Shown here: positions 1 through 28,386 of the stretch, piece by piece | Position numbering within the stretch: position 1 is the first letter of the stretch | Layout of the letters: the number at the start of each line of letters is the position of its first letter | IMG/VR virus record: IMGVR_UViG_3300031994_000017 | Coordinates: 122,023 to 150,408 of that record | Strand: one strand, 5' to 3' | Origin: a virus | Lineage: Duplodnaviria > Heunggongvirae > Uroviricota > Caudoviricetes | Length of the DNA: 28,386 nt | Translations under genes and position numbers: made by a program | The notes under the pieces: model-generated | Databases searched by the model: none | Seen by the model: the letters and a program-made list of their open reading frames with translations, nothing else | What the model was told of the DNA's origin: nothing

Positions 1-101
1 AATTCTTGAGAAGGCATAAAACATTCACTATCATAATTGCTTACATGAAGATTACGCCACTTATCAATCATACTATATTCTTTGTCAGTTAAAGAAATCA
101 T
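1..101 (-). CDS. hypothetical protein, N-terminal part only (runs off window)
   Basis: ATG at 101 after an AAAGGAAG RBS and its own promoter; reads MISLTDKEYSMIDKWRNLHVSNYDSECFMPSQE... open to the edge. Confidence 0.6.
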   Translation of the reverse strand, partial: MISLTDKEYSMIDKWRNLHVSNYDSECFMPSQE

Positions 102-121
102 TAATATACTTCCTTTATTTT

Positions 122-160
122 TTCTATATATATTATAATATATATTTTATTAAAAAGCAA
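122..160 (-). promoter_or_regulatory. sigma70-type promoter with ATATATAGAAA downstream element
   Basis: TTGCTT-17-TATAAT followed by ATATATAGAAA; the same or near-identical design recurs at 1002-1040(-), 1760-1798(+), 2527-2564(-), 4971-5009(-), 5711-5750(-), 14113-14151(-), 24741-24780(+). Confidence 0.8.
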
Positions 161-161
161 A

Positions 162-203
162 TAAAAAATCTCATTTTATAAGAGTAAAATGAGATTTTTT
201 ATT
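162..203. terminator. AT-rich hairpin, probable bidirectional terminator
   Basis: AAAAAATCTCATTTTA...TAAAATGAGATTTTTT inverted repeat downstream of the 258-977 gene. Confidence 0.55.
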
Positions 204-257
204 TATCTTTCCAGTTTACGATTTTATTTCGTAATTACGATTCGTTAAATATTCTTT

Positions 258-977
258 TTACTTCACGACGGAAATTCCAAGACAACGAGTAAGCCAAGTT
301 TGCTTAGTATTCTGATATTCCTTATGGTCTTTAATACCCGCAGTCATGTGATAAGTCACGTTAGGAGTAAGAGTCCGAGAAGTAGTTGCCCATACAAAAA
401 CATTTTTGTCCGCATCTTCCATCGTGTGAATATTAGAAATACCATAAGCGCTTTCAACTTGGACAACCTTTTTTACGGTAAGGTCTAACTGATAACGAGT
501 GCCAAGGGTGCCGAAGTATTGAGAAGGAGAGGGATCAAAAATGATTTCATCGACAATTTTTCTAATCTGGTCTTCGGGAAGAATAGTTTCATCATCTTTG
601 CTGATTTTTTCCCAATAGAGCTTAACAGGTTCAATCCCTTCGGGAATATTAGAAGGCAATTCTTCTTCTGATACAAAATACCAGCCCCAGTGGCGAGCAT
701 ATCTTGCGGAAGACATTTTAAACCAATCTTTATGCGGATAAGTGTCACCTTTAAAGATTGTAATATAACCCTTGCTAAAACCAAGAACTTCCTTCAAAGG
801 ATGATGTTTTTCGTTTTCTACGGGCTTTTCTCCATACATTTTACAATATTCACGTTCGCTATACCAACGCACGGTTTTAATGGTGCCAGTAGCAGTTTTT
901 ACCTTTACATAATATTTATTATTGGCGGCAAAGGGTTCTCCGATTTGTTCAAGAGTCTGATAAGATTTGGCAACCAT
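258..977 (-). CDS. hypothetical protein with probable C-terminal OB-fold-like domain
   Basis: Start moved to MVAKSY (ATG 977, AAAGGAAAGGA RBS, promoter 1012-1040); TAA stop; C-terminal beta-rich segment LDLTVKKVVQVESAYG...VFVWAT...IKDHKEY...TWLTRC resembles OB-fold modules (by eye). Confidence 0.8.
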   Translation of the reverse strand: MVAKSYQTLEQIGEPFAANNKYYVKVKTATGTIKTVRWYSEREYCKMYGEKPVENEKHHPLKEVLGFSKGYITIFKGDTYPHKDWFKMSSARYARHWGWYFVSEEELPSNIPEGIEPVKLYWEKISKDDETILPEDQIRKIVDEIIFDPSPSQYFGTLGTRYQLDLTVKKVVQVESAYGISNIHTMEDADKNVFVWATTSRTLTPNVTYHMTAGIKDHKEYQNTKQTWLTRCLGISVVK

Positions 978-1080
978 ATTTATTAATTCCTTTCCTTTAT
1001 TTTCTATATATATTATAATATATTTTTTTAAAAAAATCAAAATAAAAAAGACGGAAGATATTGTTCTTCCGTCTTTTTGT

Positions 1081-1323
1081 TTATATGTTAAAATGTAATT
1101 GTCCCTCTAAACTATCATTTACTTCTTTTCTTTCAAGAATTTCATCCAATTTAGCGTTGCGGGCATGGGTATCTGCGAATGTAAAAGTGGTTGCTTCCGC
1201 ATCTCCGCACATTATAATATTTAGTTCTGTTGGTCTTTCTTTACTAATACTAACTCCCGCAATATTAAAATGCGGAATAAAATAAATGTAATCATCTTGT
1301 TCAAGTCTAATCCATTTTTCCAT
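1081..1323 (-). CDS. hypothetical protein
   Basis: 80 aa, AAGGAG RBS, directly follows 1330-1746, TAA stop. Confidence 0.75.
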   Translation of the reverse strand: MEKWIRLEQDDYIYFIPHFNIAGVSISKERPTELNIIMCGDAEATTFTFADTHARNAKLDEILERKEVNDSLEGQLHFNI

Positions 1324-1329
1324 TTTTAT

Positions 1330-1746
1330 TTACTCCTTATAATTAATACACTGTTTTGTGATGCGTTCTGCGTGTTTTGGATCAAAGTTAATATAGTCAT
1401 GCCAGACATAAAAATTATCATAATCCAAATGGTCAAAATCTGTGGGGATATAAGGACCAGCCACATCGTAGAGAACTTTATCTATTTCAGTAATAAAATG
1501 ATTATTTACATTATCATACCAAATGACTGGTCGGTGATCTTTAAAGCGATTGGAAAGGATGACCGCAAACCAATAGCAAGCGCCATTGAGAAAATGGTCT
1601 TCAATATCAAAATATGATACGTCAGAAGCGGAAGTAAATTTGTGAATAAAATCAATTACTTCTTGATTGACTGTAATTTTATTTCTGGCGGCAAAAGAGG
1701 TTTTATAATAATCCTTCCAATCTGTGTAGAAACGGTAGCGAGACAT
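1330..1746 (-). CDS. hypothetical protein, possible Cys-His-Asp (papain/transglutaminase-like) fold
   Basis: 138 aa, GGAGGA RBS, TAA stop; motifs GACYWFAVIL, NHF, LYD in catalytic-triad order. Confidence 0.75.
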   Translation of the reverse strand: MSRYRFYTDWKDYYKTSFAARNKITVNQEVIDFIHKFTSASDVSYFDIEDHFLNGACYWFAVILSNRFKDHRPVIWYDNVNNHFITEIDKVLYDVAGPYIPTDFDHLDYDNFYVWHDYINFDPKHAERITKQCINYKE

Positions 1747-1823
1747 AAGCTTCCTCCAATTGATTTTGTTAAAATTTTATGATATAATATTTATAGAAAT
1801 AATATAAAGGATGGTACTATATT

Positions 1824-2390
1824 ATGTAGATGCTAGAAGATTTTTGTTTAAGTATTATGGCGGGAATATTAATTGGTATAGCCTGTTATGCGAATTTGCT
1901 ATATGGCGGCGTTTTAGGTGCTTTTCTTTTCTCTTTTGGTCTTATTGTAATTGTTTATTTTAGATTTTATCTATATACTGGAGCTATTGGAAAAGTATTC
2001 GATGATAATGGACCAAAAGTATGGGAATTGGTAATTTTTTGGATTGGAAATTTCTTGGGGATTTGTTTCTTTGCGGCCGCAGTTGATTCTGTGATTGTTT
2101 CTTCTGCTGCTATTTTAGTTGTTGAGAAATACGCGGCGCTGGGGTTTTTGCGATTGGTTGGTTTAAGTATCTTTTGCGGCATGGCAGTATTTTTCGCTGT
2201 CTCAGGCGAAAAGAATATATTTAAGATTATTTTGTGTGTAATGATATTCGTGTTATGCGGATTTCCGCACTGTATAGCGACTATGGGCTACATCGTTTTT
2301 GCGAATGGGGTTTGGCCGCATTTTTGGATTTTAATTCCTATTACTATTGGTAATAGCGCAGGGGCTTTATTAGCTAGATTATGTTTATGA
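1824..2390 (+). CDS. formate/nitrite transporter (FNT) family membrane protein, short form
   Basis: Hydrophobic, with FNT-type motifs AGILIG, LFSFGL..LYTG, GNFLG, CGMAV..AV, FVLCGFPHCIA, GNSAGA; promoter 1760-1788. RBS AAAGGATGGT spacing favours ATG 1824 (ATG TAG ATG, code 15) over ATG 1830. Confidence 0.8.
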
Positions 2391-2391
2391 T

Positions 2392-2499
2392 TTAGAACAT
2401 TAGAGTAATAAGATAAATAAGATATAAAATTTGTGGTGCGTAAATATCTAGATGATATTTGTAATAGATATTACCGATTGCGTTAGCTATTAACCGCAT
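2392..2499 (-). CDS. small hydrophobic peptide (35 aa)
   Basis: MRLIANAIGNIYYKYHLDIYAPQILYLIYLITLMF*; AAAGGAG RBS and own promoter TTGATT-17-TATAAT (2536-2564); not in ORF track. Confidence 0.55.
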   Translation of the reverse strand: MRLIANAIGNIYYKYHLDIYAPQILYLIYLITLMF

Positions 2500-2581
2500 T
2501 GTTGGTTTTCTCCTTTTTTTATTTTTTCTATAAATATTATAGCATATTTTTTATTAAAAATCAATTTTAAGATTTTTAATT

Positions 2582-2719
2582 AAAATGGTAATTTGTGATA
2601 GTCACTGATAAAAGTGGTAAAAATTTTAGGCAATTTTTGATAGTTACCGATAAAAATGGTAAAATTGGATAGTTACTATTAAAGTGGTAATTTTTGATAG
2701 AGACTTATTAAAATGGTAA
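2582..2719 (+). repeat. iteron-like direct repeats AAA(A/G)TGGTAA-N5-GATAG
   Basis: AAARTGGTAA at 2582, 2611, 2653, 2681, 2710 (spacings 29, 42, 28, 29 bp); a sixth copy with GATAG at 3441. Confidence 0.75.
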
Positions 2720-2806
2720 TTTAGGAAAAAAATATTAAAATTTTTGGTATTTTTTAGATAAAGTATTAAAAGTAATTTTTATATATAGTAGAAGGAGGGA
2801 AGTATA

Positions 2807-3442
2807 ATGGAATAGAAACGTTTTCCTGCGGATACTGTATTAAGTTATTAGACTTTTTTAAATGATAAGAAGATAAACGGAGAATTATATGCTTTGATGT
2901 AGAGATATAGTAAATATGAAGTGTTGGATAAGGATAAAAATAAATTTAGAACTTATGTAATGAAAAAAGATTTACCTTCATAGAAGGTTATTATGGAAGC
3001 ATTAGATATAAAAAGTCCAAAGACTCTTAAAGCGCATATAAATTATTTATTAGAGTAGGGATATATTGTTGAGGGAGATAAGTGTTATGATTTGCCTGAA
3101 AAAGAAGATATTTATTTTTTAATACCTTTAGAAACTTTGTAGTATTTAAATGATAATTGTAAAGAGCATGTTATAAAGATATATATTTATTTAGGATAGC
3201 GATATAAAATGGTTGAAAAAGAAGATAGAGATTATGTTTTTACTTTAGAAGAAATAGGGGAGCATATTGGAATTGCGGTTAAAAATCATAGTGCGGGTTA
3301 TAGAGTTGTAAAAAATGCTTTGGATTTGTTGTAGAATAGTGGCTTAATAGATTATGTGGGATATTTTGATGGAGTTTCTTAGAAGAAGAAGCTGCGTGAA
3401 TTCAGTTTTGAGTATCACAAAAATGGATGTAAAAACATTTAA
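2807..3442 (+). CDS. tandem winged-helix DNA-binding protein, candidate replication initiator (code 15, 211 aa)
   Basis: GAAGGAGGGA RBS, ATG 2807, TAA 3440-3442; open only if TAG=Gln (9 TAG, no CAA/CAG). Two wHTH-like segments: LDIKSPKTLKAHINYLLEQGYIVE and FTLEEIGEHIG...VVKNALDLLQNSGLIDY. Confidence 0.8.
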
Positions 3443-3475
3443 AGTGGTAAAAATGGATAGATTATCTAAGTATAG

Positions 3476-3559
3476 AGATTTTTTACTTTTCTTATTTCGG
3501 AACCTTCGGTTCCTCAATAGAAAAGTAAAAAATCTAGGGTGGGCTAAAAAGCCCACCCT
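3476..3559. other. two adjacent inverted repeats (cruciform/terminator) after the Rep-like gene
   Basis: AGATTTTTTACTTTTCT...GGAACC-TTC-GGTTCC...AGAAAAGTAAAAAATCT (3476-3535), then AGGGTGGGCT-AAAA-AGCCCACCCT (3536-3559). Confidence 0.65.
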
Positions 3560-3587
3560 TACTGTGCTGAAACTAGGGGGAGGAATA

Positions 3588-3671
3588 ATGAAATGAAAAT
3601 AGGGGGTAGAATGGTTTGAAAAAATGAAATGAAAAAGTGTTCAAGGAACGAATTGAAAAATGAAATGAAAA
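3588..3671 (+). repeat. ATGAAATGAAA short repeats
   Basis: Three ATGAAATGAAA units at 3588, 3624, 3660; similar run at 17579-17663. Confidence 0.55.
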
Positions 3672-3999
3672 GAAAGATTTCAAAAATTGAGATAAAAAAA
3701 TAAACAGCTAAGCAGCTGTTTTAGTTGAAAATATAAATTTTTTTGGTAAAATATATATGGAAAATGAAATATATGAAAAAGTTTTTATATATATTTAAAT
3801 AAGAATATGAATAAATGAATGAGATTATATAAATATATATATGGTATAAAAAAATAAAAAGTTATAATTATTAAAATATTTTAATATCTTTTGTAGTAGG
3901 GAAATTAAAATATTAAAATATTTTAATTATAAGAATAATTTAAAGAAATATAAAAGATTACTAATATGAAAGAAAGGAGTAGGGAGTAAAAGTTAAGTA

Positions 4000-4260
4000 T
4001 TATTTAGTAAATAATAATTTGTATGGTAATTTATTACTAGGTAAAACTATTTAGTAAAATATTAAGTAAAAATGTTTAGTGAATTATTTAGTAAAATAAT
4101 AAACATTTTACTAAATTTATGGATTTTATTAAAATTAGTTGTAAAATTTATTAAAATATTTAGTAAAAACTTAATAAAATTTAGTAGATTTTAGTAAAAT
4201 TTATTGAAAATTTAGTAAAATTGTAAAATTATTTGTGAAATTATTCACTAAATTTTTGTA
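4000..4260 (+). repeat. AT-rich TTTAGTAAA repeat array (left boundary of small-gene region)
   Basis: About ten exact or one-mismatch TTTAGTAAA copies, a few inverted (e.g. TTTACTAAA 4107), in ORF-free DNA. Confidence 0.75.
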
Positions 4261-4529
4261 AAATATTAAAGTTGTAAAATCATAAAATTATAAAATTGTG
4301 AGAGTGGGGTGCCCCGCCCATCCGATTGCCCCAATCGCTTACCTCGTAATCGTTACCGAACACTTTTTCAAGAACTTTTCCAATCGGTTTTAAAAAAGTG
4401 AGGCCCAAGTCAGAGCCCCACTTCTCAAACCATCCATAACCACAGCTAGGAAGAGTTCTACGCCCATTTTTTCTAATCTTTTATAAACTTTGTCAAGCTA
4501 CAAATTTTTGAGGCTCAAAATGCCGAATT

Positions 4530-4946
4530 TCAAATAAATTTGCTAATGGTTTTAAGGAAATCCGCCAATACCTCATCATCACTCTTTGCCCTCTTACAAG
4601 AGCATTTATAGGTCTGGTCCTGTTCTTGAGCAGAGAAAAGACTACCCATTGCCTCAACTAGGTCAAGAGATTCTGCAACGCCTTCATTAAAATCATTCTT
4701 GACGAAAACAAAAGAATCCATTCCGATCGCATCACAGTATTCCCGCAACGCTTCGCTATACTTTTCCGCGAACTTCTTCCGTGCGGCATTCTTCTTTTCT
4801 TCTTTCTCCTGGGCAGCACGTTTGGCCGCCATAGCTTCATTGTGCTCCTTTTCAGCGCGTTCAAGGTCTTTTGACATCTGGGCTGCCAAGTCCTCCGCCT
4901 TAACACCTTTGCGCAACTGAGCCAACAATTCAGAATAAAAATCCAT
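4530..4946 (-). CDS. hypothetical coiled-coil protein
   Basis: 138 aa, GAAGGT RBS, own promoter TTGATT-17-TAAAAT, TGA stop; charged helical N-half. Confidence 0.8.
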   Translation of the reverse strand: MDFYSELLAQLRKGVKAEDLAAQMSKDLERAEKEHNEAMAAKRAAQEKEEKKNAARKKFAEKYSEALREYCDAIGMDSFVFVKNDFNEGVAESLDLVEAMGSLFSAQEQDQTYKCSCKRAKSDDEVLADFLKTISKFI

Positions 4947-5047
4947 ATTTTTTACCTTCTTTTCTTATTTTCTATATATATTTTATCAAAAATTTTTATA
5001 AAAATCAACTTTTTCAGCTATTGGATGAATTATTTTCAATTTTTTAT

Positions 5048-5076
5048 TTGATTTATTTAATTTTTTATGTTATAAT
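5048..5076 (+). promoter_or_regulatory. rightward sigma70-type promoter with no downstream ORF
   Basis: TTGATT-17-TATAAT with TG extension, divergent from the 4946 gene promoter. Confidence 0.6.
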
Positions 5077-5563
5077 ATATGGGGGAACAGCTTTTACATA
5101 AATATATGAATATTTAGCATAAAAAATTGCGTGAAATGGGCCAAACAATCGGAACTTTCAGGTGATAATGCGGCCATATGCGAACATGCGATTGGCCCAA
5201 TCGGGTGTAAGCTCAACTTGTAATTTCGGGAAAACGCATATGCGTTCTCACTTTCAACATTTTGTGCGGCCATATGGTAAGAGGTTGCGTGCGCGGGATT
5301 TCGGGCCTTCGCCTGCGTCTGCGGCCCGATGAGTTGACATAATTCGGGATTATGTAGACCGGCCCCTAAATGAGAATATAGACAATTACAAATCAGAGGT
5401 GGCTTCTCAGTCCAAAAACGGCGCGCTACGATAGAAAGCGCGCCGGCCAAAAAATTTTGGGAAATTGAGCTAAATTTAGATAAATTTATATTTTGGTCAA
5501 TAAATGCTAGTGGCCTTAGTCTGCGGAAATTCGAGACTACACGAGCAGTCCCGGCGCTTGCGG

Positions 5564-5683
5564 TTAGCACCAATCAGTGGGTAATTTGCCGCAAAAATCA
5601 CGCAATACGCATTTGCCGCAATCTTCAGCATTCAAACAAGTAGCTAACAATTGAAGCAAAGCTTTCACCAATTCACTAGGCAT
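5564..5683 (-). CDS. small Cys-rich peptide (39 aa)
   Basis: MPSELVKALLQLLATCLNAEDCGKCVLRDFCGKLPTDWC*; GAGGTG RBS; promoter 5722-5750; not in ORF track. Confidence 0.7.
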   Translation of the reverse strand: MPSELVKALLQLLATCLNAEDCGKCVLRDFCGKLPTDWC

Positions 5684-5771
5684 TTATAAATTCACCTCAA
5701 CTTTATTTATTTTCTATATATATTATACAAAAAATTTTTATAAAAATCAAATGAGGGGCGCTAGCCCCTCA

Positions 5772-6050
5772 TTAAGCATGATAGATTTTACCATCTACTA
5801 CATAGATGATAGACTCTATTCCATCATAGTCGTGGATTTCCCAGTCGGTAGTATTGTCCGGGATTTCTACCACATGTAATTCCGCGTAATCACCATTTGC
5901 GTCTTTCCCAAGAGTTTCAACAACTTTTACGAGATTAGGATTATAGCGGGCAAGCTCATCGGCGTCCCAGTAATCCGCCAGACCAAGCTTTTCTGCCGCA
6001 ACCTCAGATACCTCAAAACCACCAAAGCACTTATTGAGAACAAACTTCAT
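5772..6050 (-). CDS. phage hypothetical protein
   Basis: 92 aa, AAAGGAG RBS, TAA followed by ATGAGGGGC-TAGC-GCCCCTCAT hairpin. Confidence 0.8.
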   Translation of the reverse strand: MKFVLNKCFGGFEVSEVAAEKLGLADYWDADELARYNPNLVKVVETLGKDANGDYAELHVVEIPDNTTDWEIHDYDGIESIIYVVDGKIYHA

Positions 6051-6210
6051 TTTTATTATCTCCTTTCATTTGCGCACGAATATAATTGATTTCTTCTTCT
6101 GTTAAACTTTCATATTCTTCTTTGACTTCTAGGTCTTGACAATAAGGTGGATAAAATACATCTGGATACGTTACCATCCAAATGGTTAACCGATGAAATT
6201 TGGTCCTCAT
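6031..6210 (-). CDS. hypothetical protein (59 aa)
   Basis: MRTKFHRLTIWMVTYPDVFYPPYCQDLEVKEEYESLTEEEINYIRAQMKGDNKNEVCSQ*; AAAGGAG RBS; first gene after promoter 6241-6269; not in ORF track. Confidence 0.65.
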   Translation of the reverse strand: MRTKFHRLTIWMVTYPDVFYPPYCQDLEVKEEYESLTEEEINYIRAQMKGDNKNEVCSQ

Positions 6211-6265
6211 TTTTATTGTCTCCTTTCATTTGGTATCTTAATTATACCACGCGGAAGGGCTTTTG

Positions 6266-6700
6266 TCAAGCCCTTTTCCGCAAAATCTCAAAAATTTTTT
6301 CAGGAGTATACGCTGTGCCAGTCCAATCTTTGCGGACGGCCTCGCAATCGTCAAAGAGAATGTCTTCGTCAGATGCGAATAATTCTTTAGGATAGCCATA
6401 GGGAACAATATGGATTTCATTGAACCTAACGCTAGGGAGATGTTTCCGCAACCATTTTCTTTTAGCTTCCATTACATCTTGATTGTAAGTAGCGCTTCCG
6501 CCCTTGCTAGTCCAAGAGATAATACCAATGTTAATTCCGGAGCGCTGGGCCGCATTAAGTAGGCGGGCCAAGGTGGCGAAGTGAAGCAAAGGCTTTGCGT
6601 CAATATAGGGGCTGGGGTCACTGTTCCGCAATTTCGGGAGCCAGTTTTCTACACCATAGAGATCAGCGATTGTGCCGTCCATGTCAAAGTAAATAGTCAT
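6266..6700 (-). CDS. HAD-superfamily phosphatase (5'(3')-nucleotidase-like)
   Basis: Motif I FDMDGTIADLY, motif II IISW, motif IV ILFDD; own promoter 6746-6774. Confidence 0.85.
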   Translation of the reverse strand: MTIYFDMDGTIADLYGVENWLPKLRNSDPSPYIDAKPLLHFATLARLLNAAQRSGINIGIISWTSKGGSATYNQDVMEAKRKWLRKHLPSVRFNEIHIVPYGYPKELFASDEDILFDDCEAVRKDWTGTAYTPEKIFEILRKRA

Positions 6701-7298
6701 TTTTTTCTCCTTTCTTTTGGAGAGTTTCTCCCTCTCTGTGATTGTATTATATCATATCTTGAACTATTTGTCAAGTATTTTTTTAAGTAACCCCCTCAAA
6801 AAAGTCTCTTGCCGTGGCGCTCACTACGACCTAATAAAGTGTATCTGTTGCCCTTGGCTCACCTTTTTCTGTTGGGGGGAGTATCCTTCCCATTCTTGCC
6901 CCGCCAGGGAAATACTCAAAAGGCGTGCGGGCTACTTTCTTAAATCTAAAAGTAATAAAACTTTACCTGCTTTATCCGCTTTTTCAGTGTTTGAAAAATG
7001 GTTTGGGGGCAACATTATCCATAAAATGTCATCCAATCTGCTTTTTTGATACTCGCAGGAGCAGATGGGTTCAACCTCCACAGTCCCAAGTTCATGGCGC
7101 CCTTCCCTCGGAACAATTGTATTATAGCATATGGGGATGAAAATGTCAAGTGTTTTGGGAAAAATTTTTGAAAGAATTTTTATTCACTTTTGCGGATAAA
7201 AATACATAATTTATTGGTTTACATAAAATTCCGGTCGCTTGCGTTGTAAGCGACCGGCCCAGCTTTTGTGTAAAATGACGAAAAATCACCCTGTATCT

Positions 7299-7934
7299 CT
7301 ACAAGGTGATTTCCGCATAGGGAGAGGGAGTGTTGAAATAATATTCAGCGCAAGTGAAAAAATATTCAGTCGGAATATCCATGTCAAAAAATCGGTCATT
7401 CTTGTGAAAGACTTCGGGATAGTCTCTAATAAAGCAGGCCCGTAAATAACTCTCTAGGCCCTCGGCAGGCAGGTCTCCGCAATCCACAATTCCGCAAATC
7501 TTAACCTTGACAATTGGAAAACCGGTTTTCTGATAGCTTGCGATTTCTTGCTTTAAGCGGTCTAGGCAAGAATTAACAGTTGTTCCAATCTTTGTGAAAA
7601 GCGGTTTATTTGCGTCATTATAAAACTTGAAGAAATAGCACTTCTGACTCTTTTTCTTGCTATCCTTGCCTTGTGCGGTTTTCTCATATTTGATAACCAC
7701 ATTTCCCCAATTAATGAGAAAATCATCAAATTTGCTTGTTCTTCTGCGGTTGGTCTTGGGAGGCGTTTCCGCGTATGCGGTCTTGGCTTCATTCATGAGA
7801 TACTTATAGCCGCAATAGTCGGCAATAGTGGAAGCCTTTACGCCGATTTCTTCCGCGATTTCCGCGTAACTTTTTTCTTCAACAAAACGAAGATACAGAG
7901 CCTTTAAGACTCTTTCCTTTTTACTATCAGTCAT
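7299..7934 (-). CDS. N-terminal HTH plus GIY-YIG/T5orf172-like C-terminal domain protein
   Basis: KSYAEIAEEIGVKASTIADY is HTH-like; CYFFKF..FTKIGTT..DRLKQ resembles GIY-YIG/T5orf172; ends at TAG inside a terminator hairpin. Confidence 0.7.
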   Translation of the reverse strand: MTDSKKERVLKALYLRFVEEKSYAEIAEEIGVKASTIADYCGYKYLMNEAKTAYAETPPKTNRRRTSKFDDFLINWGNVVIKYEKTAQGKDSKKKSQKCYFFKFYNDANKPLFTKIGTTVNSCLDRLKQEIASYQKTGFPIVKVKICGIVDCGDLPAEGLESYLRACFIRDYPEVFHKNDRFFDMDIPTEYFFTCAEYYFNTPSPYAEITL

Positions 7935-7960
7935 TTTTTCTCCTTTTGGTGCGTCCCCCG

Positions 7961-8350
7961 CTATTTCTTCGGGGGACGCTTTTCCACAAGTGTTAGCTCA
8001 AAACGCTTTTCACCAACAGCAAAAGCAATCATGCGGTTTTTGTTAGTGATTTCTACGTTTTCGGGTTGGAATGTCGCTTTTTCGGCCATCAAAGTTGCGA
8101 TTTCTGCGACAATTGCTTCTTTCAGTTCGTTGGGCTTGCGCTCTCGGTGAACATCACTTTTGCGCTTATGCGTATCTACGTTAGCATATTTTTTAGCTCG
8201 CTTTTCTTCTTCGGGTGAGAAGTCAAAGTAAACACGCTTGCCGGAGTCAATTGCTTCATCCTCTTGGATAATATCAATTGCTTCTTCCCTAGAGCAATCA
8301 AGTGATTTCATCAATTCCGCAATCCGTCTTTCCTTTTGATTTGCGGTCAT
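7961..8350 (-). CDS. hypothetical protein, paralog of 9606-9965
   Basis: 129 aa, AAAGGGG RBS, promoter 8377-8405; TAG stop in the loop of GCGTCCCCCG/CGGGGGACGC hairpin. Confidence 0.8.
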   Translation of the reverse strand: MTANQKERRIAELMKSLDCSREEAIDIIQEDEAIDSGKRVYFDFSPEEEKRAKKYANVDTHKRKSDVHRERKPNELKEAIVAEIATLMAEKATFQPENVEITNKNRMIAFAVGEKRFELTLVEKRPPKK

Positions 8351-8434
8351 AGGTGTTTCCCCCTTTCGTTGGTTTTATTATAGCACCTTTTCCGCCATTT
8401 GTCAAGAGGTTTTTCAGATTTTTTGTGGGGAGGC

Positions 8435-8809
8435 TTACGCCTCCACCACAATCTGATAGAAGATATGATTCTTGCTCACAACCCTAGCCACCTTATTATC
8501 AGCGACAAGGTCCCTCATAAGGAAAGTCACCTTCGGGCCAGTCAGCCCAGCATCGGGAATGAGAACCTTTGCGATTGTGTCGGAGGAGTAAAGAGTCTCC
8601 GGCTCCATAGCAGAGAGAATATCCGCACGAAGGCCAGCGTCTGTTTCTCTCTTTGCGGTCTGGGCCTTGGTAGGCTTACGCTCCGCAGAATTACGTCTAA
8701 TGGTCACATCACGAAGCTGGACAAGCTTCTCCTGGACTTCGCCCTCAGTGCGGTCAATGGCAACATTCAGAGCGTCCACATAGGTCATCTTCTTAGTAGC
8801 AGTAGTCAT
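8435..8809 (-). CDS. probable winged-helix DNA-binding protein, paralog of 10022-10393
   Basis: 124 aa, AAAGGA RBS, own promoter; C-terminal LYSSDTIAK..GPKVTFLMRDLVADNKVARV..FYQI has a wHTH pattern. Confidence 0.8.
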   Translation of the reverse strand: MTTATKKMTYVDALNVAIDRTEGEVQEKLVQLRDVTIRRNSAERKPTKAQTAKRETDAGLRADILSAMEPETLYSSDTIAKVLIPDAGLTGPKVTFLMRDLVADNKVARVVSKNHIFYQIVVEA

Positions 8810-8904
8810 AGTATCAATTCCTTTCTGGTTTATTGGGTTTTCCTTCCCTTGATTACGCTCTTATTATAACATACTTTTTGAAGTTTGTCAAGAGGGAATT
8901 TCAA

Positions 8905-9360
8905 ATTTCTTTGAAATTTTTTAGCAATACGCGAGAAGTCCTGTCGCCTATCTTCTTATTTTACCGAGGCGCGACCATCGGAAGGAATTTGCCGCGCCCT
9001 CTTGACATTGCTATTATAGCACATTTTGTGCTGTTCGTCAAGGGGTTTCTGAAAAAAATCTCTAGAAAATTTTTTTCATCCTCGTGCGTTCCTATGAGAG
9101 TCATCTATCTCAATCTTATAACCGCTTTAGGTCTATTGCGACTTCCAACCGCCGCCCCACACCAAAGAAGTGGCTCAGAGGTATCTCCCCTTGACATTGA
9201 CATTATAGCACATTGTGTGCTATTTGTCAAGGGGTTTTTCAAAAAATTTTTGAAAAAGTTTTTTCGTTACCGAGTATCCAAAACCAAGAGAGCCCTTTGG
9301 GACTTTTATCTCTTGCCCCTTGACATTGATAGTATAGCACATTTACATCCAAAAGTCAAG
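8905..9360 (-). ncRNA. three tandem promoter-driven ORF-less units (candidate small RNAs)
   Basis: Promoters at 9013-9041, 9202-9230 and 9331-9359 are each followed by NNCAATGTCAAGRGG and 70-130 nt of hairpin-rich sequence with no RBS-ATG ORF. Confidence 0.45.
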
Positions 9361-9454
9361 AAGTATTTTTATACATTTTAATGAATATTCATACGTTCAT
9401 CAAAACGCACAATTCCGGGAGAAAAAATAATTGAAAATTTGTTGATTTTGCCTA

Positions 9455-9520
9455 TTGACAAAAAGCTGAGGGTGTGGTATAATGGAATTTCCGGCCGCCC
9501 CGCGTGTAAGCGGCCGGTCG
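9455..9520 (+). promoter_or_regulatory. antisense promoter plus GC hairpin module
   Basis: GCCTATTGACA-17-TATAAT (TG extended), then AATTT-CCGGCCGC/GCGGCCGG stem, then CGATGAA. Confidence 0.7.
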
Positions 9521-9605
9521 ATGAATATTTATACATTTTTATGTATAAATATTCAACGCATACAAAATGAATGAATATTCACCAGAGTGAATATTCATTC
9601 GTTGA

Positions 9606-9965
9606 CTATTCGGATTTTGCGGGGCGGTGTTTGGTGAGTTTCAGCGTATAGGTCGCGCCATCAAACGCGAATAGGATTTCCGTTTCAGTTTTCATTTCCA
9701 AGACTTCTGCCCCGGCACCCTCAAGCGGTATCCTACAAAGGTTCAAAATGCGCTTTTTCGTTTTATCAACTTTTCGCTCACGCTTTACCGGTGTAGCCTG
9801 CTTGCGCTCTGCGCGTCTCGCCTTTTTTGCGCCAGCTTTGCGGTCTTCGGGCAACTCATAAAGTTTTGCGCCTCGGTCGATTTCTTTGTCTTCCTCAATG
9901 ATTTCTAGGGCTTCCGCTTCGCTAATGTTCAGCGTATCCATGAGCTTTTTAACCTGTGCGGTCAT
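9606..9965 (-). CDS. hypothetical protein, paralog of 7961-8350
   Basis: 119 aa, AAAGGAG RBS; shares LM..L..S..EA..II.ED..ID.G and ER..RK..K; TAG stop. Confidence 0.8.
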   Translation of the reverse strand: MTAQVKKLMDTLNISEAEALEIIEEDKEIDRGAKLYELPEDRKAGAKKARRAERKQATPVKRERKVDKTKKRILNLCRIPLEGAGAEVLEMKTETEILFAFDGATYTLKLTKHRPAKSE

Positions 9966-10021
9966 GGGTTAATCACTCCTTTTTTGAGTAGGGCGGGGAT
10001 TGCTCCCCGCCCCTTGGGGAA

Positions 10022-10393
10022 TTACGCAAGGGAGTAATAAACCTTGCGCTTATCGGTGGTCTTGCTCACCTTGCCCTCGGCAACCAGTCCCCGCATAAGG
10101 TAGGAAACCTTGGGCGCAGACAGACCAAGAGAAACCACAGTCGGCAGATTCTTTGCGATTTCATCAGACGAATACAGGGTACCGGGCTCCATCTCGGAAA
10201 GGATAGCGGAGCGGATTTCGGCGTCCTGCGCCTTCTGTTCTACCTGCTTCTTGGTGGGCTTGCGCTCGGCAGTGTTGCGCTTGATGGTCTGGTCACGAAG
10301 CTGAATCAGCTTCTCCTGAACCTCATCGGAGGTCACAGCAATGGCGGCATTCAGAGCGTCAACGTAGGTCATCTTCTTGGTGGAATTAGTCAT
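10022..10393 (-). CDS. probable winged-helix DNA-binding protein, paralog of 8435-8809
   Basis: 123 aa; first 18 residues 15/18 identical to paralog (MTNSTKKMTYVDALNAAI); tandem promoters at 10467-10495 and 10558-10586. Confidence 0.8.
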   Translation of the reverse strand: MTNSTKKMTYVDALNAAIAVTSDEVQEKLIQLRDQTIKRNTAERKPTKKQVEQKAQDAEIRSAILSEMEPGTLYSSDEIAKNLPTVVSLGLSAPKVSYLMRGLVAEGKVSKTTDKRKVYYSLA

Positions 10394-10623
10394 GGTATCA
10401 AATCCTTTCTTGCGGTAGGTCGCAACCCATTTTTTTATTTTTTGTTTTATCCCCTTGGGACACCCTTATTATATCATATCCAAATCAGCTTGTCAAGTGT
10501 TTTTTTCACTTTTTTCAAACTTTTTTGGTTTTTCGGGGTTTCCCTTTGGAGTGTCTTTATTATAGCAAATTTTTCCGCATTTGTCAAGAACTTTTTTTAT
10601 TTTTTTTGAGGAATTATGGGGAG

Positions 10624-11367
10624 TTATGCTCCCCATAATTCAATAATGTATCGCTTAATTCGCTCTTCTTCTGGCTCAGGCACTTTTACACTTGAAAACT
10701 CTTTCTGAAAAACGCCTTTGCGCATCGGCTTTTTCTGTTTGATACAATAGGCGAGAATTTCCTTTTCAATTAGCACATCTTCAAGCCCTGTGTGATTTTC
10801 TACAAAATCGGGGTTTTTAGTAATGTATCTGTAAAGGATTTCTGCGGTCTTGCGAGGATTGCCATTTTTCAGTAAATAGTCATGCTCTGCGCAAAAATGC
10901 TTGTATGTCGGCATTTTACACATAACATCTTGCGCCATTCTCATTGTGTCCCAAATCTCAAACCCATAAGGGAAAAAGTATCTGTATTTGCTCCCAGTCA
11001 AAAAGCGTTGAGTGGTATTCAAAGCGTTCAAATCAAATCTTGCGTTATGAGCGCAAACAGTATTACAATTGAAACGCTTACAATCACGGATGAAAATTTG
11101 TCTCGCATACTTGAAAGAAATGATTTTCCGCTTTCCGCTTTCTATATCTTCCAAATACTGAGGAATTTTTTCCGCATAATAGGCGGTCTGCATTAGGTCG
11201 TGTTCCTTACAAAAAATATCAGAGATAAGATAGGAACGTGAACAATACACATTTCCTCTTTTGTCTACAATAGCCCATCCCAAGTCATATACTAGGCTAT
11301 CTTCAAGTCCATTTGCCGTCTCGGTGTCAAGGACGGCAATATACTTTTTTCTGCGGTCAATGGTCAT
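10624..11367 (-). CDS. DEDDh 3'-5' exonuclease (DnaQ/RNase T-like)
   Basis: ExoI VLDTET, ExoII AHNARFD, ExoIII HTGLED; own promoter 11424-11452. Confidence 0.85.
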   Translation of the reverse strand: MTIDRRKKYIAVLDTETANGLEDSLVYDLGWAIVDKRGNVYCSRSYLISDIFCKEHDLMQTAYYAEKIPQYLEDIESGKRKIISFKYARQIFIRDCKRFNCNTVCAHNARFDLNALNTTQRFLTGSKYRYFFPYGFEIWDTMRMAQDVMCKMPTYKHFCAEHDYLLKNGNPRKTAEILYRYITKNPDFVENHTGLEDVLIEKEILAYCIKQKKPMRKGVFQKEFSSVKVPEPEEERIKRYIIELWGA

Positions 11368-11583
11368 TTTTAATTCCTTTCTGCGGTGGGGTGTATCTTC
11401 ATTTCCCCATCAGCGCAAGGCTATTATATCATACTTGGCCGAGAATGTCAAGCACTTTTTTCGAATTTATAAATATTCATTCGGTTGTATATTTATTCAT
11501 CGTTTTGTGCGGAAAAGTTGGGAATTGTGCAACATACACAATTCCGGGATTTTTAGAGACTGAAAATTTGTGTAAATTGCCTA

Positions 11584-11646
11584 TTGACAAATTCTGAATG
11601 ATGTGGTATAATGAAAATTTCGCCCGCCATGTCCCATGGCGGGCCG
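11584..11646 (+). promoter_or_regulatory. antisense promoter plus GC hairpin module
   Basis: GCCTATTGACA-17-TATAAT (TG extended), then AATTTC-GCCCGCCATG/CATGGCGGGC stem, then CGATGAA; homologous to 9455-9520. Confidence 0.7.
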
Positions 11647-11680
11647 ATGAAAACTAAAGGGAGTGAGCGCACTCACCCCC

Positions 11681-11914
11681 TTAATCAAATTCAAAGTTGT
11701 CCCAATCTTCGACATAAACCTCCGAATACTCAGGGTTTTCATAGTATTTAGGAACGATACCCGCATCTCGCAGCTCAGAAAATGCATGACGGAAGTTGTC
11801 AATGAGTTTTTGACGCTTAATTCTTCTGCGTCGTTGCTGTTCTTCATAAAAAATGTTGATAGTGGCCACAATTTCTTCATCAGCCATGGCAGAAGCCATT
11901 TTTTCAAAATCCAT
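11681..11914 (-). CDS. hypothetical protein (77 aa)
   Basis: Start moved to MDFEK (AAAGGAG RBS), own promoter, TAA. Confidence 0.75.
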   Translation of the reverse strand: MDFEKMASAMADEEIVATINIFYEEQQRRRRIKRQKLIDNFRHAFSELRDAGIVPKYYENPEYSEVYVEDWDNFEFD

Positions 11915-12011
11915 TTTTTTTATCTCCTTTGTTTTTGTATCTACATTATAACACATCAAAATCATTTTGTCAAGCGTTTTTTGAAAAATTTTTTGTTTAG
12001 GCGCGAACCCC

Positions 12012-12227
12012 TTAGGGGTTCAGCGCCATCATATCTTCGGCATAGCGTCCGGGTTCAAAACATTTTGCCTCGTCAATTAGTGAACCAAAAACATCGGGGT
12101 AAGCGTCAACCTCAAAATCTTCATGGTGAGTATCGGCTTTGAAAAGTTCTTCGGCAATGGCGCAGGCTTCTTCATAGGTTTCAGCTTCCACATTTTGATA
12201 GATGGTAACTCTTGTTTCCCAAAGCAT
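12012..12227 (-). CDS. hypothetical protein
   Basis: 71 aa, AAAGGAG RBS, own promoter, TAA in loop of GCGCTGAACCC/GGGTTCGCGC hairpin. Confidence 0.75.
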   Translation of the reverse strand: MLWETRVTIYQNVEAETYEEACAIAEELFKADTHHEDFEVDAYPDVFGSLIDEAKCFEPGRYAEDMMALNP

Positions 12228-12274
12228 TTTTATTATCTCCTTTCTTTTGTATCTACATTATATCATACTTTTAA

Positions 12275-12433
12275 TCATTTGTCAAGAGTTCTTTTGAAAA
12301 TTTCTCTTGTTCCATTTCTCCAAACAGAAAAATCATCCATTTTGGCTTTTTCTGCTTTTTCATAGGAAGAATAAACACCTAAGATTTGAGTTGCTCCGCT
12401 TTCCCAAGTTTCTACTACGACATAAACAGTCAT
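12275..12433 (-). CDS. hypothetical protein (52 aa)
   Basis: MTVYVVVETWESGATQILGVYSSYEKAEKAKMDDFSVWRNGTREIFKRTLDK*; AAAGGAG RBS, own promoter; not in ORF track. Confidence 0.7.
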   Translation of the reverse strand: MTVYVVVETWESGATQILGVYSSYEKAEKAKMDDFSVWRNGTREIFKRTLDK

Positions 12434-12486
12434 TTTTTTATCTCCTTTGCTTTTGTATCTGTATTATAGCACATTTTTTGCCTCTG

Positions 12487-12657
12487 TCAAGTAGAATTTT
12501 CATTTTCTTCCCAATACGCAGGCGCGCTTTCTACATCTTGTCCACAATTAGGATAAAAAGGACAGTTGACACATTCAGAAAAAGGAATATTTTCACAAGC
12601 CTCTCGCATCAGGTATAAACCCTCTCGCATCTGTTCAATATACTTTTGATTAAGCAT
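12487..12657 (-). CDS. small Cys-rich protein (56 aa)
   Basis: MLNQKYIEQMREGLYLMREACENIPFSECVNCPFYPNCGQDVESAPAYWEENENST*; AAAGGAG RBS, own promoter; not in ORF track. Confidence 0.7.
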   Translation of the reverse strand: MLNQKYIEQMREGLYLMREACENIPFSECVNCPFYPNCGQDVESAPAYWEENENST

Positions 12658-12744
12658 TTTAGTAGCTCCTTTCTTTTTTGTATCTACATTATATCACACA
12701 AAGTATTATTTGTCAAGAGTTTTTTTGAAAAAAGGGAGGAAATT

Positions 12745-12969
12745 TTATCCTCCCATCATTTCCTTATACTTATTTTTTCTTTTCTTTTTAAAGGTTTTGG
12801 CATCAAATTCTTTGGCTTCATAAAAGTCAAAATAAAGTCTTTCTCCGAATTCAAATTCCTGATATTTAAAATATGAATGATGCTTCATTGCTTCTTCAAG
12901 AGAGGGATAAATATAGCTAACATCAGTGTCTTCCCCGAAGCCGTCAACCCATTCCAAAATAGCAATCAT
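12745..12969 (-). CDS. hypothetical protein (74 aa)
   Basis: True start MIAILEW (AAAGGAG RBS, promoter 13005-13033); the longer track ORF runs through the promoter. Confidence 0.75.
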   Translation of the reverse strand: MIAILEWVDGFGEDTDVSYIYPSLEEAMKHHSYFKYQEFEFGERLYFDFYEAKEFDAKTFKKKRKNKYKEMMGG

Positions 12970-13060
12970 TTTTGTTATTCTCCTTTCGTTTCTTTCTGGG
13001 TGTATTATAGCACACTTTTCCACCTTTGTCAAGCATTTTTTTAATTTTGGTGAGGATTTT

Positions 13061-13276
13061 TTAATCCTCACCAAAACCATAAACGATATTGCCAGAACTA
13101 GTGAACAGAAGAACGCCAAAGGGGCAAGGGTCGTTCTCATCAACAGGCTCTTCCCACCAGTAAATTGCTTTACGGCGCGCTTTTGCGGCATCAATGAAGT
13201 GCTCAAACTCTTTACGCGCAACCTCACGTCCATCGGTGAGGTCATAGACGGCAACAATAAAATTAACAGTAGGCAT
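13061..13276 (-). CDS. hypothetical protein
   Basis: 71 aa, AAAGGA RBS, own promoter, TAA in hairpin. Confidence 0.75.
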   Translation of the reverse strand: MPTVNFIVAVYDLTDGREVARKEFEHFIDAAKARRKAIYWWEEPVDENDPCPFGVLLFTSSGNIVYGFGED

Positions 13277-13335
13277 GATATTGATTCCTTTCTTTGTTTT
13301 TTGTGATTACATTATATCACATTTTTTCGTTCTTG

Positions 13336-13485
13336 TCAAGGGTTTTCTATTTCTTTTTTTCTATGTTTTTCATGACGCTTAAAAGAACCTTTACCCTTTT
13401 TTGCGCGAACAGTAGAACCTCTGCGCCTAAAGGCTAGGTAATCTTGAAGCTCTTGTCCGCTTTTCTTTAGGTATTCTTTATTCAT
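13336..13485 (-). CDS. arfA: ArfA-like alternative ribosome-rescue peptide (49 aa)
   Basis: MNKEYLKKSGQELQDYLAFRRRGSTVRAKKGKGSFKRHEKHRKKEIENP*; FRxR...KKGKGS(F/Y)xRxxKH matches the ArfA core (E. coli [21 protein letters not shown]); GAGAGGT RBS; promoter TTGACT-17-TATAAT 13516-13544; not in ORF track. Confidence 0.75.
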   Translation of the reverse strand: MNKEYLKKSGQELQDYLAFRRRGSTVRAKKGKGSFKRHEKHRKKEIENP

Positions 13486-13524
13486 TTCTTATTACCTCTC
13501 TCATTTGGTAGCTTTATTATAGCA

Positions 13525-13758
13525 TCATTCATACAAAAAGTCAAGATATTTTTCAGCGTAGGTATAAATTTTTGCCGCGATTTTTCTTGGTAAAATATAA
13601 TAGCAGAAGTGGCCATTCTCTTTAGAAAAAGTGCCACGCCAGCCGAAAAACCAATTCCACCAAAAGGGTTTAGCTTCGCAATACAGCTCAGCCAATTTTA
13701 CAAGCGGCATTTCATAATCATCATAACGGATTTTTGTGTAGTTAAAAAGAGTATACAT
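13525..13758 (-). CDS. hypothetical protein (77 aa)
   Basis: Start moved to MYTLFNY (AAAGGA RBS), promoter TTGACA-17-TATACT; 3' end overlaps the promoter of the ArfA-like gene. Confidence 0.7.
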   Translation of the reverse strand: MYTLFNYTKIRYDDYEMPLVKLAELYCEAKPFWWNWFFGWRGTFSKENGHFCYYILPRKIAAKIYTYAEKYLDFLYE

Positions 13759-13946
13759 GATATTAGTTCCTTTCTTTTTGTGATTATAGTATAGCATAGA
13801 TTAAGGTCTTTGTCAAGTGTTTTTAGGAAAAAATTTCAAAGAATTTTTATTCAATTTTTTGTATAAAAATTTACTAATAGTCTATTGGTGTAGAATTTCC
13901 TCGCGCCTGGTCCGTAGGCGCGAGGGTCAAAGGAAAAGGTGGTTTA

Positions 13947-13988
13947 AAAAATGGGGCAGCTTGGTAGAAAGGTAGACCAAACTGCCCC
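13947..13988 (-). terminator. intrinsic terminator of the tRNA-Lys unit
   Basis: GGGGCAGTTTGGT-loop-ACCAAGCTGCCCC followed by ATTTTT on the minus strand. Confidence 0.65.
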
Positions 13989-14024
13989 GGGGCCAAAAGG
14001 AAGGAGAACAACAAAGGAAACGTG

Positions 14025-14100
14025 TGGTGCGTCCGGGGAGATTCGAACTCCCGACCCACAGATTAAAAGTCTGTTGCTCTACCATCTGAGCTACGGGCGC
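14025..14100 (-). tRNA. trnK: tRNA-Lys (anticodon TTT)
   Basis: GCGCCCG TA GCTC AGATGGTA GAGC A ACAGA CTTTTAA TCTGT GGGTC GGGAG TTCGAAT CTCCC CGGACGC A CCA; full cloverleaf, encoded CCA, one C4:A69 mismatch; own promoter. Confidence 0.95.
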
Positions 14101-14203
14101 ATTTCTCTTACCTTCTATATATATTATAGCAAATTTTTTTCAAAAAGTCAAGTAGAAATTTCAAAAAATGAAACGAATTTTCTGGAAGATTTGGAGTGAA
14201 AAA

Positions 14204-14524
14204 TCACTCCAAATCATCATCATTCAAGAAAGCCCTCATGGGTGAAATGAAAAGTTCTTTCATTCTCTTAATATAGAGCTGGATAATCCTGTCAACTGTT
14301 TCCTCAGGAGTGAGAGCAGAGACATCCTCTTCATCCCAAGGGAACTGATAAGTTTCTACATATCCATTTTCAGAACCGCTAGTATATTCGTGGCAGGCGA
14401 CATCTCCGATTGTCCAAGGGAAACGGATTTGTGCCCCACCCCAGCAATCATTAACTTCATTAGGGATACCATAAAAGTCCAGCTTGTCAGACATGGCGGC
14501 GATACGCTCGTTGTAAGTATTCAT
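14204..14524 (-). CDS. phage hypothetical protein (106 aa)
   Basis: Start moved to MNTYNERI (AAAGGAG RBS, promoter 14559-14587), TGA in hairpin. Confidence 0.75.
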   Translation of the reverse strand: MNTYNERIAAMSDKLDFYGIPNEVNDCWGGAQIRFPWTIGDVACHEYTSGSENGYVETYQFPWDEEDVSALTPEETVDRIIQLYIKRMKELFISPMRAFLNDDDLE

Positions 14525-14606
14525 TGTTGTTGTCTCCTTTGTTTTATTTTGTATCTTAATTATACACCATCTTTTGCGACTTGTCAAGGGGTTTTCAAAA
14601 AGTTTT

Positions 14607-14780
14607 TTAATTATTTTTTGCGGGTTCGATATTCATAGCACAAAAATAGGGTCTTGCTCCTGCGGCCTCACAGATTTTTTCCCACTGATAATACAGATGA
14701 CTAAATTCTGCTTCTGCTTCTTCTTCACTATTGGCTTTAATTTTAAGCCAGCTATCAAAGTCTACATAATAAGTTTTCAT
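14607..14780 (-). CDS. hypothetical protein (57 aa)
   Basis: MKTYYVDFDSWLKIKANSEEEAEAEFSHLYYQWEKICEAAGARPYFCAMNIEPAKNN*; TAATG-coupled to upstream gene; not in ORF track. Confidence 0.7.
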   Translation of the reverse strand: MKTYYVDFDSWLKIKANSEEEAEAEFSHLYYQWEKICEAAGARPYFCAMNIEPAKNN

Positions 14781-14995
14781 TAACTTCTTTCCCCTTTCAT
14801 CGCCGCGGCAAAGTCAAGAAATTTTGCCACAAAAACGTCATCTTCCAAGTAAAAGGGGTCTGCTCCATACCACAGTGCGAAGTTGGACATAAGCTGCATG
14901 AAGCGCAGGTCGGGGAAATCCTCACGCCATACACGCTGTATAACAGAACTAACAGACACAATTCTACCAGGATTTCTCATTTTTCTATCTCTCAT
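14780..14995 (-). CDS. phage hypothetical protein (MRNPxRI...PDLRFxQL...DPFYLED type)
   Basis: Start moved to MRDRK (AAAGGAG RBS), own promoter. Confidence 0.75.
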   Translation of the reverse strand: MRDRKMRNPGRIVSVSSVIQRVWREDFPDLRFMQLMSNFALWYGADPFYLEDDVFVAKFLDFAAAMKGERS

Positions 14996-15092
14996 TTTTT
15001 TATCTCCTTTCATTTTCTATAATTATTATACCATAATTTTTCCAAAAAGTCAAGAAGTTTTTTTATTTTTTTTATTTTTATGATTGGGAAGC

Positions 15093-15326
15093 TTAAAGCT
15101 TCCCAATCAATTCAGGCTCGTGTGCTTCATTCCGCCAAGAGTCAGGCCACTGTTTGTACAGCTCTTTACTTCCCCTATGGTAGACATAATAATAGCCATC
15201 ACCACCACAGGGATAAATCAAAAAACGGTCTCCCAGTAAATTGACGCTAATGCTATTGATAAGCTCCATATCTTTAGTTAAAACTGTAAAGGTGTCAAGA
15301 ACTTTCGTAAAATCGCTAGGCCACAT
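15093..15326 (-). CDS. hypothetical protein
   Basis: 77 aa, AAAGGAG RBS, own promoter, TAA in hairpin loop. Confidence 0.75.
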   Translation of the reverse strand: MWPSDFTKVLDTFTVLTKDMELINSISVNLLGDRFLIYPCGGDGYYYVYHRGSKELYKQWPDSWRNEAHEPELIGKL

Positions 15327-15411
15327 TGTTTTATTCTCCTTTCTGTTGGTAGCTTTATTATAGCATATTTCTTTTGGTTTGTCAAGAACTTTTTTGGTAG
15401 CTGGACACTTT

Positions 15412-15621
15412 TTAATAAGTGTCCAGCCCCATCATTTCAGCGGTTGCGTAGCTTACCCGACCATAGCATTCAAGATTGACATCGGGGAAATTTTCCTTTG
15501 CGATGCGCAGGGCTTCTGCTTTTGCGCGGTCCATAGCCTCGTATACTTCAACGAAGAATTCCTCTCCGTCCAGCTCGCTGTCCTCATCCTCTATTGCGAA
15601 CCACCAGGTTGTGCGTCTCAT
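15412..15621 (-). CDS. hypothetical acidic protein (69 aa)
   Basis: Start moved to MRRTTWW (AAAGGAG RBS), promoter with TATACT -10. Confidence 0.75.
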   Translation of the reverse strand: MRRTTWWFAIEDEDSELDGEEFFVEVYEAMDRAKAEALRIAKENFPDVNLECYGRVSYATAEMMGLDTY

Positions 15622-15811
15622 AGTGTTTAGCTCCTTTCCTTTTGTGATTATAGTATACCACATTTTTTGCGATTTGTCAAGAGGTTTATGGGAGAAAATT
15701 AAAAAAATTTTTGGCGCTAGCTTTCAACGCGGAAATTTGCAGACAGAGGTTCCACCGAAAATGCCGCGCGTTTCGCTTGATAACGCGCGGCTCAAAAAAC
15801 CGATGACCGCC

Positions 15812-16180
15812 TCAGCAGTCATCGGTATAGCACCCCAGATAGGGGTCAAAGCCCATATCCTCATTGAACGAGGGCTCAGAGAGGTGGGAGTCGGGGCACT
15901 CATCACCATAGGGACAGAGATCACAAATGCCATCACATTCATCATTCTCTTCGTTGGTGTGCCAACCATCGGCGACATTGTCCCGATAGTTCCAGACCAC
16001 TTCACCAGTAGTCGCATCAACTACTGTCACATCGGTGGCGAAAGTAACTTTGTGCTGGAACTGGTCGCCAATGTGGAGCGCGCAGGTGATAATTACATCA
16101 AGATTGACAACAGTTGCGTCAAATTCCGCAACAGGGGTATCGCTAGGAAGAACGTAAATGTAATGAGAAGGGTATTCCAT
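15812..16180 (-). CDS. hypothetical acidic protein with C-x3-C-x2-C-x5-C cluster
   Basis: 122 aa, AAAGGAG RBS, own promoter; ECDGICDLCPYGDECPD. Confidence 0.75.
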   Translation of the reverse strand: MEYPSHYIYVLPSDTPVAEFDATVVNLDVIITCALHIGDQFQHKVTFATDVTVVDATTGEVVWNYRDNVADGWHTNEENDECDGICDLCPYGDECPDSHLSEPSFNEDMGFDPYLGCYTDDC

Positions 16181-16266
16181 TTTTTATCTCCTTTCCTTTT
16201 GTATCTTTATTATAGCACACTTTTGGTCAGTTGTCAAGAGTTTTTTTAAAAAAAAAGGAAGATTTT

Positions 16267-16413
16267 TCAATCTTCCTTATAAGTGAGGTTCATTAAATTT
16301 TCTTCTCTGCCATCACGAGTATCAACTAAATAGATACCCAGCGTTTCACATTCTTCTAGCGCCGCCCAGAGTCTCTGAATAGCGTGTTCCTTAATTTCTT
16401 CGTAAGTTTTCAT
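16267..16413 (-). CDS. hypothetical protein (48 aa)
   Basis: Start moved to MKTYEEIK (GAAGGAG RBS), own promoter, TGA in hairpin. Confidence 0.7.
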   Translation of the reverse strand: MKTYEEIKEHAIQRLWAALEECETLGIYLVDTRDGREENLMNLTYKED

Positions 16414-16524
16414 TTTTATTATCTCCTTCCCTCTTTCTGATGTTATTATAGCACATAGTTTTAGGATTGTCAAGAGTTTTTTTGAAAAAATTGCGGTCGG
16501 GTTAAAAGCGGAGTTACCCTCCGC

Positions 16525-16647
16525 TTATTTCTTCCGTGTGTATCTAATAACATAGAGTGGGATAATCCCAAAGAGGAACCAGCCCTTATAATGATACACA
16601 GTCAGACCAAGCCTCTTGTACTTAGTCCATTCTCGGCGGATAATCAT
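16525..16647 (-). CDS. small basic/hydrophobic peptide (40 aa)
   Basis: MIIRREWTKYKRLGLTVYHYKGWFLFGIIPLYVIRYTRKK*; ATG directly after TAA of upstream gene; followed by AAGCGGAG/CTCCGCTT-TT terminator; not in ORF track. Confidence 0.7.
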   Translation of the reverse strand: MIIRREWTKYKRLGLTVYHYKGWFLFGIIPLYVIRYTRKK

Positions 16648-16854
16648 TTATTTTTCCTCCTTGTCCTCATGGTAATAATCGAATCGTCGCAGGTATTCAA
16701 TATCGTTTTGCATAGCATGTTTCAGCAGGTCGGCGGTAGTCCCATAGGTTTGGGCAATGTCTTGATGTCCGCTTATAATGTGTTCATCCCAATAAGCGGC
16801 TCTTTCTCTAAACATTCGCAGACACATTTCCAAGGCAGTTTCATTCTTATTCAT
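16648..16854 (-). CDS. hypothetical protein
   Basis: 68 aa, AAAGGAG RBS, own promoter. Confidence 0.75.
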   Translation of the reverse strand: MNKNETALEMCLRMFRERAAYWDEHIISGHQDIAQTYGTTADLLKHAMQNDIEYLRRFDYYHEDKEEK

Positions 16855-16944
16855 TTTTTATCTCCTTTGTTTTTCTTTCTGTCTGTATTATAACATGTTT
16901 TGTCCGGTTTGTCAAGTGTTTTTTTTATTTTTTTTGTGGGGCTA

Positions 16945-17142
16945 TTAAATCAAGCCCCACCAATACAGATTCAGCGTAAGGTCAAAACCAACGCTAAGCA
17001 CAGAAATAATGATTATGCTGAGAACCTTTTCGATCAGAAGGCTTGTCTCATCATTCACGCAACAGACAATACCAAGAGCAACAACACCGAGGAAAATGAC
17101 GCTGGTGATGATAGTAAAAAGAATGTTCTCCATTTTTTCCAT
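16945..17142 (-). CDS. small two-helix membrane protein (65 aa)
   Basis: Start moved to MEKMENIL; two hydrophobic segments; own promoter. Confidence 0.7.
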   Translation of the reverse strand: MEKMENILFTIITSVIFLGVVALGIVCCVNDETSLLIEKVLSIIIISVLSVGFDLTLNLYWWGLI

Positions 17143-17231
17143 TTTTTTAATTCCTTCCCGGTTTGGTGGGTTTTCCTTCCCTCTTTCTGATGTTATTATA
17201 GCACATAGTTGCGGGAATGTCAAGAGTTTTT

Positions 17232-17402
17232 TTAAAGTTCCCAACCTTCTGGAAATTCATCATTATATTCTTCATGAACAGAAATCAGATAATACTCATC
17301 GGGGTTGAAGCGATTCAGAACCATAGCATCAGCATAAGAATAGCCATAAATCCGGTCAATTTCGCCAGTAGCCTTTTTCTGAATAACGTAAGAATAATAC
17401 AT
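17232..17402 (-). CDS. hypothetical protein (56 aa), paralog of 21727-21864
   Basis: Start MYYSYVI (AAAGGAG RBS); IYGYSYADA motif. Confidence 0.7.
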   Translation of the reverse strand: MYYSYVIQKKATGEIDRIYGYSYADAMVLNRFNPDEYYLISVHEEYNDEFPEGWEL

Positions 17403-17578
17403 AGTATTGTCTCCTTTCAATTTCGGGGGGTGTCTCCCTCTCTGTGATTATAGTATAGCACATAGTTGCGGGAAAGTCAAGTATTTTTTTGAAAAAATAT
17501 AAAATAATTTTTATACAAGTATACAGTATATTTATACAAAAACCGGGGTCTACGCTCGTTCCAATTTTCATTTCAAAA

Positions 17579-17663
17579 ATGAAAAATAAAATGAAACGAA
17601 AAGCAAAGCAAGGTGAAATGAAAATAAAAAGAAAATGAAATGAAAATGAAATGAAAATGAAAA
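17579..17663 (+). repeat. ATGAAA microsatellite-like run
   Basis: About eight ATGAAA copies, tandem at 17635-17663. Confidence 0.6.
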
Positions 17664-17673
17664 CCCTTGTGCT

Positions 17674-18108
17674 TTAAACAAGGGTTTTCAGTGTTCTTAA
17701 AAGTTCGCTTGCGGGAAAAGCTTTTCCTGTCCACGCGGTCAAGTGCCTTTGTTCATCATCAAAGAGAATATCATTTCCGCCATTAACATTGTTTTTTACG
17801 AACGCATAAGGGACGAACCGCATTTCATCAAAGTGAACGCTGGGTAAGTGTTCAGTCAACCATTCACGCTTTGCTTCAATAACAGCTTTGTCATATTCCG
17901 CATTGCTTCCTTTGGACAGTGCGCTCACGATACAGATTTTATATCCCTTGCGCTGTCTGTTATTCAAAAGCCTTGCCAAAGTCGCCATGAGGACCAGTGG
18001 CTTTGCGCTGCGGTAGGGCTCGGGATTGAAATTCCGCAGTTTAGGAAGCCAATCTTTTACAGAATACAAGTCCGCGATAGTTCCATCCATGTCCAGCCAA
18101 ATCTTCAT
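17674..18108 (-). CDS. HAD-superfamily phosphatase, paralog of 6266-6700
   Basis: LDMDGTIADLY, IVSA, ILFDD; AAAGGAGG RBS; own promoter. Confidence 0.85.
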   Translation of the reverse strand: MKIWLDMDGTIADLYSVKDWLPKLRNFNPEPYRSAKPLVLMATLARLLNNRQRKGYKICIVSALSKGSNAEYDKAVIEAKREWLTEHLPSVHFDEMRFVPYAFVKNNVNGGNDILFDDEQRHLTAWTGKAFPASELLRTLKTLV

Positions 18109-18233
18109 TTTTGTATCCTCCTTTTGTCTCTCTTTCTATTGGTATTATATCATACTTTTCAGTTGGTGTCAAGTGTTTTTTTCATTTTTTTTTACACTTG
18201 ACACCAATTTTTATTTACTTCTATTTCTTTTGT

Positions 18234-18548
18234 CTAGGGCTGGTTTTTAAGATAGCCCACGTTAGAAATTATCTTGTGGTAAAGTGCTCTGGGGATCTTA
18301 TTTCCTGTGCTCTTGTAGAGGGCTGTGATTTTATCAATAGAACCAATAAAGGCTGTGATAACTGTATTATCTTCTGTTGACTGAACAATTACTACGCCAG
18401 TAGTAGTTACTATTTCCATTCTTGAGGGAGCGTTAAGACTTGGAGCGCTCATGCACGGCTCACCCAGCCCAATAGTATCAATGATATATTCAAGTCTATC
18501 ATACCTGTCAATGCTAGCGTGGGTGCTCATGTTTCTTCTGATTTTCAT
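18234..18548 (-). CDS. hypothetical protein
   Basis: 104 aa, AAAGGA RBS, own promoter; ends at TAG. Confidence 0.75.
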   Translation of the reverse strand: MKIRRNMSTHASIDRYDRLEYIIDTIGLGEPCMSAPSLNAPSRMEIVTTTGVVIVQSTEDNTVITAFIGSIDKITALYKSTGNKIPRALYHKIISNVGYLKNQP

Positions 18549-18646
18549 AGTATCAATTCCTTTCTTTTTCTCTTGATTACATTGATATTATATCATACCT
18601 TTTGCCGCTTGTCAAGAGAGTTTTTTAAATTATTTTTATTTTTTTA

Positions 18647-18721
18647 TGGCGGGGCAAGTTGGATTTGAACCAACCCCTCTGAGTGGTACCACTTCTCAGC
18701 CACACACCAGTGCTCTGCCCC
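18647..18721 (-). ncRNA. tRNA-like RNA or pseudo-tRNA with 11-nt anticodon loop
   Basis: GGGGCAG/TTGCCCC acceptor stem, G73, encoded CCA, T-arm GTTGG-TTCAAAT-CCAAC, CTGAG/CTCAG stem enclosing AAGTGGTACCA, reduced D arm; own promoter 18757-18785. Confidence 0.7.
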
Positions 18722-18826
18722 ATGTGTTGTTGTTTATCTCTCTTGCTTACATTGACATTATAGCATACTTTTTATTACTTGTCAAGAGTTTTTTTTAATT
18801 ATTTTTAGGAAAAATGGAAGAAGGTT

Positions 18827-19033
18827 TTAGCCTTCTTCCATGATAAAAACTGTTGCGGCAAAAGTGCCTACACAAAGAGCAAACACAAGGAGCCCCAAAG
18901 TAAGGCTTTTCCCCGTGGCAAGACACACCAAGATACAAAGACCATAGGCAGCCCCAAAGAAGAAGCCAAATACCAATACGGCGACCAACGCAAAGAGAAT
19001 ATAAGGAAGTGCTGTGTAGAAAATCTTTTTCAT
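18827..19033 (-). CDS. small membrane protein (68 aa)
   Basis: Start moved to MKKIFY (AAAGGA RBS); two hydrophobic helices; own promoter; hairpin at stop. Confidence 0.75.
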   Translation of the reverse strand: MKKIFYTALPYILFALVAVLVFGFFFGAAYGLCILVCLATGKSLTLGLLVFALCVGTFAATVFIMEEG

Positions 19034-19230
19034 AGTTATTGATTCCTTTCTTTTTTCTATAATTATTATACCATAATTTTTCCAATTTGTCAAGAAAAAT
19101 TTTGAAAATTTTTCCAAAAGATTTCGGGAAAATGTGCCATAAGGCCGGCATAAGTGCGACCGATTGCCAATATAGCTAGAGCCTTATATATCGTGAGATC
19201 GGGTCGCCACGCCCCCTGGCGACCCGGCGG

Positions 19231-19446
19231 TCATTTTACGACCGCCTTGTAGCTTTCCCACTCGGTCAGGGTCAGGTGCCGGCTCAGGAGTAACTTTTTT
19301 AATTTATGTCTAGCATTATTCGTCTTTCTTTTGGTTGATTGGGTCATCTCTAGCTTAAACAGTTCATCAATCTCTGATTCACTAAAGCGCAACATAATTT
19401 GTTCAGCTTGGGCTTCTCTTAAAATTTCAGTGTTAAAGTTATACAT
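19231..19446 (-). CDS. hypothetical protein
   Basis: 71 aa, AAAGGA RBS, second gene of the 19705 unit. Confidence 0.7.
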   Translation of the reverse strand: MYNFNTEILREAQAEQIMLRFSESEIDELFKLEMTQSTKRKTNNARHKLKKLLLSRHLTLTEWESYKAVVK

Positions 19447-19492
19447 AATTCCTTTATCCTTTCTTTAATTGATTTATGTGATACTATGGGGA

Positions 19493-19705
19493 TTAAGCTT
19501 CCCCATAGTATCTTGCCATTTCTTCCATTTCTTCATCTGTAGGGAATTTAAATTCCATAATCGGAATATTTGTTTCTTGCGCTTTCCATTCCGTGATGAT
19601 TTCTTTCATTTCTTCCTCGGTGGGAAAATCGCTTTTCATATTTTCCCATTCTGCGACTTCTTCCATAGCATCGGCAACAACTTCCCAGTCATACATAGTA
19701 TACAT
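19493..19705 (-). CDS. acidic hypothetical protein with internal FPT(E/D)EEM repeat
   Basis: 70 aa; DFPTEEEMKEI and KFPTDEEMEEM. Confidence 0.75.
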   Translation of the reverse strand: MYTMYDWEVVADAMEEVAEWENMKSDFPTEEEMKEIITEWKAQETNIPIMEFKFPTDEEMEEMARYYGEA

Positions 19706-19835
19706 AACTTTAATTCCTTTCCGGTTTAATGGGTTTTCCTTCCCTGTTTCTGATTAGATTATAGCGTTTTTAGTGTCCAATTATTGGGACTTTTTAGAGC
19801 ATTTCATTTTTTAGGTTTTTGATTTTTTATTTGTA

Positions 19836-19927
19836 TATACTGTATTTTTATACAAATTTCGCCTGCGGCGGGCTTAGCGGAAGTTCGGAATTCACATTCA
19901 TTCACGAGAATTAAAAAGCAAGGGTTT
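19836..19927 (+). repeat. 92-bp exact direct repeat, copy 1
   Basis: TATACTGTATTTTTATACAAATTTCGCCTGCGGCGGGC...AAAAAGCAAGGGTTT, identical to 21617-21708. Confidence 0.9.
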
Positions 19928-19965
19928 ATTTGTCAAGTGTTTTTTGAAAAAAAGAAGAAGATTTT

Positions 19966-20187
19966 TTAATCTTCTTCTTTTTCCCAATATTCTTCAAGAG
20001 CTTTGTTAAATTCTTCTACTGTTAAAACAGTGTTTCTGCCATCTTCAAAACAAGTAGTCAAATAGAAGAATGGCCCTCTAAGACCGGCGGCACAGCTAAC
20101 AGCTTCTTCCACGGAAACATAATCATCACCATGACATTCACCAGTTTCAGCATTGTACAAAGCGTAAGTTCCAGTGTATTTTTTCAT
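19966..20187 (-). CDS. hypothetical protein
   Basis: 73 aa, AAAGGA RBS, palindrome-class promoter. Confidence 0.75.
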   Translation of the reverse strand: MKKYTGTYALYNAETGECHGDDYVSVEEAVSCAAGLRGPFFYLTTCFEDGRNTVLTVEEFNKALEEYWEKEED

Positions 20188-20300
20188 TTTTTAATTCCTT
20201 TCCGGTTTAATGGGTTTTCCTTCCCTGTTTCTGATTAGATTATAGCGTTTTTACTGTCCCATTATTGGGACTGAATTGTTTTTAGGTTCTTTCCGGTGGT

Positions 20301-20522
20301 CTATTCGACCACCGGAAAGCCCATGCTATAGGATTCAATCCGCAGGAGTTTGGCAATGCCGCCACTTTCTTCCCAGACTTCCCGAACAGCGGAAAGAAGT
20401 TCGCCGCCCTCGCGGTCAATAGCAACCGCCGCTTTGAAGAAATCAGATTCTGAGCCGTAGCCAGCTTTATAGAAGTTGCCGCGGGCAGTATAAGCAGTGA
20501 GAGAGTAGGTGTAAAGAGTCAT
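20301..20522 (-). CDS. hypothetical protein
   Basis: 73 aa, palindrome-class promoter; TAG stop in loop of a 12-bp TTTCCGGTGGTC/GACCACCGGAAA hairpin. Confidence 0.75.
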   Translation of the reverse strand: MTLYTYSLTAYTARGNFYKAGYGSESDFFKAAVAIDREGGELLSAVREVWEESGGIAKLLRIESYSMGFPVVE

Positions 20523-20771
20523 GATTTTAATTCCCTTCCGGTTTATTGGGTTTTCCTTCCCTGTTTCTGATTAAATTATAGCGCTTTTACTGTCCAATTT
20601 TTGGGACTGTTTAGGTTATTTGTGTTTCTAGGCTTTCGAATAAATATACAATTATACTGAATTTTTATACAAATTTCGCTCGGCACGATGCCTCGCGAGG
20701 TCGGCGGTTAGTGATCGCTAACAGGTGCTACAAAGAAAAAACAAAGCCCGCTCAAAAGGCGGGCTTTATTT

Positions 20772-20957
20772 TTAGAAATCCTCTACGATCTGACCATTGG
20801 CATTGACAAGATAGCACTCATTAAAATAGTCGCGCCCAATATACCGGATGCACTCGGAGGGGCTACCTTCGAAGTGCTTATAATTGGTTTCACGCTCATA
20901 CACCGTCCACTTTTCTTCCTTGACTTCCTGGCGGCGGCGATTAAAAAATTTTTTCAT
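20772..20957 (-). CDS. hypothetical protein
   Basis: 61 aa, GAGAGGA RBS, palindrome-class promoter, AAAGCCCGC/GCGGGCTTT terminator. Confidence 0.75.
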   Translation of the reverse strand: MKKFFNRRRQEVKEEKWTVYERETNYKHFEGSPSECIRYIGRDYFNECYLVNANGQIVEDF

Positions 20958-21091
20958 GATTTTGGTTCCTCTCTGGTTTATTGGGTTTTCCTTCCCTGTT
21001 TCTGATTAGATTATAACGCTTTTGTTGTCCCATTATTTGGACTGATTTTTTAGATTTTTAAATAAAGCCCATTTTCATGGGCTTTATCTGT

Positions 21092-21292
21092 TTAGCAATA
21101 TCCAAGAATTTTTTCGGGGACAAATTCAATTTGAGAAAAATCAATGTGCTGGCCGCATCCTTTACACTGTTTCGGTTGATACTTGGGGCCAGCGTTTAAC
21201 TGCTTTCCGCAGATCGGGCAATTAAACTGCTGGAATTCGGCTCTGACAAAACCGTATTTTTTGTATTCGACAAAGTTGATAATAGGAGTCAT
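21092..21292 (-). CDS. zinc-ribbon protein (CxxC...CxxC)
   Basis: 66 aa; FNCPICG...KQCKGCGQHID; GAGAGGT RBS; own promoter. Confidence 0.8.
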   Translation of the reverse strand: MTPIINFVEYKKYGFVRAEFQQFNCPICGKQLNAGPKYQPKQCKGCGQHIDFSQIEFVPEKILGYC

Positions 21293-21616
21293 TTTTGAAT
21301 ACCTCTCTTTTCAAATTTTTAGAGCTTCTAACTGCCCCTCACACTTATTATTATACTCATTTTTTCTTTAATTGCAAGCTTTATTTTTTTGAGTTTTTTT
21401 AGTAAAAAATTTAAAAAGTTAGATTTTTTGCCCTTTTTAAATTGCTTTGGTAGACTTTTGGTTGAGAAAAATTGTGATTTGTGCATTTTGTAGTTTGTTT
21501 AAAGAAAAAATAGTTAGTTTGTGTGCAGAATCCACAATGAATAATTACTTAATTTTACTCAATTGCGGGAGTTTAGTAAAATTGAGTAATTTCTGGAAAA
21601 TGTATAATTATTCATG

Positions 21617-21708
21617 TATACTGTATTTTTATACAAATTTCGCCTGCGGCGGGCTTAGCGGAAGTTCGGAATTCACATTCATTCACGAGAATTAAAAAGC
21701 AAGGGTTT
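21617..21708 (+). repeat. 92-bp exact direct repeat, copy 2
   Basis: Identical to 19836-19927; here it continues into a complete AAAAAGCAAGGG/CCCTTGCTTTTT terminator. Confidence 0.9.
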
Positions 21709-21726
21709 TATCCCTTGCTTTTTTAG

Positions 21727-21864
21727 TCAGTCAACATAAGTTTCCCTTTTAAGGCTCCATTCGTTCATGTTTAAGCCCGCTTTGCGAAAAGCATTTGTGT
21801 AGCTATAACCAAAGATTGTAAGAGTCTTTTTTGTGGTAGGGTTGTAGATATCGTATTCGTACAT
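21727..21864 (-). CDS. hypothetical protein (45 aa), paralog of 17232-17402
   Basis: Start moved to MYEYDIY (AAAGGAG RBS); IFGYSYTNA motif. Confidence 0.7.
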   Translation of the reverse strand: MYEYDIYNPTTKKTLTIFGYSYTNAFRKAGLNMNEWSLKRETYVD

Positions 21865-21905
21865 TTTTTTTGTTCTCCTTTTTATTTGTTTTATTTGCCT
21901 CTCTC

Positions 21906-22046
21906 TCACACATTGGTGAGAGAGAAGTCTTTGGTATTATACTTCTTACACATTCTAATAGCCATGATCTGAGCCTCTTTGATGGAATTGAGAACCCAAC
22001 TGCGGGTCTCCTTGCCAGTGTTAACGGTGAGTTTAGTCTTAGTCAT
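21906..22046 (-). CDS. hypothetical protein (46 aa)
   Basis: MTKTKLTVNTGKETRSWVLNSIKEAQIMAIRMCKKYNTKDFSLTNV*; leader identical over 48 bp to that of 21292; not in ORF track. Confidence 0.7.
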   Translation of the reverse strand: MTKTKLTVNTGKETRSWVLNSIKEAQIMAIRMCKKYNTKDFSLTNV

Positions 22047-22235
22047 TTTTGAATACCTCTCTTTTCAAATTTTTAGAGCTTCTAACTGTCCCTTTCACCT
22101 ATTATTATACTCATTTTTCTTTCAAAGTCAATACTAAATTACTTAATTTTTTAACTTAATTTCTTACTAAAATGTTTAGTTTATCTTTGTATGTTTATTC
22201 ATTATTTTGTATAATTATACATTCATACAAGTCAT

Positions 22236-22615
22236 CTTTTCAAGATACTTTTTCATGTATCTTTTTAGGATACAAATAAATATTCATGCGAAATGAATAT
22301 TTAAATAAATATACAATTATACCGCATAAATATACAGTCTGGGGCGCGACGGTTATACACGATTATTCACTAATGTAAAACATTATTTGTATACAGTTAT
22401 TCATTTTATACATTGTTTATTCTTGTGTCACCTTTTCAAGATACTTTAACAGCATCGCTGTGTGTATCTTACTGAGTCACTTGCCGCACTATTGTATCTT
22501 AGCAAGATACTTTTGCTGTATACTCCCCCTTGTATTTTACCACACGAATTACTATTTGTCAAGATCTTTTTTCAATTTTAACAAAAAATTTTTTCACCTT
22601 TTCAGGATACTTTGG
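22236..22615. repeat. AAGATAC/GTATCTT direct and inverted repeat cluster
   Basis: About eight copies including palindrome GTATCTT-AGC-AAGATAC near 22494-22510; includes a leftward TTGACA-17-TAAAAT promoter (22535-22563) with no ORF. Confidence 0.6.
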
Positions 22616-22957
22616 CTAATTTGTTTGTTTTATATTATTGTTTATTTATTCGTATATTCAGTATATTTATACATTTTGGGTCGCGACGATTGATGCGGTT
22701 CAGTCTCTCATGTGTTCCACATTATTCACCGTCCGCTGTCGTTCTCTCTCTGCTTTAGTGCTGTGTTGTATGGTTGAATGGTTGTATCTGTGTGTCTTTG
22801 TGCTTCTTGCTATTGTCTCTTTGTCTACTTGTCCTCTTTGGCTATTTAGCACAATGCTTATTTACTCACTGTCTGTCTTTACATCGCCCTTGCGCATAGC
22901 TCTTTAGCAACAGAGCGGGCTTGCTTCTCTTAACAAGCCCGCTCTGCCTTTTGTAGT

Positions 22958-23320
22958 TTACTTAATCGTCCAACTAGAGTATCTAGCTGATACAATTTTA
23001 TCATCAAAGATTGAATCTGTCCCGCAATCATCCATCATTGCGCTAACACAATCATTGATTTCCCAATCTTCTGTGCCATAGAACTCCCAGCGGTGCCCTG
23101 TGCTATCTTCCATGGTCACTGTATCATGCTCTTTGTCAATCTCTACAACTTTACAAGTTAACGCATAGAACTGTTCATCTGACTGTGTGGTGATAATTGC
23201 TTGGTCTGAGGTAAGTATCTTAGCAATGCTAAAAGTTAACGCAATTACACTAATTACTGTTAGCACAATACTAGCCCAAATGATTACTCTAATCTTCTTG
23301 TTTGGAAAGAACTCTTTCAT
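22958..23320 (-). CDS. membrane-anchored hypothetical protein
   Basis: 120 aa; single N-terminal hydrophobic helix, acidic beta-rich C-domain; GGAGG RBS; promoter TTGTAA-17-TATACT. Confidence 0.8.
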   Translation of the reverse strand: MKEFFPNKKIRVIIWASIVLTVISVIALTFSIAKILTSDQAIITTQSDEQFYALTCKVVEIDKEHDTVTMEDSTGHRWEFYGTEDWEINDCVSAMMDDCGTDSIFDDKIVSARYSSWTIK

Positions 23321-23596
23321 TTATTATGTCCTCCTTGTGTTTATCTTCTACTATAGTATAACACATTCTTGCGCGCTTTACAACTCCTTTTCCGCATTTT
23401 CGTCATTTTGCACAAAAGATTTTTTCATTGCGGCATTGCGGGATTTTTTCGTCATTTTGCACAATGAATTTTATGAATAAATATTCATTTATACTGAATA
23501 ATTATACAAAAACCGGGAGTTACAATCGTAGTATTTATTTGTTTCTGTTTTGTAATTTTTTAGCACTTTGCGGTTAAGAGTGCTAATGACCGCCTT

Positions 23597-23798
23597 GCTA
23601 ATCAATGACTTTACTCTTTTGGTAGATTTAGTAAAATTTAGTAAATCCTTAATCGATGATTTTACACTTTTGTCGATTTAGTAAAATTTAGTAAACGCTA
23701 ATCAATGACTTTACACTTTTGGTAGATTTAGTAAAATTTAGTAAATCGCTAAAACAGTGATTTAGGATTTTGGCAAAATTAAGTAAAATTTAGTAAAT
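23597..23798 (+). repeat. 4 x ~50-bp tandem repeat, each unit ending (T)TTAGTAAAATTTAGTAAA (right boundary)
   Basis: Units 23597-23646, 23647-23696, 23697-23746, 23747-23798; units 1 and 3 differ at one base. Confidence 0.85.
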
Positions 23799-24107
23799 AC
23801 TCAAAAGAATTTTGAGTGCCTTTGGCACTCAAAATTAGGGCCACTCACCTCAGTTCGCGGCCCGGCCATTGAGGGGATAGCGAGTTCGCATGGGCTATAA
23901 GGCTTTTGAAAATCTTGGCAATACTTTTATTATATTTTTACTCAAATAAAAATGTAATAAGGGGGGCCTACTTTCGGGAGAAAATTTTATTTTTTTTAAT
24001 AAAACACCTTGGTCTGGTTCCTTCCCCATCTAAAACTTTTCTACAATCTAAGATTACGATATTTATAAAACTTTTTTAGAATTTAAGATTACGAAAACTT
24101 TTTATAA

Positions 24108-24314
24108 TCACTCTTTTACCACCGTATAACCATTCTCTTTTAATAACTTAATTGCTTTTGCTACATCCTCACCAATAGCCGCGTCAGTTTTCTATATAGT
24201 TATATAATTATCAATTACACCAATCTCTAATTCATCCCCACTAGCAATGTTAAATCTAGTCCGTAAAGCCTAAGGAATAACTATTCTGCCCAAACTATCA
24301 ATTTTCTTAATCAT
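24108..24314 (-). CDS. abrB: AbrB/MazE/SpoVT-family transition-state regulator (code 15, 68 aa)
   Basis: MIKKIDSLGRIVIPQALRTRFNIASGDELEIGVIDNYITIQKTD... matches the AbrB motif (K.D.LGRIVIP..LR....I..GD.LEI); needs 2 TAG=Gln; GGAGG RBS; not in ORF track. Confidence 0.85.
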
Positions 24315-24646
24315 ACTGTATCCTCCTAATAAAACATAAAACTTCCATCTTTATACCAAACAACTCTAACATCTTCTAAATACTAGATAATCTCTTCCTA
24401 TCCTAACATCTTAAACATTTCTTCAATTCCTTCCATTTCCTCATTATTAGTTTCTAAAAAAGCTCCTACTAAATTTTCACTTTTATAATGCGAAAAATCC
24501 CATATCTCCTTTCCACTTTCCCCAATACTCAAACTAAGAATTAGTTTAACATGCCGCCATTCCTACTAAATATCATGCGAATAAAAAATTACATACCCTA
24601 ACGTAATCACAAAAATGACCGCAGCCGCCATAAATCCATATATCAT
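24311..24646 (-). CDS. membrane-anchored hypothetical protein (code 15, 111 aa)
   Basis: AAAGGAG RBS, promoter TTGACA-17-TATAAT (24677-24705); with 5 TAG=Gln the frame ends at a TGA overlapping the AbrB ATG (ATGA coupling). Confidence 0.75.
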
Positions 24647-24740
24647 AATTTTTTCTCCTTTTCTTTTGGTATTTTAATTATATCAAAAAAAATAAAAAAT
24701 GTCAATATTTTGCCGCCATAAAAATTGGTCCAAATAAAAT

Positions 24741-24769
24741 TTGACAATAGCAAAAAATTTTTGTATAAT
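24741..24769 (+). promoter_or_regulatory. sigma70-type promoter for the regulator/packaging operon
   Basis: TTGACA-17-TATAAT followed by ATGTATAGAAA and GGAGGTG RBS; divergent from 24677-24705. Confidence 0.8.
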
Positions 24770-24796
24770 ATGTATAGAAACTGGAGGTGAAGTCTT

Positions 24797-25903
24797 ATTA
24801 TAAAGTTAGACTATACATTAGAAACTCCAGAAGCCAGAAAAGAATTAGTCGAAAAAATACTTGCGGATTTGGAAGAAAATAACCTTACACCTTCTGACGC
24901 TTATTTAGAATCATTGGCTGATTACTTGATTATTGGCGTGGAGAAACAAGAAAAAAAAGAAAAAAAATCTATATTAACCGATAATCGCATGGTTACTATT
25001 AATAAACGTGAAACTTCTTTTGAGGGTCTTGTTTCCCGGTTAGAAAATGGCGAAAATGGTATTTATAATATGATAGCAGAAGATAAAAATATAATATTCC
25101 AACCAAAAGTAACAATAACTAAACAAGATATAGAAGATATACAACCTTTACAACAATTACGCGCAGCCATAGAATATTGGGAAAATAAAATGAAGACTAC
25201 TACTGGGCGCGAAGCTTATATTATTAAACGAACTTTAATTGATTTGCGGAAAGACCAATATGTAATTAAAAATGCGTATCGGCGTCCTATAGTCCCTAAT
25301 AAAATTATTCGTTCAAGATATAGTTGCCCAATAGAAGAAACGTTTAATGGTTTTGATGCGGAAAATTACCCAAAATTTTCTGGTGTCACCCTAACCGATC
25401 CCGCAGTCTGTTCCGCCATTCTTTGTAATTATTCTAAACTCAAAGAGGACTCTTGGGGCAATTTTGAAGGAGATGTTTGGTGCTTTCTTTATGATTTTGA
25501 AGATTGCTGCGATACGGCTTTGCGGCCATACCCCATTTACGAACGCATAGTTGAATGTAAAATAGATGGAAAGCAAAATGCGGAAATTCAAGCTATTTTA
25601 AAAAAAGAATTTAATTGTAATCATAGTGTAGAATATATTTCTAGCTTATGGCGGAAAAAAATTCCAAGTTTAATTGCTTCTACTGCGGAAGATAAATGGT
25701 TAGAATGGTATTATACTACTCAAGAACAAGGTTATTTCAAAAAATGTAATAGATGCGGAAAAATTAAATTAGGTCATTTAAAATATTTTTCTCGTAATAG
25801 ATCTAGTAAAGATGGACTTTATTCTCTCTGTAAAGAATGTAGAAGTAAAAGTCGTTCTTTGGGCCGAAAAGTTCAAACTATTCCTACCGAATTAGATAAT
25901 TAA
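24797..25903 (+). CDS. putative transcription regulator (sigma/antiterminator-like HTH with C-terminal C4 zinc finger)
   Basis: Frame is open upstream of the track start to ATT 24797, 7 nt after GGAGGTG (no ATG); HTH-like KIDGKQNAEIQAIL..HSVEYISSLWRKKIP and CNRC...CKEC; no in-frame TAG. Confidence 0.7.
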   Translation: MIKLDYTLETPEARKELVEKILADLEENNLTPSDAYLESLADYLIIGVEKQEKKEKKSILTDNRMVTINKRETSFEGLVSRLENGENGIYNMIAEDKNIIFQPKVTITKQDIEDIQPLQQLRAAIEYWENKMKTTTGREAYIIKRTLIDLRKDQYVIKNAYRRPIVPNKIIRSRYSCPIEETFNGFDAENYPKFSGVTLTDPAVCSAILCNYSKLKEDSWGNFEGDVWCFLYDFEDCCDTALRPYPIYERIVECKIDGKQNAEIQAILKKEFNCNHSVEYISSLWRKKIPSLIASTAEDKWLEWYYTTQEQGYFKKCNRCGKIKLGHLKYFSRNRSSKDGLYSLCKECRSKSRSLGRKVQTIPTELDN

Positions 25904-25920
25904 AAGAGAGGAGGAATAAT

Positions 25921-27090
25921 ATGTCAGCTTATTATTGTGAGAAATGTCAACGCACTTTAGATGAAAAAGAATTTTATAATTCAAATAATTTAGAAAAATA
26001 TCCAACTGGCAAATTAAATCAATGTAAAAAATGTATTACAATGCATGTTGATAATTGGGACCCATCTACTTATACTTGGATACTCTAGGAATGTGACGTT
26101 CCCTATGTTCCCGATGAATGGAATAAAGTATTAGCAAAATATACTTCAAGCGGAACAAAAATTACAAGTATGACTATTCTCGGTCGTTATCTTTCTAAAA
26201 TGAAACTAAAGCAATTTAAAGATAAACGCTGGTAGGATACAGAAATTTTGTAGAAACTGGCGGAAAATAAAATGACCGAAGCAATGCGGAAACAGGGGTT
26301 TTCCGAAGGTGAAATTGAAGAAGCAATTCAAAAAGGAAAAATTCCTACTCCCGAAAGGCCAGAAGATGAACAAAAGGATATTCCAATCGCAGAAGAGCCT
26401 GTTCCGCTGCCTGACCCATTAGATGACATTGACCTTACCGATGAAGAGCGCACTATGTTGCGGTTAAAATGGGGTAAAATGTATCGTCCCGATGAATGGG
26501 TATGGTTAGAAAAAATGTATCAAGATATGATGGCTTCTTATGATATTTAGACTGCTGGTCATATTGATACATTAAAACTTTTATGTAAAACTTCTCTTAA
26601 AGCTAATTAGCTTATAGATATAGGCGATGTTGAAGGCTTTCAAAAGATGCAAAAAGCATATGACTCATTAATGAAGTCAGGTAAATTCACCGCGGCTCAA
26701 AACAAAGACGCAAAAGGTGAATTCGTAGACTCTGTTTCTGAAATTGTAGCATTATGCGAAAAAGAGGGCTTCATACCTCGTTATTATGTCAGTGAACCGC
26801 AAGACCAAGTAGATTATACTATTAAAGATATGCAACGATATACTAGAACTCTTATTACAGAAGAGATGCATCTTGGCGAGTTAATTGAAGAAGCAATTAA
26901 AAATAATGCCAAAGAAGATAATAAAGAAAATGAAGATGAAGATCTTGATTTAAACGATGATGATAGCGATATTGAGCAAATTGAGCGTGGTTTGCGTGAT
27001 GAAGATTATGAAAACTATGGAGACTTCATAGAAGAAGAACAAAACAAAGATAAAGAGTATCTTGATCTTGTCCTAGGAGGTCAAAAATAA
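25921..27090 (+). CDS. Zn-finger protein preceding TerL, candidate small terminase subunit (code 15, 389 aa)
   Basis: GAGGAGG RBS, ATG 25921; MSAYYCEKC...QCKKC; joins track ORFs 26272-26550 and 26647-27090 through 5 in-frame TAG; TAATG-coupled to TerL. Confidence 0.8.
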
Positions 27091-28386
27091 TGGCATTACA
27101 AGAATTACTAGGAACCATAGATGTTCAAAATAAAATTGGTATTTCTGAAGAACGGTTGCGGGCCGTTCTTCCTTCATTGCGGCAATACGTTGCTTTTTGG
27201 CGTGAATACCCTGATTTAATGGTAGATTTTTTTGTTAAGGGTACTCGCACCGAACATAAAGAGGGTGAATTTCGTTTTTATTTTTATCAACGAGTTTTTT
27301 TGCGTGTAGTTATGCGCTATTAGTATGTGTATGCGGTCTTTCCGCGCGCATATTCAAAGTCATTTTTAACAGTTATGTCAATGATGTGTCGTTGTATTTT
27401 ATATCCACGATGCAAATTGTTTGTAACAAGTGGAGGCAAAGAACAAGCCGCGAGTATTCTTTCTCAAAAGGTTCAAGAAATATGTACTCTTATTCCCGCA
27501 TTTTCAAGAGAAATAGATTGGCGGCGTGGAGTCACTCAAGAGCAAAAAGACCATTGTCGCTATGTTTTTAAAAATGGTAGTGAACTTGATAACTTGGCGG
27601 CCCGAGAAAGTTCTAGAGGACAGCGTCGTCATGGCGGCACCATTGAGGAATGTGTTGGTGTAGATGATAAAATTTTGCGCGAAGTTATTATTCCTACAAT
27701 GGCGGTTAATAGACGATGTATGGATGGTTCTATTCAAAGAAATGAACCTTTAAATAAAAGTTAGATTTTTATTACTACTGCGGGTTATAAAAATACTTTC
27801 CCTTATGACCGTTTAATTGGTTTCTTGGTTCGTATGATTATGCAGCCAGAACGTTGTATGGTTCTTGGCGGCACTTGGCGACTTCCTGTAAAAGTAGGCC
27901 TACAAGATAAAACATTTATTCAAGACCAAAAGGATGAAGGAACTTATAATGAGGCTTCTTTTGAACGCGAATATGAATCACGTTGGACAGGAGATGTTGA
28001 AAGTGCTTTCTTTAATTCGGATGCTTTTGAACGTAATAGAGTTTTAAATCAACCAGAATATGAACACTCAGGACGCACTAGTACTAAATAGTATTATGTT
28101 CTTTCTGTAGACGTGGGTCGTAAGGGAGACAATAGCGTAATTTGTGTTTTTAAAGTGACACCGCAATTACAAGGTGTGGCATTAAAACAATTAGTTAATA
28201 TATATAGTTTTACCGCCGAACATTTTGAAGACCAAGCTATTTTTATTAAAAAATTATATTATAAATATAAAGCTAGAAGAATTGTTATTGATGGTAATGG
28301 CCTCGGTATTGGCCTGTTGGACTACATGGTAAAACCTCAAGTTAATGTAGAAACTAATGAAACTTTCCCAGATTTTGGTGTTTATG
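27090..28386 (+). CDS. terL: terminase large subunit (code 15, 3' partial)
   Basis: One frame through TAGs at 27321, 27762, 28089: P-loop FPRAYSKS, Walker B GTIEE, motif III QIFITTAG, RNase H-like LSVDVGR and IVIDGNGLG. Confidence 0.92.

Follow-up and report, generated by a model that had tools for sequence, protein, structure and literature searches.

Does one phage genome hold genes written for two readings of the TAG codon, and what would such a partition mean for the course of infection? The question is raised by the 28,386-nt stretch of DNA analyzed here (the window), the final 28 kb of a tailed gut phage whose 150-kb genome is complete and assembled as a circle. Its large terminase (TerL) is 46.6% identical to TerL of Enterococcus phage H1 over 569 amino acids and 42.6% identical to that of phAss-1, and by such sequence comparison the phage is a member of the Firmicutes-infecting phAss-1/Enterococcus EF1-H1/Geobacillus E3 group. 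A crAss-like identity was ruled out because TerL homology leads to Firmicute siphophages. PhAss-1, the proposed Phassvirus and the wider group including Enterococcus phage EF1 have been described (Babkin et al. 2023, PMC10607447). The present genome is a distant member relative to phAss-1, with which it shares the broad lineage, a similar genome size and a tape-measure protein of ~3200 amino acids. Recoding was already known in this lineage, as TAG is read as Gln in 41 ORFs of phAss-1; in both genomes a tRNA-Sup-CTA lies beside tRNA-Leu(UAA) without a dedicated synthetase, although phAss-1 has three suppressor tRNAs and the present genome one. The phAss-1 report contains no analysis of the early array, TAG stops, promoter classes or per-gene TAG bias.

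The sequence-only reading had claimed that five genes of the window are intact only if TAG encodes Gln:

2807..3442, plus strand: winged-helix DNA-binding gene (wHTH), 211 aa, all nine Gln codons TAG
24108..24314, minus strand: AbrB/MazE (SpoVT-fold) gene, 68 aa, both Gln codons TAG
24311..24646, minus strand: small protein gene (TM), 111 aa, all five Gln codons TAG
25921..27090, plus strand: Zn-ribbon, YonG-like gene (ZnF), 389 aa, five TAG (phrog_3314; PF27269 on orthologues)
27090..28386, plus strand: large terminase gene terL, first 432 of 584 aa, three TAG in the window

Our recount reproduced its TAG numbers exactly (3, 5, 2, 5 and 9 for terL, ZnF, AbrB, TM and wHTH). The conserved motifs that it had pointed out, KSQIFITTAG (Q225 = TAG) and LGRIVIPQ (Q15 = TAG), are both present, and the gene couplings are borne out by the coordinates: TM and AbrB overlap by 4 nt (ATGA) and ZnF and terL by 1 nt (TAATG). 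Most of its annotations also stood. TerL matches phrog_2 in addition to its H1 homolog; the full protein has 584 residues and five TAG, and its gene wraps over the 127-bp terminal repeat. The gene called a Zn finger has an N-terminal CxxC...CxxC pattern and corresponds to the YonG-like gene preceding terL in relatives. The AbrB protein matches PF04014 with 36 bits (cut-off 24.7) over residues 2–43, which include both TAGs. The exception is 2807..3442, whose "Rep-like" label could not be kept: no Rep family match above cut-off was found, and the gene has only weak winged-helix matches, all below Pfam cut-offs (DUF6945 with 25.3 bits against a cut-off of 28, LexA_DNA_bind and a ScpB-like phrog). 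Homologues of the gene number 365, some of them with HTH_36. Relatives of the wHTH and TM proteins were found only in a large protein database; tblastn against a phage collection found nothing for either. An ArfA-like peptide, compared by sequence with solved structures, gave no match. Two repeat regions lie near the wHTH gene:

2632..2722, plus strand: tandem repeats (29 bp x 3.2) 5' of the wHTH gene, with promoter-like hexamers
4041..4300, no strand assigned: iteron-like array of ~17 copies of ATTTAGTAAA-like units

The latter is part of an ORF-free stretch (~25–33% GC) that separates the wHTH gene from the array end. Iteron-like repeats at this place are merely suggestive as regards a Rep role.

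Comparison of homologous coding sequences shows that TAG encodes Gln in three small regulatory genes as well as in those for packaging and structure. When code 11 was replaced by TAG readthrough, coverage of the whole genome by stop-to-stop ORFs of at least 150 amino acids rose from 42% to 76%. TerL, the YonG-like gene, the AbrB domain and 27 of the 29 late-block genes are intact only with TAG read through, as is one 3207-aa protein with 108 TAG. The alignments to homologues all run on across these codons. Among 98 TAG sites aligned to the standard-code Enterococcus phage H1, the residues opposite are Q (20), E (12), K (12) and S (11), and in a likelihood test Gln was the best residue (lnL -264.4) by 18.7 ln units over the next (-283.1). 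The Q fraction at TAG sites in this alignment (20.4%) is close to that at CAA/CAG sites (22.7%). Where relatives with 72–99% amino acid identity have TAG, the present genome has CAA 19 times, CAG once and another codon five times. At single positions, TAG225 of TerL aligns to Q in four of five homologues, Q is invariant in wHTH homologues at TAG sites 32, 59 and 131, TAG and CAA interchange at such invariant columns, and AbrB Q15 is TAG here and CAG in a close relative (L015).

The decoder of TAG is likely the phage's own tRNA(CUA), which was found by ARAGORN at genome position c[104164,104240], in a tRNA cluster 17.8 kb before the window and outside the array discussed below. It has U1.U72, G2-C71, G3-C70, G73 and an encoded CCA, and is 79% identical to the phAss-1 suppressor, which occupies the same position adjoining tRNA-Leu(UAA). 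Because its acceptor and anticodon arms resemble tRNA-Trp too, so that its identity is ambiguous between Gln-like and Trp-like, the assignment of Gln rests on the alignments and not on the tRNA. A GlnRS or RF2 gene, which the sequence-only reading thought might lie elsewhere, was not found: the PCRF (PF03462), RF-1 (PF00472) and tRNA-synt_1c (PF00749) profiles had no match in the complete genome. Any switch would then depend on the tRNA alone. In contrast to published recoded phages of the Jade type, the genome lacks a "code change module", recognized by a phage-encoded RF1/RF2 or cognate aaRS. The codons favoured in late genes showed no significant relationship with the phage's own tRNA set (Mann-Whitney p = 0.29).

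The sequence-only reading had set against these genes an array of ~45 genes that need no readthrough, and this holds for the 44 ORFs that we curated:

4530..23320, minus strand: early array of 44 small ORFs with AAGGAG Shine-Dalgarno sites, 4188 codons, GC3 0.415
7299..7934, minus strand: array ORF, HTH, sigma-70 region 4-like, ends in TAG
7961..8350, minus strand: array ORF, ends in TAG
9606..9965, minus strand: paralogous array ORF, ends in TAG
14025..14100, minus strand: tRNA-Lys(UUU), an array member preceded by an 11/12 promoter at 14151-14123

Among the array genes are those for a DnaQ-like exonuclease and an HTH protein and two NT5C-like genes; no relatives of the exonuclease were found in viral_contigs. 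The array has no internal in-frame TAG, against 97 off-frame TAG (43 + 54) and 99 CAA/CAG codons. At the late-block TAG share of Gln codons (44.5%), the chance of 0/99 is about 5e-26, and even with terminal TAGs counted as sense codons Fisher p is 2.5e-12. Six ORFs end in TAG (TAA 25, TGA 13), which indicates that the array uses TAG as a stop and does not merely avoid it. Orthologues of two of these six stop with TAA at the same or an adjacent residue. For 7961..8350 the L013/L014 orthologue has TAA at exactly the same residue and those in L010-L012 end with TAA within a few residues; for 9606..9965 the TAA is one residue away, and a terminator-like hairpin (9600-9569) follows directly 3'. Terminator-like hairpins and a promoter come after other TAG ends; "read-through" of 7299..7934 would add 51 codons, crossing two terminator-like hairpins into the next promoter.

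The same region is marked by its promoters. Perfect TTGACA-N16-18-TATAAT promoters occur 30 times in the whole genome (0.39 expected from shuffles), 29 of them inside the window and 26 inside the array:

6241..19093, minus strand: promoter span with 24 minus-strand and two plus-strand perfect TTGACA-N16/17-TATAAT promoters, all but one with an extended -10 TG
24677..24769, both directions: two divergent promoters of perfect host type, a pair also conserved in L015 and L017
23808..23836, minus strand: terminator-like hairpin closing the TM+AbrB operon
24869..25903, plus strand: gene for a sigma-factor-like protein (344 aa, Zn ribbon at the C-terminus), no TAG and 12 CAA

As the array holds nearly all perfect host-type promoters, it is the likeliest first-expressed region, and the small-gene array of H1, a standard-code relative, contains a promoter cluster of this kind. 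Of the divergent pair, 24705-24677(-) is predicted to drive the recoded TM+AbrB operon and 24741-24769(+) the sigma-like gene, ZnF and terL. Since the terL unit and one site in the late block (genome 12394) also have a perfect promoter, promoter type alone cannot separate the classes.

These observations change the shape of the proposed partition by gene class: the array is indeed TAG-free internally, but the boundary is not one of array versus flanks and runs by gene or operon. The flanks include TAG-free genes (sigma-like, YunG-like and, if it starts at ATG 1830, FNT-like), and the fully recoded TM+AbrB operon has the same strand and promoter type as the array. The idea that the sigma-like gene stays free of TAG for synthesis before the switch was dropped as a general rule because its counterparts in relatives carry one and four TAG where the present genome has CAA. 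Along the genome, the TAG share of Gln codons is 44.5% in the late block, 19% at 35–84 kb and 8% at 84–124 kb.

The sequence-only reading had explained the partition by two phases, and this interpretation is supported in that every prediction it makes at the level of sequence holds. We think it probable that this is a two-code phage, whose early array would be read in the host code and whose TAG-containing genes would be gated by tRNA(CUA). On infection, host polymerase and unmodified host translation would express the array while RF1 reads TAG as stop; tRNA(CUA) would then accumulate and outcompete RF1, so that TAG-containing genes become translatable. Gating would act at translation and could be uncoupled from transcription, because the TM+AbrB and sigma-like/ZnF/terL units both start at perfect host-type promoters. 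We infer this order of events from two features, promoter type and codon content.

Suppression might also proceed without any temporal switch, tRNA(CUA) being present from the start and suppression partial throughout, so that TAG sets the amount of a protein and not its time. The graded TAG share across gene classes (44%, 19%, 8% and 0, not all-or-none), the quick drift of TAG counts between relatives and the lack of a release-factor or synthetase gene to sharpen a switch all agree with this, but partial suppression would be very costly for the most abundant virion proteins and for the 3207-aa protein with its 108 TAG. The tandem TAG-TAG at codons 27-28 of the TM gene, kept in relatives, and the genes with TAG-only Gln resemble on/off gates, and tRNA(CUA) is not behind early-type promoters (no perfect promoter was found near the tRNA cluster) whereas tRNA-Lys is. 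We regard this explanation as unlikely. Slightly less likely still is that the partition reflects history and not regulation, the array being a recent higher-GC mosaic from standard-code sources, too young to have acquired TAG. GC3 is 0.415 in the array against 0.20 in the late genes, CAG is as common as CAA only in the array and rare elsewhere, and phAss-1 has the same link between GC and TAG. However, arrays are nearly TAG-free in four diverged lineages (five in-frame TAG among ~60 minus-strand genes called), in contrast to the fast TAG/CAA turnover in late genes, where TerL alone shows 10 gains or losses of TAG at 90% amino acid identity; array paralogues are conserved across relatives with the stop position kept; and since CAG is one transition from TAG, TAG would build up quickly in a CAG-rich array if selection did not remove it. 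That the genes with TAG interruptions are pseudogenes in decay or artefacts of assembly is scarcely credible, for nothing beyond the code-11 interruptions themselves speaks for it, and TAG is the sole interrupter in frames that lack TAA and TGA over 211–3207 codons at ~30% GC, domains cross the TAGs, TAG coding of these genes recurs across many independent assemblies and the genome has a suppressor tRNA. Nor is it favoured that the recoding serves a lysis-lysogeny decision, as a search for tyrosine integrases (PF00589) found no match.

The three small regulatory genes are the most strongly biased to TAG. Together, wHTH, TM and AbrB encode Gln by TAG only (TAG/CAA/CAG 16/0/0), which we have not found described in the recoding literature compared here. 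In six relatives the Gln codons of wHTH are TAG 40, CAA 6 and CAG 3. The bias is largely kept in relatives, at 49/58 Gln codons for wHTH and 16/16 for TM against 44.5% in late genes, which argues that TAG in these genes is selected for and not merely tolerated. The TM protein is probably membrane-spanning, judging by eye from its hydrophobic N-terminus. TM and AbrB, with all seven Gln codons of their operon TAG, lie behind a perfect host-type promoter, which suggests gating at the level of translation; for wHTH there is just a weaker promoter-like site. With every Gln encoded by TAG, the three proteins would appear only after tRNA(CUA) has built up. A tentative possibility, which we hold to be rather doubtful, is that they form a translational timer, the TM+AbrB operon, which heads the early region, being transcribed alongside the early genes and all three proteins being made only after that build-up; their later role might be, for instance, to silence the early promoters or to alter how the genome replicates.

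The phage is a clear new example of the "code switch" already published (Ivanova 2014; Borges 2021/22; Mgcod), a model in which the code of the infected cell would change during infection and selected genes would be preferentially recoded. With published recoded phages it shares a suppressor tRNA of its own that gives TAG a sense meaning, recoding of the structural genes and early genes that fit the standard code. Unlike the crAss-like, Lak, Agate and Jade phages, it belongs to a Firmicute-type siphophage lineage; its most TAG-biased genes are the winged-helix protein and the TM+AbrB pair and not a lysis cassette, and the promoter of that pair matches the perfect host type seen at the early genes. 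In the multi-code "block" genomes of Mgcod (bioRxiv 10.1101/2022.06.29.495998), a code-15 part stands beside an early-enriched part that is near-identical under either code. Here the early part is more than dual-coded, with its six genes ending in TAG, and the code boundary does not coincide with the strand switch, since TM+AbrB, although recoded, shares the strand of the array. Block-wise or strand-wise code assignment would thus misread some genes here.

Bacillus phage SPO1 has a host-takeover module, an early region with many strong host-sigma promoters, in which dense small genes stand in groups each behind a consensus sigma-A promoter. In the present phage the same kind of region doubles as the TAG-free compartment of a two-code genome. 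The idea of code-switch timing in phages has so far been based mostly on correlations of gene content, and as a natural test case this genome is unusually clean: ~26 perfect host-type promoters independently mark its early compartment, which has true TAG stops, and two transcription units join an early-type promoter to TAG-gated reading frames. The standard-code relatives, Enterococcus phages H1 and EF1, can be grown in culture, which puts promoter and reading-frame reporters, either carrying or lacking the suppressor tRNA, within reach in a tractable Firmicute.

When the genome was re-called under both codes, as the sequence-only reading had suggested, stop-to-stop ORFs of at least 150 aa covered 76% of it with TAG read through versus 42% under code 11. 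The entire predicted proteome, in which every TAG was written as X, was then aligned to the genome of the standard-code Enterococcus phage H1, and the likelihood of each residue was calculated from substitution spectra taken from the same alignments. At the 98 TAG sites opposite an H1 residue (Q 20, E 12, K 12, S 11), the best-fitting residue was Gln (lnL −264.4; Glu, −283.1), and the Q fraction (20.4%) matched that at CAA/CAG sites (22.7%). In closer relatives, retrieved via the protein database, TAG codons fell opposite CAA (19), CAG (1) or other codons (5) of this genome. Q15 of AbrB, encoded by TAG in this genome, is encoded by CAG in an orthologue of 99% identity, and TAG and CAA interchange in those columns of the winged-helix family where Gln is invariant. 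We regard these swaps as codon-level proof that TAG encodes Gln. Homologues carrying other residues, or ending at these TAGs, had been named as evidence against this assignment; Gln is the best fit, and no homologue ending at a TAG of the recoded genes was found in the alignments.

ARAGORN detected 32 tRNA genes in the genome, including one with a CUA anticodon (genome c[104164,104240]). In this tRNA, U1.U72 is mismatched and followed by the pairs G2-C71 and G3-C70, position 73 is G, and the CCA is encoded. A suppressor of phAss-1 shares 79% identity with it, and both adjoin tRNA-Leu(UAA) in the same position. Its arms are similar to those of tRNA-Trp as well, and the Gln assignment is therefore based on the alignments and not on the tRNA. 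Of the decoding machinery for which a search had been proposed, the CUA tRNA is thus present, but neither a release-factor domain nor a Glu/Gln-tRNA synthetase was found in the genome, as is also the case in phAss-1. Just downstream of the suppressor and tRNA-Leu(UAA), in otherwise TAG-poor surroundings about 19 kb before the window, lies a 241-aa gene (genome 102083-102808 (-)) with 8 TAG versus 3 CAA.

TAG counts were obtained from ORF lists under code 11 and under TAG = Q, together with direct translations:

2807-3442 (+), winged-helix gene, 9 TAG
24108-24314 (-), AbrB/MazE gene, 2 TAG
24311-24646 (-), TM gene, 5 TAG
25921-27090 (+), Zn-ribbon, YonG-like gene, 5 TAG
27090-28386 (+), part of terL inside the window, 3 TAG

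All five counts agree with those of the sequence-only reading. Its motifs were recovered (KSQIFITTAG, with TAG at Q225, and LGRIVIPQ, with TAG at Q15), and the gene couplings it described correspond to overlaps of 4 nt and 1 nt given by the coordinates. terL matches phrog_2, the AbrB/MazE domain (PF04014) scores above cut-off with a match covering both TAGs, and the "Zn-finger" gene is Zn-ribbon and YonG-like, a YonG-like gene also preceding terL in relatives. The label "Rep-like" for 2807-3442 (+), a gene with 365 homologues, was not confirmed, its only matches being winged-helix ones, all sub-threshold. This gene adjoins three 29-bp repeats upstream (2632-2722) and about 17 ATTTAGTAAA-like units (4041-4300) in an AT-rich stretch without ORFs; these repeats may act as an origin, in partition or as a set of operators. 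Nearby, as in relatives L013, L014 and L020, is a formate/nitrite-transporter-like gene (1824-2390 (+); PF01226, E 1.5e-16) of 186–188 aa, short for its family, whose sole TAG is codon 2 and would be skipped by a start at ATG 1830.

TAG use differs strongly among genome regions. TAG accounts for 44.5% of Gln codons in the late block of plus-strand packaging/structural genes (27 of 29 genes with TAG), 19% in the minus-strand genes at 35–84 kb and 8% in those at 84–124 kb. The array, at 4.5–23.3 kb of the window, comprises 44 ORFs, all on the minus strand and preceded by ribosome-binding sites of the AAGGAG type. Its 4188 codons include 99 CAA/CAG and no internal in-frame TAG versus 97 off-frame ones, so that the claim that the array needs no readthrough holds far beyond chance. 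Its ORFs stop at TAA (25), TGA (13) or TAG (6). Two paralogues (7961-8350 (-) and 9606-9965 (-)) end in TAG where orthologues at five loci of relatives have TAA at the same or an adjacent residue, and a terminator-like hairpin directly follows the TAG of the latter. In 7299-7934, the 51 "extension" codons past the TAG would cross two hairpins and reach the next promoter. Given these TAA ends, hairpins and the promoter behind TAG ends, the array is in the standard code; this differs from the description by Mgcod (10.1101/2022.06.29.495998), in which the early part is readable under both codes.

The two paralogues just mentioned belong to a family of small basic proteins, also duplicated in relatives, and a second pair in the array (6266-6700 (-) and 17674-18108 (-)) encodes NT5C-like 5'-deoxynucleotidases. 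The score of a 49-aa ORF in the array (13336-13485 (-)) equals the Pfam gathering threshold for ArfA (25.5 bits, E 8.9e-6). This marginal match covers profile positions 23–43 of 44, and sequence comparison with solved ArfA chains gave no hit. An RF2-recruiting rescue factor, if this marginal match is genuine, would fit a phage whose suppressor pushes ribosomes past TAG stops.

Perfect TTGACA-N16-18-TATAAT sites number 30 in the genome versus 0.39 in shuffles, nearly all with an extended −10 TG. All but one of them (29/30) are in the window and 26 inside the array, 24 of these on its coding strand; the late block holds one (genome 12394). Among sites with at least 11/12 matches, 38 of 54 genome-wide are at 125–147 kb. 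The genome-wide scan revealed no perfect promoter near the tRNA cluster; tRNA-Lys(UUU), inside the array, is preceded by an 11/12 promoter. From this promoter cluster, which provides independent evidence, we infer that the array is probably the early region. H1, which uses the standard code, has a comparable cluster in its small-gene array, indicating that the early region predates recoding. Two perfect promoters (9455-9483 (+) and 11584-11612 (+)) oppose the array coding strand and may produce antisense RNAs to early genes or serve small plus-strand ORFs.

The winged-helix, TM and AbrB genes encode Gln by TAG only (TAG 16, CAA 0, CAG 0), a significant bias relative to the late block (Fisher P = 3e-6). 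We found no report of such TAG-only small genes in the literature on recoded phages compared here. In six relatives (53–65% identity), the winged-helix gene has TAG 40, CAA 6 and CAG 3, its minus-strand neighbours there being almost all without TAG, and the TM gene has TAG/CAA/CAG of 5/0/0 and 6/0/0 in two relatives, with a tandem TAG-TAG (codons 27–28) kept. Thus, the bias is largely conserved. The TM and AbrB operon is preceded, at a distance of 24 nt, by a perfect host-type promoter (24705-24677), and a hairpin (23836-23808) marks its end. An opposite promoter (24741-24769) heads the sigma-like/Zn-ribbon/terL unit, between whose genes no terminators are evident, and this divergent pair is conserved in relatives; the TAG-free state of the sigma-like gene is not. 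Such an arrangement is as would be expected of translation-level gating uncoupled from transcription.

A purely historical origin of the partition retains a small measure of probability. GC3 of the array (0.415) is far above that of late genes (0.20), and both in this genome and in phAss-1 (L004-L006) regions rich in TAG have a markedly lower GC content than those free of it; this GC–TAG link is absent in the standard-code H1. On the other hand, TAG/CAA turnover in late genes is rapid while the arrays of four lineages stay almost TAG-free, which argues for their maintenance by selection.

The genome is a single 150,408-bp contig whose 127-bp direct terminal repeat indicates a circular assembly; it is rated complete by IMG/VR and CheckV, and the window is its final 28.4 kb. 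terL extends past the window end and stops at genome position 585, giving a 584-aa product that is 58% identical to TerL of a contig from human faeces, 46.6% to that of H1, and 42–43% to those of Geobacillus virus E3, an Alicyclobacillus phage and phAss-1. Based on these identities, the phage belongs to the group of Firmicute siphophages for which TAG recoding, along with tRNA-Sup-CTA genes, has been described (Babkin et al., PMC10607447); the same homology rules out a crAss-like identity. One relative of 88–99% identity has its terL interrupted by a heavily TAG-coded GIY-YIG endonuclease gene (locus L015, 1524-2306 (-); 10 TAG vs 4 CAA), which resembles the recoded homing endonuclease of Borges et al. 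(10.1101/2021.08.26.457843).

These authors proposed standard-code early genes, a suppressor tRNA and recoded late genes, exactly the scheme read here, and also that particular genes are preferentially recoded; multi-code blocks were formalised by Mgcod. The two-code scheme is therefore already known, and the finding here correctly rediscovers it in a new and distant example of that kind. What is added to the published model is the use of TAG as a genuine stop within the early compartment, an early region defined by promoters and, further, conserved TAG-only regulators behind early-type promoters.

Follow-up and report, generated by a model that had tools for sequence, protein, structure and literature searches.

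A conserved family of evenly spaced GC-rich hairpins at the ends of early transcription blocks in an uncultivated gut phage

Seven GC-rich hairpins, typically 27 bases long, recur in the genome of an uncultivated gut phage. Do they form a single kind of element and, if so, what might that element do? The window analysed here is the whole 28,386-nt stretch of the genome in which they lie, with ~33 consensus sigma-A promoters and small genes transcribed leftward on the minus strand. A preliminary description had reported seven hairpins with GC stems of 8-10 bp, and both their coordinates and their folds were confirmed: each has 8-10 perfect GC-rich pairs, with a folding dG of -15.9 to -21.2 kcal/mol on either strand.

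All seven share sequence as well as structure, with a consensus of roughly AAAWT / CSGSSCGY-loop-RCGSSCSG / CCRAA. A covariance model, R1, was trained on 58 copies from relatives and 5 from the window, leaving out the copies at 15763 and 11622. Run over the whole 150,408-nt genome, its matches at E ≤ 1e-4 were these seven and no others, every one on the + strand, with the two held-out copies recovered at 40.2 bits (15763) and 21.4 bits (11622). The seven hairpins are an objective family, not a hand-picked subset. The GC hairpins at 7951, 9991, 20289 and 22911 were rejected as members in the R1 search, and no Rfam family matches the hairpin. The copies and one weak variant are listed here, with the strand giving the motif orientation:

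HP1, 5419..5445, + strand: R1 41.5 bits; 9-bp stem, dG -17; minus-strand tail TTTTTGG.
HP2, 7231..7257, + strand: R1 36.8 bits; 23 nt past the terminator 7281-7314 in the minus sense, and 81 nt to the -35 of promoter 7121-7149.
HP3, 9491..9517, + strand: R1 38.2 bits; adjoined by a + strand consensus promoter, 9455-9483, whose -10 ends 7 nt ahead of the stem.
HP4, 11622..11644, + strand: 23-nt variant, R1 21.4 bits; adjoined by a + strand consensus promoter, 11584-11612, whose -10 ends 8-9 nt ahead of the stem.
HP5, 13899..13925, + strand: R1 40.7 bits; after the tRNA-Lys unit and the terminator 13953-13988, and 82 nt to the -35 of promoter 13788-13816.
HP6, 15763..15791, + strand: 29-nt variant, R1 40.2 bits; 7 nt past the terminator 15799-15826, and 82 nt to the -35 of promoter 15652-15680.
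HP7, 19200..19226, + strand: R1 29.9 bits; minus strand without T-tail; 4 nt past the stop codon of ORF 19231-19446(-), without a primary terminator.
Weak variant hairpin, 5303..5328, + strand: 6-bp GGGCC stem with a long loop; R1 14.2 bits, E 0.026; resembles hairpins 3' of an antisense promoter (P+, described below) in the relatives L012 and L013.

The compensatory T-A to C-G change noticed earlier between the copies at 7231 and 9491 is visible in the copy alignment. Across 63 distinct copies, three stem positions swap freely between C-G and G-C, and cells changed on both sides number 137, against 51 in shuffles. Paired cells amount to 95.8%, against 69% in shuffles and ~30-43% when the partners are slid by 1-3 columns, and the covariation score is 0.59 versus 0.14. 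As judged from this alignment, the pairing of the stem is evidently under selection. Departures from Watson-Crick pairing hardly ever occur in the outer 8 pairs, stem stability is equal on the two strands (46 vs 45), the central spacer measures 7-11 nt, and the loop and flanks of the motif keep a constant polarity on the + strand.

The covariance model also addressed conservation, which had been named as a test of the array, and found the element kept in relatives. Five whole genomes of related phages carry 4-15 copies each, within about 12-14.5 kb, and the 174 matches in relatives all lie on one strand within ~9 kb upstream of a sigma-like gene. In every genome (120-196 kb) the copies share the same strand and are limited to the host-type early promoter block, and the element is absent from the remaining ~90%.

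The TATWCA/TGWATA clusters described earlier are likewise real and above expectation (85 boxes against 43.6 ± 6.3), with 12 in 9370-9597 and 14 in 22196-22412. The related boxes at 19.8, 20.6, 21.6, 22.3 and 23.5 kb proved to be the repeat families D14/D15, and a box at 7266 does have inverted copies at 23397 and 23446, the only other places in the genome where it occurs; its 17-nt core is found at 10 loci of relatives. These features are:

9370..9597: 12-box TATWCA/TGWATA cluster around HP3, holding a perfect AT-rich palindrome at 9522-9555.
11474..11499: three TATWCA boxes left of the HP4 module.
17506..17559, + strand: hairpin-less module variant, three boxes then AAAAACCGGGG.., without the 3' arm; families D14/D15, no R1 match.
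19822..19875, + strand: box module with a short degenerate GC hairpin; families D14/D15; further copies at 20639-20692, 21603-21656, 22304-22336, 22645-22690 and 23476-23529.
7266..7284, + strand: 19-nt box TTGTGYAAAATGACGAAAA, with inverted copies at 23397-23415 and 23446-23464.

Where do the hairpins stand with respect to transcription? Between 6.2 and 19.1 kb the minus strand carries ~31 perfect extended -10 promoters, each with 1-2 SD-led ORFs, and about one promoter cassette in five carries the 27-nt hairpin. Every hairpin stands at the end of an early transcription block. HP2 to HP6 (5/7) each lie 7-40 nt past a canonical minus-strand terminator, HP2, HP5 and HP6 precede the -35 of the next promoter by 81-82 nt, and in the relative G001 the hairpin-to-promoter distance is 59-60 nt in 4/9 mapped copies. 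The hairpins most likely mark the boundaries of transcription blocks. The primary terminators (T1) that precede them are:

Before HP2, 7281..7314, minus strand: 15-bp stem then TTTTTCGTCATTTTA.
Before HP3, 9569..9600, minus strand: itself made of TGAATATTCA boxes.
Before HP4, 11657..11682, minus strand: a + strand A.C mismatch is a G.U pair in the minus RNA.
Before HP5 and after tRNA-Lys, 13953..13988, minus strand: stem then ATTTTTT on the minus strand.
Before HP6, 15799..15826, minus strand: 12-bp stem then TTTTTTGA.

We tentatively propose, with a chance that we put a little short of even, that the hairpin is the stem-loop of an early-region boundary cassette resembling the promoter-early stem-loop (PeSL) cassettes of T4-type phages (Arbiol et al. 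2010, PMC2839356; Comeau et al. 2014, PMC4122927), both backing up termination and forming the 5' hairpin of short antisense RNAs. Blocks of 3-8 promoter-gene units would succeed one another at intervals of about 2 kb, each closed by its primary intrinsic terminator; the 27-nt GC hairpin would come 7-40 nt further on, then a fixed AT-rich spacer and the first promoter of the next block. On the coding strand the hairpin with its short T-rich tail would be a second, fail-safe terminator or a 3'-end structure, and it would insulate neighbouring blocks from each other. Because the palindrome is perfect it could fold in an antisense transcript too. Where a promoter adjoins it (HP3, HP4 and a third of the clade's copies), transcription would start 0-3 nt before the stem, giving a short non-coding RNA that begins with this hairpin and runs antisense to the convergent gene at its 3' end. 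Such 5'-terminal stem-loops protect RNA from 5'-end-dependent decay in Firmicutes and stabilise Bacillus subtilis mRNAs.

How well do the hairpin tails fit such a cassette? The earlier remark that the hairpins have no U-tail is only roughly right: the longest T-runs on the minus strand are 5, 4, 2, 4, 2, 4 and 1, and 3/7 window hairpins would not be called intrinsic terminators. In 52 copies, the first 8 nt past the stem hold 3.83 T on the minus strand versus 1.56 on the plus, and at least 5 T follow the stem in 17/52 copies on the minus strand versus 0/52 on the plus; in G001, 6/10 mapped hairpins qualify as canonical terminators. This polarity fits termination on the coding strand only, and equal stability on both strands is what use on both transcripts would select. 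Against the boundary cassette stand the poor U-tracts in the window and the kind of pairing: ordinary terminators in the same regions show 32 G.U-type positions versus 5 mismatches, the mark of coding-strand RNA-level selection, and the GC hairpins have no coding-strand G.U bias of that kind. Moreover, five hairpins already have a good terminator ahead of them; selection on a fail-safe should then be weak, whereas the outer 8 pairs are kept near-perfect.

Between 5 and 20 kb only two consensus promoters of the following type lie on the + strand, both running into hairpins:

P+ into HP3, 9455..9483, + strand: antisense consensus promoter TTGACA-17-TGnTATAAT, 12/12 match plus TG.
P+ into HP4, 11584..11612, + strand: perfect antisense consensus promoter; its upstream AAAATTTGTGYAA..CCTATTGACAAA context is conserved and common to the P+ modules of relatives.

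Adjoining promoters are all-or-none and keep a fixed distance from the stem. The P+ geometry, which leaves 6-8 nt between the end of the -10 and the stem, occurs in 12/52 copies from 6 genomes (background 0.2%), and the P- geometry, which leaves 2-4 nt there, in 8-9/52 (background 2%). So fixed and enriched an arrangement argues for a second reading, which we consider unlikely, that the hairpin serves mainly in a + strand RNA. Each module would be a very small gene, with a strong promoter and a 5' GC hairpin, whose product is an abundant short hairpin RNA or antisense RNA; this RNA would regulate, serve as a decoy or shut down expression of the convergent early gene. The upstream context conserved across the clade and the constant + strand polarity of loop and flanks favour this reading, as do relatives without the 27-nt form, in which the same promoter is nonetheless followed at +6 to +8 by a GC hairpin; in L011-L013 a U-run comes after that hairpin and would give an RNA of ~45 nt. 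However, 35/52 copies (5/7 in the window, 14/15 in G001) have no usable adjoining promoter and keep perfect stems. They would have to be decayed or only weakly transcribed, and the promoter-less copies of G001 and G005 do retain recognisable -10 and -35 remnants. On the + strand all 52 copies lack a U-tract after the hairpin, inner-pair G.U counts favour that strand weakly and not significantly (33 vs 21), and Rfam holds no match. For the boundary cassette, too, the 5'-hairpin role cannot be general because of these promoter-less copies.

What the boundary cassette leaves unaccounted for is the near-perfect pairing and the even spacing, since it requires no even spacing independent of gene number. 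Gaps between successive hairpins are 1812, 2260, 2130, 2278, 1865 and 3436 nt (CV 0.235). The quasi-periodic ~2-kb spacing of the preliminary description thus holds, and it differs from random intergenic placement, being more even than all three nulls: uniform placement (P = 0.002), a random pick among 31 promoter-upstream slots (P = 0.005) and a random pick among 13 terminator-bearing boundaries (P = 0.004-0.01). With the hairpin-less variant near 17546 counted, the CV falls to 0.118 (P ~1e-4). Block length is 1.65-2.3 kb regardless of gene number (3-8 genes per block). Spacing is likewise more even than chance in 3/5 relatives, the period being ~1 kb in G001 and ~2 kb in G002 and G004, and a 2.3-kb indel between L041 and L047 brings its own hairpin, so that the spacing is kept. 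As had been claimed, the genes do not explain the hairpins, which form a real, conserved, evenly spaced and strand-specific array.

Even spacing is also one of the arguments for a role of the DNA itself, as a single-stranded hairpin or extruded cruciform every 1-2 kb where transcription of the genome is heaviest, serving as a priming or primosome-loading site, nick site, supercoil sink or topological barrier. The even spacing does not depend on how many genes or promoters a block has, recurs in relatives (with a different period) and survives the L041/L047 indel; the near-perfect Watson-Crick stems are equally stable on both strands, unlike the RNA terminators nearby, and all copies lie on one strand. 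Cruciform-extruding contexts resemble GC palindromes in AT-rich flanks, and E. coli gyrase binds REP/BIME palindromes. Nevertheless, the loading, nicking or priming role first suggested finds no direct support, every contextual feature being transcriptional, as the block 3' ends, fixed promoter distance, coding-strand T-tails, adjoining promoters and early-region confinement attest. Replication or packaging sites for priming or nicking would not be missing from ~90% of each genome, a two-fold difference in period between relatives implies no common physical ruler, the central spacer is long for a cruciform to extrude, the constant distances from promoter and terminator point to transcription, and in this analysis the sites could be tied to no nuclease, primase or binding protein. 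We regard a DNA-acting element as unlikely.

Quite improbable is that the cassettes are chiefly recombination substrates, as proposed for PeSLs, their repeated promoter and stem-loop sequences allowing early gene blocks to be gained, lost and exchanged; the hairpin would then be an ordinary terminator inherited with its cassette, and unequal crossing-over would have produced the spacing incidentally. In favour of this, repeated promoter cassettes of about 40-90 nt densely fill the early region, block indels between close relatives have about 50-nt junction overlaps and a single sequence family of copies suggests spread by duplication. Against it, the L041/L047 breakpoints lie ~500 nt from hairpins, in another repeat, the adjoining promoters go unexplained, and stems within a genome differ while their pairing stays, which argues for long-term structural selection, not recent copying.

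Several known systems resemble the hairpins in part. REP/BIME elements, extragenic palindromes of enterobacteria for which protection of mRNA 3' ends and binding of gyrase have been proposed, are also GC-rich and lack U-tails at the 3' ends of transcription units; they are chromosomal, genome-wide, nearly identical, found in both orientations and linked to RAYT transposases, whereas the phage hairpins occupy one region in one orientation and have diverged, covarying stems. Tandem intrinsic terminators likewise put two stem-loops in series at the 3' end of a unit whose promoters are very strong, and the second one combines a highly stable GC stem with T-enrichment on the coding strand only, but in the window the U-tract is short or absent with no coding-strand G.U bias, and the phage hairpins are a conserved sequence family with conserved flanks. 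The ermC and aprE leaders are 5'-terminal stabilising stem-loops of Bacillus mRNAs, and lambda OOP is a short phage antisense RNA; HP3 and HP4 resemble them in a strong promoter start predicted 0-3 nt before a stable hairpin and in a predicted transcript antisense into the convergent gene's 3' end, although most hairpin copies have no promoter and the RNA here is a predicted one.

The closest likeness is to PeSLs, described as having short G/C or A3-4G3 stems, with neither convergent promoters nor even spacing reported for them (PMC2839356, PMC4122927). The present hairpins belong to a code-15 gut phage of another lineage and host phylum, with Firmicute-type extended -10 promoters; only about 1/5 of promoter cassettes carry one; they make up a defined family of 27 nt whose CG/CG positions never vary and whose polarity is constant, usually after a separate primary terminator and evenly spaced; and a third of the copies are adjoined by face-to-face consensus promoters. 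In both systems, nonetheless, the repeated intergenic unit has its stem-loop immediately 5' of an early promoter that is host-type and near consensus, and includes an AT-rich upstream region, SD and start codon; both flank small genes of unassigned function in a plastic early region, and both show degraded copies and block indels between close relatives.

The GC hairpins HP1 to HP7, which begin at 5419, 7231, 9491, 11622, 13899, 15763 and 19200 of the window, each fold into 8-10 perfect pairs with a dG of -16 to -21 kcal/mol. When 80 related loci were fetched from IMG/VR via the neighbouring sigma-like gene (55-65% protein identity), the 27-nt form accounted for 90 of their 210 perfect GC hairpins, with neighbouring lengths contributing roughly 10-20 each. 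The 63 distinct 27-mers aligned without gaps, giving the consensus AAAWT / C-S-G-S-S-C-G-Y / loop, often with G.CCGT / R-C-G-S-S-C-S-G / CCRAA, in which pairs 6-22 and 7-21 were invariant and pairs 2-26, 4-24 and 5-23 switched freely between C-G and G-C. Both-sided changes in the stems occupied 137 cells compared with 51 in shuffles, and stem pairing dropped from 96% to 30-43% once the partners were slid, the percentage paired being partly built in because the 63 copies were chosen for perfect stems; that choice builds in neither the 27-nt length peak nor the both-sided changes.

A covariance model of this family (R1), whose training set lacked HP4 and HP6, recovered HP1-HP7 on the + strand in every case (E 1e-11 to 9e-5); neither the window nor the whole genome gave any further match below E 0.01. 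It thus returned exactly the seven hairpins listed in the preliminary description. Since these sites scored just 8-15 bits on the reverse strand, the polarity of the hairpin comes from its flanks and loop. Conservation in relatives was borne out as well: across 59 loci, 174 of 174 matches lay on the same strand, within ~9 kb upstream of the sigma-like gene, and five whole genomes of 123-196 kb (G001 to G005) carried 4-15 copies each, on a single strand and inside ~12-14.5 kb. Megablast against phage records, run for cultured relatives with transcript data, gave no match, and a distant search with the full module, in which the hairpin is abutted by consensus promoters on the + strand (P+) and on the opposite side (P-), retrieved nothing beyond promoter-like pieces, in Enterococcus phages and in phAss-1, the latter with a single weak hairpin copy (E 0.035). 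No hairpin matched Rfam, CRISPR repeat families included, at the gathering threshold or at E<=1.

The window occupies the terminal 28.4 kb of the 150,408-nt phage genome, whose assembly ends overlap by 127 nt and whose record is classed by IMG/VR under direct terminal repeats. The nearest named relative is the metagenomic phage phAss-1, filed in the database as 'code 15 clade', and the nearest database phages are ~140-kb Enterococcus phages (37% protein identity) and code-15 gut phages. The early genes are coded on the minus strand, which between 6.2 and 19.1 kb carries ~31 perfect TTGACA-17-TGnTATAAT promoters; outside this array just four further matches occur across the remaining 122 kb, and on the + strand within it only two, at 9455 and 11584. 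The array promoters have T/A-tracts upstream, and downstream of each lies a tRNA-Lys, a unit lacking ORFs, or 1-2 small ORFs led by an SD. Among ten early proteins, Pfam returned a sigma-70 region-4 HTH protein and two NT5C-like paralogs, and no obvious candidate for a hairpin-binding protein or nuclease:

6266-6700, minus strand: 144-aa paralog, weak match to NT5C-like 5'-nucleotidases
17674-18108, minus strand: 144-aa paralog, weak match to NT5C-like 5'-nucleotidases
7299-7934: ORF with an N-terminal sigma-70 region-4 HTH

Several other stretches of the early region were recorded. From the consensus promoter at 7121-7149 up to the next promoter, the minus strand has ~340 nt (6775-7113) with neither a credible ORF nor an Rfam match, which may be a non-coding RNA. 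At 8990-9360 three consensus promoters stand in tandem, each inside a CCCCTTGACA...TGTCAAGGGG palindrome, with short ORF-less units downstream. On the + strand, an extended -10 promoter at 5048-5076 is followed by ~370 nt of GC-richer, ORF-poor sequence that contains a variant hairpin (5303-5328) and runs up to HP1; the 159-aa TTG ORF listed on the minus strand over the 5048-5450 stretch is doubtful. Four ~160-nt cassettes at 19703-21114 (repeat families D8 and D11), in which a TATAAT box is combined with a GTCCCAATAATTGGGAC-type palindrome where the -35 would be, appear to form a second promoter class.

Read leftward, all seven hairpins lie downstream of minus-strand units, HP2-HP6 each 7-40 nt past a canonical terminator and HP7 4 nt past a stop codon. 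The -35 of the next promoter follows 81-82 nt downstream of HP2, HP5 and HP6, within homologous cassettes (59-60 nt in G001), and ~130-170 nt downstream of HP3 and HP4, where the distance is longer because the P+ module intervenes. Canonical intrinsic terminators have, on the transcribed strand, a U-tract of ~6-8 nt that immediately follows the stem. On the coding strand of the window the longest T-runs after HP1 to HP7 are 5, 4, 2, 4, 2, 4 and 1, and a terminator scan of the minus strand called HP2 alone among the hairpins. Since the tails in the window are weak, the earlier statement that the stems have no U-tail was roughly right there. Across 52 copies, tails are T-enriched on the coding strand only, the first 8 nt holding at least 4 T in 32 and at least 5 T in 17, compared with 5 T in 0 of 52 on the other strand. 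The mean number of T in these 8 nt was 3.8 on the coding strand versus 1.6 on the other. In G001, 6 of 10 mapped hairpins pass as ordinary terminators, each at the end of a ~1-kb operon. The U-tracts of copies without P+ were not significantly better than those of copies with it.

On the opposite strand, HP3 and HP4 are preceded by a perfect P+ that ends 7-9 nt ahead of the stem, placing the predicted transcription start at the stem base. P+ is found in 12 of the 52 copies (six genomes) and a perfect P-, with its end 2-4 nt away from the stem on the other side, in 8-9, some copies having both, face to face. The scores of abutting promoters are bimodal, promoter-less copies retain decayed remnants of the -10 and -35, and relatives without the 27-nt form have the same conserved promoter with a GC hairpin directly after it. 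The predicted P+ transcripts of HP3 and HP4 contain two or three hairpins in series (z -10 and -5) and, since they have no U-tract on the + strand, are predicted to read antisense into the convergent gene.

Taking the two strands together, we tentatively read the hairpin as part of a boundary cassette, and give this reading a little less than an even chance. On the coding strand the hairpin would serve as a back-up terminator at the block boundary, and on the opposite strand it would form the 5' stem-loop of transcripts from the antisense promoters. A hairpin-RNA gene on the + strand, the strand of all seven R1 matches here, is unlikely, 35 of the 52 copies having neither P+ nor P-.

Among the relatives, locus L084 of G002 (3880-3960, 6415-6490 and 9043-9120) and L046 (660-790) have hairpins flanked by face-to-face consensus promoters with start sites at or within the stem, the ~110-nt module as a whole being a large imperfect palindrome (CCTATTGACAA ... 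TTGTCAATAGG). In three others (L011 at 4573, L012 at 4218 and L013 at 4980) the conserved antisense promoter recurs with a GC hairpin and a U-run behind it, which would make a self-contained promoter-terminator unit with a predicted RNA of ~45 nt.

Pairing was also compared between strands. Single mismatches in ordinary hairpins of the same regions gave G.U in the coding-strand RNA in 32 cases versus 5 opposite, and in the GC family stem stability was equal on both strands (46 versus 45 by dG), with single-mismatch copies numbering 2 versus 4. The G.U versus A.C asymmetry is decisive for ordinary terminators and uninformative for the GC family, because the latter has too few imperfect copies; one strand-asymmetry control, biased by the hairpin-finding method, was set aside. 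The strand symmetry of the stems is as compatible with a role at the DNA level as with use on both transcripts.

The ~2-kb quasi-periodicity claimed in the preliminary description withstood testing, since the gaps between successive hairpins (1.81, 2.26, 2.13, 2.28, 1.87 and 3.44 kb) were more even than under three null models:

uniform placement: P 0.002
random pick among 31 promoter-upstream slots: P 0.005
random pick among 13 terminator-bearing boundaries: P 0.004-0.01

With the hairpin-less module at 17546 included, the CV was 0.118 (P ~1e-4). Evenness was likewise significant in G001 (~1 kb), G002 and G004 (both ~2 kb), borderline in G005 and not significant in G003. That the periodicity is a selection artefact, other GC hairpins being present at 7951, 9991, 20289 and 22911, was rejected because R1 sets the seven apart and all three models gave P 0.002-0.01. 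The blocks of the window hold 3-8 ORFs and 3-8 promoters and are nonetheless 1.65-2.3 kb long. A universal physical ruler is hard to reconcile with periods that differ two-fold between relatives, and a DNA-level spaced device, as originally proposed, is in our judgement improbable. More doubtful still is its spacing-dependent form, in which torsional or priming domains in the hyper-transcribed early region would be delimited every 1-2 kb by a strand-specific hairpin or cruciform, and RNA polymerase loaded at the abutting face-to-face promoters would form part of the barrier; if true, it would be an undescribed phage way of handling ~30 consensus promoters within 13 kb.

TATWCA boxes, reported to cluster near hairpins, numbered 85 versus 43.6 expected, about twice. 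Clusters lie around HP3 (where some of the boxes make up a perfect AT palindrome and also the primary terminator), left of HP4, and both at 22.2-22.4 kb and at the modules without a hairpin. The boxes of the window include TGAATATTCA and TATACA; among related phages, the box type beside the hairpins differs phage by phage:

L068, adjoining hairpins: TGCATAATTATGCA
L018 and L041, adjoining hairpins: TTGTGCAA
L044, adjoining hairpins: TGAATAATTATTCA

These phage-specific types suggest co-evolving DNA-binding regulators. A 19-nt box has three sites only in this genome and is conserved in several relatives. Beside two inverted copies of it, on the right-hand margin of the early array, 23597-23804 holds four ~50-nt tandem copies with TTTAGTAAA(A)TTTAGTAAA boxes, which look like iterons; comparable boxes occur at 21540-21590. 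A run of AATGAAA-type heptamers (17573-17657) lies between the terminator at 17658-17690 and the hairpin-less module.

Of three pairs of loci compared, the close relatives L041 and L047 differ by one 2.3-kb indel with ~50 nt of overlapping homology at its junction:

L041 5043-5095: junction repeat
L047 2162-2214: junction repeat
L047 4506-4558: junction repeat

This homology would fit recombination between repeated cassettes; the junction lies ~500 nt away from the hairpins and the indel block brings its own hairpin, and we consider a mere recombination cassette the least probable account.

Four other element classes were set aside on features of the hairpins and their cassettes. RNase III sites of phage early RNAs (T7, SP82) have at least ~20 bp of dsRNA, often with an internal loop, and the stems here have just 8-10 bp. 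N4-type hairpin promoters combine a 5-7-bp stem and a 3-nt loop with a giant virion RNA polymerase gene, and loops here are 7-13 nt in 6 of 7 copies. Integron attC sites are imperfect palindromes that close promoter-less cassettes at the 3' end, contain R''/R' core sites together with extrahelical bases, and come with an integrase; the consensus here has no GTTRRRY-type cores and the cassettes carry their own promoters. CRISPR-repeat mimics were dismissed on grounds that include the sequence diversity among copies. Like intrinsic terminators, the hairpins are stable GC-rich stem-loops at the 3' end of transcription units, and they do not show the coding-strand RNA pairing bias of that class (G.U tolerated, A.C not). 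The combination of perfect strand-symmetric stems, a single orientation and spacing that stays even whatever the gene content does not fit the standard terminator picture.

Returning to the boundary cassette, the ~110-nt portable element, made of the hairpin, optional face-to-face consensus promoters and operator-like boxes, divides promoters packed at very high density into blocks of even length, and would help in annotating genomes of an abundant, uncultivated clade of gut and rumen phages in which TAG is recoded. It could also provide an insulator part for Firmicute synthetic biology.

Literature searches on phage promoter-hairpin, convergent-promoter or evenly spaced terminator arrays returned only the papers on promoter-early stem-loop (PeSL) cassettes of T4-type phages (PMC2839356, PMC4122927), and these cassettes are the closest known kind. 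As in PeSLs, a near-consensus sigma-70-type early promoter with AT-rich sequence upstream is followed by an SD and start codon, and at HP2, HP5 and HP6 the stem-loop stands just upstream of its own promoter. The elements are PeSL-like in working, not by descent, the nearest database phages being the Enterococcus and code-15 gut phages rather than T4-like myoviruses. Unlike PeSLs, the hairpins described here form a defined family with even spacing, and are accompanied by a separate primary terminator and by abutting face-to-face promoters.

Follow-up and report, generated by a model that had tools for sequence, protein, structure and literature searches.

Known ArfA-type ribosome rescue belongs to some Proteobacteria, where it backs up tmRNA under tight repression. 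The locus described here raises the question of why a large gut phage that reads TAG as glutamine should encode a 49-residue peptide carrying the ArfA core, and whether this gene, hereafter mini-ArfA, belongs to the machinery of the code switch, as the initial annotation had proposed, or to the general upkeep of phage translation. The window analysed, a stretch of 28,386 nucleotides, forms the final 28 kb of an IMG/VR virus (IMGVR_UViG_3300031994_000017) that is complete at 150,408 bp and has terminal repeats of 127 bp.

The mini-ArfA gene and its signals

The coordinates of the open reading frame, its signals and the regions of the encoded peptide are collected in Table 1. The ORF displays the features for which it was originally singled out, all of them confirmed in the sequence: an ArfA core (F19-R-R-R ... 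K29-KGKGSF-K-R-HE-K40-H41), a TGA stop at codon 50 and the absence of a hydrophobic tail. In addition, it contains no in-frame TAG and is located in a TAG-free array of small genes with their own promoters. The claim that the ORF has a promoter of its own holds to the extent that a near-consensus site (11/12) precedes it, but this site is not special, as similar promoters occur throughout the array: eight promoter-like sites are seen in the region around mini-ArfA versus 3.1 expected, and this 1.3 kb holds five sites with at least 11/12 matches, or roughly one for each of the small early genes. The mini-ArfA promoter is real, yet not distinctive within this minus-strand array, in which the -35 box of the following promoter (13311..13339) overlaps the mini-ArfA stop codon.

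Table 1. Features of the mini-ArfA locus (window positions) and of the encoded peptide (residue numbers)
Feature	Position	Strand	Detail or basis
mini-ArfA ORF, 49 aa (MNKEYLKKSGQELQDYLAFRRRGSTVRAKKGKGSFKRHEKHRKKEIENP)	13336..13485	minus	ATG 13485-13483, TGA 13338-13336
Shine-Dalgarno GAGAGG (GAGAGGU), 8-9 nt before ATG	13494..13500	minus	read from sequence
Sigma-70-type promoter TTGACT-17-TATAAT, extended -10 TG	13544..13516	minus	11/12 positions match
Perfect consensus promoter of next small gene (13061-13276)	13311..13339	minus	promoter scan
Lone tRNA-Lys(UUU) gene, ~540 nt upstream of mini-ArfA ORF	14025..14100	minus	
Predicted helix of mini-ArfA (GQELQDYLAFRRR)	residues 10-22		AF2
Candidate RF2-docking strand of mini-ArfA	residues 23-26		alignment position
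Basic tail of mini-ArfA AKKGKGSFKRHEKHRKK	residues 28-44		

A non-stop-mRNA design was considered and rejected for mini-ArfA: no terminator-like site was found in 12900-14200, and so none lies between mini-ArfA and the next small gene, and the single predicted hairpin is located in the 5' half of the ORF. The constitutive early form envisaged in the initial annotation is thus upheld as regards the ordinary stop, the promoter and the absence of a non-stop design; early and unconditional synthesis may reasonably be inferred from the position of the gene in a TAG-free, promoter-bearing array of small genes.

Relation to ArfA

Two profile comparisons bear on the proposed likeness to ArfA. The Pfam ArfA profile (PF03889) matches mini-ArfA with an E-value of 8.9e-6 over profile positions 23-43 of 44, at 25.5 bits, a score that exactly equals the gathering cut-off of 25.5 bits and that derives from about 20 lysine-rich residues; in a six-frame search of the genome with the same profile, mini-ArfA scores 24.3 bits, just under the cut-off. 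In hhalign, a profile of 28 phage homologues matches one of 11 gammaproteobacterial (Vibrio-type) ArfAs with a probability of 97.4%, an E-value of 1.5e-11 and 62% identity, over a block of 26 columns covering mini-ArfA residues 22-47 only. Individual ArfAs from Vibrio, Pseudoalteromonas and Colwellia are 67-70% identical to mini-ArfA residues 19-45. A PDB profile search at E<=1 matched seven sequences, of which six are ArfA chains; these include all of the best four (E ~0.003), and the weakest match is CtsR (E 0.25). Among annotation resources, the JGI automatic pipeline calls two homologues 'stalled ribosome alternative rescue factor ArfA', and the PHROGs match is phrog_37108 (48 positions, function unknown). 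Aligned on the motif, P49 falls at about residue 53 of E. coli ArfA, which we take to be the end of its active truncated product, and mini-ArfA has the length of that product. Mini-ArfA is a genuine conserved ArfA-related small gene, and its tail is, judged by sequence, homologous to the ArfA tail.

The homologous block can be related to the structural roles described for ArfA. The tail motif (A28-KKGKGSFKRHEKH-41) displays the KKGKGS[YF]xR..KH pattern, from which ribosome occupancy is predicted; K29-S34 and R37 are invariant across the 28 phage homologues and common to Vibrio-type ArfA, and F19 is nearly invariant among the same homologues. ArfA and BrfA each touch the mRNA channel through a KH motif of the K40-H41 type, and residues Q27-E30 of E. 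coli ArfA dock on RF2 (domain II/IV) as a β-strand (PMC8012679). Residues G23-V26 of mini-ArfA occupy the position of this strand within the hhalign block, although the Pfam alignment places them two residues differently from hhalign in register relative to E. coli F25.

On the other hand, residues 1-21 of mini-ArfA do not align to ArfA either in the Pfam comparison, where profile positions 1-22 remain unmatched, or in hhalign. In E. coli ArfA it is the N-terminal region (residues 1-25), including A18, that switches RF2 on. Since the N-terminal part of mini-ArfA is not homologous to this RF2-activating region, RF2 activation cannot be deduced from homology. In this regard, ArfA(A18T) binds and recruits RF2 and does not activate it, and both ArfA and BrfA are species-specific for RF2 (PMC8012679). 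The known range of ArfA comprises the beta- and gammaproteobacteria only (PMC8012679), and the mini-ArfA phages fall outside it.

A conserved family with its own N-terminal module

The AF2 model, computed with the family alignment, comprises the helix given in Table 1 followed by an extended tail, with block-mean pLDDT values of 83-89 for residues 1-20. The helix, ELQDYLAFRRR, is amphipathic, phage-specific and conserved among phages. In IMG/VR, the family comprises 49 loci encoding homologues of 44-57 aa with the consensus ELQxYLxF[RK][RK]RGxxVxAKKGKGS[YF]xRKxKH. The median dN/dS over the 34-codon ungapped core is 0.20 for 262 informative pairs, every pair being below 1, and the family is under purifying selection. 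An exhaustive profile search of 1.84 billion representative proteins retrieves 326 clusters, defined at 50% identity, with E<=1e-3, of which 134 reach E<=1e-10; among the matches listed, nearly all measure 37-122 aa (one 180 aa) and cover nearly the whole profile. A sister subfamily (ESKKKYNRQKFKRG) preserves the N-terminal module, but its basic tail is degenerate and has neither KGKGS nor KH. Because this subfamily keeps the helix and has lost the motifs, the N-terminal helix is at least as conserved as the ArfA-like tail, and the conserved function of the family may reside in the helix and not in the tail.

Apparent homologues of 61-68 aa, considered as carriers of a functional C-terminal extension of the E. 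coli ArfA kind, were rejected as code-15 gene calls running through a TAG stop; back-reading of the extension peptide (…CLT…CVII…) from the protein suggests an origin in the -35 and extended -10 boxes of the next gene. With mini-ArfA as query, tblastn against 50,697 GenBank phages returned no match, a result that is uninformative because the low-complexity filter of BLAST hides the lysine-rich tail; the same search of GenBank phages with the Enterococcus phage peptide matched residues 1-28 only, the tail again being masked. Individual phage records were scored by profile search instead of BLAST.

Genetic code, hosts and the tRNA array

The initial annotation was right in considering the phage TAG-recoded, as disclosed by three lines of evidence: (i) the genome encodes 32 tRNAs, one of them a suppressor with anticodon CTA; (ii) the standard code gives a coverage of 0.42 by stop-to-stop ORFs of 150 aa or longer, against 0.75 with TAG taken as sense; and (iii) in-frame TAGs interrupt TerL (27090-28385; three TAGs) and its upstream neighbouring late gene (five TAGs). 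In the whole phage genome, no gene for RF1, RF2, ArfB or PTH2 was found, with no match to PF00472 or PF03462, and no tmRNA gene was found by ARAGORN.

The phages that carry mini-ArfA infect Firmicutes, a host assignment made indirectly, by cultured relatives and MAG binning: the cultured phages closest in TerL have Enterococcus, Geobacillus, Alicyclobacillus and Bacillus as hosts, and related contigs are binned with Clostridia MAGs. Only two of 399 sampled Clostridia genomes contain a family match, and one of these is a MAG containing phage contigs; mini-ArfA is not a host gene and is rare in the likely host class.

The family is closely associated with phage tRNA genes. Of the 49 loci, 36 have a tRNA gene within 1 kb and 40 have one within 3 kb, in every case on the strand that carries the mini-ArfA gene, and the typical mini-ArfA locus lies between two tRNAs of the phage array; in the source window the neighbour is the lone tRNA-Lys(UUU). 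In Enterococcus phage H1, a distance of 2.2 kb separates the homologue from the tRNA array, and a gene for a PTH2 peptidyl-tRNA hydrolase is found three genes away from it. Iyer et al. interpret phage tRNAs, RNA repair and PTH2 as ribosome-rescue measures that reverse the host attack on translation (PMC7824862); the passages of that paper that were searched make no mention of ArfA.

Occurrence in recoded and standard-code phages

The initial annotation placed mini-ArfA among the accessories of the code switch: once the suppressor is active, TAG-ended messages would be read to their 3' ends, and an RF2-based factor would rescue the ribosomes without RF1. In-frame TAGs in TerL, numbering 1-11, are indeed present in 37 of the 37 carrier IMG/VR records where TerL was found, but these carriers are related phages whose TerLs are 33-75% identical. 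At 11 of the 49 loci the neighbouring tRNA array also contains the suppressor tRNA(CTA), no more than 3 kb from the gene; in the source genome 30 kb separate the suppressor from mini-ArfA. When records were ascertained by TerL and limited to those at least 75% complete, the gene was present in 6 of 11 recoded and 0 of 5 standard-code phages, a contrast (one-sided Fisher p ~0.06, computed by hand from the TerL-ascertained counts) that is at most a hint, because the records belong to a few related sub-clades. As regards mechanism, rescue systems including ArfA act at UAG in RF1-deleted E. coli, according to the abstract of one study (PMC6207430), and about 9 of 50 crude early ORFs in the window end in TAG; nevertheless, TAG read-through of early ORFs meets another stop within ~30-150 nt, so that it need not yield non-stop complexes.

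The gene is, moreover, found in phages that use the standard code. Seven cultured Enterococcus phages (H1, VRE9_1-4, EF1 and EF5; TerL ~50% identical) carry it, and H1, VRE9_4 and EF1, the nearest cultured relatives by TerL, match the family over its full length (E ~4e-16, 56.5 bits). The standard code was verified for H1, which displays a long-ORF coverage of 0.73 under the standard code versus 0.75 with TAG as sense and encodes 19 tRNAs with no suppressor; the other six are annotated under the standard code. The standard code applies likewise to the carriers G002 (169 kb) and G045 (154 kb), both of them complete IMG/VR genomes, with coverages of 0.75 and 0.74, and a further carrier, G477, has no TAG in either marker gene, two marker genes being the sole basis on which the code of most IMG/VR records was judged. 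Conversely, the code-15 relative Phass-1 shows no family match at E<=0.1, and in the TerL-ascertained sample the recoded relatives G456, G457, G467 and G470 are without the gene. Outside the Firmicutes phages, ArfA-annotated genes occur in standard-code phages of Alphaproteobacteria (PMC8953757, PMC12753301). The initial annotation had itself named an equal frequency in standard-code phages as weakening its proposal, and the gene does occur in such phages (H1, G002, G045); together with its absence from recoded Phass-1, G456, G457, G467 and G470, this leaves the code-switch role unsupported, and we consider it quite unlikely. Mini-ArfA looks like part of the general upkeep of translation by phages and not part of the code switch.

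Comparison with known ribosome-rescue systems

ArfA (YhdL; PF03889; PDB codes, 5MDV, 5U4I, 5H5U, 5MGP) and mini-ArfA are both small basic peptides that display a common KKGKGS[YF]xRxxKH tail and a segment aligned with the RF2-docking strand. Nevertheless, mini-ArfA has the acidic amphipathic helix ELQDYLAF where E. coli ArfA has IKDNAIEALLHDPLF, and it is encoded by phages of Firmicutes, whereas ArfA is encoded by beta- and gammaproteobacteria. The two also differ in their control: E. coli arfA follows a non-stop design, with a hydrophobic C-terminal extension and an RNase III hairpin or internal terminator, none of which mini-ArfA has. Because mini-ArfA ends at an ordinary stop, without an extension, an RNase III hairpin or a terminator, it is not under tmRNA control.

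Among phages, PF03889 members have been reported as g10 of Citromicrobium phage RXM (PMC8953757) and gp30 of pelagiphage HTVC027P (PMC12753301), both in standard-code phages and both read as supporting phage translation. These phages infect Alphaproteobacteria, the assignments are annotation-based, and the two genes are likened to mini-ArfA by description; the HTVC027P gp30 transcript is both early and late (PMC12753301). Closer relatives are the homologues of the Enterococcus phages H1 (gp147), EF1 (positions 39452-39598), EF5 and VRE9_1-4, all annotated as 'hypothetical protein'. They resemble mini-ArfA in their length (48 aa), their helix-plus-KKGKGSYKRKPKH organization, their ordinary stop and their location near a tRNA array, and they differ from it in a more diverged N-terminal module (DEVGDYLQKVSRG), the standard code and the presence of PTH2 nearby. 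The 'ArfA' of an Enterococcus anti-restriction preprint (PMC10680825) was set aside as a probably unrelated gene name, the term being absent from the latest version.

In bacteria, BrfA (YqkK) from Bacillus subtilis is an RF2-dependent rescue peptide of a Firmicute that also places a KH motif in the mRNA channel (PMC8012679, PMC6881298). However, BrfA is the product of non-stop mRNA and is confined to Bacillus, whereas mini-ArfA ends at an ordinary stop; as to likeness between the two, the PDB profile search of mini-ArfA at E<=1 returned no BrfA chain. An ArfB-type assignment finds no basis in the 49 residues of mini-ArfA, which are without the GGQ motif.

Proposed mechanism and alternative explanations

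The reading to which we incline, as somewhat probable, is that mini-ArfA acts as a constitutive rescue factor whose tail senses a vacant mRNA channel and whose middle segment and helix bring in a host release factor (RF2 by homology), keeping ribosomes available. Where a ribosome has stalled at the 3' end of an mRNA that is broken or lacks a stop, the tail (AKKGKGSFKRHEKH) would enter the vacant mRNA entry channel, with the segment before it aligned to the RF2-docking strand and the phage-specific helix placed ahead of that segment; mini-ArfA would thereby mark non-stop ribosomes, host RF2 would be brought in, and the nascent peptide would be freed and the ribosome recycled. Given the TGA stop, the strong host-type promoter and the Shine-Dalgarno sequence, and the absence of an internal terminator or 3' cleavage hairpin, synthesis of the peptide would begin as soon as the phage infects and would not depend on tmRNA. 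Mini-ArfA may belong to a translation-maintenance set of large Firmicutes phages, comprising the tRNA array, tRNA-repair enzymes and, in the Enterococcus phages, PTH2, a set that would probably serve to counter RNA-cleaving defences as well as host mRNA decay. We infer the ribosome binding of mini-ArfA, its RF2 partner, its early timing and its biological purpose, and the main cautions attach to the non-homologous N-terminus and to the species specificity of ArfA and BrfA for RF2 (PMC8012679).

The non-homologous N-terminus bears on two other readings of the peptide. It could be a ribosome blocker, whose tail fills the mRNA channel against tmRNA-SmpB or against host mRNA loading and activates no release factor, shutting off trans-translation or host translation. 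This would agree with an N-terminal part that is not homologous to the RF2-activating region of ArfA; in addition, the tails of ArfA, SmpB and ArfB have one binding site in common, and ArfA(A18T) offers a precedent for binding without release (PMC8012679). However, stalled ribosomes are costly to the phage as well, the segment corresponding to the docking strand (E. coli Q27-E30; G23-V26 in the window) is retained inside the homologous block, and the gene accompanies translation-supporting genes (tRNAs, PTH2), not shut-off genes; we hold blocking to be unlikely. Alternatively, the conserved, phage-specific N-terminal module could recruit a different partner: RF1, either release factor in the manner of ArfT, which uses RF1 or RF2 (PMC8012679), or a hydrolase such as the phage PTH2 that is encoded close by in the Enterococcus phages. 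The source genome nevertheless encodes neither PTH2 nor a release factor, and ArfA, the sole homologous precedent, is RF2-specific; we regard a different partner as improbable.

A further alternative denies the relationship itself and considers mini-ArfA a small basic nucleic-acid-binding peptide that resembles ArfA by convergence in a lysine-rich stretch. The Pfam match is short, lysine-rich and exactly at threshold, and the stretch is masked by the low-complexity filter of BLAST, which speaks for convergence; however, AKKGKGS[FY]xR..KH is common to gammaproteobacterial ArfA at 62-70% identity with an hhalign E-value of 1.5e-11, and six of the seven sequences matched in the PDB search (E<=1) are ArfA, with CtsR the weakest at E 0.25. 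Convergence is, in our judgement, very improbable.

Returning to the constitutive rescue factor, a broader version would hold that Firmicutes phages, using either code, deliver such an ArfA-type factor from a gene co-located and probably co-transcribed with the tRNA array, with the helix adapted to the Gram-positive RF2. The factor would release ribosomes that jam when host defences such as anticodon nucleases or mRNA interferases cleave RNA, or when the phage induces mRNA decay; in recoded phages it would also clear read-through casualties. This extension is tentative, and we hold it to be possible though rather doubtful.

Implications

Phage ArfA genes have already been annotated, both in papers and in the JGI pipeline. 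What is new here is a Firmicutes-phage subfamily with an N-terminal module of its own, located within tRNA arrays, present in cultured Enterococcus phages and independent of recoding. For the recoding field the result is a negative one, and the gene is not to be counted as code-switch machinery. Since members of the family are present in cultured Enterococcus phages (H1, EF1, EF5 and VRE9_1-4), its function is directly testable.

As to the biology of the family, these phages keep the ribosome-sensing tail of ArfA, drop its tmRNA-dependent control and combine the tail with another N-terminal module in a Firmicutes setting. If the peptide recruits a release factor, it would illustrate one way in which an infecting virus prevents its ribosome pool from being tied up, and it would provide a compact natural variant for the study of release-factor activation independent of a stop codon. 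Were the broader version to hold, with delivery by Firmicutes phages of either code against RNA-cleaving defences, mini-ArfA would be the first example of an ArfA-type system at work in Firmicutes, and phage counter-defence would gain a new class.

Promoters, transcript and conserved regions of the ArfA-like gene

The minus-strand interval of the window that carries the ArfA-like ORF contains five near-perfect sigma-70 promoters in 1.3 kb, approximately one per small gene, each matching at least 11 of the 12 positions scored and all displaying the extended -10 TG, with no terminators between the small genes of this interval. The early array seems to be organized throughout as a series of single-gene promoter units. 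At the transcript level, an mRNA hairpin is predicted at codons ~9-27 of the ArfA-like ORF, within its 5' half, and the ORF transcript scores z = -2.6 against shuffles, a value that refers to the entire 216-nt fragment. The location of this hairpin differs from that of E. coli arfA, where the RNase III hairpin lies 3'.

Comparison with a sister subfamily highlights which part of the protein may be under functional constraint. Its members retain the N-terminal module FKKEGEELQQYLHFRKRGSVVES but carry a shorter basic tail, KKKYNRQKFKRG, in place of the KKGKGS..KH tail, and because the former is kept while the latter has been swapped, the phage-specific helix may be the functionally constrained part.

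Location of the features discussed
Feature	Coordinates	Record or locus	Source
Small-gene promoter array	12900-14200, minus strand	window	
Predicted mRNA hairpin	13405-13460, minus strand	window	
ArfA-like gene, standard-code phage G002	10001-10153	L003	
ArfA-like ORF ending in TAG (P0007)	3001-3207	L282, ENA scaffold, 58.8 kb	
ArfA-like region, Enterococcus phage H1	125239-126769	OP534061.1 (L135)	
Sister-subfamily members		L275-L279, L281, L149, L150 (records G459-G461, G476, G472, G460, G050)	
Odd-loop tRNA-like genes	112292-112367 (own genome only)	own genome (G000:C1); also L014, L027, L029, L030, L041 and others	ARAGORN

Suppressor tRNA, tRNA-like genes and the neighborhood in a cultured phage

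Among the arrayed tRNA genes of the complete 169-kb phage G002 (IMGVR_UViG_3300045988_106809; loci L181-L189) is one with anticodon CTA, situated 2.5 kb from the ArfA-like gene; the standard code leaves the ORFs of this phage intact, with a coverage of 0.75 that is hardly altered when TAG is read as sense. G002 has a suppressor tRNA yet is not recoded genome-wide, a combination that might represent a pre-recoding state. The tRNA arrays of the window phage and its relatives also include, at conserved positions, tRNA-like genes whose predicted anticodon loops comprise four bases (ttgt, tgtt, gttt) or two (tt). These may represent unusual tRNAs, RNAs resembling tRNAs or artefacts of the prediction.

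In Enterococcus phage H1, the ArfA-like gene (H1_147, annotated as hypothetical) has folate genes beside it and a 19-tRNA array 2.2 kb away; H1_150, which encodes a PTH2-type peptidyl-tRNA hydrolase (Pfam E 1.4e-15), is three genes distant. Taken together, these genes resemble a possible rescue-plus-hydrolase module in a cultured phage.

Unusual records among relatives

The 402-kb record G460 (IMGVR_UViG_3300032167_000002) carries both the late marker gene and the ArfA-like gene twice and therefore may be an assembly join of two related phage genomes. In G464 (IMGVR_UViG_3300045988_152426), the number of in-frame TAGs in the marker is 13 in one copy and zero in another, an indication of either a chimeric contig or a mixed coding state. 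Several relatives (G007, G008, G015, G018, G032, G044, G046, G047 and Enterococcus phage EF1) have a fragmented TerL, in two to five pieces; the gap in EF1 (L124) encloses a gene annotated as an HNH homing endonuclease ('phage intron').

Stop codon of the ArfA-like ORFs

The TAG stop of P0007 was confirmed, and the P0002 and P0005 ORFs look likewise TAG-ended, judging by their Q-led extensions; among the 49 IMG/VR loci, only two (L044 and L049) have a TAG stop. Gene callers using code 15 lengthen TAG-ended ArfA-like ORFs by up to ~23 aa, and back-reading of the extension peptide suggests that it spans the promoter of the next gene. A TAG-ended ArfA-like product would grow longer after the code switch, whereas the window copy, ending in TGA, would not.

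Follow-up and report, generated by a model that had tools for sequence, protein, structure and literature searches.

Four promoters of a gut phage in which a 16-bp dyad replaces the −35 element, and their probable link to a host DNA-damage sensor

Results

Four cassettes with a dyad in place of the −35

The window analyzed here, 28,386 nucleotides, is the last 28.4 kb of a complete 150,408-bp IMG/VR phage record (IMGVR_UViG_3300031994_000017) with terminal repeats and 33.9% G+C. Between 6.2 and 19.1 kb it holds a dense array of small minus-strand genes, each with its own strong classical promoter. Beyond these, four consecutive minus-strand cassettes carry a 16-bp dyad, GTCCCA-N4-TGGGAC with zero to one mismatch, followed by exactly 11 nt, a perfect TATAAT, a leader of about 50 nt and a small open reading frame (Table 1). 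We found four matches in the window at up to two mismatches against 0.26 expected, and none of 100 shuffles reached four. In a scan of the whole phage, no further copy was found even at relaxed stringency.

Table 1. Features of the four cassettes and of one classical promoter used for comparison; coordinates are window positions and sequences are read on the minus strand
Feature	Position	Strand	Description
Box 1	19775..19790	−	GTCCCAATAATTGGAC; replaces the −35 of cassette 1
−10 of cassette 1	19758..19763	−	TATAAT, 11 nt downstream of box 1; no TG extension
Leader of cassette 1	19706..19751	−	Conserved 5' leader with an inferred start point; the same leader follows the classical promoters at 17137-17252 and 8804-8919
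Gene of cassette 1	19493..19705	−	70 aa, very acidic (pI 4.05), no family match
Downstream gene	19231..19446	−	71 aa, pI 9.4; probably co-transcribed with cassette 1, inferred because no promoter or T-tract terminator was seen between them
Box 2	20256..20271	−	GTCCCAATAATGGGAC; perfect 6+6 arms
−10 of cassette 2	20239..20244	−	TATAAT
Gene of cassette 2	19966..20187	−	73 aa, acidic (pI 4.3), no family match
Box 3	20592..20607	−	GTCCCAAAAATTGGAC
−10 of cassette 3	20575..20580	−	TATAAT
Gene of cassette 3	20301..20522	−	73 aa, pI 4.85, no family match; ends in TAG
Box 4	21027..21042	−	GTCCAAATAATGGGAC
−10 of cassette 4	21010..21015	−	TATAAT
Gene of cassette 4	20772..20957	−	61 aa, no family match
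Terminator-like hairpin	20737..20773	−	Intrinsic-terminator-like, with T-run, after cassette 4
Classical promoter	17137..17252	−	TTGACA, 17 nt, TG-extended TATAAT, same leader; shows that only the −35 and TG parts were exchanged

A sequence-only reading of the window had described these four cassettes as lacking a −35 hexamer and carrying instead a palindrome ending 11 nt before the −10, and this observation is confirmed, with one correction: the copy at 20256, described as a perfect palindrome, is a perfect 6+6 inverted repeat around a nonpalindromic 4-nt center, with 14 of 16 positions self-complementary. The best match to TTGACA at 16-18 nt spacing is two of six positions in all four promoters, CG stands where the TG of an extended −10 would be, and a consensus promoter scan paired none of the four −10 boxes with a −35. 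In contrast, the minus strand of the window has 29 classical TTGACA-N17-TAnnnT promoters, of which 27 have the TG extension. When we aligned the four cassettes with the two classical promoters carrying the same leader, the −10 and the leader were shared, while the TTGACA and the TG extension were exchanged for the dyad and for CG. The box promoters have therefore lost both elements that make the promoters of this phage strong on their own.

Three of the four cassette proteins are small and acidic, with pI 4.0-4.9. None has a Pfam or PHROG family, and two Atlas look-ups gave only unnamed phage clusters. We suspected kinship with a family of 42-45 aa that follows the box in Oscillospiraceae, but this was rejected by an HMM search with a best E of about 1. 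No tRNA or Rfam family lies in the interval, a blastn search against deposited phages found no match, and the neighboring Zn-ribbon gene has no relatives among the viral contigs searched. Readings of the promoters as sigma-54, ECF-sigma, shifted −35 or MerR-type spacer designs were considered by eye and do not fit the spacing or the downstream conservation.

Recurrence at a fixed spacing

INDEPENDENCE. The four copies belong to one duplicated promoter-leader module about 100 nt long and are thus not four independent observations, so we looked for independent support in other genomes. An exact scan of 2.9 million viral contigs for the box, 11 nt and TATAAT gave 36 loci. A scan allowing 1-30 nt between box and TATAAT gave 65 loci in 23 sequence clusters, of which nine have 11 nt, whereas every other spacing has zero to three, with a mean of about 0.5. 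The 11-nt distance is thus selected in unrelated elements. A blastp search found no protein shared near the box between the phage and the other box-bearing viral loci. In group A temperate phages the cI/cro operators are a different palindrome, and the box is thus not the operator of that repressor.

The same exact pattern searched over one genome per prokaryote species gave 88 loci, and it occurs in about 80 gut or rumen Clostridia genomes. Nearly all loci are from gut or rumen Clostridia, namely Oscillospiraceae, Acutalibacteraceae, Ruminococcaceae and Lachnospiraceae, and the few elsewhere look like stems of T-tract terminators. About 45 of the loci are one conserved mobile element arranged as XRE gene, box promoter and ImmA gene, and about 40 loci are independent. 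The strict box is rare in random Clostridia samples, whereas a relaxed form, GTCC-N-W6-N-GGAC, is more widespread: followed by 11 nt and TAnnnT, it hit 40 of 301 sampled Clostridia genomes, with 59 sites against 34 for the reversed control and GTCC(G/T)TTTTAT-N-GGACA as the dominant form.

The terminator-like hits outside Clostridia, the shared ancestry of the four copies and the flagging of copy 2 as terminator-like on the plus strand raise the alternative that the dyad has no regulatory role and is an RNA or DNA hairpin, a terminator remnant or a neutral hitchhiker copied with a duplicated module. We consider this very unlikely. No T-run follows the dyad on the coding strand, the arm differences among the phage copies are not compensatory, and the inner pair (positions 5 and 12) is complementary in only 27 of 76 independent sites, which argues against a hairpin. 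The GTCC and GGAC cores and the −10 are invariant, while the changes fall on positions that also vary in the wider motif, and the fixed spacing to the −10 holds across unrelated elements.

Across the 76 independent box promoters, 73 have at most a 3/6 match to a −35, 42 have neither a TG extension nor a −35 match above 3/6, and in most an A follows the box. On the other hand, 33 of the 76, or about 43%, have a TG extension and might fire without an activator.

Genes associated with the box in Clostridia

To find what travels with the box, we clustered all reading frames within 3.5 kb of the independent sites. This gave proteins of about 330 aa in six independent loci, which Pfam reads as (HTH_11)-WYL-WCX. 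In four of five genomes searched whole, the matching WYL gene directly adjoins a box, either ending just before one, lying in an operon headed by one or being divergent from one, and four further adjacent pairs were found in a random sample. A profile of the six proteins finds DriD (about 1e-14), then PafBC (1e-7) and PafC (8e-5) among the solved structures in PDB, but no CapW or BrxR at E<=0.01. Many WYL orthologues have no adjacent box: 29 close ones have no box within 1.5 kb and no obvious alternative dyad, and their recognition helices do not clearly differ from those of the box-linked proteins. By our tally, 32 of the 40 box-positive genomes have the WYL orthologue, against 103 of 300 (34%) overall, but 17 of the 31 genomes with control hits also have it, and base composition thus partly confounds and inflates this figure.

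The genes downstream of the box have the content of a DNA-damage regulon, with defense genes and mobile-element antirepressors attached. Ruminococcoides intestinihominis CLA-AA-H171 has at least nine box promoters, several of which share the extended pattern GTCCCA-W4-TGGGAC-AGT...TGTG-N-TATWAT. They precede an addB-like gene, a small gene followed by sbcD, cas12a, whose CRISPR array we verified, an ImmA-like gene and the operon that ends in the WYL gene. The 10 spacers of this Cas12a array do not match the phage. Elsewhere, the box precedes uvrA, sbcD-sbcC, a DUF2779 protein, PARG, and Thg1 with a kinase. Among 73 proteins encoded just downstream of sites of the relaxed pattern, the commonest Pfam families are RecA (five), NAD-dependent DNA ligase (four, as ligA-recA operons) and HIRAN (two). 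Defense-type genes driven by host box promoters include cas12a, a reverse-transcriptase/AAA pair and DUF262.

No WYL, MotA or AsiA homologue found in the phage

The complete phage gives no WYL domain hit and no match to the box-linked protein profile at E<=10, and the MotA and AsiA families (PF09114 and PF09010) give no match at E<=1. Five other box-bearing viral records also lack the WYL protein. The phage does encode several DNA-binding proteins, including an early 211-aa protein with a sigma-70 region-4 HTH (Sigma70_r4_2) at 7299-7934, a SpoVT/AbrB-type protein at 24108-24311 and a LexA-like wHTH at 2807-3439, and phage middle-gene activators are a recurrent theme. Recognition of the box by one of these in a true MotA-like scheme remains possible but is doubtful. 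The same box at the same spacing precedes chromosomal recA, ligA, uvrA and other genes in bacteria, the sigma-4-like protein has no homologue in five other box-bearing viral records, and the AbrB and wHTH genes need TAG read-through and are therefore probably made late. Late genes were translated here with TAG read as glutamine.

Discussion

We consider it more likely than not that the four cassettes carry activator-dependent sigma-A promoters of the DriD/PafBC kind. In this view, a host-encoded homodimeric wHTH-WYL-WCX regulator would bind the GTCC-N8-GGAC dyad where the −35 should be and help host RNA polymerase use a perfect −10 that has neither a −35 nor a TG extension. With the −10 at −12 to −7, the phage box spans −39 to −24 and is centered at −31.5. 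As WYL regulators of this kind are switched by single-stranded DNA, the four genes, and probably the downstream 71-aa gene, would come on only when infection produces ssDNA or DNA damage, that is, as a delayed-early or middle class timed by the host's own sensor. What the sequences establish is the anatomy of the promoters, their recurrence at a fixed spacing, the association with WYL genes and with repair and defense genes in Clostridia, and the absence of a WYL gene from the phage; that the box is bound, that binding activates rather than represses, that ssDNA is the trigger and that the host of this phage has such a regulator are inferences.

The interpretation given by the sequence-only reading, of a MotA-box-like logic in which a dimeric phage or host activator defines a separate regulon of four small proteins, is supported in part. 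This is a separate promoter class that keeps a sigma-A −10, lacks a −35 and has a dimer-type site near −31.5, the geometry of activator-dependent promoters, and it covers four tandem cassettes of small proteins and probably five genes. The activator-box logic thus holds but kinship to MotA does not: the box is not phage specific but a promoter design of gut Clostridia, and the likely factor is a host regulator rather than a phage MotA-like protein or the wHTH, HTH or AbrB proteins of the window.

A repressor would give the same outcome, induction on damage or infection, by the opposite mechanism, with a host WYL protein of the CapW/BrxR type or another dimer sitting on the promoter and being released by ssDNA. 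WYL repressors bind palindromes of about 20 bp and are released by ssDNA (PMC11662680), a site centered at −31.5 would block RNA polymerase, some box promoters drive defense genes, and the TG-extended −10 of 33 of the 76 host box promoters could work without a −35. We nevertheless regard this as unlikely: the strict 11-nt spacing in independent lineages is typical of activators and not of repressors, there is little to repress in the phage promoters and in the 42 others with neither a −35 nor a TG extension, and the linked proteins match DriD and PafBC in PDB.

It is also conceivable, though improbable, that the boxes act mainly as decoys, so that four sites per genome, multiplied by replication, would soak up the host WYL regulator and blunt the induction of repair and defense genes, transcription of the small genes being secondary. 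The defense-type genes behind host box promoters are consistent with this, and the four tandem copies are unusual, as four other box-bearing viral records searched whole have one box each. However, each phage box has the exact promoter geometry, with a perfect −10, leader, ribosome-binding site and open reading frame, which a pure decoy would not need.

If the favored reading is correct, it suggests how a large phage with no sigma factor or MotA-like activator found here could time a second gene class by borrowing a host damage sensor. It would also provide a sequence signature (GTCC-N8-GGAC, 11 nt, −10) for a WYL-controlled damage and defense regulon in gut Clostridia. Literature searches found DriD, PafBC, DdaA, SiwR, CapW and BrxR but, within the papers searched, which is no proof of novelty, nothing on a WYL damage regulon in Clostridia or on phage promoters using one. 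One carrier, R. intestinihominis CLA-AA-H171, is a cultured strain, so the idea can be tested directly. The design would further suggest a route by which prophages and mobile elements could be induced without LexA, through box-driven ImmA genes, and would make the four phage proteins candidates for functions needed once host alarm pathways fire. More speculatively, and only as a tentative possibility, a virulent-type phage may wire a block of small, mostly acidic genes to the same ssDNA-sensing activator that switches on repair genes and defenses such as cas12a, so that candidate counterdefense genes would be expressed exactly when the host raises its alarm, while the four replicated boxes might in addition soak up the regulator. 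This would also reveal an undescribed LexA-independent damage and defense regulon in gut Clostridia, one that prophages and conjugative elements tap to drive their ImmA antirepressor proteases.

Comparison with known systems

T4 middle promoters combine a sigma-70-type −10 with an activator box near −30 in place of the −35 and define a delayed phage gene class. The MotA box is, however, a nonpalindromic 9-mer with a TGCTT core, centered at −30 and read by a phage monomer together with the coactivator AsiA, whereas the sequence here is a GTCC/GGAC dyad shared with host chromosomal genes, and the resemblance is an analogy of layout only. Host LexA boxes on phages similarly place the site of a host damage regulator on the promoter of a mobile element, but these use a repressor, while here a WYL-type site stands in an activator position. 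The CapW and BrxR repressors of CBASS and BREX (PMC11662680, PMC9122601) share the protein architecture, palindromic sites, ssDNA sensing and a link to defense genes, but they are repressors without a fixed activator geometry.

Closer are PafBC with the RecA-NDp promoters of mycobacteria and DdaA of Acinetobacter (PMC11804915, PMC13010146), WYL activators of a LexA-independent damage response whose targets include recA and uvrA, DdaA being also linked to phage defense. PafBC is a heterodimer with a short nonpalindromic site, and the motif of DdaA is DriD-like (CGAC-N7-GTCG). The closest are the DriD-dependent promoters of Caulobacter crescentus (didA, bapE, CCNA_03891; PMC13004042, PMC9186387, PMC10853764), which lack a −35 and in which a homodimeric wHTH-WYL-WCX factor controlling DNA-damage genes binds a dyad overlapping the −35 position at one fixed distance from the −10 (PMC13004042). 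Comparing the wild-type didA oligo of that paper with its "optimised −35" version, we found the −35 hexamer to fall on positions 7-12 of the 21-bp site, which places the site center at about −30/−31 by our derivation, good to about 1 bp, against −31.5 here. The sites differ in sequence and length, ATACGAC-N7-GTCGTAT (21 bp) against GTCC-N8-GGAC (16 bp), the phylum here is Bacillota, and the promoters, for which binding and an ssDNA trigger are inferred by analogy, sit on a virulent-type phage that lacks the regulator.

Sequence context of the box promoters

The 5' leader of about 50 nt that precedes the cassette genes, with the core CAGAAA-N-AGGGAAGGAAAACCC and then AAACCRGAARGGAA before the ATG, is not specific to the box class. 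It follows classical TTGACA promoters in this phage and in 13 other viral records, at 15 sites, always starting about 6 nt after the -10, and is a widespread phage untranslated leader. Between cassettes 1 and 2, and again 1.8 kb away, we found a 101-nt direct repeat (97% identical) with TATACA-type boxes and a GC hairpin, and beside it a stranded TTGACA with no good -10. Cassette 3 ends in TAG in a phage reported to read TAG as Gln; read-through would add 13 residues and stop at a TAA inside box 2. With TAG read as Gln, a further frame encodes a formate/nitrite-transporter-family protein (Pfam 1.5e-16), an unusual phage cargo. An early 211-aa protein has a sigma-70 region-4 HTH at its N-terminus (Pfam Sigma70_r4_2, 2.4e-6) and nothing recognizable after it, and may be a phage transcription factor.

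Locations of features in the phage window and at box-bearing loci of other records (L, locus; G, genome; C, contig)
Feature	Location	Strand
Leader, box cassettes	window 19706-19751, 20188-20232, 20523-20568, 20958-21003	
Leader, classical promoters	window 17140-17190, 8807-8850	
101-nt direct repeat	window 19827-19927, 21608-21708	
Stranded TTGACA	window about 19929-19934	
Cassette 3 TAG to box 2	window 20256-20303	
Sigma-70 region-4 HTH protein	window 7299-7934	-
Formate/nitrite-transporter-family frame	window 1824-2387	+
XRE-box-ImmA mobile element	L012 11364-12600	
Box promoter, cas12a-like gene and array	L170 / G003:C20 4085-10800	
Box promoter of temperate phage group	L007 8200-9400	

Box promoters in other genomes

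A mobile element found nearly unchanged across many Clostridia genera has the box promoter between an XRE repressor gene and an ImmA/IrrE-type protease gene, with an identical 140-nt core in about 45 genome loci (e.g., L070, L075, and L079). Other ImmA genes (L082 and L181) also sit behind a box, which suggests induction of such elements through the WYL pathway. In Ruminococcoides intestinihominis CLA-AA-H171 (G003), a box promoter precedes a cas12a-like gene that has a 10-repeat array beside it, and CRISPR defense may therefore belong to the box regulon. In four loci (L027, L074, L120, and L134), a family of 42-45-aa proteins with the motif G-H/Y-x-E/Q-V-Y ... F-x-ADT-x-x-EA follows about 30 nt after the box promoter, and a truA-like gene comes next in L027, L074, and L120; by HMM, the family is unrelated to the phage cassettes.

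In a temperate phage group, represented by L007 and 17 related viral contigs of 30-40 kb, the cI/cro operators are a different palindrome from the box. The box promoter there lies downstream of the cro-like gene and points antisense through that gene towards the cI-like, ImmA, and integrase genes, a layout like that of lambda PRE.
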